A DNA stretch of 43,313 nt, from contig NC_068987.1 in the NCBI RefSeq assembly GCF_001194135.2, forward strand, positions 38,785,487-38,828,799, read 5' to 3'. Each line of letters opens with the position of its first letter. Position 1 is the stretch's first letter. A model generated the notes under the pieces. The model made no database searches. It had not been told where the DNA came from and saw nothing but the letters and a program-made list of their open reading frames with translations. The translations under genes and the position numbers were made by a program. This document shows, in pieces, positions 1 through 43,313 of this stretch. Source of the stretch: Octopus bimaculoides (lineage: Eukaryota).

Positions 1-29
1 TATATATATATATATATATATGTAACTGT

Positions 30-346
30 TAATAAGGAAGCGTATGGAGACTTGTACATCACCAAAATATATTTTATAGTTATATACTTACACCTTCTTC
101 TGCTGCAGCGACTACTCGCTGTTGCAGATACAACCTTGCATTATTGTCGGTGCAGCTTCATCAAGATCCATCCATCTGTTTATCCTCCAAGATGAACGCT
201 GATGAAGCCACACCAACAATAACGCAAGGTTGCATTTGCGACTGTGAGTAGTCGCTGCAGCGGAAACACGTGTAGATCATGATAATATGCTGTATATAAC
301 TATAAAATAAATTTTATGGATGTACGAGTCTCCATATTCTTTATTA
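30..346. mobile_element. Foldback/MITE-like palindromic element
   Basis: Left arm taataaggaagcgtatggagacttgtacatcc pairs with right arm ggatgtacgagtctccatattctttatta. Internal arms (ctgcagcgactactc / gagtagtcgctgcag; caaccttgc / gcaaggttg) also pair along most of the length. Confidence 0.75.
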
Positions 347-1219
347 TTGATAATAATATATATCCCAGACAATTTCTACCGTCCAGGGAATTACGTATGG
401 AACACAGCAAAATACAACTTCCTTTTTTTGACATGCTAATTAAAATAGTATGTTGCTACTGATATTGCTGAGCATTATTTTGAAACCGAGCGGAACCAAT
501 GAGGAAAAATGCGGGTGGCCTAACTGTGGTACATGCCCCCACAAAGAGGCAACATTCATTAATAAATATCAACCACAGTTTAACATAAATACACAGCTTA
601 ATACAGGATACTACTAACCTTACTAATGCCAATAATCCCGCTAATCCTCATACATCTTATATACCATTCATACTCTATTAACCATATTAAACTAATTGCT
701 TCACTTTCAGAACTGCTTACCTCCCTTGCATGCAATCTTTTCACTCAGGTACTATTAGACCAAATACCGTTTGAAAAAATCGGTGTTGATTTAAAGTCAG
801 TGAACAGCGATGACGAAACCGGTATGACTTTCTTGACTTTCTATATTGACTCATGATAATGATTTTTATACTTCTTAATTCCACCTCAAATAATTTATTT
901 GTATGTAATCTTTGTTATTATTTTAAAAAATTCATTACTTTTATACTTAGAGTGCAATTTCTTTGTTTCTTTTTTACTTTCCCCCTACTTATACCACGTG
1001 TATAGTCTTTTTTTTAAAACCTGTTTCTAGTAAATATATANNNNNNNNNNNNNNNNNNNNNNNNNNNNNNNNNNNNNNNNNNNNNNNNNNNNNNNNNNNN
1101 NNNNNNNNNNNNNNNNNNNNNNNNNNNNNNNNNNNNNNNNNNNNNNNNNNNNNNNNNNNATATATATATATATTCATATATATATAGATATACATGTACA
1201 TATATATATATATACACAC

Positions 1220-1255
<36 letters not shown>

Positions 1256-1314
1256 ATAGGTATGTATATAACACACACATATATACGTGTTTATATATAT
1301 AATATACATACACA

Positions 1315-2800
1315 CTTGTGTGGAAGCAAGGATTAGAATCGAAGGGCCTTAGAGTCAACCTAGCTAAATCCAAAGTCCTAATAAATAGGAAGGCAGGTAG
1401 ACGGCCCTGCTCGATCTGTATATAAAATTCGTAGGTAGAAACTCTATAAGATGTACCCAGTGTAAGCTATGGACACATAAGAGGTGCAGCAATATCAAAG
1501 GAAGGCTAACTGGGAAGATAGATTTGCACGTGGCAGATGCTCAGGAACAATAAACACTGATAATGTGCAGAGAACAACTTCTGCCACATTCCAGGGAGAA
1601 AAACTAGAAGTAGTTGATAGATTCCATTACCTAGGTGACCAAGTCAGTAGCGGGGGGGGGTGCTCTGAAAGTGTAGCTGCTAGAATTTAGAATAGCCTGG
1701 GCAAAGTTCAGAGAGCTCCTACCTCTGCTGGAGACAAAGAGCCTCTCGCTCAGAGTAAAAGGCAGACTGTATGACGCATGTGTAAGAACAGCCATGCTGC
1801 ATGGCAGTGAAACATGGGCTGTGACGGCTGAGGACATACCTAAGCTTGTAAGGAATGAAGCCAGTATGCTCCGCTGGATGTGTAATGTCAGTGTGCGTAC
1901 TCGATAGAGTGTAAGTTCCTTGAGAGAAAAGTTGAACCTAAGAAGCATCAGATGTGGTGTGCAAGAGAGACGATTGCGTTGGTATGGTCATGTGGTGAGA
2001 ATGGATGAGGATAACTGTATGAAAAAGTGTTACGCCCTAGCGGTTGAGGGAACCTGTGGAAGGGGTAGATCCAGGAAGACTTGGGATGGAGTGGTGAAGC
2101 ACGACCTTCGAACGTTAGGCCTCACCGAGGCAATGACTAGTGACCGAGACCTTTGGAAATATGCTGTGCTTGAGTAGACCCGGCAAGTGAGACCATAACC
2201 CGTGTCCCATGCCAGTGGTTTGACCAGCCCACTTATGCGTACCTTTCCTTCATTGCACACTAAACTCTGCTTGTTAAGACCTGTTGAGGCAAGTGAAATC
2301 GAAATCAAATTCGATAACACCGCATGCCTGGCATCCGTGCTAGTGGAGCGCTAAGAACACCATCCGAGCGCGATCGTTGTCAGGGCTGCTGACTGGCGTC
2401 CGTGTCGGTGGCACGTAAAAAGCACCATTCGAGCGTGATCGTTACCAGCGTCGCCTTAATGGCACTTGTGCCGGTGGCATGCGAAAAGCAACATTTGAGC
2501 GAGGTCGTTGCCAGTGCCGCTGGACTGGCTCCTGTGCAGGTGGCACGTAAAAAACACCATTTGGGCGTGGTCGTTATCAGTACTGCCTGATTAGCCCTCG
2601 TGCCGGTGACACGTAAAAGCACCCACTACACTCTCGGAGTGGTTGGCGTTAGAAAGGGCATCCAGCTGTAGAAACTCTGCCAGATCAGATTGGAGCCTGG
2701 TGCAGCCTCCTGGCTCAACGGTCCTCAGTCAAACCATCCAACCTATGCCATCATGGAAAGAGGACGTTAAACGATGTTGATGATGATGACGATGATCTGA
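1315..2800 (+). mobile_element. 5'-truncated, frameshifted RTE-clade LINE (RT C-terminus plus 3' UTR with internal tandem repeats and a (GAT)n tail)
   Basis: Peptides EKLEVVDRFHYLGDQVSSGGGCSESVAARI and RRLRWYGHVVRM..GTCGRGRSRKTW are typical of the RTE RT C-terminus; ends in a gatgatgat microsatellite. Confidence 0.85.
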
Positions 2801-3153
2801 TGAAAGCGTGTTTTTGTTATGATGTAATATTTTCATTCATCTATAAGACATTTCTAAAACTTCCTTGGAATATCGTTCAGAAAAGACATCAATAATGACC
2901 ACGTTAGTCGTAAATTCCAGAAATAATTTCACTCTTCAAACTTTTGTGAACCGTTGTATGAATAATGAGAGCACTGAAAATAGTATGATAAACTATGATT
3001 AAAAAAATTCTTTGTAACAATCACAAGCGTGATGAAATTTACTTTTGAGAAATCTTATATATAGTTAGACACATTGTTAAAATATCATGCGGAAAAAATA
3101 TCCATATTATATCATGCGATGAACTGAAAAAAATCTGCACTTTGACTGCTTAC

Positions 3154-3327
3154 CTCCTCGACTACCACCAAGGTTTTTCAGTGCAACTCTGGCTTTGCGG
3201 ATGTCAGCATCAAGCTCTGGATAGCCAGCGGCTTCACATTCCATTATTGCTTTATTCAATGTATCGACATCTTTCTTCCTAATCGCCATATTCAGCTGAT
3301 CATGTAGTTCGTTCGGAGACTTAACAT
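3154..3327 (-). CDS. Repeat exon E30 (type A), 174 nt; only exon with a consensus GTAAG donor
   Basis: AAAG|AT..GGAG|GTAAG; [57 protein letters not shown]. Confidence 0.92.
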
Positions 3328-3370
3328 CTTTAAATTTGAAATTATATATATTCATGTACATACAAAGAAA

Positions 3371-3408
<38 letters not shown>

Positions 3409-6400
3409 GTATTATACATATATATAAGTTAATCAGAGATAAAAGCAGGTATATTTTTTATAGTCCATCAGGATTAAAATGAGAGATAGGAAAAGACGGA
3501 AAAATTGGAAAGATTTACATCTGTGTTTGAACGACTGGTTGCAGTTGATAGCGAATACAAAACATTATAAGTGTACAAACGTAGACAGAATGTTGCAAGG
3601 GAGAGAAAATAGGTAATAGGCGGGAAGGGAAAGAGAAAAGACAAGAGGATGAGAAGCTGATTAGGGTGAGGTGGTTAGAAAAAATATGGTGAGGTGGACA
3701 CTGAAGAATAAAAATGGAATTCCTGAATTAAGTGGAAGTGATCGAGTAGAAAGGAAAACATTCATATAAACCGTTGGTGGCATGATTAGAAATTTGATTA
3801 TGAAAAGTTACTCCTTGATTTCTTGAGTGTGGAGACCAATGATGTTCAAAGAAGCCATAGACTAAGAGGTATTATGGAATGACCTATTGTATTGAAGTAG
3901 TTAGCTACAAGGTTCTCTGCCTTTAACCTTATTGCAACTACTCACCGGACCTCCAGCGTCTGCTGTCTTTTATCTCTCAACTGTTAACTTGAACCTGTAA
4001 AATGATTCTCTCTCCACTACCTCTACAGTTTTACTTTCCACTTATGTTACGTTATATACATACAACGGAGTGATACCATTCGAAAGCAAAAACGATGTAA
4101 AGTGCGTTGTGACCAGCGACGTATAACAGCATCCAATAGCCTGGTCGATCACGTGATCACATTACACTCACACACACACAATTATATATCATCATCATCA
4201 TCATCATGTATCGTGCGCCTGCAGCGCATTGATGACACGACAAGTTCTCTAGCTGCCTTGCCACTCTTGTCCAACAACTACTGTTCTTTACTTGCCTCTT
4301 GATCTATTACCCTCTACTCTTCCTTCCATGATAATGCTTTCCAGACCTCTGCTTCTTCAAATATGGCCATAATAGATGAGCCTCTGGTTTTTCCACAATG
4401 TTCAGGAGTTGTCTTTTCCCTACTTCATTTATCTAATGATCCTTGTAAGAGACTTGTAACATTCTCCTACACACCCACAAACGCATTGATTATATTTTCT
4501 TCAGATTTATTCAGAGTCCATGCTTCCCAACATAAATGCCAGTTGGTGGAAAAACTAAACTCAGATTATCAAAGGGTGGATTAGAGTTCATGTGCACAAG
4601 ATCAAAATACAAAGTTCTAATGTTTTACACCACACATTATGGTATGTGCGTATGTGTGAATGCGCGTACAATGTTGATATTTGTATACTGTATTATAGTT
4701 TACGCTGGTTAATGTGTACATGTGCGTGTGTGTTTGTGGGCATGCGTGTGCATGTGTACATAAGCGTGTTTGTGGGTGCGTTTGGAGTAAATAATAGGAA
4801 GACACAAAAATTTATAGTGGTAAAAAAGTTATAAGAAATGTCAACAATATTCATTCCGTTTTGTTTCCTATTACTGTCTTAACATATGATGCTATAAAAC
4901 AATTTGAAGTATATCATTTCAATTTTGTATTCACGTAGGAAAGTTATTTGCAGACATGCGAAACATGCGATTGGGAATTTGCAAACCGACAGATGTCTAA
5001 GGAAATTTATTCATGCACTTAGGTTGAGAAATAGTCATTCTAACCTCCAGTACCACCTCCAAGGATGTTTGACAATCTTCTGGCTTTTTGTAAATCATTT
5101 TCTAGCTCTGGCAAACCTGCTGCAGTACATTCATTAATAATTCGATCTAGATTTCGTTTATCTTTTTCATTCATGGCATCTTTTAATTTTCGTTTTATTA
5201 TGTCTGGAGACAGTGATCCTAAGAATAGAAAGTACATACAAAACTGAAGAAAATAGCTCTAAATAGTCTATTGATTCAGATTGGATAAACAGAAGTGACA
5301 TCACGATTGGATGAAGTGCATGAAAAATCTACATTATCAACATCTTAACTTCTCTTTTTAGGATAACAAATATTAAAAGCAAATTGTTTTTATCGACAAA
5401 TTTGATTTCACAATCCATGCATATGTTATATCAAATATATTTTTATCAACAACACATGCACATATCTTTTCAATGTAGAATATAAAAGAATTTCGTGAAA
5501 ATTACTTTCGCTATGTTGCCGAAAAAATGAGACAGAAATATATCTAACCTCCTCGACCACCTCCAATCTGTTGCAATGTATTTCTAGCTCTGCAAAGGTC
5601 TGGCCCAAGTTCAGGGTATCCGGTAGTCTCGCAAACATCAATAATATTTTCCAAAGCTCGCTTATCTTTTTGTCTTGTCGCTTTCTTGAGTTCTTCACGT
5701 AATGCGTCAGGAGTGGGAAGACTTGGTCCTAACAACCATAATAAATGTCTGTTTAGATATTTGTTTACATTTGCATAATCATTTCACACATATAAAGACT
5801 TATATGTACGAACGTGTGTGTACATATATACATGCATATAAACACGCGCACGCACGCACGCACACACACACACATACACACACATACACGCGCGCGCGCG
5901 CAAATATTATACAAATAGATTACACTAATGACAGCTTGTGGCAGTAATATTCCATAGCGATACTTTAGAAAGCGAATCAATTCTTTCGGAACTGAAAGTC
6001 ATAGATGTAATGAGATTAACGTAAAGTGGTGCCCAAGCCAATATCATTAGCCAAAGCATCTTTTTCTATTAAATTTAACTGAATCAACTTTCTTTAGTTT
6101 TTAAGTGAATCTCTAATTCAGACAAATCCATTTGATATATTCTTGAATTTATGTCTTTATTTTTAATTGAGCAGGAAATTTCATAACAATTTTCGTATTT
6201 AATCCGTAACTACTTAATTGACAAGGATATTGATAAGTAATTTTTGCAATCACAGTTTTAAACATCAAATAAATTATTATTGCACTGTGCGCTTTCAGTT
6301 TTACTCCAGTGGTTAGACATATAAATCAGACATCTAAATGTGAAATAAAAATTTTGTATCTTCACCAACATTATAGATCAGCAATAATTTGTTGATCAGA

Positions 6401-7078
6401 TTTTCACATCGAGAATTAACGAAATTTAGATGAGGCAAAGCAACAGGGATGAAATAAGGAGATTGATTAGAGAACTGTTTGATAGAACAAATAATATCAT
6501 AACTTTCGCTAATTTCTATAACAAAATATACATAGAGAATATCGTGCTATTTAAATGAATATATTTTCTTTCCACATCCAGTTTCACGCAAAATCAATAG
6601 ATTTCTACGATTTATATTTATGCATGCATGTTTTTGTGTGTTTTCTTGTGTATAAATGTGGGTAGTTCTTTTACTTAAAGTAGAACTGAATCCAATATAC
6701 GTTGCAGACTATTCAATAGAAGTGTTGTTACTTTAATGGTTTTTTACTCTGAAGTAATGCTCTTGAGGAGTTAAAATATTTGGTCCAACGTCTATTTCCA
6801 ATTCAACAACATCTACAATACTGTCCCAGAACTACAATAATGGATGTATTTCTTTGAACTTTCGATTATTACACTTATCCACGGCAGCCATAAACTAAAA
6901 TACACATATCAAAACTCTGGAGATACCAACAACACTGGAAACTAGCAAGTGACTACGTTTTTACTTATTGGCATTTGAAAAGTGAAAGAACTGAACCTTT
7001 CGTTGCTAGTGCAGGATTGAAAGATTTGGTCATCATAAGCAATTTCATGAACTCATATATATGTGTGTGTGTGTGTGT

Positions 7079-7170
<92 letters not shown>

Positions 7171-10100
7171 TGTGTGTGTGTGTGTGTGGTAAAAGCCCTA
7201 ACTGTAAAGTTTTATAACGTTCACGGGAGATTATATGGATATATGGAGATGATGATTTCCTTCTACTAAAAATCTCAATCTAGAATTTACTGATTGCTTA
7301 GAAAACATTAGATCCCTTTCAGAAATTTATGTCTTCTTATAACTGCTTAGCGGCATTTAAAAAAAAGTTTCTCAGATGTTACTTTATAATTTACATGAAG
7401 CTAAATACATTCCGTTTCAAATATTTATCGAATAACTATGTTAGATGAATAAATGCGAGGAATATCACAAACAACTTTGCTCAAAATATTTCTTTAAGAT
7501 TCTTTCCAACGAAAAAAACTACGTATTACAATGAAACTCTACAGAAAAGAGGGTTTTATGATCAGATTTAAAACTACGCGATTCCTCACTCATCAAATAA
7601 TGGCATAGACATAGAAAAAGAAATTCCAACTAATCTAATCTAGTACTAATCACTTCTGTAACTAAAATTTTCATCAAAAGTATAAACTGTTAAAGTGAAC
7701 CCAACTGCAATGTAATTTGATCTCGGCCTCTTAAGAGCTTGGCTTTATATCTCACCCGAATATACCATTTTTAATGATTTTATTTGTGAAGTTCTTACTC
7801 TTTCTGTCTTCAGTTTTCATCATCGTCATCATTATTATTATTAATATTATTATTAAGGCGGCGAGCTGACAGAAACGTTAACACGCCGGGTGAAATGCTT
7901 AGCAGTATTTCGTCTGTCTACGTTCTGAGTTCAAATTCCGCCAAGGTCGACTTTGCCTTTCATCCTTTTAAGGTCGATAAAATAAGCACCAGTTGAACAC
8001 TGGAGTTCATATAATTGACTATCCCTTGCTCCCGGAATTGCTGGCCTTGTCCCAAAATTTGAAACCATTGGATTGCCGCTTTGAAGGTTTCTAGTCGAAC
8101 GAATCAATCCCAGTAGTAATTTTTTGAAACGCATATTGTGCCAGAATCTTTTACCGAGCTGCTAAGTGACGGGGTCGCAAACAAGTTAACAGCGATGGTC
8201 AAGTGGTAGTGGGACAAACCCAAGCACAAAGACGCATGCGCGCACACACGCACACACACTCACACACACACACACGCAGGTTTTTTCCAGTTTCCATCAA
8301 CCAAATCCAGTCGAGACTTTGGTCCGTCCGGGGTGATAGCAGATGAGACATGGCCAAAGTGCCACGCAGTGGGATTAAACCTGGAACCATGTTATAGTCA
8401 AGAAACAAACCACGCATGCGCCTATATTGTTAATATTATTATCATTAATACTACTATTAATAGTAGTATTATGTTTATTCATACAATCGTTAATGGTGTT
8501 GTGATGAATATGTATCTGCATTATTATCATTACAGTGAAACCGCCCTCCGAGCAGTTTTTGTTAATCAATGAAGGATATTAACGAATTTGATCCCCAATT
8601 TATGTTATTTTTCTGTTATATCAAATTTTCCTATATATCATTTTTTCATCTAATAGCACCGCTCGTTTAATACTAAGCACTCAAAAACAGCGTTAAAATT
8701 TATGAAGAAATCAGGTACTATGTTGACTTAACCACGTCAAGTTCCTCAGTTTATCATCTTCAACAATAGCCAACAAATATGCAAGAATACTGGAATGAGC
8801 GTAATTTGATTTATGCTGGATTAATCTTATAACGTAGAAGCTATCTCGCAGTGTAAGATGACTGTGTTGCAGTGAATAGAAATTAGTTTGTGACTGAATC
8901 ATGAAATATAAGATGATTGAAAACCACATTTTGATAATGTATATATTCCGCTTTTGCGGGTGCCTTGCAAATATTCTGTTTTTAAATGTGCTTATGCATA
9001 TCATGCTTAGACACGGCGCCTACGTAATATCAATTGTCACTTTGTGCTATGACATTGCATTTATATATTACATTACCTAAGATACACTGACTTTCAATGT
9101 GTGGATATTCGACACTTACTGACGGGCTTATTCGCTAAGTGTTCTCAAGGTTCCTGTAAACTTGTATTCTTTGTAGTGTCAATTTGTTATTTTCCTTCAA
9201 AATGTTTATATTTTTAATACCACTACAACGTTTCCTTCTAGTGTTGGAATTAAACATTATTTTTATGATTGCTTTTTTGTTGTTTTCTTTTGGTGTGTGT
9301 GTGGTGGGGGGTGCTAATGGAAATATGAAATCTTTCAACATAGAAAGATACCGTGTTAGTTTTCTTAATTTTGAGGTTTGTAGTAGCAATGTTTATTTTA
9401 CCGGTTTTCCTGTTTTTAGAATAGGTAGAATTTTGATATACTAAGTTATAACTAGTTCTTTTCGTATTTTTATCTCAATGTGGGGTATTTTATACATTAC
9501 TGGGATTTGTGTTTATACATAGGGTTCCTTTATTATATACAAGAGAGAGGGTTTAGCCTAAGTTTGTGTCCGATGATTTTTGAGCAAAATATTTAAATAG
9601 CAAAAATGTCACCGAATTTCAAAATTTCAACATTAAGTTCTTCAGCTCTTTCCAAAGTTAAAATACAAATATCACCTTCCGTATCATCATTACATAATTG
9701 ATATATGAAATATGCATAATTTAATGAGATAAATAAACCGCTCATTCAGGAAATAGAAATAAAATCATTTCCTCGTGAAATTGCTACCTCAACCCATTCA
9801 AAGTAATTAATTATATATTTTATATATTAATTATGTATTGATTACGGCCATATCACGTTGAGAGCACCGGTTCTCGTCCGATCACCGAAGTTAAGCAACG
9901 TCGATCCAAGTGAATACTTAGATGGGTGACCGCTTGGGAAACCTAGGTGCTGTTAGCGTCACACATATTTACTATAGGCGCAGGAGTAGCTGTGGGGTAA
10001 GTAGCTTGCTTACCAACCACATGGTTCCAGGTTCAGTCCCACTGCGTGGAATCTTGGGCAAGTGTCTTCTTCTATAGCCTCGGGCCGACCAAAGCATTGT

Positions 10101-13100
10101 GAGTGGATTTGGTAGACGGGAACTGAAAGAAGCCCGTCATATATATGTATATATATATGTGTGTGTGTATGTTTGTGTGTCTGTGTTTGTCCCGCTAGCA
10201 TTGCTTGACAACCGATGCTGGTGTGTTTATGTCCCTGTAACTTAGCAGTTCGGCAAAAGACACCGATAGAATAAGTACTAAGCTTACAAACAATAAGTCC
10301 CGGGGTTGATTTGCTCGACTAAAGGCGGTGCTCCTGCATGGCCGCAGTCAAATGACTGAAACAAGTAACAGAGTAAAGAGAGTATTACATGAGTGATAAT
10401 GTTTGTATTCTAACTCTACAAACACCTGTAAAACATATATGTATATGCCAGTTACAGATATTCGTACTTGCGTGGATATATACAAAAATACACCTCTAGA
10501 TATAAACTTCCATGCCTACACTTTCACATCTATACATGTAAGTGTGTATGTCCGCTTATCAATAGTCAAAGTTAATGCATATTTTATGATATACTATGCA
10601 CAATGTGTATATATATAAGTATGTATATATACATATATGTGTATATACACATACAACCACAAACATAAATACATGCACACATACATAAATGCACGCATAC
10701 ACATGCAAACATACATGTACACATTCATATACATATAAATATTACATATAATGTATTTATTCCCATACACACGGGTAAGACCGGGCGACGAGTTGTGTTC
10801 TTGAGCAAAAGACTTCATTTCCAGTCCACTCAACTGGCAAAAAGGAATTATCCTGCGACGGACCGGCGTCCCCTACACCGGAAATATATGCACCAGGGAA
10901 ACCGGTCATATCTAATATCGGCAAGGACTTTTATCTTTTCGCATTCTTTTTTTTTTTTTTTTACACACGGCTACTTCTACGTCCTTAATACACATCCTGT
11001 ATAAGAATATTGATTAGTAATAAGAAAACACAAAACCAAAACAAATTTTGATTTGAATATGACATTATCTGTTATATGAACTTCAATAAAATTGTAATTC
11101 TAACAAAACCCAAAGAAGAAGTGTCTTTATGAAACCAGGAAACCTACCGCCANNNNNNNNNNNNNNNNNNNNNNNNNNNNNNNNNNNNNNNNNNNNNNNN
11201 NNNNNNNNNNNNNNNNNNNNNNNNNNNNNNNNNNNNNNNNNNNNNNNNNNNNNNNNNNNNNNNNNNNNNNNNNNNNNNNNNNNNNNNNNNNNNNNNNNNN
11301 NNNNNNNNNNNNNNNNNNNNNNNNNNNNNNNNNNNNNNNNNNNNNNNNNNNNNNNNNNNNNNNNNNNNNNNNNNNNNNNNNNNNNNNNNNNNNNNNNNNN
11401 NNNNNNNNNNNNNNNNNNNNNNNNNNNNNNNNNNNNNNNNNNNNNNNNNNNNNNNNNNNNNNNNNNNNNNNNNNNNNNNNNNNNNNNNNNNNNNNNNNNN
11501 NNNNNNNNNNNNNNNNNNNNNNNNNNNNNNNNNNNNNNNNNNNNNNNNNNNNNNNNNNNNNNNNNNNNNNNNNNNNNNNNNNNNNNNNNNNNNNNNNNNN
11601 NNNNNNNNNNNNNNNNNNNNNNNNNNNNNNNNNNNNNNNNNNNNNNNNNNNNNNNNNNNNNNNNNNNNNNNNNNNNNNNNNNNNNNNNNNNNNNNNNNNN
11701 NNNNNNNNNNNNNNNNNNNNNNNNGAATAAAATATATTATACCTGCAAACCTTATACAAATTTTGAACACAAAACAAAAAACATTTTCAAAGATATGAAC
11801 GAAATATTGATTTTCAGACGATACAAAAATATGTACACCCTAACGGATTATTTGCTATATTCAATATTTTTCTAAACAAAGAGATGGCCACATCACTATC
11901 TTTGTGTACCTGGGAGGTATTATATCTAGGGAGCTTAATAAGGAGCTTAATAACTGAATAATATTGATTTCAAATTTTGACACAAGGCGGAGGAGTCTAG
12001 CCGATTACATCGACCCAAAGCGCTCAACTGGCACTTATTTTATCGACTCCGAAAAGACGAAGGGCAAATTCGACCTCGACGGAATTTATACTCAGAACGT
12101 AAAGACGGATGAAATGCCGCTAAGCATTTTGTCCGTCGTGCTAACGATTCTGCCAGCTCGCCGCCTGAATAGCTTAATAACTAGACCAAGCAAGTTCTTT
12201 TGCATACGGGTGCCTGTGGAACCATATCTTCTCAAACTCAAACTTCTATTTTTCACAGATTCAATTTTTACCACAGTATTTAGACTCTATTATGATATAA
12301 TGATACGAAATGTGGATGCCTCCACAGAAAGCCAATCGAAATATTGGATTCATTTCACTGACTGAAATCACTTGGAACGGCAAATCTGCTGTCTTCTCTG
12401 ACCCGAGAAAGTAATCATTTTACATACATGTATGTATGTATGTATGTATGTATGTATGTATGTATGTATGTATGTACGTATGTACGTATGTATGTATGTA
12501 TGTGCAGTTTTGTATGTTTTATGCATGTATTCTCATGGATATATTTACATATCTAGACATGCTCATTTATATTTAAATGATAAACTTCTGGAAAGTTTTA
12601 CAGATTTTTACAACAATAAAACTATCAGGAGTGAGAGACCCCTAGCTGTTATCGCAGCATCTTTCTAGGAAAAGGACACTGTGATGTAAAATCTGCGTTT
12701 TCACGTGATAACATGTCATATTGGTTCGGCCGGTCACTAAATACTAATCACAGAGACTCAGAGAGTGGTACTCGAGTTATAAAAGCGTTTATCACTATAA
12801 TCCAGTGACGTACAGGTGTCGCTTTATGGTGACCTCATTTATTATTCCATCTAACGAATGCCCTATAGCAATCAAGGAGTGCTCATATTTGCAGACCTAA
12901 CCAGTTAGAAACGCACAGTAAGTCACAACTTTCTTCTGTCACATACGTTTCAAACTGTGCAGGTCTGCAAAATCATTTGAGAGGTCACAGGCGGAAAGCC
13001 AGAAATGCCCTTGAAAACGATGAAGCACAAAGAGACAGCAATCATCTGTCTGTCTGTATGTATGTATGTATGTATGTATGGATGGATGGATGGATGGATG

Positions 13101-16100
13101 TATGCATGTATGTATGCATATATGTATATATGCATGAATACACGCGAACCGAATATCCATTACCAAGATGAAAAGTCGCTTGAAATGGCCCAGAACCTCA
13201 TCTTTCATGTAAGAAAACAAATAACTTTCCATTACGTGTATAGTAGTCTGGTGTTTGACTTGGTGTATAGTAGCTTTGTGTTTGGCGTTGCAAACGTGTG
13301 CTCAAGAATTGAGCATTTTAAACTTAATTTTGATATACAGCTGTTTCATGTGTATTAAATAAGAACAAGGTATTAAGTAAAAGAGAAAATAGATTATTTC
13401 ATTTGATGCTATTACACAGTAGCTGGAGTAAATTACTCATGGAAATATCATTCTTAAAACGCCTAGAAACCGAGTACTCTAAGACAACCACACGTCTATA
13501 TATTAGAACTGGCCTGAGATAACACATCTAGCGCTAGGAAGATGTGCACTGATAGTTTTATTGCGAGCTCTGACACTAACCAAGTAGAGTTGCGATGTAT
13601 CTCAGCTTATATGATATCAAATGTGTATCCAACATATAAGTCTCCAAGACAGCTTCATGCTAACATATCTTCTTAACACATGCACCTTTTGATTTTATTA
13701 TTAAGAGAATAAATATACATACCTGCTTACAAAGTTCTACACGCATGAATAAATCGTGAACAATAACATAACCATAAATTTAATCAAGAAAAAATGTCTC
13801 CATAACACTGCTCCATCACAACCTACTCTACAACCTAATAATCAATACTATGCAGCTACACCCAACATAGCTGAGAAACAGAGACTATATAAAGCCAAAA
13901 TTAATTTAAATGCATCACAGTCCGATGATGGCTTAGCTGGACGAAACTTCGAAGTCACTGTTAATGTTATTCTTGTTAAAGAGTAATGAAAGCAGTGTTT
14001 AATAAGAGAAAATAGTGTTTTCTAAGAAGCCAAACGAAAAGATAGTCCAACAAAAAGATAGCTCAACTAAAATTATACAAACAAGAAGAAGATGATGATG
14101 ATGAAGACGACGACCAGGTGAAACATATTACGTCTATTGGCTCAGTAAAACAGTACTTTTTCTACTCTATGCACAAGGCCCGACATTTTTGGTGGGGAGG
14201 AGGCCAGTCGATTAGATCGACCCCAGTATGTAACTGATACTTAATTTATCGACACCGAAAGAATGAAAGGCAAACTCGACTTCGGCAGAATTTGAATTCC
14301 GAACGTAAAGACAGACGAAATACCGTTAATTATTTCGCCCGGCGTTCTAACGCTTCTTATTTCTTTATTGCCCTCAAGGGGCTAAACATAGAGGGGAAAA
14401 CAAGGACAGAAAAATGGATTAAGTTGATTACATCGACCCCAGTGCGTAACTGGTAGTTAATTTATCGACCACGAAAGGATGAAACGCAAAGTCGGCCTCG
14501 CCGGAATTTCGCCCGGCGTGCTAACTTTTCTGCCAGCTCGCCGCCTTCTCACTAAAACAGAACAAGTCAATCACTGGCTTGATAAATTAGTTCTTTCTCC
14601 TTAGATATGTTGTCATATACTTATGTTAGCAATCATAATTATCCTCAAAGACTACGTTTTCCAGAACATATATTAATCCTTTCTGAGTCTGAATTGCTAC
14701 TACTCCTACATGCGAGAAATGAAATTTTTTTATTTCCCAAATTCTCAGTAAGCACAAACTGGTATTTAAAAATGATATTTAAATGATATTTAATTAGAAA
14801 TTGTAATGCTGCCTTTATTTGTTACATGTAAGTAAATAATGTAATATTCTTAATTTCAATTAATCCCATAGTGTACATGAATCGTGTGAAACAGCAAATA
14901 TGCTAACCTCTTGATATATCACGTATTTTTTCTAACTTTTCTCTTGCTTTATGTATATCGGAATCCAGTTCTGGCATACCGTGAGCGACGCATTCAACAA
15001 TCACATTTTCTATGGTAGACTTGTCTCCTTTACTGAGGGTGTCTTTCAATTTTTCGCGCAGAATTTCAGGAGATTTCATTCCTAGAATATTTTAGATACA
15101 AATTCTAGTTTTCCAGTTTTCTTTCATTTTTATATCGGTGTTTACAAAATCCACACATACATGCACATATTTGACGGAAGTGACAGCATAAGAAAATCAG
15201 CCTATTAGATATTTCGAAGAGTTGTAGGCATTAAAAGTTTATCATTACATACAAAAAAACTATTTTTCGGAAATTCCTAGTATAAGCATATTGGTAACAA
15301 CTTCATTGTTTTAACAATAGTCATCAAAATATTTGCGCGTCTATTATTTAGTGGATATACAACCACCCAATCTACTAACATTACTAGATTCTATAGAAGG
15401 CATGCAATTTAGCAGAGTTCTGACCTCGTCCACCACCGATGCTTTCTAAAACATCTCTAGCTTGACGTAAAGTACTCGATAATTCAGGATATCCGCTAAT
15501 TTCGCTTTCAGTTATGGCCTGTAATAAACTGCCCATATCTTTTTGCTCCATCGCAGTTTCAAGTTCATAGCGTAATGATTCGGGAGACTTAACATCTAGT
15601 AATGAAAACAGAATTCATAATATTAACATTCTAATTTTAATAAAAAATAGTAAGAGTAGTATGTATTTCAGTAATAAATATGTTTGGTTGTTAATATGAG
15701 GGTGAGCTACAAAGTTCAGAGACTAGCTATGAAGGAGTGATGCTAGAGTTGTGAAATCTTGCATGCATTAATTTTAATTCATTTTATTAATAACTGCATT
15801 GTTTATTTCCAGGTAAACTGACATCTGACTGCTCAAAGAAGCGACTTCTTTTGGAAGTCGACGAAATCTAGCATCATAGTGCTATCAAATACGTGCAGAA
15901 GTGTTTAGCCTCCCAAAGACTTCCATGCTCACTTAGTTGCTATATTAGGGGATAATGTTCCAGCTTTAGCAGAGTTATTAATGGTGCAAAATAGGTATCT
16001 GAATTTAGGAGAGGAACGGAGAGTCTTGAAATGACCCAGTTCTGGACTTCCTGCGACTGCAACCACTGAGGAAAACATTGATCGTGTTCATCACATAGTG

Positions 16101-19100
16101 ATGGATGCTATTAGCATATTCCATACGATAGCTGAGAATATACTGTACAAAGAACTTGGCAGCATGACAGAGGTTTCTGCTAGTGGAAGCCACGCCTTCT
16201 GACACCCGATCAAAAGGACATCAGGTTGATCACATCACAGTAAAATCTGACATTGTTTAAGGTAGAATCACCTAGTTTCCTTGGACTTTTCCAAACCCAG
16301 GATGAATGTTGGCTTCATCACTTTGAATCAGAGACAAAGAGACAATCTATGCAGTGTAAATCCTTATCTGCTCCAAAGAAGGCCAAAGTTTCATCTGCAG
16401 GGAAGATGATGTTCTCAGTTTTTTGGAGGATGCAAAAGGGCCCCACCATCAATGGCGTTTATTATGCCAACTCGCTGAGGTGGTTACGGAATGCTATCAA
16501 TATCAAACGTTCAGAAAACTTCCGAAAGGGGTCTTGTTTCGTCAAGACAACGCTCCAACACGCAAGTCCCTGTTTTCAATAGCTGCTGTGAGTGACAGTC
16601 GCTTTGAAATGGTTGATAACCCACCCTGTTATACTGATTTAACTCTATCTGACTATTATCTGCTCCCCCAAATGAAAAAACAAAACACTTGACTGATAAA
16701 CAGTATCGCAGTGTTGATGACGACATATCTGTTGTTAATGACTTTCTTAACCAACAGGATGAAATCTTCTTCACCAATGGAAGAAGTGTGTGGACCGCAA
16801 AGGGGGACTATGTGACTCATTTTGTCACATTCCATTCGAGTATCTTGGTCAACTTATGAACTTTACAACTGACCCTCGTACATATGTTTAAAATATTAAG
16901 AATTTAATCCTAATACATATAATTTATTTGAATATATCGAAATACTAGACTTGAACATTTGCTGGAAATAGTTTAGTCGGTTCTGGCGATAAAATGTGTA
17001 AAAGCTTTTTTTTTTTTTTAAGACAACTTCTGATCAAAATGTAACATTAAAACTGACAGTCCCAGTAAATTCTATTCTTTACAAAACATTGGGGGTGGGA
17101 TTTACTGTACGGAGCTAACCTTCTTCTATGTCTTCATCCTGAAATTCTAAAGTGTGTAAGAGATCTCTGGCTGTTTGTATATCAGCATCCAATCCGGAGA
17201 AGCCAGATGATATACATTCATTGATAACTTGTTCCAGAATCGACCTATCTTTTAATGCTATTGCATTTTCTATCTTTTCTCGCAGGGTATCGGCAGTTTT
17301 GTATCCTAATAACAAAAGAAACATTTTTTTTAAAAATTACAGAAATGCTCATTACTATAATGAAAACACAAAACACGCTTGTTCAAAGGATATGTCTATT
17401 TCCATGAAAAATTGAACATATTTTCACATAACCATTAACAAACGAAATATAAGCCCGTTAAGATAAGAATTAAGTTCTAGAGATAGTTAAAAAGGATAAC
17501 GTAGTTGAGGTTCTATAAATATTTGTTATTGGATAGAAAATGTGTAGATTTCGATTATATTTTTGGCGTGACTAGGATTAACATTTTTTATGATTATAAA
17601 ATAGTTTGCATCTTCATATCTAACCTCCTGCACCACCACCCATCATTTCCAATGTTTCCCTGGCTTTTCGCAAATATGCACTTAATTCTAGAAATTCAGC
17701 ATCTTCGCATTCTTCGATAGCAGCAAGTAATTTTCCTCTATTTTTCTCTTTGGTGGCTGTTATCAGTTGTTCTCGTAACACGCCAGAACTTTTAATAGCT
17801 ACCAATCAAAACAGAGAATTATATAAGTGCACAGCAATATATCAAAAAAATATTAGTATAACTTAGTAAATTTGATATATTTTACACATTTGACGAATTT
17901 ACATTTGTTTAAAACGTTATGAAATCAGAAAAGAAAATTTAAAATAAACTATTCGTTAGCACATGTTTACAAAAGATACATCTTTTTGAATTGATATAAA
18001 CCGCGTCTAGTTTGATTACTTTCATATATCATAAATAAAGTAGTTTATTCTCAAGTACGTCGTTCCAAGGAATATATTTGCAATGCTTCACAATTTATAT
18101 ATTTACAATAAACTAATAATATTTCTAAATGCTTTTATATATTAATGTGATAATGAAAGTGATCGAACCTCCAGACGCTCCTTTCAAAGTAGAAAGCAAT
18201 TCCCGTGCTTCCTGAATACAAGGATCAAGTTCAGGCATCCCAGCTGCCACACATTCATTAATAACACGTTCCAAAATTGCCCTGTCTTTTCTCATTATTG
18301 CTCTCTTCAGTTTGTCAAGGAGTATTGGAAATGTTTTTATCCCTGCATAGAATCACCAATCATCAAAACTAATGGAATTTCTATATTTATTACAAACGCT
18401 ATCATTTATCATTATTCTTATAGTTATAATTATGTAAGAAATTGATATTAATGTATTATTGTTATCAGTTTTCATAAATCAGCTGCTGTTATCCCTAATG
18501 TTTGCGATATTTTACTGAAACTATCTCACATAAATATTAAATGTAATTGATAAAATTATCACAAAAGGTGGGTGTATTTTCCTGTATTAATAATTTAATA
18601 CATTTATCAATTATATAATTCGTTGATTGATCAGTTCTAGGTTAATACAGAGAATCATTCTATTAAAATAATATAATCAACAATCGACAAACTACAGTAA
18701 TTAACGTATGGTAACCTCCAGTGCTTCCACTCAAACTTTCCAGAACCTCGCGAGCCCGACGTAAGTAAAAACTGAGTTCTGGATAAGCAGCTACTTCACA
18801 TTCCATTATAGCATTTTCCAAAGCAGCTTTGTCTTTGCGTCTCATGGCAGATTTCAGTTTGTCACGAAGTGCATTGGACAATTTTGTTCCTAAATTACAC
18901 AAGACATAATTGTCAAAAGCAAATCAACACCTCTGAACATAAAATAAATTTTTCACTATGATAATTATCACACAAAAGGTAAAGATATATATTCACATAC
19001 CGAAATATTATTAATTGTTAAAAATAACACATATAACTCAAGTTTGTTTTAAAGAAAAATCAGCAATCATTTTAAAAACATCTGTGAATTTTTATGCTTC

Positions 19101-20005
19101 AAGGATTGCTAGCTAACCTTCATAGCTTTCACCTAATTCTTCCAATAATTCTCGAGCTTTCTGAATTTCATGATCTAATTCGGGAAACCCTGCTGCAACA
19201 CACTCATTGATTCGTTTCTCTATTTTCTTTCTGTCTTTACGCCAAACAGCCTTCTTAAGTTTATCAAGAAGAGCTTCTGGTGTCTTGGATCCTATTAGCA
19301 TTACCAAAATAATAAAAGAAAAGACCCGTTTTAAATTATGTTTCCAAACTATTCCATATCATTCCCCACATATATGTTTCCACGTATTTACTCAATATTT
19401 AATAACAAATTAACTATATGGAGACACACAGATAGATTTAGTACGACAAAATTAGAAACTCGATAAGTCAAATATAATGACCCATAGGCAAATAGAGAGT
19501 TTAATAAAATATATACAAAGGAAGCCAACCTCCACGGCTTCCTGTCATTATTTCCAGCATATCACGAGCATCACTCAGTGGAAGACTTAATTCAGGATAG
19601 AGTACATTTTCACAGTCTTGGATAACTTTCTCTAGTTTATCTTTGTCATTCTCTTCCATAGCCGTTTCTAACTGACTGCGCAAAGTTTGAGACGGAATAG
19701 TCTCTACAGCCAAAAAGAAATACCAAACTTGAATGAATTTATTTTTTATACAAAATTTGCACTCAAATATTTTAGTTATATTGTAGTCATTAAACTGATG
19801 GACATAGAGTTATATTAAATATATTCATATTCAGAACCTGTGTGTCTGAGTATCATAATAACAACCGTTTGCTGTTTGCTCTTATTTATAACATGTAAAA
19901 TAATCCTCTATTTCTACAAACATCGACGTCTCATTCTTTTGTTGTTATACATATTATTATTATTATTATTAGTATTGTTGTTGTTGTTGTTATTATTATA
20001 TATGC

Positions 20006-20054
<49 letters not shown>

Positions 20055-20544
20055 CATATATACATATATAGATATACATATAAACAGAAATATATATACA
20101 TATATAAATATATGTATACATATATATATATAAATATATATACACGGATATATACATATATACATATATATACATATATATATATCCATATATACATATA
20201 TATATATATATATATGCATATATATATATACATATATATACATATATGTATATATATGCATATATATAAATATATGTATATATATACATATATATATATA
20301 GATATATGTATATAAATACATATATGTACATATATACAAATATATAGATATATGTATATATATACACATATATANNNNNNNNNNNNNNNNNNNNNNNNNN
20401 NNNNNNNNNNNNNNNNNNNNNNNNNNNNNNNNNNNNNNNNNNNNNNNNNNNNNNNNNNNNNNNNNNNNNNNNNNNNNNNNNNNNNNNNNNNNNNNNNNNN
20501 NNNNNNNNNNNNNNNNNNNNNNNNNNNNNNNNNNNNNNNNNNNN

Positions 20545-20605
<61 letters not shown>

Positions 20606-21067
20606 GAGGGAAAGGGGGGAAATGTACATATATATTTGTGCGTGTGTACATGTATTTATGTAATTTTAAAATACTTTATCAATTAATTAAATTTAAGATA
20701 TTTTTATAATTCTTAAAATATTAGTTTCTGAAAGTAATTTTAAGCATTTGTAATTTTATGCATATGCCATGTTTAAAATATTTCCATCCAGAATAGAATG
20801 CATTCAACACAGTAATTATATTAATAACTCTATACAAATCTAACCTCCGGAACCAAACTCAAGAACATCCAAAATATTTCTGGCTTGTTGTATATCTGCA
20901 TCCAGTTGAGGAAATCCTGAGGCAACACATTCGTTTATAATTTTTTCCAAAGCATCTTTATCTCTCATTTCCATGGCTTTTATGAGTCTGTTAAGTAGGG
21001 TTCTCGGTGTCTTTGTTCCTAATAACCACAGAATTAAAGCAAAAAAATCATATGTGCGTGTTTGTGA

Positions 21068-21163
<96 letters not shown>

Positions 21164-24100
21164 AATTATTTATAGAATTTCCCATAAAATTGTTTAGTTT
21201 ATTGGATATCTTCCATTTTCTTCTTCAAAATAGGTAAACTAGCTAAACTGTATCAAATATTTCCCTCTGTATAATGAAATTTATGGTGAATTACTTTTAG
21301 TTATAAATTAGGTACGTATATAGAAATTCTTCTTTACATTTAAATTTTCACGGATGTTCATTTTAAAAAATGTGTATATTATACGACAGTTTTAAAAGCA
21401 ATCACTACTAAACAATTTAATTCTTAGTAAGACTTAATCAGAAATAAACTGTAATATCTTAATTTTCTAAATAGCATGAACTCATGCTGACCTCCACTAC
21501 TACCACTCAAGTTCTCCAGAAGATCTCGAGCTTTTCGTAGCTCTTCATTGAGCTCTGGATATTCTGCTTCTTCACATTCTTCAATTGCTTTCTTTAATTC
21601 TGGTGGACTCTTTCTTTTCATAGACATCAATAACATGTCCCGCAAAATATCCCGGTGATTTCTTCCTACCAATCAAATATGGATAATTTTAAGGTAACAT
21701 AATTCATGCACTAAAAGCTGGCATTAGCTTGATGCATGCTATCCGATTATTGCATACAACGTTATTGACTACGTATATACATGTCGTTTAGGTACATAAT
21801 AAGAATAAAAGTATTTTTTGCAATATTTGTTTGTTAATATTTCTTTGATTCGTATTTATTTACTTGTTAAATATAGAAAAGTGTCATTTTTGCCACACAT
21901 TTTGATTTTATTTTATGTTCTTATATGCTTTATTGTTAAATTTAATTGCGGATTACATGCAGTCAATTGTGATTTAAGTTTATGTACCTCCTTAAGAGAA
22001 TAAAACAAAATGAAAATATAAAATATAATAAAAGCTTGTTATTATTTAATTTTAATACTTATAAATATTTTTTCAAATGTCTATTTTTACAAACTTTTAA
22101 AAACGACTTTCAGATTTAGCTGATAATTAATTTTAAAATGTATATCTAACCTCTACCATCATCTTCAAGATTGAAAAGGAAATTTCTTGCTTTTGCTATT
22201 TCAAGTTTCAGTTCAGGAAATCCGGAAGCCACACACTCATTGATAGCTTTCTCTAAAGCATATTTGTCTTTAGTTCGAGTAGCTCTCTTCAATTTAGCAG
22301 CAAGCAGTTGAGGAGTTTGACTCCCTGGTAATATTATATATACAAGTCAGTAACATATATCACATTATCGTCGTTATATAAAGCAGCACTGTTTATGTTC
22401 GTTGTTTTTCTCAGATACTGTATCAGAGAATAGATCATAGAAATTTCTTCTATTTTTATATGTAATCTGTTATAGTTGCTCTTTTATTAGAGTGATATAA
22501 TCTCTTTTGCAATACTTCTGTTTTCAGAAACATTTAGAAAAATGTTTTCAGAAACATTTAGGCGGCGAACAAGCAGAAACGTTAGCACACCGGGCGAAAT
22601 GCTTAGCGGTATTTCGTCTGCCGTTATGTTCTGAGTTCAAATTCCGCCGAGGTCGACTTTGCTTTTTATCCTTTCGAAGTCAATAAATTAAGTACCAGTT
22701 ACGCACTGGGGTCGATGTAATCGACTTAATCCGTTTGTCTGTCGTTGTTTGTCCCCACTATATTTAGCCCTTTGTGGGCAATGAAGAAATAAGAAACATT
22801 TAGAAAAATAAATATTCTATAAGATAGTTAATTTACAAATAACTAGAACGAACATAATTTTATGCAAGAAAGGTATTAAGAATGTTATTTACACACAATG
22901 CACTGAAGTATGCTAAGGAGCTAGTGCTCAAAAGAGAATCTAGAAAATAATTTATATATATCGTCTTTCCGTTTTAAAATTGTATGACTATATTTCCAAA
23001 AGAAAACAAAATAAAAGTTAATTCAACTTCCTAGTTAACCATATATAATATAAAATGAAATATGTTTTCCTAAAATAAAATATGCTCTAACCTCCATATT
23101 CTCCACAAATACTATGGAGAGTTTCTCTAGCTTTCCAAAGATCATTGGCAATCTCTGGATAACCTGCTTCTTCGCATTCAATGATAATTTTTGCTAGAGC
23201 TGTCTTATCTTTTTGTCTTGTAGCACTTTTCAGTTGACTGACCAATACATCAGGAGCTTTTGTAGCTGATGATTAAAAATAAGAGTGTATATAAAGAAAA
23301 ACATTTTAGTATGTTAACCCCTATCTAAGCGTAATGTAGTTAAACACAAATAAATTATAATCGATTTGTCCGTTTGTTTTTGTTTTATTTCCTGTTTCAA
23401 TGTAATAAAATCGCGATATCTGCATTTTAGCAACAGCAAGAGAGACAGATGGGGTGGAATAGTGAGAGATAAAGAGGAAGAATGATATGTATGTATGTTT
23501 CAGTTGAGGGCACAGTTGAATTCCAGTGAGCAGTCGATTCCATAATTCCCTGTTCTGTATCATCTCTGCAACACAGTTTTTCCAATGTTACTGCCATCCA
23601 GCAACTGCTCCACATATATTCAACAAGGTTTGCCTCTTTTATCATGTACTGTTCCTCATATTAATAGTTATGTACAACTACGTCTTTTCTTTGCCAAATA
23701 TGTCCCATAAAATTAAGTCTAACAATATTAGCTAATTTCCATATAGTATGCTTTTCAATGAATGATATTTCTTAACATCTTGGTATATGTTCCATTTAAC
23801 CTGCTTTTTATTGCTTTCAGATACAAATACCAATATGTTTTCCACAGTTTCTCTTATAAAACTGTATTTTGAGCCTACTAAATAGAATTCTTTGCAATCT
23901 TACAGATATCTTGTTCATTGCTGATTATGCCAATTTAGTTCTTACTCTCTTGTTTCTCTTTGAATTTTCTGTCCATGATCCCAGGCAATAGAAGTTTGTA
24001 CCCTTTGATGATTTAATGTCTTCTTCCGCATGGTTGAAAACAATAAACTCAGTCTTATCGTCATTGACGTCTCGTTCGATTTATTTCCTAGCTTTCTCAA

Positions 24101-27100
24101 TTTGCATTGTCTGTATGAATTATTACAGTTGAAGCATTACGTCTGTTTCTTTTGCATTAGATGCTGCAATTCATAAGTAGTCCGAGGCTACAATGAACAA
24201 CTAAGAGGTATTACTCCTGCCAAGATTTCAAATAACTTGCATTACCAGCAATTTATAAAACCTGAGTGATGGTGTTTTTATAGAGAATTTTGATTGCATC
24301 TACGATGGTGCCTGGAATATTATATAGCGACATTTAGGCTCTGATTTAGATACCGTCAGTAAGGAGGAAAACCAGTTTGGTTGATTCTTAGTTGTAGTAA
24401 AACATGAGTGGATTCTTAAAATCAATATTTTGTTGTAGGTTATAGCTACAATAAGTGATAAACATAGTTTTTCAATGTTTAGTGTTTACATTTCCTTTCT
24501 TTGAGATTGGTACTAGACCATTTTGCATCCAATGTAAATGATAATATGGACACATAAAGATTGTTGTATTTAGATTTTACAACTTGACAAATAATCAATA
24601 TTTTTGAAAAATTATTATAAGTATGGTGCTGGAGTTAAGCGATCGGAATAGAACTTTGATTTCGAACATATTCAGTGATGCAAATTATCAGTGAAAAATA
24701 AAAATATAATGACTATTAATAATTTGTTAAAATAAATATTAAAAACAAATTATAACACTCTAACAAATAAGCATTCTTAAACTGTAAATATACAAAAATG
24801 ATAAAAGAACAAAATAGTGAGATTGTTAAAAGAAAATAATAAAAATGCTAATCTATGATAATCGTCATTTTTACGATATTTCATATTAGAAAATACTATT
24901 TTAAACATAGTTTTAAAATTCAATTACGTTTTCAATTATTATTCTTATCCTAGAACGAAATAAATATAATCCTAACCTCCTGTGCCACCTTCCATAATAT
25001 CGAGAGTTTCACGACTAAGTTGTATTTCATTGTCCAGTTCCGACATTCCAGCCGATACACATTCATTTATCGTCTTTTTAATTAAATCTCTATCCTTCTT
25101 TGCTCGAGCTGATTTCAGTTTTTCTATTAAACAATCAGGTGTCTTTGTTCCTATTAATAATTAGATACCGATTTTTAAGCAGAGCATAAAGATATAACAT
25201 ATAGAATGTAATGCGCACGTAGGTTATCAACTTTTACCGAATGCATCCAAAATAATTACATTCCTTGCTATCTTGGTTTTTTTTTTTGGTTTCAGTTAAA
25301 AGATTTATGTTTATTACTTTTTTTAAGCGTCAGCAATCTCAGTGATGAAATACATGCTATAAAAGTATTGTCTCATGCGTTCACTTTAATTATTAAGCCA
25401 TGCTAATATTATTACATAATTAATTCCAATTCACAAATAAAGCATATTCTTAATATAAAAGACTGTTGAACGCTAACCTCCGAGACCGCCACCAAGGGAT
25501 TTAAGTAAGTCTCTAGCTTTTCGAAGATCTCTGTTTAGTTCAGGATACTCGGCTTTCTCACATTCCCTAATAGCTTTAGCTAGTTCTCCATGTTCTTTTT
25601 GTTTCATTGCTGTAACTAGTTTGGTCCGTAGAGTTTCTAACGATTGGAATAAATATGTAACAATTTATCACAACCATAGGACTGACTAAGAAGATTGATG
25701 ACACTTACAGAAGTTATATCTCTAAGTTAAATTTGAGATTGAAAATCGATGCCAACTTCATAAAAGAGAAAGGAAGGAGTCAAAGGTGATAAGTGAAAAT
25801 CTGTATGAAATATTATCTGTTTAACATTTGTGTTAATTTCTTTGAGAGTACATAATGATTTCAATAAGACCTGAATCGGACAGACATATAACCGAAAGTA
25901 TTCTTCTGGTAAGCACCATATCTTATTTCCTACACATATCTTGTACAATATTATCCAACGATCTCTTTTTAAGGTATTCTGTTGATCTGTTATTACAAAA
26001 TGAAAGTCGAAATATCATCCGACAATGTCCAGTCGGACGTCTTAATTAAGCACCCCAACTTTTTTAACAAAATATCTTTGGATTCTGGGTTTTCAATAAA
26101 GGAATTTAAAGGAATTTACATTTTTTCATTACAAAAATCACATTTTGAATTTTAAAACAAAAATAATAATATATATTTCAAAAATTTGGAGCGATTACCC
26201 GTTTAAAATTATCATTGTGCTATAAAAATGTTAGTATAGTGGCATATCTCTAACTCTCAGGTGGAAGACCAGAGATTTTCCACAGAGAGTCATATCATTT
26301 TAGATGCAAGCATATCTGCATGATAACGAAGTTCGCTTCATAACCACATGGTTTTACGTTCAATCCTACTGTACGGCACCTAGGGCAAGTAACTTCTATT
26401 ATTACCCTATGTTTGTGAGTACATTTGGTATGTATGCATGTATATATATNNNNNNNNNNTATATATATATATATATATATATATACACGCGAATTGTGTG
26501 CATCTTTGTGTTAGTCTCTCAACGCTTGACAATCGGGGTTTATGACTCCCGTAACGTAGCAGCTCGGGAAAAAAGCAAGATAGATTAAGTACTAGATTTA
26601 AAATAAGTACAGGCAGCGCTCCAGTGTGACCGTGATCCATGACTGAAACAAATATTGAATAACAGAAATATTGCGTACATCGTTGATCGTATTCCTGCCT
26701 TTAATTTTCTTCACATCATCCACTATATTTGAAGTTTATTAGCAACAAAAGCAAAAGTGAATTCGTAAATAACCACTATTTAAAACATTTATTATGATAA
26801 CTAATAAAATATTTGGGTGACAAATATTGTACGGTATCTAACCTGCGTCATAAAACTGAGGACTTCGGAGGAATTTTCTGGCCTTTTTCACATCGGCTTC
26901 AAGTTCCGGGAAACCTGATGCCAAACATTCGTTTATAGCTTTCTGTATTTTTTCCGGGTTGCATTCTTTTACCGCGACAGCAAGTCTTTGCGATAAAGTT
27001 TCAACTGTTTTACTGCCTAACAAAATTGATATATAAAAATTTTCCTTTGTTAAAACTATACTTATGAATAAGCAAGTCTTCATGCTTATAAATACATACC

Positions 27101-30100
27101 TACACACACCTATTCATTCATATAAGCAAGCATGCATGTATACTCACATGCATACATGTGTTTATACATGTATAAATACATGTATAAATACGTGCATATA
27201 GATATGCATACAAACATACGTACGTACGTACATACATACATACATACATACATACATGCATGCATACATACACACACACACATACATACATACATACATA
27301 CATACATACATACATACATACATACATACATACATACATACATAGTCTTAACCATACGATCGTTGATTTTTCAGGAAATCTTGTTTAAATAAAAAATTAA
27401 AAAATCAATAAGGCACTTTAAATCGTGCATAGATATTTTGTTTCTGTTGTGTTTAAACCGATATTCATTTTGGATGGAATAATCCAGAGCCTGCAATGCC
27501 TGGAATCTTCTGCAATTTGAAGGACTCTAAATGTTCAAATACCGTCATCAACCGATATAAAACCCAATTCTTAATACAGCTTCATTATATAGCGAAACAT
27601 ATCCAAATTATTTGAATGCAGTGATTACATGACTTACCCAACGTAGATAAGATTAAAATTTAGAAAAACTAGTAAAATTTGAAGTATTTAAAGAATTCTA
27701 ATTATGCTAAAGTACCACCTGGAAACAAATCTAAAATACAAGTAAATGTGTTTGCAGGTAGTTACACAGCTCACCTCGGAATTATGTATTTTTGAATTCA
27801 ATCACACAGGATAGCACCTTAAATTAAGTTACTTCTTCCACATCTTAAAGATACCCAGAGCTTTCTGGGAGACATTTGGTAGACGGAAACTGTGTGGAAA
27901 CCCGATGAAACAAGTGTTTCTGTTGTTGGGTGATACACGTAATCCCCCAACATCTTCCGTACATTTCCAGGGTCTTGTTTCCTGCCAGAATTCTGGCCGG
28001 ATACAGGCCTCAGGTGTAAGAATAAATTCTTTCCTTTCTACCTCTAATATCATGTCATGTAAAGAGATATAGATGATATCATCCCACATAAGAAAACATC
28101 AAAACTAACCTCCGTAACCGCCCCCTAAACTCTTCAAAGTGTTTCTTGCACGACATAGGTCGTAACCAATTTCCGGAAATCCTGCATCTTCGCATTCTTT
28201 GATAACTTTCTCCAATTGTGGTATATCCATATCTTTTATAGCATTATCTAGTTCGGTTCGTAAATCATCTACTGATTTAAGATCTGTTAACATAAGTATT
28301 TATTATTTTAAATAAGAATAAAATAATATCAACAAAAATAAATTCATGCTATATTTTAATCTAATCAAATATTTCAAATTACTCAGTGATAAGTATCAAA
28401 CCATATTATTTTCTTTAATCATTCATTATATACTCTACATTATGATTTCATGTGCAAATTGTATTAAAATTTTGAGATTTAAATTAAATATCATCAACTG
28501 TAGATGTTTCAGAATTATTTTCATCGATGTTAAACAAGTGTAAACATGAAAATTAATTTCTAAAAGTAATCTGATTAAATGATTTTATAAATATAAAAAA
28601 ATATTCTTGAAATTTTCCGAACCTCCAGATCCACCATCTAGAATATTTAATATGTTCCGGGCATGTTGGATTTCGAAATCGAGTTCTGGCATTCCAGCAG
28701 ACACACTTTCGCATAGAACTTTATCTAAAGCTAATACATTTTTTCCTTCAATGGCACTTTTTAATTTTTCAAGAAGCTCACTAGCTGATTTACTCCCTAA
28801 ATGTTATAATACACAAAAGAGAATTATACAGAGAACTATAAATTCAAATTTCATAAAGTTGTTTATTCATATATATTTTTCTTCAAAACTACCGACAGTA
28901 TGATTTCTAGAAATTAACATGGATTTTCCTTGCGTATTTAATTTGTGAATTTTAATGTTCTAAGTTTACTTCAATATACATTTAAAAGCTAATTATGGAT
29001 TTATAGAAGAGTATTTTATATGTCTAGGCTTATGCAAATTTTCGTGACCTAATGAAGTTTCACATTATTATAAAATAATTCTAAATATAACTAAACTGAT
29101 CCCAATATTTAACAGATATACATTTTATTTATTCGAGAAGAATGTAATGGTTAGATTCGATGGATTTATAATGTGAAGAGTTGTAAGTGAATATTACAAA
29201 GACATTTAGTTCGATTCTTCAGGAATCTGCAATTAATAGCCGTTTCAAAACTGAATGATTTAATAGTAAAGTGATACAAGAAGATGGTTAACCTCCTCTA
29301 CCGCCTCCTAAATTTTCCAAGGTGTCGCGTGCACGACGTAGATGGTTACTAAGTTCAGGATAGCCAACAGATTCGCATTCTTCAATTAATCTCTCTAAAC
29401 GTGAACGAGATTTCTGTGCAACAGCTGATTCTATTTCCTCCTTCAGAACTTCAGCGCTAGCAAGGACTAACAAAGGAGACAAAAATATCTTTATTATATT
29501 CAAACTCTGTTATCTCAGATACATACGAGAATGTGTAAAAATCGTTACTAGTCAGAAAGAGTAAATTATGTGCGCGCGCACACACACACACACACATAGG
29601 TACAAATATACAAGCAGTCTAGCCATTTTTTTTTCCAAATGAGATTACAAACTGGATTTCGCAAGATAATGGGTAGTACAAACTAGAGTGTTAGTTATTT
29701 CCCTGATTTTGTATACTGATGCCACTGGTGGTATTTTCAAAAAATTAATATCAGTTATATACTTACATATATATATATATATATATATATATAAGATATA
29801 AAATTTAAAATACGAAATTTGATAATTGTTTTAATACCACATGGTATGCACATGAATACGTTTGTGCTATCTGTTATCATACGAAATCATGTTCACATTC
29901 ACTCGAACAGATAGTTCAACAACCAGTACTATTCAAACTATAACTGAATATTTGCAATTTTTTTTTAAACTATTGGTATCGTTCAACTGCCAGAAGAAAT
30001 CATACATCAACTAATATAGTATTGGTAACACATTCTATTTCGTTACTCACACGTATACATACATATATGTATATATGTGTATGTAAGCATATGTAAATGC

Positions 30101-31112
30101 ATATTTATGCATATAATAGAATACACCCAAGATAAAAGTATTTGTATTATTTCTTATAACTTGCATTGTTTTGGCTTTTAGAAAAATTACGAACGCTAAT
30201 AACACAGCTTCGCCGAAGAGATATGTGGATCTCACGGGGGGAAATTTTAAAGCAAGGTTCAATAATCACACCTTAAGCTTCAGACACTGGGATAAACGAA
30301 GAACTACCAAATTATCCAGTCATATATGGTTTTTAAAAGAACAATGTGTTAGCCATGGGATTTACTGCAAGATAATGGCTAAGTGTAAACCTTACACCAA
30401 CGGTAGTGGCAAGTGTGGTCTTTGTGATATGGAAAGATGGCTCATCTGGAAAAGTTCCTTGGACCCCGCTACATGTCTAAATTCGAGAACTGAATTTTTG
30501 GGATCATGTCCACATATGGCCAAATACCTGTTACCTGTTACCAAATACCTGTTTTGGTCCCCACAAGATTAGGGATAGAATCTTCATTTTTACTATGTTC
30601 CTGCACAAGCTTTCCTTATGTCTTAACATTTTTTTTATTATTTTATATATATATTTTTCATTTTTCTTTTTTAATTGTTTGAATGTGTACGTGTGTGAGT
30701 ATGTGTATATGTATGTATATATTAAATGTGTATGTGTGTGTATATATGTGTACGCGAGTTTGTATGTATATGAGTGTAGGACTGTGTCCGGTGCATAAAA
30801 GTGACTTTCGTGCATACGTCTCTTTCTTTTATACAGATATGCATATGCTTGTATATCTGCGGTTGTAGGTGTGTAACAGAAGGATGTATATGTATACATA
30901 TGTGTGTGTCCTTAGTCCTTAGTCTATCCCACGTCTGGTGGCGCATTGGGCAGACAACAATCTCTACTGATCTCTATCGGCAGCCTCACTCTCTCGATGT
31001 TTTCCCATTTTCTGTTTATTACTGCTATGTCTGCTTTGAACGATCTGCGCCATGTGTGTGTATATATGTACATATATGTATATACGTATATGCGGAAGTG
31101 CGAATGTATGTC

Positions 31113-31147
<35 letters not shown>

Positions 31148-34100
31148 NNNNNNNNNNNNNNNNNNNNNNNNNNNNNNNNNNNNNNNNNNNNNNNNNNNNN
31201 NNNNNNNNNNNNNNNNNNNNNNNNNNNNNNNNNNNNNNNNNNNNNNNNNNNNNNNNNNNNNNNNNNNNNNNNNNNNNNNNNNNNNNNNNNNNNNNNNNNN
31301 NNNNNNNNNNNNNNNNNNNNNNNNNNNNNNNNNNNNNNNNNNNNNNNNNNNNNNNNNNNNNNNNNNNNNNNNNNNNNNNNNNNNNNNNNNNNNNNNNNNN
31401 NNNNNNNNNNNNNNNNNNNNNNNNNNNNNNNNNNNNNNNNNNNNNNNNNNNNNNNNNNNNNNNNNNNNNNNNNNNNNNNNNNNNNNNNNNNNNNNNNNNN
31501 NNNNNNNNNNNNNNNNNNNNNNNNNNNNNNNNNNNNNNNNNNNNNNNNNNNNNNNNNNNNNNNNNNNNNNNNNNNNNNNNNNNNNNNNNNNNNNNNNNNN
31601 NNNNNNNNNNNNNNNNNNNNNNNNNNNNNNNNNNNNNNNNNNNNNNNNNNNNNNNNNNNNNNNNNNNNNNNNNNNNNNNNNNNNNNNNNNNNNNNNNNNN
31701 NNNNNNNNNNNNNNNNNNNNNNNNNNNNNNNNNNNNNNNNNNNNNNNNNNNNNNNNNNNNNNNNNNNNNNNNNNNNNNNNNNNNNNNNNNNNNNNNNNNN
31801 NNNNNNNNNNNNNNNNNNNACCCCCCCCTCCTTGTCCCCCCCTCCTCTCTCTCTCTCTTTCTCTCTGGTATTTTGATTAAGATTTGTTATGAAATTTATT
31901 GCAAAGTCTAACCTTCACGACCACCAGTAACAGACCGTAACGTGTATTTTGTTTTTTGCAGGTCGAAGCTTAGTTCCGGGTATCCGGCAGCTTCACATTC
32001 CTTAATCACTATTTCTAAAGCTTCTTTGTCTTGTTTTTGACGTGCTTGCTTCATTTCTTCTCGCAATATATGAGGGCTTTTGAAACCTGTTAAAAATGTT
32101 CAGAGAATTGGAATATTGTGAAATATATCATATAGTATTCTTTTATTTTTCGTCAGATAAACTTTCGAAATATTAATCACAGTAGAGAAGTGTCGTATTT
32201 CGTATCAAATAGAAATATTAAATTTTAAGAAGAAACTTCATATTTTCGCTTTAAACTATAGATATTTCAAAATTATGTAGTATTGCCTATTTGTAGTTTC
32301 TTATACCAGTTCGACTGAGAGATAATTATTATAAAAGATCAAGCTAAAATTGTTAACATTAGTTTTAGAAAAAAGAAGAATAATGTTATTTAAACTATCA
32401 ACTCTACATCTTACCTTTAAGGAAAATTGAAATTGAAATATTGAAATTGAAAAATAATTTTATTTCCATAATAATTTGCATAGGAAATATTTTTTATATG
32501 AAATAATATTTTTTAATGCTTAATTCACATATTTGATAATAATTTTCATATTAATACTTCATTGACAAAAAATTATAATTCTAACCTCCTGCACCACCTT
32601 GTAATATGATGAGAAAGTCTCGGGCTTCTTGTATATCTGAATCAAGTTCTGGTATACCAGCTGACACGCAGTCATTAATTGTTTTTTCTAACTTTACGAC
32701 ATCTTTCTCTTTAATTGCATTTCTTAGTTTTTCCAAAAGGTTCTCTGTAGTCTTAGCATCTAATAACCAAATTAAAATAATTTATAAAGTGTTTTAGTTT
32801 ACTGATTGCACTAATTATTTAAAATCTCATATGTTCTTTATAAAATGTCCGAACGTTTTTCAAATTCCAATATTTAGTTATATAAATAGGACTACATTTT
32901 GATAGAATTATCATCCTTATAAAATCATTCGCCCACTTTTTTATGACGTTTCAATTTTAATTGAACATGATGAGAATTGACTTTCTTACACATTATAATG
33001 TCATTTACGTACTTCGTGATGTCATTTAAAGATTCTTTTTGTAATTTAATTAACATTCTATAATTTGAATTTAACTGATAAAGATGCTGGTTATTAAAGA
33101 CATGTAGATAGACATGAAACCGCTAACCTTCACTATGTCCACCTAAACTTTGCAGAACACGCCTGGCTTTACGAAGAGTAAAAGAAATCTCAGGAAACTT
33201 GGCCTTTTCACTCTTATTAATAGCTTTTACCAATTCTTGAACGTCTTTCTGTCTAGAAGCGTCTTTCAGCCAGGCACGTAGTGCGTCAGGAGATTTAGAA
33301 TCTGATAGTCACAAAATGATTATTTAATAAAGAAATGTTGTTTAGAAATATCTCACACTCATACGCGTGCGCACATACACACATTTTGTATTTTTGTGTA
33401 TCAAATACATACATATGAGGGGAAGTCAAAAGTTACCCGCACTTTCACCATAACATCTTTAATATGATCACACTGCCTTCTGTGCATGCGTGCTTATAGT
33501 TGGTAGTATTGTGATCGTGTGATCGAAGTTTGAGCCTCATCGCGCCATTTGTCTTTCTGGCTTTACAGTGGCCGCTTCACTAGCAATGCTCACCAAAAAA
33601 AGAACGAAGAGCAGTGATCCGATTTCTCTGGTGGGAAGGTGTGTCAGGTGTTGAAATTCATCGGAGGCTTTTAGCACAATACGGGGACAGTACACTACCG
33701 CGTAGAAGTGTGTATGAGTGGATCGAGAAGTTTAAAAATGGCCGGACAAGCGTGACGAACGAAGAGGGAGCAGGACACCTATCANNNNNNNNNNNNNNNN
33801 NNNNNNNNNNNNNNNNNNNNNNNNNNNNNNNNNNNNNNNNNNNNNNNNNNNNNNNNNNNNNNNNNNNNNNNNNNNNNNNNNNNNNNNNNNNNNNNNNNNN
33901 NNNNNNNNNNNNNNNNNCAAGCTCGAGAGACTGTAATAGTGAACCGGTTCACCATTACCATCTCCCGAGTCACTGTTCTTTGTCCTTCATTGGCGCACAA
34001 TACTAGTGGAGCAGGGATGCTTACACTGTAAAACCAGAAAGAAAAATGGCGTGATCAGGCTCAAACTCTGATCACGTGACCACAATACCACCAACTCTAA

Positions 34101-34180
34101 GCACGCATGCGCAGAAGGAAGTGTGACAGTAACAAAACTATGCTATGGCGAAAGTGCGGATAATTTTTGACTTCTCGTAT

Positions 34181-34239
<59 letters not shown>

Positions 34240-36725
34240 CATATAAACAATGGGCACTTGTGATACGTATTTACTGTGTAGAAACAACATGTCGCTGCAA
34301 AATGCTGTGACAGCATTTCGAAATTGACTATTTCGTAAGCTTTGCAGATTTGACTGGGAGAGTATACTGTCAAGCTTTTTCCGAGATTATACAATGTGAA
34401 GACGTATGTACACTTACAACCCAAACATTTACAAACCCACCTCCTACATAAACATACATACATACATGTATGTATGCATGTATGTATATATGCATGTACG
34501 TATAGGATTTTCGGACTAAAGTTGGAAAAGAAAACAGAGTCACCCATCCAAAAGTTTTTAAAGTATTTTATGAATTTAAAAGTATGAACTAATCATGGCT
34601 GGGAGATAGCAGTTTATTCAAATTAGCCGCTTTTAGCTTTCACCACGGCCTCATGGTGGCTATTAAACCTGGTGTATGCATTCCTTACTATACCCCTGTG
34701 AAGACCTTCGAACATCTCCATGATCTTCGCAAGCAGTTATCCTTGGTGTTGCAGACAGAGTAATTGGTGTCTTTCTCAACACACAGTAATCCATGGGATT
34801 ACAATCAGAGGAATTTATGAAGTAAAAATTGGGGCTAGTAAAGTCGTAGAAATTCTTCGACAACTACTTCTGACTTTTCCGGAGGTATGGCAAGGAGCCG
34901 AATGGGATATATGGTACATATACGTATGTGCTATATATAGAGAGAGAGAGGAGTGAGGGAGGGGAGAGGGGAGGAGAGAAGGGGGAGAAGGGGAGGAGAG
35001 AAGGGNNNNNNNNNNNNNNNNNNNNNNNNNNNNNNNNNNNNNNNNNNNNNNNNNNNNNNNNNNNNNNNNNNNNNNNNNNNNNNNNNNNNNNNNNNNNNNN
35101 NNNNNNNNNNNNNNNNNNNNNNNNNNNNNNNNNNNNNNNNNNNNNNNNNNNNNNNNNNNNNNNNNNNNNNNNNNNNAGAAATAGGAAGAGATATAGACAG
35201 AAAATGAAATAATATTAATCCATATAAAACAATACTAAATTATTACAATAATAGCTTTGCAAATAAATGTCTCAATTTGCATTCGGAATGCAATATTTTT
35301 TTATCTTCAAAGAGAGCACTCGCAATATATTCCCAACCTTTTGTGGTATTGTCCAGGTTACCCAAAATTTGTTGAGCATTTTCAATTTCTGAGTCTAATT
35401 CTGGTAATCCTGCTGCAATTGCCTCGTTTATAATTCTTTCCAAACTTAGTCTGTCTTTTCGTCTAATAGCTCGCTTCATCTTATCCGCAATGACTTCTGC
35501 ATTTTTTACTCCTTCAAGATGTAAAGCGAAGTTACACATTCAAACATTGCTTCGTATTAAAGATCGTCATGCACCGATATATACATTTAAATGACAATCA
35601 TGACTCAAAATTTGATATTTCAATTGCATCTTTCAAAATATGACAAAATCAAAAATCTGTTTATATAATTTACACATTTTACTGAAAACTTCTAGAAAAT
35701 AATGTATTAAGAAATCTGGTAGAAAATTAAATGCTTTGAATTAATAATTTATTTTATTTCTGAAAATAAACGTCATCACGCTGCTAACCTCCTCGTCCAC
35801 CGCCCAAACTCGTCAAAGTATCTCTAGCTTTTCGAAGTTCCAACCCTAGTTCTGGATAGACAGCTTCCTCACAATCAATAATAACAGCTTCTAATTTGCC
35901 TTGGTCTTTTTCGTCGATGGCCATTTTTAACCGACTTCTCAATGCATCGGGAGTCATGTAGGCTAATAAATTGAGAAACCACATAAAATTATTTTGAAGG
36001 ACCTAGATATCACAATTTATAAACCATTTAGTTTAAAGTAATTCATAAGTTACTTTTTTCTATTATTATACATCGCACAGAATATTACATACATTGTATG
36101 AATATACTTAGAAATAAAATATTTATGAAATGTCTAATTGAATGATAAAGTTTCAAAACAAATAAAAGGGCAAATAAAAGTGCTAACCTCTACGACCACC
36201 ACCTAACTTTTTCAAGATGTCCCTAGCTCGGCTTATATCAGAATCCAATTCAGGAAATCCAGAGGCAACACATTCATTAATAATTCTTTCCAGAGTCGGC
36301 CTGTTTTTCTGTAACATTGCAGACTGCAATTTTTCACGCAAACCTTCTGGGGTTTTATGTCCTGAGAATATGTTTGAAATTATAATAAAATGAAATTCCA
36401 CAAAATAGAAATTATTCGTGCTTGTGTTCAATATAAGTGTTTATCGGTCCCTTGTTCAAGGTATAATTGTTTTGAACGTGATTATTCTTTTATTCTCTAA
36501 TTTAATAATTTGATTGCAGCCATGCTGGAACACCGCCTTGAAAGGTTTTAGTCGAACAAATCGACCTTGGGACTTATTTTTTAAGCCTAATACTTATTCC
36601 ATGGACCTTTTTCGTCGAAGCACTAAGTTACAAGGACGTAAACACACCAGCACCGGTTGTTAAGCGGTGATGGATGACAAACAAAGACACAATATATATA
36701 CGTATATATATATATATATATATAT

Positions 36726-36780
<55 letters not shown>

Positions 36781-36881
36781 TATATACATACATATACATG
36801 TATGTATGTGTNNNNNNNNNNTAGATAGATAGATAGATAGATATATAGATATATATATATACATACATATACATGTATGTA

Positions 36882-36922
<41 letters not shown>

Positions 36923-39900
36923 GACGGGCTCCTTTCTGTTTCCATCTACTGAATCCACTCTCAAGGCTTTGGTCGGCCTGACACTTGCTCAAGGTGCCAC
37001 ACAGTGGGACTCAGCCTGGAACCATGTGGTTAAGAAGCAAGCTTCTTACCACACAGCCACGCCTGCGCCTAAATGAGGAAATTTTAATACTATTTAACAA
37101 ATTCTCAACACGACCACGCAGAAATATATGCACGTAGATGTTCATATGTACGTCACATTTATACAAATCTTATTTATATACGGTTTGCACTGAAGAGCAT
37201 TCTCACACTTTACTCTCAGTTGATCAAACGTTATTTGGAAATATAGTTATCTACGCGGTGTTGTTAAAGAGTATGAGGTTCCGTTAGACAACAACCTGTT
37301 CGGAAAATGACCTGTAGACAAATTGTGTTGTAAACATATCTTCAGTTTGATTAAATAACTGTGAAATGGCTTTTTAAAAAGCAGTCTTGCTTTGCAGAAG
37401 CAACGTAAATATTAAGGTTGTTTTGCTTCAAAACTTAGAAGCAAAGAAATAATTCACGGAATCTTTTTACTATTTCATATTATGGTTTAAGTAAGTATTT
37501 ATTGATACAAAATTTTATTATTTCTGTTTGCTTAATTTTCCTAAACATTCCTCAAGTTCTTACTGCAAACCACCCCAAACGTATTTTTACAGATTCGCAA
37601 GTTTCTGAACAGATGTAGTTTTTCATGCCAGTTACGAAAATCACAATTTCTGAAGAAATAAATAATAAAAATGTTACGAAACTTTAAAGCCAAACTTTTT
37701 TGTAATTTTAGCCAGTCAGATCTAACCTTTCTCTTCACACTGTGGAGATATTACTGATAGTGCCATGCTTTTTCTTTTCCGTTTCTTTTTTCTTTTTGCA
37801 AAAATTGACAATTACATTAAATCATATTCTGGCTTACAATGCGTTTCTTACACATGCTTTTTAATTGAACTGAATTAAGCTTTGTAAGTGCTTGACTAAA
37901 AGAGGATTAGAAGCCTAAGAAGATGACAGCTTAAAATAGACCTGATAAAACATTGCGTAGAATTTGAATTTAAGAAGTGTTTTCAACGTCTTTCAATGAT
38001 GGCAGGCGAATCAGACGTACAGTAGTTCGTTGTAGGATATAAATAACATTACCACTTGCTTATCAGGAAACTTGTAAGTTCGATCAAACACACAAACAAA
38101 CTAAGATGAGTGACTACAATACCCTGCCTCCGCGTACGCGCGCAAAGTATTTGACGAAAATGTTTGAAGCATTTGACGAAAGAAAATTAAAACAGACTTT
38201 TTGCAATGAAATTTTGCGATACTAACCCTAAATCCTAACTCTGAACAGTAACCCAAAATCCTATCCCAAGCCCTAATCCTAATCTCAAAACGGTTGTGAT
38301 TTTGGTAGCTAGAATGAAAAACTACATATGTGTACAAATTTTAAATAAAATTGTAAGCGGAAGTTTAAACCGAAAACCTTTCCTAACGATTTAATTAATA
38401 CGCAATTAACGATTCAATTAATGCGCTATTAAAAATAATAGATGTGATTTGCAGAAACTAATTGCTAACCTCCGAGGCCACCTCCTATGCTTTGCAAAGT
38501 TGTTCGAGCCCTACGAAGGTCGCTACCCAGTTCAGGGTAACCAGCACCTTCGCATTCATCAATGGCTTTCTCCAAATGTAATCTATCTTTCCAGTTGACT
38601 GCTTGTTTGAGTTTATCACGTAAAGCTTTCGGTGACATTTTACCTGAGGCAATCATAAATAAATCATAAAATAAATTACAAAATTACCTGAGGCAATCAT
38701 AAAATAAATAAACATTGGAGAGCGGGAAACAGTAATAATGTATAATTAAAGCAAATATTAAATTAACTGTGTTATTCACTAGTGGAGATTGTAACACACG
38801 CAATTCAACACATTACAAAAACATTGTGAAAACAATCTAATATTATATGTGCAGATGACACATAAAAATTGTTTCTTTGATACATAACCAGACATTTCTA
38901 ATTAGCTCCTACCTTTTAATACTAAATTTACATGTCTTCAATGTGTAATGTACAGCGAAACAAAATTTATGTCAAACTAATAAATCTGGAATTGTTAAAT
39001 GAAATTATTTTAATCCAATTAAAATATCTGATCCTTCGCTTTTATTGATAGTATTTGTTAGAATTTTCACATTATTTTGTTTGGGGGCATCAATTCTCTG
39101 TTTGCATAATAGTTGTTGTTTAGTTTTTAGAACCAAAACGTATTTAAGATTTTAATTCTTTCAAATATGTACAAAAAGAAAATTAATTACGGCATTAAGT
39201 AGAAAAAATTTACCAATTATGATTCAATGCAAATCGACTCTTTTAGAAATGTCAAAATATTCGAGTGAACCTAACCTCCAACTCCTCCTTCAAGTAGATC
39301 AAGTACATCTCTAGCTTCGTGTACTTCTGTTTCCAGTTCTGGAAAACCCGATGCTACACATTCATTTATAACGCTTTCCAAATGAGGTCTATCTTTCCAT
39401 CTTACTGCCATCTTCAGTTTGCCACGTAAACTGTCAGGATTTTTTAGTCCTAACAAACCAAAAATATATTGACAATAAAAACACCTTTACTTTCCGTGAG
39501 CATTGTCATGTCAAAATGCTACATACTGGCTCGAATGTTTCCCTTATTCAAGGTACAATCAGGTTTATTTAATAAATACATTCACACAGTCCGATACGCA
39601 AGCACAATTTTATTTATATTAAAAATATACTCTGCATAAAAGTATACATCAATATACCTGTTCATGAAGACACTACCATCACATACACACACACTTACAA
39701 CACACACACACACATACAGCACGCAACACAAACACACATACAGCACGCAACACAAACACACATACAGCACGCAACACAAACACACATACACACACAAACA
39801 CACAAAACACATACATGTACACGCAACACTCATACATGTGAATATAATGTATTTTAATATTTCGCTCAGGTTTAGCGAGACTAATAATCTGGTGAACTCA

Positions 39901-41395
39901 AAATACATATGGTTCAGAACACAATGTTATATGAGTATAGAGTGGTAATAAAAAGAGATGAACCCGGAAAAAAACGTGGGGGGGGGGATGCATGTAAGTT
40001 ATGTATATATATGTATGTATGTCTATGTGTATATGTCTTGTATAGATGTCCGATGGGAGTACACAAAAGTAACCGGAAACGTTCTCTGTGGGACAAGCCC
40101 ATTGTAGTTCAGGCTTCCCCCGCTAGAAGCCACTTGATGCGACCCTCAGGCATCAGTCTGCCGACCGGCAGCATTAGGTCTAGTCCTTCTGCCACGTGGT
40201 ACGTCTTTATTTTGCAGTGCTTCGCCCTTGTTCGTCGATTTTTGCGATGGCTGAAACAAAGAAACAGCGTGCTTCCGTGAAATTCTGTTCTCCGCTGGGG
40301 CAAACGCGGCTGAAAAATGTTCATGCTTCAAACAGCTTACAAGTACGCTACCATGAGCAAAAGACAAATTTGCAAGTGGTTTTCACGCTTTAGGAATGGT
40401 CACTTGTCACTTGTAGATTACCCTCGTTCAAGGGCGATTAGCTTGTAGATTAACCTCGTTCACATCACGAAAATTCATGAAGTGATCTTGAAGGATTGTT
40501 GTTGAACAATTTACGAACTTGTTGATATGACTCGTGTATGCTGGAGCTCCTACCAACGAATTTTGAGCGAAGAATTGCAAATGAAAAGAATTGCAGTAAA
40601 ATTTATACCTTGCTTACTCACGGAAAATCAAAAACTGTCACGACTGCATGCGTGTTGTGAACTGAAAGAACAGTCAGAAGTTGATCCGAACCTTTTTCCG
40701 AAGGTCATCACTGGGGACAAAAGCTGGTGCTACGGCTACGAACCGGAAACGAAAAAGCAATCAAGTCAATGGAAGCATTCAAGTGCGTCAAGTGAAGTCC
40801 AATGACAAGACGATGCTGATTTGTTTCATTGGTATGAAAGGAATTGTCCACACAGTATTTGCTCCTCTTGGTTAAACTGTTAACCAAACATTTTACTTGA
40901 CAGTTCTAAAGCGTTTTCGAGAGGCAGTGAGACGAAAACGCCCTGAACGCAAAGTGGAGAGTGATGGTTTCATCACGAGAATGCGCCTGCACACACTTCC
41001 TTGAGTGTGAGACAAGTTTTGCCAAACATGGCATGACCTCACTTGTTCACCCTCTCTATTCATCCGATCTTGTTTCTTGCGACTTTTTTCTATTACCCCG
41101 GATGAATAAAGTTCTTAAAGGAAAACATTTTGCAGATGTGGAAGAGGTGAAGAAAAAAGCCGACGGTGGCGTTAAAAGGCATCACTTTGCAAGAGTTCCA
41201 GGACTGCTTCGAACAGTGGAAAACGCGGCTGGATCGATGCATTGCTTCAAATGGAGAACGCTCTGAAGGCAATAAAAGCGTAAACATGTAAAACTGAGTG
41301 AATAATATTGCAAAATTCCGGTTTCTTTCTTTTGGTTATCCCCTCGTATGTTATGTATATGTGTAGCTATATATATATATGTGTGTGTGTATGTA

Positions 41396-41428
<33 letters not shown>

Positions 41429-42749
41429 CTGTATGTCTACACACCCAAAATTCTTTAATTGATTCTCTGTTTTGTTCGAGTTTTAAAACGTCAAGCGACA
41501 CGCATGATTACACTCTGAAGTCAAAACACAAAAACGTCTAAGAACTGGGCTAACCACTACTTATCCCAATAGTTTGTTTCTTTTCTTATCTCTTAAACAA
41601 TCTCGATGACCTAACAAACATTTCGTTCTTTCCCCCTTAATCCAACAATTTTGGTGATTGACATATATACATACTTAAGCCACACACACATGTGTGACTA
41701 TATAGATAAACACATGCGCTAATACTCCTATCTTTGCTTTGTGTGTATGTGATTGTCCGAGTACATTTGTGTACAGGCGTATGTGTACGGGCGTATACAT
41801 GCATTTTTGTACATGTCTGTGTGCGTGCGCGCGTGAGTGTGTGCGTCTGTGTGAATACAAGTATATATCTATATCTATATATATATATATATGTATATGA
41901 TCGAGTGTGCGCGTCTACCCCTATATCTCCCAATATGTGCATGCTTTTTAATACTTTGGGATAGAACTTTCCAAAATTATAAACATAAACTTTCTCACTT
42001 ATAACGCCTGCATGTACTGAAAATGTAACTTTCCCAAATAAAGTACACTCCATATTCAAGGCTCTGATGAAGCTATAGGATGTTATCCTGGAACTCAACT
42101 AAGAGTCTCCTACATCATAGAGCAGAAGCAGTTGTAAGCTAATGAAGTTCATTACATAACATTTGTTTTTTCCGGTGTCATCTCTTTAATTTCTGTGTAA
42201 TTACATTATATTCATATTTCAGTAATTATGCTATTAAATTCTTGTCATATTTTCACGTCGACCCCTCACATAAATATTCATACATGCATTTCACTGATCC
42301 TCAGAACGTAAATTCAGTGGGAATCACTGACAACCACCTTGATATCAGTGTCAAAACCGTCCTGTGGTATTACAATGATGTTTTTATAAACAGATACCAT
42401 GCACCACACAATTCCTTGCGTATGCATATACTTACATATACACACACGCACGCGTAGATATTAATACCGGCATACACGCAAAAATACAGAATAGTGCATG
42501 TATGTTCACAGAATGTGCATACGTTTGCATATCGTTTTTCTTTACATTTCAATGAAAAAATCATAGCAGTCTAACCTCCACGACCTCCACCTAAACTCTC
42601 CAGTGCATTTCGAGCTTCGCTCAAATCTGAACTGATCTCAGGATATCCAGCTTCTTCACATTCAGATATAGAACGTTCTAAACTTGATCTGTCCTTCTGC
42701 CGCATTGCTGCATTTAACTCGTCTCGTAATTTTTCGGGTGACTTATGAT
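3154..42749 (-). CDS. Partial multi-exon gene: tandem array of 30 homologous phase-1 exons encoding ~58-aa helical repeats (1740 codons when spliced); tentatively the C-terminal repeat region of a hillarin/KY-like protein
   Basis: Seen: 30 exons with AG acceptors and AG|GT donors, all lengths divisible by 3, no internal stops, shared motif KD-x3-LE-x2-I-x-EC-x3-G[YF]PEL-x3-[LI]-x2-AR-x2-L. No initiator exon or clear terminal exon in the window. The family link is recollection only and needs BLASTP. Confidence 0.9.
5045..5218 (-). CDS. Repeat exon E29 (type B), 174 nt
   Basis: TTAG|GA..GGAG|GTTAG; [57 protein letters not shown]. Confidence 0.92.
5549..5728 (-). CDS. Repeat exon E28 (type A), 180 nt
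   Basis: TTAG|GA..GGAG|GTTAG; [59 protein letters not shown]. Confidence 0.9.
7060..7188. repeat. (GT)n microsatellite
   Basis: Direct reading. Confidence 0.95.
7857..8080 (+). mobile_element. SINE, family 1 (ggcggcgagctggcagaaacgttagc... head)
   Basis: Same head at 22561 (+) and inverted at 12166 and 14546; B-box-like gagttcaaattcc. Confidence 0.75.
8085..8424 (-). mobile_element. SINE, family 2 (taggcgcaggagtggctgtgtggtaag... head), diverged
   Basis: Reverse-complement similarity to 9975-10382, with an internal (CA)n tract. Confidence 0.65.
9840..9959 (+). rRNA. 5S: 5S rRNA gene copy, probably a pseudogene (altered 5' helix arm, no oligo-T terminator)
   Basis: tacggccatatcacgttgagagcaccggttctcgtccgatcaccgaagttaagcaacgtcg...tacttagatgggtgaccgcttgggaaacctaggtgctgttagc matches the metazoan 5S pattern, including the internal control region, over ~120 nt. 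Confidence 0.9.
9975..10382 (+). mobile_element. SINE, family 2, near full length
   Basis: taggcgcaggagtagctgt head, ggttccaggttcagtccc B-box-like motif, central TA/TG microsatellite, cagtcaaatgactgaaacaagtaa tail. Confidence 0.8.
11950..12166 (-). mobile_element. SINE, family 1
   Basis: ctaacgattctgccagctcgccgcct is the reverse complement of the family-1 head. Confidence 0.7.
14150..14546 (-). mobile_element. Two adjacent or nested family-1 SINE copies
   Basis: atcgaccccagt...ttaatttatcgac...gaaaggatgaa block occurs twice; head ctgccagctcgccgcct at 14530-14546. Confidence 0.7.
14908..15081 (-). CDS. Repeat exon E27 (type B), 174 nt; absent from ORF track
   Basis: CTAG|GA..AGAG|GTTAG; [57 protein letters not shown]. 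Confidence 0.9.
15425..15595 (-). CDS. Repeat exon E26 (type A), 171 nt; absent from ORF track
   Basis: CTAG|AT..CGAG|GTCAG; [56 protein letters not shown]. Confidence 0.88.
15695..16880 (+). mobile_element. Mariner DNA transposon, full length, decayed transposase
   Basis: Imperfect TIRs ta-tgagggtgagctacaaagttca / tgaactttacaactgaccctcg-ta. Motifs [39 protein letters not shown] and [14 protein letters not shown] lie in different frames. Confidence 0.85.
17120..17305 (-). CDS. Repeat exon E25 (type B), 186 nt with acidic linker
   Basis: TTAG|GA..GAAG|GTTAG; [61 protein letters not shown]. Confidence 0.9.
17625..17798 (-). CDS. Repeat exon E24 (type A), 174 nt
   Basis: GTAG|CT..GGAG|GTTAG; [57 protein letters not shown]. 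Confidence 0.92.
18169..18342 (-). CDS. Repeat exon E23 (type B), 174 nt; absent from ORF track
   Basis: GCAG|GG..GGAG|GTTCG; [57 protein letters not shown]. Confidence 0.9.
18716..18889 (-). CDS. Repeat exon E22 (type A), 174 nt
   Basis: TTAG|GA..GGAG|GTTAC; [57 protein letters not shown]. Confidence 0.9.
19118..19291 (-). CDS. Repeat exon E21 (type B), 174 nt
   Basis: ATAG|GA..GAAG|GTTAG; [57 protein letters not shown]. Confidence 0.92.
19530..19703 (-). CDS. Repeat exon E20 (type A), 174 nt
   Basis: GTAG|AG..GGAG|GTTGG; [57 protein letters not shown]. Confidence 0.9.
19995..20600. repeat. Compound (TA)n/(TATAC) low-complexity tract spanning an N gap
   Basis: Direct reading. Confidence 0.9.
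20845..21018 (-). CDS. Repeat exon E19 (type B), 174 nt; absent from ORF track
   Basis: TTAG|GA..GGAG|GTTAG; [57 protein letters not shown]. Confidence 0.92.
21070..21162. repeat. (GT)n microsatellite
   Basis: Direct reading. Confidence 0.95.
21492..21665 (-). CDS. Repeat exon E18 (type A), 174 nt
   Basis: GTAG|GA..GGAG|GTCAG; [57 protein letters not shown]. Confidence 0.9.
22151..22324 (-). CDS. Repeat exon E17 (type B), 174 nt; absent from ORF track
   Basis: CCAG|GG..AGAG|GTTAG; [57 protein letters not shown]. Confidence 0.92.
22561..22791 (+). mobile_element. SINE, family 1, with target-site duplication
   Basis: Flanked by the direct repeat agaaacattta (22550-22560 and 22792-22802). 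Confidence 0.8.
23092..23265 (-). CDS. Repeat exon E16 (type A), 174 nt; absent from ORF track
   Basis: TCAG|CT..GGAG|GTTAG; [57 protein letters not shown]. Confidence 0.92.
23480..24450 (-). mobile_element. Decayed RTE-like LINE fragment
   Basis: Minus-strand remnants such as [22 protein letters not shown] and [12 protein letters not shown], interrupted by stops and frameshifts; boundaries approximate. Confidence 0.55.
24977..25150 (-). CDS. Repeat exon E15 (type B), 174 nt; not shown on this strand in ORF track
   Basis: ATAG|GA..GGAG|GTTAG; [57 protein letters not shown]. Confidence 0.9.
25478..25636 (-). CDS. Repeat exon E14 (type A), 159 nt via a shifted acceptor; absent from ORF track
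   Basis: CGTTAG|AA..GGAG|GTTAG; [52 protein letters not shown]. No AG at the 174-nt position, so the 5' boundary is less certain. Confidence 0.82.
26301..26655 (+). mobile_element. SINE, family 2, diverged
   Basis: aaccacatggtt..caatcctactgtacggcacctagggcaagt head and tccatgactgaaacaaa tail. Confidence 0.6.
26843..27016 (-). CDS. Repeat exon E13 (type B), 174 nt
   Basis: TTAG|GC..GCAG|GTTAG; [57 protein letters not shown]. Confidence 0.9.
27225..27343. repeat. (CATA)n microsatellite
   Basis: Direct reading. Confidence 0.9.
28110..28283 (-). CDS. Repeat exon E12 (type A), 174 nt
   Basis: ACAG|AT..GGAG|GTTAG; [57 protein letters not shown]. Confidence 0.92.
28623..28796 (-). CDS. Repeat exon E11 (type B), 174 nt; not shown on this strand in ORF track
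   Basis: TTAG|GG..GGAG|GTTCG; [57 protein letters not shown]. Confidence 0.88.
29293..29466 (-). CDS. Repeat exon E10 (type A), 174 nt
   Basis: TTAG|TC..GGAG|GTTAA; [57 protein letters not shown]. Confidence 0.92.
30171..30572 (+). mobile_element. Penelope-like element fragment (GIY-YIG endonuclease C-terminus)
   Basis: [65 protein letters not shown] follows the Penelope endonuclease pattern. Confidence 0.8.
31913..32086 (-). CDS. Repeat exon E9 (type A), 174 nt; absent from ORF track
   Basis: ACAG|GT..GAAG|GTTAG; [57 protein letters not shown]. Confidence 0.92.
32586..32759 (-). CDS. Repeat exon E8 (type B), 174 nt; absent from ORF track
   Basis: TTAG|AT..GGAG|GTTAG; [57 protein letters not shown]. 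Confidence 0.92.
33128..33301 (-). CDS. Repeat exon E7 (type A), 174 nt; absent from ORF track
   Basis: TCAG|AT..GAAG|GTTAG; [57 protein letters not shown]. Confidence 0.88.
33414..34179. mobile_element. Mariner-derived foldback element with two 5' ends in inverted orientation
   Basis: ta-tgaggggaagtcaaaagttacccgcacttt / aaagtgcggataatttttgacttctcg-ta TIRs, >200 bp of inverted subterminal similarity, and an N-terminal HTH remnant [33 protein letters not shown]; centre is an N gap. Confidence 0.75.
34560..34900 (-). mobile_element. Tc1/mariner transposase 3' fragment
   Basis: [12 protein letters not shown] resembles the (W)PPNSPDLNPLDY motif; downstream gaggccgtggtggaaagc (EAVV) resembles the Tc1-like C-terminus; boundaries approximate. 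Confidence 0.6.
35338..35511 (-). CDS. Repeat exon E6 (type B), 174 nt
   Basis: GAAG|GA..AAAG|GTTGG; [57 protein letters not shown]. Confidence 0.88.
35789..35962 (-). CDS. Repeat exon E5 (type A), 174 nt
   Basis: TTAG|CC..GGAG|GTTAG; [57 protein letters not shown]. Confidence 0.92.
36188..36361 (-). CDS. Repeat exon E4 (type B), 174 nt
   Basis: TCAG|GA..AGAG|GTTAG; [57 protein letters not shown]. Confidence 0.92.
36510..37071 (-). mobile_element. SINE, family 2, with expanded internal (GATA)n/(TA)n microsatellite
   Basis: accacacagccacgcctgcgccta is the reverse complement of the family-2 head. Confidence 0.75.
38470..38643 (-). CDS. Repeat exon E3 (type A), 174 nt
   Basis: TCAG|GT..GGAG|GTTAG; [57 protein letters not shown]. 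Confidence 0.92.
39276..39449 (-). CDS. Repeat exon E2 (type B), 174 nt
   Basis: TTAG|GA..GGAG|GTTAG; [57 protein letters not shown]. Confidence 0.92.
39711..39790. repeat. 24-bp minisatellite (acacatacagcacgcaacacaaac) x3
   Basis: Three direct copies; explains the YSTQHKHT repeat in the spurious ORF. Confidence 0.8.
40050..41348 (+). mobile_element. Mariner DNA transposon, near full length, decayed transposase
   Basis: Motifs [65 protein letters not shown]; ends aaaagtaaccggaa / ttccggtttc..cccctcgta. Confidence 0.85.
42576..42749 (-). CDS. Repeat exon E1 (type A), 174 nt
   Basis: ACAG|AT..GGAG|GTTAG; [57 protein letters not shown]. Confidence 0.92.
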
Positions 42750-43252
42750 CTGTCATTGAAATAATTATCATCAACAAAGGTGGAAACAAATATATTTATA
42801 TTTTTCATTTTGCTTTGGTGTATTTATTTATTTATTTATTTATTTTCTATTAATAGAAATTAATTTTGATATAAAATAATTTTAATAAAGACAAATAAAA
42901 TAAAACATTCTCTTACCACACGCAGACTACTAAACTATTAAGGAAAAGTTGTTCTCTTAGACCAGGTATGTTTGTGTGATTAGGTTCGATTTATAACCAC
43001 ATGCTTTCCTCCAGTATCATCTACTATAGCTCTGGGCTAACCAATGCCTTATGAGTGAATTTGGTAGGCAGAAATTATAAAGAAACTTTTGTGTGCGCGT
43101 GTGTGTGTGTGTGCGTGTGTGCGCGTGTGTGTGTGTGGTGAGAGGGAGAGAGAGCGAGGGATAAGGATGGAGAGCAAGTGAATGTGAATGTGTGAGTGAG
43201 TGTGCAGATCATTTTTTCGAAGCTCTAACGATTTGCCCATCCTGCACCCTAC

Positions 43253-43313
<61 letters not shown>
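43253..43313. repeat. (AAT)n microsatellite
   Basis: Direct reading; runs to the window end. Confidence 0.95.

What the first reader, a model, noticed from the sequence alone, without database searches (positions are those of the whole stretch)
3154..42749. Hidden array of 30 symmetric one-module exons encoding a ~1740-aa beads-on-a-string repeat
Seen: 30 minus-strand exons, 26 of exactly 174 nt, all phase 1 at both ends and all open, while their introns (225-9179 nt) show no evident similarity to each other. About a third do not appear as such in the ORF track. Each encodes amphipathic helices around a G[YF]PEL turn and usually ends in a Gly-rich linker. Divergent but uninterrupted exons imply an old expansion kept by purifying selection (inference). 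From memory the module resembles the short C-terminal repeat of hillarin/KY-family proteins, present there in low copy; expansion to at least 30 exon copies would be unusual and may be lineage-specific.
Basis: partly seen in the sequence, partly recalled or inferred. Interest (0 to 1): 0.92.

Follow-up and report, generated by a model that had tools for sequence, protein, structure and literature searches.

The report
Giant octopus KY-like repeat-exon array
The 30 look-alike exons are real, conserved coding exons forming about a third of a roughly 90-module helical "beads-on-a-string" region in a giant octopus relative of the cytoskeletal protein KY/hillarin; the gene is already annotated automatically but appears undescribed in the literature.

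Summary
Observation confirmed. The minus strand carries 30 modules (43-86 bits each; best off-strand hit -3 bits). All have AG/GT splice sites, all are phase 1-1 and 26 are exactly 174 nt. The spliced product has no stop codon. All assembly gaps lie in introns. Modules alternate between two subtypes (A/B); the single break (E9-E10) falls on the intron holding the 672-N gap, so one exon is probably hidden there.

Identity: E28-E30 occur at 95-98% identity inside an Octopus vulgaris 2069-aa protein with Transglut_core and Ig-like_KY domains. The same module occurs in 1-6 copies in abalone, chiton and annelid KY/LTD-1-like proteins, and in none in the bivalve, vertebrate, amphioxus and tunicate members. 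The hillarin/KY recall is therefore right.

Seven exons compared with a congener give dN/dS 0.24 and no indels. AlphaFold predicts each module as a three-helix unit with a flexible Gly-rich linker.

It is not really hidden. O. bimaculoides and O. sinensis annotations carry 5242- and 6596-residue products of this gene, about 90 modules. A more distant genome has at least 44 modules.

Not shown: transcript inclusion of E1-E27, which the O. vulgaris model omits.

Verdict: real, conserved, large lineage-restricted expansion; new variant of a known family; moderate interest.

The parts
42576..42749 (-). E1, 174 nt, type A module exon
39276..39449 (-). E2, 174 nt, type B
38470..38643 (-). E3, 174 nt, type A
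36188..36361 (-). E4, 174 nt, type B
35789..35962 (-). E5, 174 nt, type A
35338..35511 (-). E6, 174 nt, type B (divergent, no Gly linker)
   Evidence: orthologous ORF P0058 at 93% identity
33128..33301 (-). E7, 174 nt, type A
32586..32759 (-). E8, 174 nt, type B
31913..32086 (-). E9, 174 nt, type A
31148..31819 (.). 672-N assembly gap in intron E9-E10; probable site of one missing type-B exon (inference from the only A-A break)
29293..29466 (-). E10, 174 nt, type A
   Evidence: orthologue in L006/L007, dN/dS 0.19
28623..28796 (-). E11, 174 nt, type B
   Evidence: orthologue in L006/L007, dN/dS 0.41
28110..28283 (-). E12, 174 nt, type A
   Evidence: orthologue in L006, dN/dS 0.29
26843..27016 (-). 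E13, 174 nt, type B (no Gly linker)
   Evidence: orthologue in L006, dN/dS 0.21
25478..25636 (-). E14, 159 nt, type A (AG acceptor 15 nt inside the usual position)
24977..25150 (-). E15, 174 nt, type B
23092..23265 (-). E16, 174 nt, type A
22151..22324 (-). E17, 174 nt, type B
   Evidence: orthologous ORF P0019 at 95%
21492..21665 (-). E18, 174 nt, type A
   Evidence: P0066 at 96%
20845..21018 (-). E19, 174 nt, type B
19530..19703 (-). E20, 174 nt, type A
19118..19291 (-). E21, 174 nt, type B
18716..18889 (-). E22, 174 nt, type A
   Evidence: orthologue in L001, dN/dS 0.17
18169..18342 (-). E23, 174 nt, type B
   Evidence: orthologue in L001, dN/dS 0.35; 75% identical module in distant species L005
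17625..17798 (-). E24, 174 nt, type A
   Evidence: orthologue in L001, dN/dS 0.17
17120..17305 (-). E25, 186 nt, type B (acidic tail instead of Gly linker)
   Evidence: P0033 at 84%
15425..15595 (-). E26, 171 nt, type A
14908..15081 (-). E27, 174 nt, type B
5549..5728 (-). E28, 180 nt, type A; present in O. vulgaris KY-like protein P0153
   Evidence: 98% identity
5045..5218 (-). E29, 174 nt, type B; present in P0153
3154..3327 (-). E30, 174 nt, type A; present in P0153; donor GTAAG

Best explanation
The window is an internal segment, towards the 3' end, of one giant octopus gene of the KY / hillarin / LTD-1 family (transglutaminase-like plus KY-type Ig-like domains). Downstream of that N-terminal region the gene carries a very long array, roughly 90 copies genome-wide. 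Each unit is a 174-nt phase-1/phase-1 exon that encodes one 58-residue module. Each module is predicted to fold alone as a small three-helix unit with the G-[YFML]-P-E-L motif at the helix 2 / helix 3 turn. It usually ends in a flexible Gly-rich linker whose last Gly codon is split by the intron. Modules come in two alternating subtypes (A: ECE.AGYPEL; B: INECVA(S/A)GFPELD), so the evolutionary and probably structural unit is an A-B pair. SHOWN: exon anatomy; homology to KY-like proteins; physical inclusion of E28-E30 in a KY-like protein model; purifying selection on seven of the exons; presence of the same array in at least four genomes. INFERRED: the exons are spliced in tandem into one polypeptide. 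The array acts as a long, flexible, length-defining spacer or tether between two ends. One end is a non-catalytic KY scaffold domain (catalytic Cys and His are absent). The other is a C-terminal domain that resembles the dynein microtubule-binding domain. That would make the protein a cytoskeletal linker. Because every exon is symmetric, skipping any subset keeps the frame, so isoforms of different length are possible.
For: Anatomy: (30 modules, 30/30 AG and GT, phase 1-1, 26 of 174 nt, no stops). Family: the module profile hits the octopus KY-like protein P0115 (E 5.9e-13) and the abalone KY/LTD-1-like proteins P0126 and P0143. P0153 (O. vulgaris CAI9725887.1, 2069 aa) passes Pfam thresholds for Ig-like_KY (216 bits) and Transglut_core (25.8 bits) and holds 16 modules, including E28-E30 at 95-98% identity. 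Giant gene: L003 lies wholly inside a gene with a 5242-aa product (O. bimaculoides). L004 lies inside a gene with a 6596-aa product that has an Ig-like_KY hit (O. sinensis). Both loci carry further 174-nt module exons. Selection: E10-E13 and E22-E24 against a congener give dS 0.177, dN 0.043 and omega 0.24. The exons have 0 gap columns against 252 in the introns, and exon identity is 93-94% against 85-88% for introns. Fisher p = 1.7e-9. Age: exon-exon DNA identity averages 52%, third-position identity is 38.5%, and introns are unrelated. A more distant genome has 44 modules in 50 kb sampled, 40 of them in strict A/B alternation. Its collinearity with the window is best at offset +9. Structure: one module has three helices at pLDDT 87. 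Four modules give pLDDT 84 and pTM 0.32, with linker pLDDT 52-63. Scaffold ends: the Cys and His columns of the transglutaminase-like core are not conserved in the octopus protein. The C-terminal domain profile hits only dynein heavy-chain MTBD/stalk regions in the PDB (30/30 hits, best E 9.3e-5).
Against: There are no transcript or junction data for E1-E27. The one full protein model I could read (P0153) jumps from its second module straight to E28 and omits all 27. I could not read the 5242-aa and 6596-aa products, so I cannot show that they contain the window's exons. None of the fetched annotated loci overlaps the window. No multi-module transcript-like contigs appeared among the profile hits; the two-module ORFs whose contigs I traced or read are genomic. 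The donor consensus G|GTTAG has a non-consensus +3 T, which is compatible with weak, regulated splice sites. The function is entirely inferred. The fold has no significant structural neighbour. The MTBD similarity is weak and was measured mainly on non-octopus members. The window's species was not identified.
Confidence: 0.75

Rival explanations
1. E1-E27 are cassette exons that are skipped in many or most transcripts. The array is a reservoir for length isoforms rather than a constitutively included block, and the 2069-aa O. vulgaris model is a genuine short isoform.
For: P0153 joins its second module directly to E28, and the frame is preserved because all exons are phase 1-1. The donors are uniform and non-consensus, with G|GTTAG in about 26 of 30. 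No multi-module transcript contigs were seen among the hits.
Against: Purifying selection (omega 0.24) and complete absence of indels in seven of the skipped exons show they are translated often enough to be maintained. The 5242-aa and 6596-aa products need about 90 modules to be included. This rival is compatible with the main explanation rather than exclusive of it.
Confidence: 0.3
2. The exons are used in a mutually exclusive way, like Dscam exon clusters, so that each transcript carries one or a few modules chosen from the array.
For: There are many similar, equally sized, same-phase exons in tandem separated by short introns.
Against: The strict A/B alternation over 30 to 40 modules in two species is what tandem inclusion of A-B pairs predicts, not one-of-N choice. 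Protein models contain 16 consecutive modules, and giant products exist. Each exon brings its own linker. Fused two-module exons exist in related genomes.
Confidence: 0.03
3. The window's exons are decaying or unexpressed duplicates (pseudo-exons) left by segmental duplication.
For: They are absent from the O. vulgaris model, and one exon (E14) has lost its ancestral acceptor.
Against: 30 of 30 exons are open and 30 of 30 have AG and GT. Omega is 0.24 with no indels, while the introns accumulated 252 gap columns. Paralogues are about 52% identical in DNA with saturated third positions, yet the frame is intact. Random drift over that time would have broken most frames.
Confidence: 0.02
4. The array is a separate gene, not joined to the KY-like N-terminal region, as in the O. 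bimaculoides annotation, which splits an 806-aa partial KY-like model from a 5242-aa product.
For: O. bimaculoides has separate models. The window itself contains no KY domain.
Against: O. vulgaris P0153 and the O. sinensis 6596-aa product (which has an Ig-like_KY hit) join them. The O. bimaculoides KY model is flagged partial in a gap-rich region, with 4408 N in L002. Non-cephalopod KY-like proteins carry the same module C-terminal to the KY region.
Confidence: 0.07

Closest known systems
KY (kyphoscoliosis peptidase) / hillarin / LTD-1 family: transglutaminase-like core plus KY-type Ig-like domains (Pfam PF01841, PF23265)
   Same: The octopus protein containing E28-E30 has both Pfam domains. 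The 58-residue helical module is homologous to the one found C-terminal to the KY region in abalone, chiton and annelid members. Members studied elsewhere are cytoskeleton-associated. Vertebrate KY associates with filamin C and the Z-disc (PMC6078408). D-hillarin interacts with the septin Pnut at the cleavage furrow, and LTD-1 shows an actin-like pattern (PMC3718969).
   Different: Copy number: 0-6 modules in all non-cephalopod members sampled. Against that, the O. vulgaris model has 16, this window alone has 30, and product lengths imply about 90. The catalytic Cys and His present in vertebrate and mite KY are absent. Leech hillarin and Drosophila Hil were not compared directly.
Giant modular cytoskeletal proteins built from one-domain symmetric exons (titin, nebulin, spectrin/plakin repeats) - analogy from general knowledge, not tested
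   Same: One exon encodes one structural unit. The phase is uniform so exon number can change without breaking the frame. There is a super-repeat (A-B pair), as in the nebulin and titin super-repeats. The predicted role is spacer or ruler.
   Different: There is no sequence or significant structural similarity. The module is a 58-residue three-helix unit with a Gly-rich linker, half the size of a spectrin repeat, and it is not predicted to form a continuous rod.
Dynein heavy-chain microtubule-binding domain (resemblance of the family's C-terminal domain; outside the window)
   Same: A profile of the C-terminal domain of six KY-like proteins, including the octopus one, hits only dynein MTBD/stalk regions in the PDB.
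   Different: The similarity is weak (best E 9.3e-5). There is no Pfam hit. The octopus copy is the most divergent row, at 23% identity to the first sequence of the alignment (the annelid protein P0168). No binding has been tested.
Helical 'L..A....D...L..AI..AE..G' repeats in protist proteins (for example the Rhodelphis marinus myosin P0010 and the Polykrikos protein P0120)
   Same: The module profile matches many tandem stretches: 19 in P0010, 7 in P0120 and 9 in P0009.
   Different: Per-module scores are low, 9-23 bits. The proteins have different architectures (a myosin head in P0010). Homology versus compositional or helical convergence is unresolved.

Membership tests
KY / hillarin / LTD-1 family | Transglutaminase-like core (PF01841) in the same protein | tested here: met
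   It is not in the window itself. P0153, which contains E28-E30, scores 25.8 bits against a cut-off of 23. The O. bimaculoides partial model also has it, as a weak hit.
KY / hillarin / LTD-1 family | KY-type Ig-like domains (PF23265) | tested here: met
   P0153 scores 215.9 bits over 3 stretches. The 6596-aa O. sinensis product that spans further module exons has the same hit.
KY / hillarin / LTD-1 family | The window's module is homologous to the helical repeat C-terminal to the KY region in other members | tested here: met
   The profile of the 30 modules gives P0115 E 5.9e-13, P0126 E 1.0e-11 (6 stretches) and P0143 E 4.5e-10. The chiton protein P0169 scores 27 bits.
KY / hillarin / LTD-1 family | The window's exons are physically part of a KY-domain transcript | tested here: inconclusive
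   E28-E30: yes, in P0153. E1-E27 are absent from P0153, and the giant products could not be read.
   Those sequences were not returned by any search. Only proteins named 'HIL-like', 'ltd-1-like' and 'kyphoscoliosis peptidase-like' by their sources were examined.
Active transglutaminase-like peptidases | Cys-His-Asp catalytic triad | tested here: not met
   In the alignment, vertebrate and mite KY keep GVC and H-x-WNAV. The octopus protein has other residues in the Cys and His columns, and Asp is retained. The assignment of catalytic columns rests on general knowledge of the fold.
Spectrin-type or other named three-helix repeat families | Significant sequence or structure match to a described family | tested here: not met
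   Pfam shows nothing above threshold. PDB sequence search finds nothing. Foldseek against the PDB finds no match at E <= 0.001.

The most novel reading that the evidence does not exclude
Cephalopods, or at least octopods, turned a small cytoskeletal adaptor of the KY/hillarin family into a protein of about 6600 residues. It would be a length-programmable tether. One end is a catalytically dead KY scaffold. The other end is a dynein-MTBD-like microtubule-binding head. About 90 independently folding three-helix beads separate them. Symmetric exons would let tissue-specific skipping set the tether length, with the 2069-aa model being a short isoform. That would be a new class of giant elastic or ruler protein, evolved independently of titin, nebulin and spectrin.
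Probability: 0.2. Interest if true: 0.8.

Novelty: new variant of a known kind. Interest (0 to 1): 0.55.

Why it matters
KY is a human myopathy gene whose molecular role is still unclear, and hillarin and LTD-1 are poorly understood cytoskeletal proteins. This finding is a lineage in which the family's short helical repeat has been amplified about 15- to 90-fold. It has been kept under purifying selection, with a strict two-module super-repeat and one-exon-one-bead architecture. That gives a natural experiment on what the repeat does: spacer, spring or binding platform. It also gives a clean example of exon-shuffling-type expansion that can be dated across cephalopods. The dynein-MTBD-like C-terminal domain, if confirmed, would give a testable hypothesis for the whole family, namely linking microtubules to filamin, septin or actin structures. 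For annotation, it shows that one current model (O. vulgaris, 2069 aa) omits at least 27 conserved coding exons. It also suggests that the O. bimaculoides gene is split in two.

Tried and rejected
(1) Pfam and PDB sequence searches with the spliced modules found no family and no relative. (2) The word-indexed protein search with E1-E4 and with the 30-module alignment returned only a few single-module ORFs and never the giant products, so it could not show whether annotated products contain E1-E27. (3) Exact look-ups of P0056 (the window's own ORF) and P0153 found nothing on record. (4) L002, L003 and L004 (annotated O. bimaculoides and O. sinensis segments of the gene) share only interspersed repeats with the window, so neither the window's species nor its position in an annotated assembly could be fixed. 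(5) I hoped the two-module proteins P0004-P0008 were transcript evidence. Those I could trace lie on genomic contigs, and the one I read has a fused two-module exon. (6) Foldseek against the PDB gave only generic three-helix matches with E > 2. (7) Hierarchical clustering of modules on raw identity failed to separate A from B; a diagnostic-column rule and subtype HMMs did. (8) My first automatic exon-boundary finder for the other loci picked GT dinucleotides inside Gly codons and underestimated sizes; it was replaced by an explicit 174-nt test. (9) Literature searches found nothing on this expansion or on an MTBD-like domain in the family. One octopus skin-mucus proteomics paper lists 'kyphoscoliosis peptidase' among detected proteins (PMC11431876), which shows only that some product of a KY-like gene is expressed.

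Full report
OBSERVATION. The window is AT-rich (about 66%), microsatellite-rich eukaryotic DNA with eight N runs. A profile built from the obvious minus-strand ORFs finds exactly 30 modules in six-frame translation. All are on the minus strand and score 43-86 bits; the only other hit scores -3 bits. Reading the flanks and enumerating in-phase AG/GT sites gives one exon per module. All 30 have an AG acceptor and a GT donor, and all are phase 1 at both ends: the last exon base G plus the first two bases of the next exon form a codon, usually Gly. Twenty-six exons are exactly 174 nt. The exceptions are E14 (159 nt, no AG at the 174-nt position, next in-phase AG 15 nt inside), E25 (186), E26 (171) and E28 (180). 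Introns are 225-9179 nt. The splice has no stop codon. It is 1745 codons with E14 taken at 174 nt, and five fewer with the AG-bounded 159-nt E14.

GAPS. All N runs lie in introns and none touches an exon, so no exon frame depends on continuity across a gap. Gaps can only hide whole exons. Modules fall into two subtypes: A (E-C-E-x-A-G-Y-P-E-L...D-L) and B (I-N-E-C-V-A-S/A-G-F/M-P-E-L-D...E-I). The order is ABABABABA|ABABABABABABABABABABA (subtype-HMM margins 24-50 bits). Only 15 of about 1.45e8 orderings of 16 A and 14 B have at most one same-type adjacency (my combinatorial count). The one break (E9-E10) is the intron with the 672-N gap at 31148-31819. I infer that one type-B exon is missing there. 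The other gapped introns keep the alternation, so they hide zero or an even number of exons.

AGE AND SELECTION. Introns share only nine HSPs, all interspersed repeats. Paralogous exons are 52% identical in DNA on average (38-62%). Identity at codon positions 1, 2 and 3 is 54%, 63% and 38.5%, so synonymous sites are near saturation while the protein pattern is kept. Mean pairwise protein identity is 40%. Three genomic contigs from sequencing runs of a congeneric octopus (L001, L006, L007) are orthologous to E22-E24 and E10-E13 with their introns. In those alignments exon identity is 93-94% with 0 gap columns. Intron identity is 85-88% with 252 gap columns. Nei-Gojobori gives dS 0.177, dN 0.043 and omega 0.24 (0.17-0.41 per exon); Fisher p = 1.7e-9. 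These seven exons are all among those missing from the O. vulgaris protein model, so they are conserved coding sequence regardless of that annotation.

IDENTITY. Pfam and PDB sequence searches found nothing. An exhaustive profile search found 238 proteins. Most are single-module ORFs called on cephalopod genomic contigs. The long hits include an octopus KY-like protein (P0115, one module at its C-terminus, E 5.9e-13) and abalone proteins that their sources name 'lim and transglutaminase domain protein ltd-1-like' or leave uncharacterized (P0143 with 2 modules, P0126 with 6). The P0115 cluster contains O. bimaculoides XP_052825369.1 ('kyphoscoliosis peptidase-like, partial', 806 aa). It also contains O. 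vulgaris CAI9725887.1 (P0153, 2069 aa). P0153 passes Pfam thresholds for Ig-like_KY (216 bits, 3 stretches) and Transglut_core and has 16 modules. Its modules 3-5 are the window's E28, E29 and E30 at 95-98% identity. Leech hillarin and Drosophila Hil themselves were not compared.

NOT HIDDEN, AND MUCH LARGER. The annotation tables returned with two neighbouring loci are decisive for the novelty claim. L003 (O. bimaculoides CM046607.1, 38.695-38.719 Mb) lies entirely inside a gene with a 5242-residue product. That locus is about 160-200 kb downstream of the KY-like partial model in L002. L004 (O. sinensis CM016865.1) lies entirely inside a gene with a 6596-residue product that has an Ig-like_KY hit. 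Subtracting about 880 N-terminal and about 255 C-terminal residues, as in P0153, leaves about 5460 residues, or roughly 90 modules. Both loci contain further module exons not present in the window. In the other loci, 42 of 46 modules admit a 174-nt, phase-1, AG...GT open exon: L003 7/7, L004 10/10, L005 15/19. A 151-kb contig from a more distant genome (ENA ERZ21867824) has 44 modules in the 50 kb I could sample, all on one strand, and 40 of them are in unbroken A/B alternation. Its modules are 50-75% identical to the window's. The best collinear register is L005 module 1 = E10, which suggests one-to-one exon orthology. So the array predates the split of these species, and the window holds about a third of it. 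I could not read the giant products; they are absent from both protein collections. I therefore cannot say whether they include E1-E27. P0153 does not include them: it passes from its second module directly to E28.

LINEAGE SPECIFICITY. Using the KY N-terminal region as query I collected 26 family members and counted modules with the 30-module HMM. Five bivalves, four teleosts, amphioxus, a tunicate and a mite have 0. An annelid has about 1 (marginal), a chiton has 2, and abalone has 2 and 6. Against that stand 16 in the O. vulgaris model, 30 in this window and about 90 implied by product length. The expansion is real and restricted, on present sampling, to the cephalopod/octopod lineage. Squid and Nautilus could not be examined, and the species of the ENA and Logan contigs is unknown.

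STRUCTURE AND LIKELY MECHANISM. AlphaFold2 with the 30-module alignment predicts three helices (4-17, 20-33, 36-53; pLDDT 87). The G-Y/F-P-E-L motif sits at the helix 2 / helix 3 turn, and the Gly-rich tail has low confidence. Four spliced modules give the same helices per module (pLDDT 85-91), linkers at 52-63 and pTM 0.32. That means confident beads with undefined mutual orientation. Foldseek finds no significant neighbour. In the KY domain the catalytic Cys and His columns kept by vertebrate and mite KY are substituted in the octopus protein, so a scaffold role is more likely than an enzymatic one. This is an inference: the identity of the catalytic columns rests on general knowledge of the fold. 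The domain that follows the array in family members, aligned with the octopus C-terminus, hits only dynein heavy-chain MTBD/stalk regions in the PDB (30/30 hits, best E 9.3e-5) and has no Pfam hit. My best-supported model is a giant cytoskeletal linker with a KY scaffold at one end and a possible microtubule-binding head at the other. A long flexible chain of three-helix beads, whose number sets the reach, would separate them. The symmetric exons allow in-frame isoforms of different length. The anatomy, homology and selection are shown. Tandem inclusion of E1-E27, the tether function and microtubule binding are inferred.

RIVALS. Pseudo-exons are excluded by omega 0.24, zero indels and 30/30 intact frames. 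Mutually exclusive (Dscam-like) use is contradicted by the A/B alternation, by models with 16 consecutive modules, by the giant products and by the fused two-module exons in related genomes. Cassette skipping of E1-E27 is compatible with everything seen and remains open. A separate array gene, as in the split O. bimaculoides annotation, is unlikely given the joined models in two other species and a gap-rich region in L002.

NOVELTY AND SCORE. I found no paper on this expansion. One octopus mucus proteomics study merely lists 'kyphoscoliosis peptidase' (PMC11431876). The gene exists in automated annotations, so this is not a discovery of an unknown locus. It is a striking, conserved and apparently undescribed variant of a known family. 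Practical annotation consequences follow: at least 27 conserved exons are missing from one model, one exon is probably lost in a gap, and one gene is split. Interest is 0.55.

Noticed in passing
window 31148-31819 (gap in intron E9-E10): The only break in the A/B alternation of 30 modules coincides with the 672-N gap. One type-B 174-nt exon is probably missing from the assembly here.
   Followed up: partly
window, donor sites of E1-E30 (for example 42575-42571, 39275-39271): The donor is an unusual, highly uniform G|GTTAG, with +3 T in 27 of 30, +4 A in 26 of 30 and +5 G in 28 of 30. With phase 1 this puts an in-frame TAG directly after the split Gly codon, so any retained intron terminates at once. 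GTTAG is also the commonest donor in the other species' loci (14 of 42). Whether this reflects selection or shared ancestry is unknown.
   Followed up: partly
window 25478-25651 (E14): E14 has no AG at the position that would give 174 nt. The next in-phase AG is 15 nt inside, giving a 159-nt exon that lacks the first five residues of the module.
   Followed up: partly
window 16253-16579 (+), 33614-33784 (+), 40527-41263 (+): There are mariner-type transposon remnants inside introns. Transposase_1 hits at E 6e-8 and Mos1 HTH_48 at E 2e-6. The third looks mariner-like by eye but has no Pfam hit.
   Followed up: yes
window 1484-2177 (+) and 30171-30569 (+): Further ORFs look like retroelement or transposon fragments by eye, but they had no Pfam hit at E <= 0.01.
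   Followed up: partly
outside the window: C-termini of P0168, P0126, P0143, P0169, P0178, P0153 (alignment A2): The domain that follows the module array in KY/LTD-1-like proteins resembles the dynein heavy-chain microtubule-binding domain. The PDB profile search gave 30 of 30 hits to dynein, best E 9.3e-5, and there was no Pfam hit. I found no mention of this in the literature searched.
   Followed up: partly
P0153 residues about 150-260 compared with vertebrate KY: The octopus KY domain lacks the catalytic Cys and His retained by vertebrate and mite KY. So do the bivalve, abalone, annelid, chiton, amphioxus and tunicate members in the alignment. These are likely pseudo-enzymes.
   Followed up: partly
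P0010 (Rhodelphis marinus, 3162 aa), P0120 (Polykrikos kofoidii), P0009, P0038, P0140, P0146: Protist proteins, one with a myosin motor head, carry many tandem stretches that match the module profile weakly (9-23 bits each, up to 19 stretches). The module may belong to an old, uncurated eukaryotic helical-repeat class, or this may be convergence.
   Followed up: partly
L008 1119-1460; ENA contig ctg115097l 66650-66988 and 62560-62904: In related genomes some adjacent modules lie about 6-10 nt apart in one ORF, as fused two-module exons. This indicates occasional intron loss within the array.
   Followed up: partly
P0153 (O. vulgaris CAI9725887.1) and O. bimaculoides XP_052825369.1 plus the 5242-aa product: There are annotation inconsistencies between species. 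The same gene is modelled as 2069 aa (O. vulgaris), as 806 aa partial plus 5242 aa (O. bimaculoides) and as 6596 aa (O. sinensis). Small nested models (LOC128248363, LOC118764272) overlap the array.
   Followed up: partly

Follow-up and report, generated by a model that had tools for sequence, protein, structure and literature searches.

In-frame stop codons over the non-consensus donors of a repeat exon array in a giant octopod kyphoscoliosis-peptidase family gene

Stops at donors and module-per-exon arrays in described systems

In the short introns of Paramecium, stop codons in the splice signals terminate intron-retaining transcripts. In Yarrowia lipolytica, GTGAGT donors in phase 2 introns carry a stop that ends intron-retaining transcripts (PMC2911113). 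The octopus array of repeat exons described here is similar to both in that an in-frame stop lies over the 5' splice site, so that splicing failure would end translation. The Yarrowia stop, however, arises from a consensus donor in phase 2 and in tiny introns, whereas the octopus stop depends on a non-consensus T at position +3 in phase 1, in introns of 225 to 9179 nt where chance stops occur within about 16 codons, and in one exon family only. The array therefore does not have the fail-safe arrangement of a stop supplied by a consensus signal in introns too short for chance stops.

Intronic polyadenylation has precedents in the secreted and membrane forms of IgM and in Drosophila kettin, the short isoform of the giant sallimus gene, which is made by ending in an intron. 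Intron 3 of CstF-77 provides a composite terminal exon, with intronic polyadenylation and a weak 5' splice site (PMC3708835). The octopus array shares with such cases a suboptimal donor and a close in-frame stop, and a truncated protein would result if the transcript ended in the intron; on predicted U1 energy, the combination of suboptimal donor and early in-frame stop is present at 22 of the 30 donors. Known composite terminal exons rely on a single dedicated site whose poly(A) signal is defined and conserved, and the intron is usually a long one, whereas the array has dozens of candidate sites at which bias or conservation of poly(A) signals is undetectable.

Giant structural proteins with tandem-module exon arrays that are differentially spliced include titin, in its Ig and PEVK regions, and nebulin. 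The octopus array resembles these arrays in having one module per exon and the same phase throughout, in its great length and in an annotated module number that varies; all 30 repeat exons are symmetric one-module exons of phase 1-1 with lengths divisible by 3. To our knowledge, the titin and nebulin arrays have no shared non-consensus donor base and no donor-overlapping stops.

The repeat exon array and its gene

The window, that is, the whole 43,313-nt stretch of DNA analyzed, contains the motif AGGTTAG 23 times on the reverse complement and not once on the plus strand, so that the minus strand is the strand of the motif. A profile derived from the repeats returned exactly 30 exon-sized matches in the window, all on the minus strand and extending from 42749 down to 3154, which coincides with the limits drawn in the earlier note. 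The exons are 174 nt long in 26 cases and 159, 171, 180 and 186 nt in the remaining four, and each encodes one 58-residue three-helix module with a Gly-rich linker. Type A and type B exons alternate, and 16 of the 29 introns are below 520 nt. The exons are listed below (174 nt unless stated); L004 and L007 are loci of a second octopod (ENA ERZ21867824).

42576..42749, minus strand: repeat exon 1, type B, 174 nt, phase 1-1; donor AG/GTTAGA, Gly-TAG on read-through
39276..39449, minus strand: repeat exon 2, type A; donor GTTAGG; the orthologous exon in L004 likewise has GGTTAG
38470..38643, minus strand: repeat exon 3, type B; donor GTTAGC; the orthologous exon in L004 likewise has GGTTAG
36188..36361, minus strand: repeat exon 4, type A; donor GTTAGC
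35789..35962, minus strand: repeat exon 5, type B; donor GTTAGC
35338..35511, minus strand: repeat exon 6, type A; donor GTTGGG, T kept, no stop; first in-frame stop 31 codons on
33128..33301, minus strand: repeat exon 7, type B; donor GTTAGC
32586..32759, minus strand: repeat exon 8, type A; donor GTTAGA
31913..32086, minus strand: repeat exon 9, type B; donor GTTAGA; followed by a 672-N gap with a probable missing A-type exon
29293..29466, minus strand: repeat exon 10, type B; donor GTTAAC, Gly-TAA
28623..28796, minus strand: repeat exon 11, type A; donor GTTCGG, no stop
28110..28283, minus strand: repeat exon 12, type B; donor GTTAGT
26843..27016, minus strand: repeat exon 13, type A; donor GTTAGA
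25478..25636, minus strand: repeat exon 14, type B, 159 nt; donor GTTAGC
24977..25150, minus strand: repeat exon 15, type A; donor GTTAGG
23092..23265, minus strand: repeat exon 16, type B; donor GTTAGA
22151..22324, minus strand: repeat exon 17, type A; donor GTTAGA; a near-identical ORF of a related octopus (P0018) also gives Gly-stop
21492..21665, minus strand: repeat exon 18, type B; donor GTCAGC, no stop
20845..21018, minus strand: repeat exon 19, type A; donor GTTAGA
19530..19703, minus strand: repeat exon 20, type B; donor GTTGGC, no stop
19118..19291, minus strand: repeat exon 21, type A; donor GTTAGC
18716..18889, minus strand: repeat exon 22, type B; donor GTTACC, no stop
18169..18342, minus strand: repeat exon 23, type A; donor GTTCGA, no stop
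17625..17798, minus strand: repeat exon 24, type B; donor GTTAGA
17120..17305, minus strand: repeat exon 25, type A, 186 nt; donor GTTAGC
15425..15595, minus strand: repeat exon 26, type B, 171 nt; donor GTCAGA, no stop
14908..15081, minus strand: repeat exon 27, type A; donor GTTAGC; the 9.2-kb intron 27 behind it contains repeats, a 5S rRNA copy and a gap
5549..5728, minus strand: repeat exon 28, type B, 180 nt; donor GTTAGA; also part of the O. vulgaris protein CAI9725887.1 (P0152)
5045..5218, minus strand: repeat exon 29, type A; donor GTTAGA; in P0152, joined to exons 28 and 30; GGTTAG also in the L007 ortholog
3154..3327, minus strand: repeat exon 30, type B; donor GTAAGC (consensus); ortholog in L007 has GGTTAG; the gene runs on past the window

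Exon count and order were read across a gapped assembly, whose continuity through the gaps is not provable. All gaps are intronic, and neither an exon nor a donor is interrupted by N: the runs lie at 11153-11724 (intron 27), 20375-20544 (intron 19), 26450-26459 (intron 13), 31148-31819 (intron 9), 33785-33917 and 35006-35176 (both intron 6) and 36812-36821 (intron 3). Several of these runs adjoin AT or TA simple repeats. The alternation of types is broken only once, from exon 9 (B) to exon 10 (B), at the 672-N gap (31148-31819), which probably hides one A-type exon; the 30 exons are therefore a lower bound, the number probably being 31. Because each exon is a self-contained phase 1-1 unit, an exon hidden in a gap would leave the frame unchanged.

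By homology, the interval is the central part of a giant octopod gene that belongs to the kyphoscoliosis-peptidase/hillarin (KY, transglutaminase-like) family. The O. vulgaris protein P0152 (2069 aa) combines a KY N-terminus with window exons 28 to 30 (about 96% identical), and the octopus orthologues P0151 and P0155 contain the Pfam domains Transglut_core and Ig-like_KY, both encoded outside the window. The octopus orthologues are similar to KY, hillarin and LTD-1 in these N-terminal domains, and share a conserved C-terminal domain with annelid and gastropod relatives. Low-copy relatives in Owenia and Haliotis (abalone) have 1 to 6 internal repeats ahead of this domain, in contrast to the dozens of one-exon modules in octopods, and the Haliotis repeat exons are mostly of phase 0 with GTA or GTG donors. 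In octopods, the repeat array spans roughly 200 kb. Annotated models differ: that of O. vulgaris counts 16 repeats and leaves out window exons 1 to 27, that of Argonauta has about 10 to 13 across a 204-kb gene, and that of O. bimaculoides comprises 5242 residues. The 58-residue repeat gave no significant match in Pfam, in a PDB sequence search or in Foldseek against PDB; a first homology search with eight window repeats as query returned no matches, and neither the SPLASH paper on octopus nor the octopus mucus proteome paper has anything about this gene. Defined here are an uncharacterized three-helix repeat and a large octopod gene with poor annotation.

Donor composition and selection on T at +3

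The 30 donors of the window are GTTAG (21), GTTGG (2), GTTCG (2), GTCAG (2), GTTAA (1), GTTAC (1) and GTAAG (1), and read-through of the donor gives Gly followed by an in-frame stop (TAG or TAA at +3 to +5) in 22 of the 30 exons. A at -2, G at -1, G at +1 and T at +2 are each found in 30/30, A at +4 in 26 and G at +5 in 28, while position +3 is T in 27, C in 2, A in 1 and never G. A recount reproduced exactly the figures of the earlier note (21 plus 1 stop donors, T at +3 in 27/30 and AG/GT in 30/30), and its point that T at +3 is the sole non-consensus base and creates the in-frame TAG was borne out. The purine expected at +3 from the U2 consensus GTRAG is absent in 29 of the 30 donors, a departure from consensus that still allows U2-type splicing. 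The U2-type hallmarks are present, with GT and AG at all 30 introns and a T-rich stretch at -3 to -20 ahead of the acceptor; no donor resembles RTATCCTT, and U12-type introns were rejected. The array exons are predicted to be joined by ordinary U2-type GT-AG splicing at a family-specific non-consensus donor, GAG/GUUAG. That the donors are spliced is indicated indirectly by gene models, including the P0152 protein model that connects exons 28, 29 and 30 at the predicted junctions, and by precise intron losses, seen as A-B or B-A exon fusions in L004, L007 and a further locus, L006. Logan contigs with two repeats per ORF were considered as transcripts and proved to be genomic exon fusions.

With T at 0.34 in the introns, the probability of at least 27 T among 30 donors is 3e-10. 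Intron positions +7 to +20 have background composition, the four-fold sites of the exons are near saturation (pairwise identity 36.5% against 30% expected), and no two window exons exceed 63% nucleotide identity; the saturated four-fold sites and this low exon identity make the 30 donors effectively independent. The A at -2 is likewise fixed, since all 20 Gly residues at that column are encoded by GGA, while other Gly columns are mixed. Selection on the donor, proposed in the earlier note, is thus in agreement with the randomization of four-fold sites and of intron sites past +6 around a donor that has been kept. In the second octopod, GTTAG is found in 22 of the 32 unique homologous donors of L004 and L007, and GGTTAG in 3 of 4 orthologous exons whose codon third positions are 44% identical and whose introns are unalignable. 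The A at +3 of the exon 30 donor is probably a change in the lineage of the window, because the L007 ortholog has GGTTAG. Of 100 distinct homologous exon ORFs drawn from public assemblies, 59 read into Gly-stop and 15 into Gln (CAG); a purine at +3 is present in about 12 at most.

Ordinary donors are of a different kind. A purine occupies +3 in 10/10 ordinary octopus donors and in 12/13 ordinary Haliotis donors, with T in 0/10 and 0/13, respectively, and the contrast between 27/30 in the array and 0/10 in ordinary octopus donors is significant (Fisher's test, p = 3e-7); the octopus background consists of these 10 donors and is not genome-wide. A T that was common at +3 in this genome's donors would have undermined the earlier note, and this small sample contains none. 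Pooling of three data sets (71 donors) gives T 56, C 6, A 4 and G 5 at +3. C thus accounts for 6 of the 62 pyrimidines against about 30% expected, a deficit with a binomial p = 7e-5 (49 pyrimidines, before L007 was included) and p = 0.01 in the ORF sample. The predicted pairing of C with U1 is about as poor as that of T (-5.5 against -5.75 kcal/mol), yet C is rare; generic weakness therefore does not explain the T.

Passive inheritance, in which a functionless GTTAG was copied with each exon-intron unit or homogenized by local gene conversion, agrees with the apparent descent of all repeat exons from one ancestral unit and with tandem duplication that is still ongoing (L007 contains a 1356-bp four-exon block in more than three identical copies). 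This explanation is already disfavored, and we consider it highly improbable: the window exons are too diverged and their four-fold and +7 onward sites too randomized, orthologous donors are retained in the face of the third-position divergence given above, and adjacent synonymous sites reveal no homogenization. Taken together, the comparisons indicate that T at +3 is under purifying selection that is specific for T, rather than passively inherited. Across at least two octopods, most of about 70 introns that diverged independently have kept a single non-consensus base at this position of the splice site. Clean examples of selection on a splice-site nucleotide that departs from the consensus are rare, and the array is one. 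No paper was found in the literature on GUUAG donors as a class.

Possible roles of the retained T

Because all introns are phase 1 and +4A and +5G are needed, U is the only base at +3 that gives UAG right behind the last Gly. The leading reading, which includes a regulated version considered below, is that the in-frame TAG is itself the selected feature; it is held tentatively, its chances being somewhat short of even. If a donor were left unused, because the intron is retained or because the transcript is cleaved and polyadenylated prematurely within these AT-rich introns, translation would end exactly at the module boundary with ...GGxGG-COOH, whereas without the donor stop translation would continue 9 to 31 codons into the intron. 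We infer here that unspliced or prematurely ended transcripts exist, that ribosomes translate them and that ending cleanly is of consequence. By chance alone, the introns are rich in poly(A)-like hexamers (4.6/kb over their first 300 nt), which makes premature 3' ends plausible. Nonsense-mediated decay (NMD) does not act on a stop codon that lies in a terminal exon. If selection acts on the stop, splice sites in an animal with long introns are shaped by the translation of transcripts that stay unspliced or end prematurely, and a length-setting mechanism for a modular protein could come to light.

Several results count against selection of the stop. T is retained in 10 donors at which no stop results (TGG, TCG, TTG and TAC), and the TGG state of exon 6 is seemingly common to another species (ORF P0057). 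The eight window donors without TAG or TAA have no compensating early stop, the first stop falling 9 to 31 codons on, as by chance, and back-up in-frame stops after TAG are not in excess (17 in the reading frame, compared with 29 and 15 in the two remaining frames). An immediate stop can bring only a small selective gain, since chance supplies one within about 16 codons in any case. The donors of the distal array at locus L001 are heterogeneous (GTTTG, GTGAG, GTTAG, GTAAG, GTTAG, GTTGG and GTGGG), and the base after TAG is C in 8 of the 21 window cases; C directly after TAG is a poor termination context. Both of these are points against the reading.

The regulated version, a special case of selection on the stop, is a programmed length ladder in which a regulated weak donor competes with intronic polyadenylation to yield proteins that differ in repeat number, each ending in ...GGxGG. 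It draws on the same donor counts, stop positions and T-specificity, on the CstF-77 mechanism (PMC3708835) and on the distal-array RefSeq model XP_052825468.1 (P0001), which terminates through read-through of a GTTGG donor (...S-G-W-F-stop). The kettin isoform offers a further precedent. Even so, this version is unlikely by a wide distance. In the first 300 nt of the introns, AATAAA and ATTAAA are no more frequent in sense than in antisense (4.6 against 5.3/kb); the hexamers stand at chance level, with 6 of the 29 complete introns lacking them, and the alignment of introns between octopods reveals nothing conserved beyond +5. Intronic polyadenylation favors long introns, to which the 16 of 29 introns under 520 nt do not conform, every truncated form would be without the conserved C-terminal domain, and the precise intron losses point to junctions that are spliced in the germ line. 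The earlier proposal that intronic polyadenylation sets the repeat number thus finds no support in the sequence. Nor does its proposed origin from an ancestral terminal exon ending GGA-GGT-TAG agree with the family: the array is internal, as both the Argonauta and the O. vulgaris protein run on into a conserved non-repeat C-terminal region that ends ...QRKY, and the low-copy relatives in Owenia and Haliotis have a conserved C-terminal domain after their internal repeats. A ruler in which selected Gly-UAG over non-consensus donors, at about 50 or more consecutive module boundaries of a giant rod protein, lets the choice between splicing and an intronic end set the number of modules and yield clean C-termini in graded series is a candidate of slim prospects.

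The main rival to selection on the stop is a tuning of splicing, in which the +3 mismatch offsets the strong GGA-G, +4A and +5G pairing to give uniform, moderate donors, with the stop incidental; UAG would then follow automatically, because the introns are phase 1. Such tuning would serve regulated inclusion or skipping of modules or the orderly splicing of many similar exons, and the array would be a natural experiment on uniform donor strength across repeats. The predicted U1 duplex energy of the window donors is very uniform at -5.75 kcal/mol (sd 0.96), against -9.3 kcal/mol, a very strong donor, if +3 were a purine. Moreover, 6 of 9 donors with a +3 purine have lost +4A or +5G, while 51 of 62 with a +3 pyrimidine keep AG, a trade-off from which it follows that strength is held within a band. 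The persistence of T at donors that make no stop also fits, as does exon symmetry, since any skip would keep the frame; the widely varying annotated repeat numbers are in line as well, although differences between gene models may be annotation artefacts. Tuning should, however, accept C at +3 equally well, yet C is 3- to 4-fold under-represented relative to T, and, although many routes lead to weakness, the same base recurs after saturating divergence. The 10 ordinary octopus donors average -6.8 kcal/mol (range -1.6 to -11.0), from which the array does not clearly differ in strength (Mann-Whitney p = 0.11). The donors, called consistently weak at first, are thus uniform and slightly weaker than ordinary ones, but lie inside the ordinary octopus range. 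T at +6, present in 1/30 window donors (p = 6e-5), is not depleted in L004, L007 or L001; this depletion was dropped as a family feature, being confined to the window. On balance, we consider the tuning of splicing doubtful, while giving it real weight.

Selection on T could also reflect a trans-acting factor that recognizes GGUUAG or its UAG U-specifically and controls the whole array. The candidates are a variant U1 snRNA in which A faces +3 (5' end ACUAACCUG) and a UAG-binding repressor of the hnRNP A/B type that occupies the donor. We regard this as quite improbable. UAG is not clustered after the donors (13.2/kb against 12.1/kb in intron interiors), and a perfect match to a variant U1 would favor U at +6, which is rare in the window, as noted, and about at background elsewhere. 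A separate idea, pairing of the donor with the branch site (GUUAG is the complement of CUAAC), was rejected, as CTAAC is absent from the last 60 nt of every intron. In favor of a trans-acting factor are the T-specificity of the selection with strict +4A and +5G, and the reported action of hnRNP A1 and A2 via UAG-containing elements (PMC7527060). The acceptors of the array also end in TAG in 19 of 30 cases, usually followed by G.

The repeat array and its gene

Regarding the exons, open frames were extended upstream of every AG|GT, which gave a family of ORFs of about 58 codons with common sequence, and exon starts were placed at phase 1-1-preserving acceptors with a pyrimidine tract. The motif AGGTTAG occurs 23 times on the reverse complement of the window and 0 times on the plus strand. 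The 30 exons of the window are 174 nt long with four exceptions (159, 171, 180, and 186 nt), and their outermost coordinates, 3154 and 42749, are the limits of the finding in the earlier note. A profile made from the 30 translated exons recovers exactly those 30 in the whole window, all from the minus strand, with no comparable match in the rest of it. Two exon subtypes, A and B, alternate strictly, the sole break (B then B) lying between exons 9 and 10 and coinciding exactly with a 672-N gap at 31148-31819; one A-type exon is probably hidden in this gap. All N runs of the window fall within introns, cutting no donor or exon, and several adjoin AT, TA or similar simple repeats. As every exon is a closed phase 1-1 unit, hidden exons would leave the frame intact; continuity of the array across the gaps cannot be proven.

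The repeat matches no Pfam family and no PDB sequence. AlphaFold2, run on the 30-sequence alignment, predicts a three-helix bundle with confidence (pLDDT 87) and, after it, a Gly-rich linker with lower confidence, and a Foldseek search of the PDB with this fold gave nothing significant. A profile search of 1.84 billion representatives returned 238 matches, of which the named members are octopus proteins.

Named octopus proteins with the repeat
CAI9725887.1 (P0152), Octopus vulgaris, "Transglutaminase-like domain-containing protein", 2069 aa
P0151, O. bimaculoides, "kyphoscoliosis peptidase-like, partial"
Small repeat-only models, O. bimaculoides and O. sinensis

The O. vulgaris protein P0152 consists of a KY N-terminus, a coiled coil, 16 repeats, and a non-repeat C-terminal region. 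Since it contains window exons 28, 29, and 30 in the same order (~96% identity) and then the C-terminal region, the window comes from the interior of this gene, in an octopus closely related to O. vulgaris and probably O. bimaculoides. On chromosome CM046607.1 of O. bimaculoides, ~170 to 200 kb separate the KY exons (L002) from a distal portion of the array (L001), and a 5242-residue model spans L001; as estimated from lengths and not by counting, the whole array probably has ~70 to 90 modules. In P0152, the second repeat is followed directly by window exon 28, exons 1 to 27 being absent, and an Argonauta model (P0155) has about 10 to 13 repeats over a 204-kb gene. Most of the array is missing from these annotated proteins, through either real large-scale exon skipping or incomplete annotation. 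Nested within the range of the 5242-residue model is RefSeq XP_052825468.1 (LOC128248363, 192 aa; L001 10001-13191), which has an intronic start, three joined repeat exons, and an end formed by read-through of a GTTGG donor (…S-G-W-F-stop); this donor is spliced in the O. sinensis model.

Conservation of the donor and of its T

The donor counts of the earlier note were reproduced: GTTAG 21, GTTAA 1, GTTGG 2, GTTCG 2, GTTAC 1, GTCAG 2, and GTAAG 1 (n = 30), with A at -2 and G at -1 in every donor, T at +3 in 27 of 30, and Gly-stop on read-through in 22 of 30 exons. An extra in-frame AG|GT lies 12 to 15 nt upstream of the main donor in exons 1, 3, 4, 7, 8, 15, 21, 28, and 29; these sites arise from Gly-linker codons (e.g., TTAG|GTGG, GGAG|GTGG), and their use would remove 4 to 5 linker residues with the frame kept. 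The ordinary octopus donors that served as background are a small sample of ten, three from O. bimaculoides KY-exon introns and seven from a KY paralogue of O. sinensis; +3 is a purine in all of them (27/30 vs 0/10 T, Fisher's test, p = 3e-7). In this sample, the genome-wide commonness of +3 T that would have undercut the earlier note is not seen. In a Haliotis relative, +3 is a purine in 12 of 13 donors and T in none.

The window exons are old copies, with a mean pairwise nucleotide identity of 52% and a maximum of 63%. Four-fold degenerate sites are near random (36.5% identity vs 30% expected), and intron positions +7 to +20 have background composition, yet T is kept at +3 (p = 3e-10) and 20 of 20 Gly codons in the column that supplies the A at -2 as third base are GGA, other Gly columns being mixed. 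This divergence around a retained T and GGA indicates that the donor, including its T, is under purifying selection, which bears out the selection on the donor claimed in the earlier note. Passive inheritance of GTTAG would likewise give many identical donors, but with exons so diverged and four-fold sites so nearly random it is very improbable.

Homologous donors point to T itself. Two ungapped contigs of another octopod (L004 and L007; ENA ERZ21867824) carry the same A/B array, with GTTAG in 12/16 and 10/16 unique donors, respectively. Window exons 2, 3, 29, and 30 each have a clear orthologue there; in these four pairs, identity is 72%, 84%, and 44% at codon positions 1, 2, and 3, and the introns show no alignment past +5. 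GGTTAG is common to both members in three of the four pairs, and the fourth, exon 30, shows that the sole GTAAG of the window probably derives from GTTAG. Over 71 donors pooled from the window and the loci L004, L007, L001, and L006, +3 is T in 56, C in 6, A in 4, and G in 5. Among homologous exon ORFs of public assemblies, in which read-through forms may be over-represented because longer ORFs are likelier to be called, 59 of 100 distinct sequences stop directly after Gly, 15 go on with Gln (CAG), and at most ~12 have a purine at +3. Among +3 pyrimidines, C accounts for 6/62 in the sampled DNA and for 15 of at least 76 in the ORFs, against a neutral share of ~30% (binomial p = 7e-5 for DNA, on 49 pyrimidines before L007 joined, and p = 0.01 for ORFs). 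As mere weakness would let C sit near this share, T itself is favoured.

What the T may be selected for

T-specific purifying selection at +3 is shown by these comparisons, and its reason is inferred. The best argument for the stop as the selected feature is that, in phase 1 with A at +4 and G at +5, T alone at +3 produces it. If a donor were left unused, via retention or premature cleavage in the AT-rich introns, translation would end cleanly at a module boundary, and a stop after premature cleavage would escape NMD. That the in-frame stop is the target is a serious possibility that falls short of even. This judgement includes the regulated ladder of the earlier note, in which donor use versus intronic polyadenylation sets repeat number, and which on its own is improbable.

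Selection might also tune splicing with the stop incidental. Predicted duplex energy with the 5′ end of U1 varies very little among the repeat donors (-5.75 kcal/mol, sd 0.96), and in the ordinary octopus donors it averages -6.8 (n = 10, range -1.6 to -11.0; difference not significant, p = 0.11). Recomputed with a purine at +3, the repeat donors reach -9.3, and with C, -5.5. They are thus predicted to be of moderate and not clearly weak strength, T holding them below very strong, and the "consistently weak" donors of the earlier note are supported only in part. In most donors with a +3 purine (6/9), either +4A or +5G has been lost, and those with a pyrimidine keep AG in 51/62. Tuning would explain why T is kept in ten donors where no stop results; tuning by weakness alone conflicts with the scarcity of C, and we regard this explanation as rather unlikely. 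A factor recognising U or UAG would also account for the T preference, but UAG motifs are not clustered downstream of donors in the window introns, which leaves it with a slim probability. Explanations not thought of take the remainder.

Several features bear on transcripts ending in introns. Poly(A) hexamers in the first 300 nt of introns number 4.6/kb in sense and 5.3/kb in antisense, 6 of 29 complete introns have none in this search, and 16 of 29 are under 520 nt long. Back-up stops show no in-frame excess (17 vs 29 and 15 in the other frames), and the eight donors without a stop meet their first one 9 to 31 codons on, as expected by chance. No CTAAC branch site able to pair with GUUAG was found. 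Another species seems to have the TGG of exon 6 as well (P0057). Precise fusions of two neighbouring repeat exons by intron loss occur at differing junctions (A-B, B-A), one of them also in one further species (P0004).

Exon fusions
L004 5884-6225
L004 9971-10315
L007 10061-10408
L006 about 1065-1401

Such precise fusions argue indirectly that splicing uses the predicted junctions in mRNA expressed in the germ line. All these results, the lack of intron conservation between octopods included, neither refute nor support intronic endings.

Among known systems, IgM and Drosophila kettin combine a weak donor with intronic poly(A) at single dedicated sites, and titin and nebulin are module arrays with variable inclusion. 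CstF-77 also couples a weak donor to intronic poly(A) at a single dedicated site (PMC3708835). In Yarrowia, stops within splice signals (GTGAGT, phase 2) end translation of intron-retaining transcripts (PMC2911113); there the consensus itself gives the stop and introns are tiny, whereas the repeat donors have a non-consensus T in phase 1. The octopod array shares features with Yarrowia stops, CstF-77-type sites, and titin/nebulin arrays, and matches none fully.

Origin of the unit and other features of the window

There is no support for an ancestral terminal exon ending GGA-GGT-TAG, as the earlier note proposed: octopods have the array in the interior of the gene, and in the low-copy relatives Owenia (annelid, 1 to 2 repeats) and Haliotis (gastropod, 6 repeats) the repeats have the KY domain on one side and a conserved C-terminal domain on the other. 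Most repeat exons of Haliotis are in phase 0, and the donors are GTA or GTG. From these comparisons, the phase 1 unit of one module with a GTTAG donor seems to be an innovation of octopods, amplified later. A four-exon block of 1356 bp is present in more than 3 identical tandem copies in L007 (90-4310); either expansion of the array goes on in that octopod, or the block is an assembly artefact. The 58-residue profile also matches long protist repeat proteins (P0008, P0009, P0037, P0119, P0136, and P0141, from Rhodelphis, Polykrikos, and unnamed assemblies); the helical module predates the octopod array by far and has a wider distribution.

Other features of the window
1484-2177 (+), downstream of exon 30: ORF fragments (…RLRWYGHVVRMDEDN…GRGRSRKTWDGVVKHDL…) resembling the C-terminal end of a reverse transcriptase from a non-LTR retrotransposon
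2358-2623: GC-rich 66-bp tandem repeat, about 4 copies, in an otherwise AT-rich intron, possibly SINE-related
3373-3407 and 21053-21162: (TG)n microsatellites, (CA)n on the gene strand
9840-9958 (+): full-length 5S rRNA match (Rfam RF00001, 97 bits, E = 5e-20), antisense within the 9.2-kb intron 27
10139-10385: dispersed repeat near the 5S copy, ~90% identical to two inverted copies elsewhere in this gene region, at L001 2565-2808 and 3762-4006

For the 5S copy, candidate identities are a dispersed gene, a pseudogene, and the head of a SINE derived from 5S. The (CA)n microsatellites precede the acceptors of exons 30 and 19 by 35 to 46 nt; CA repeats close to splice sites can regulate splicing.
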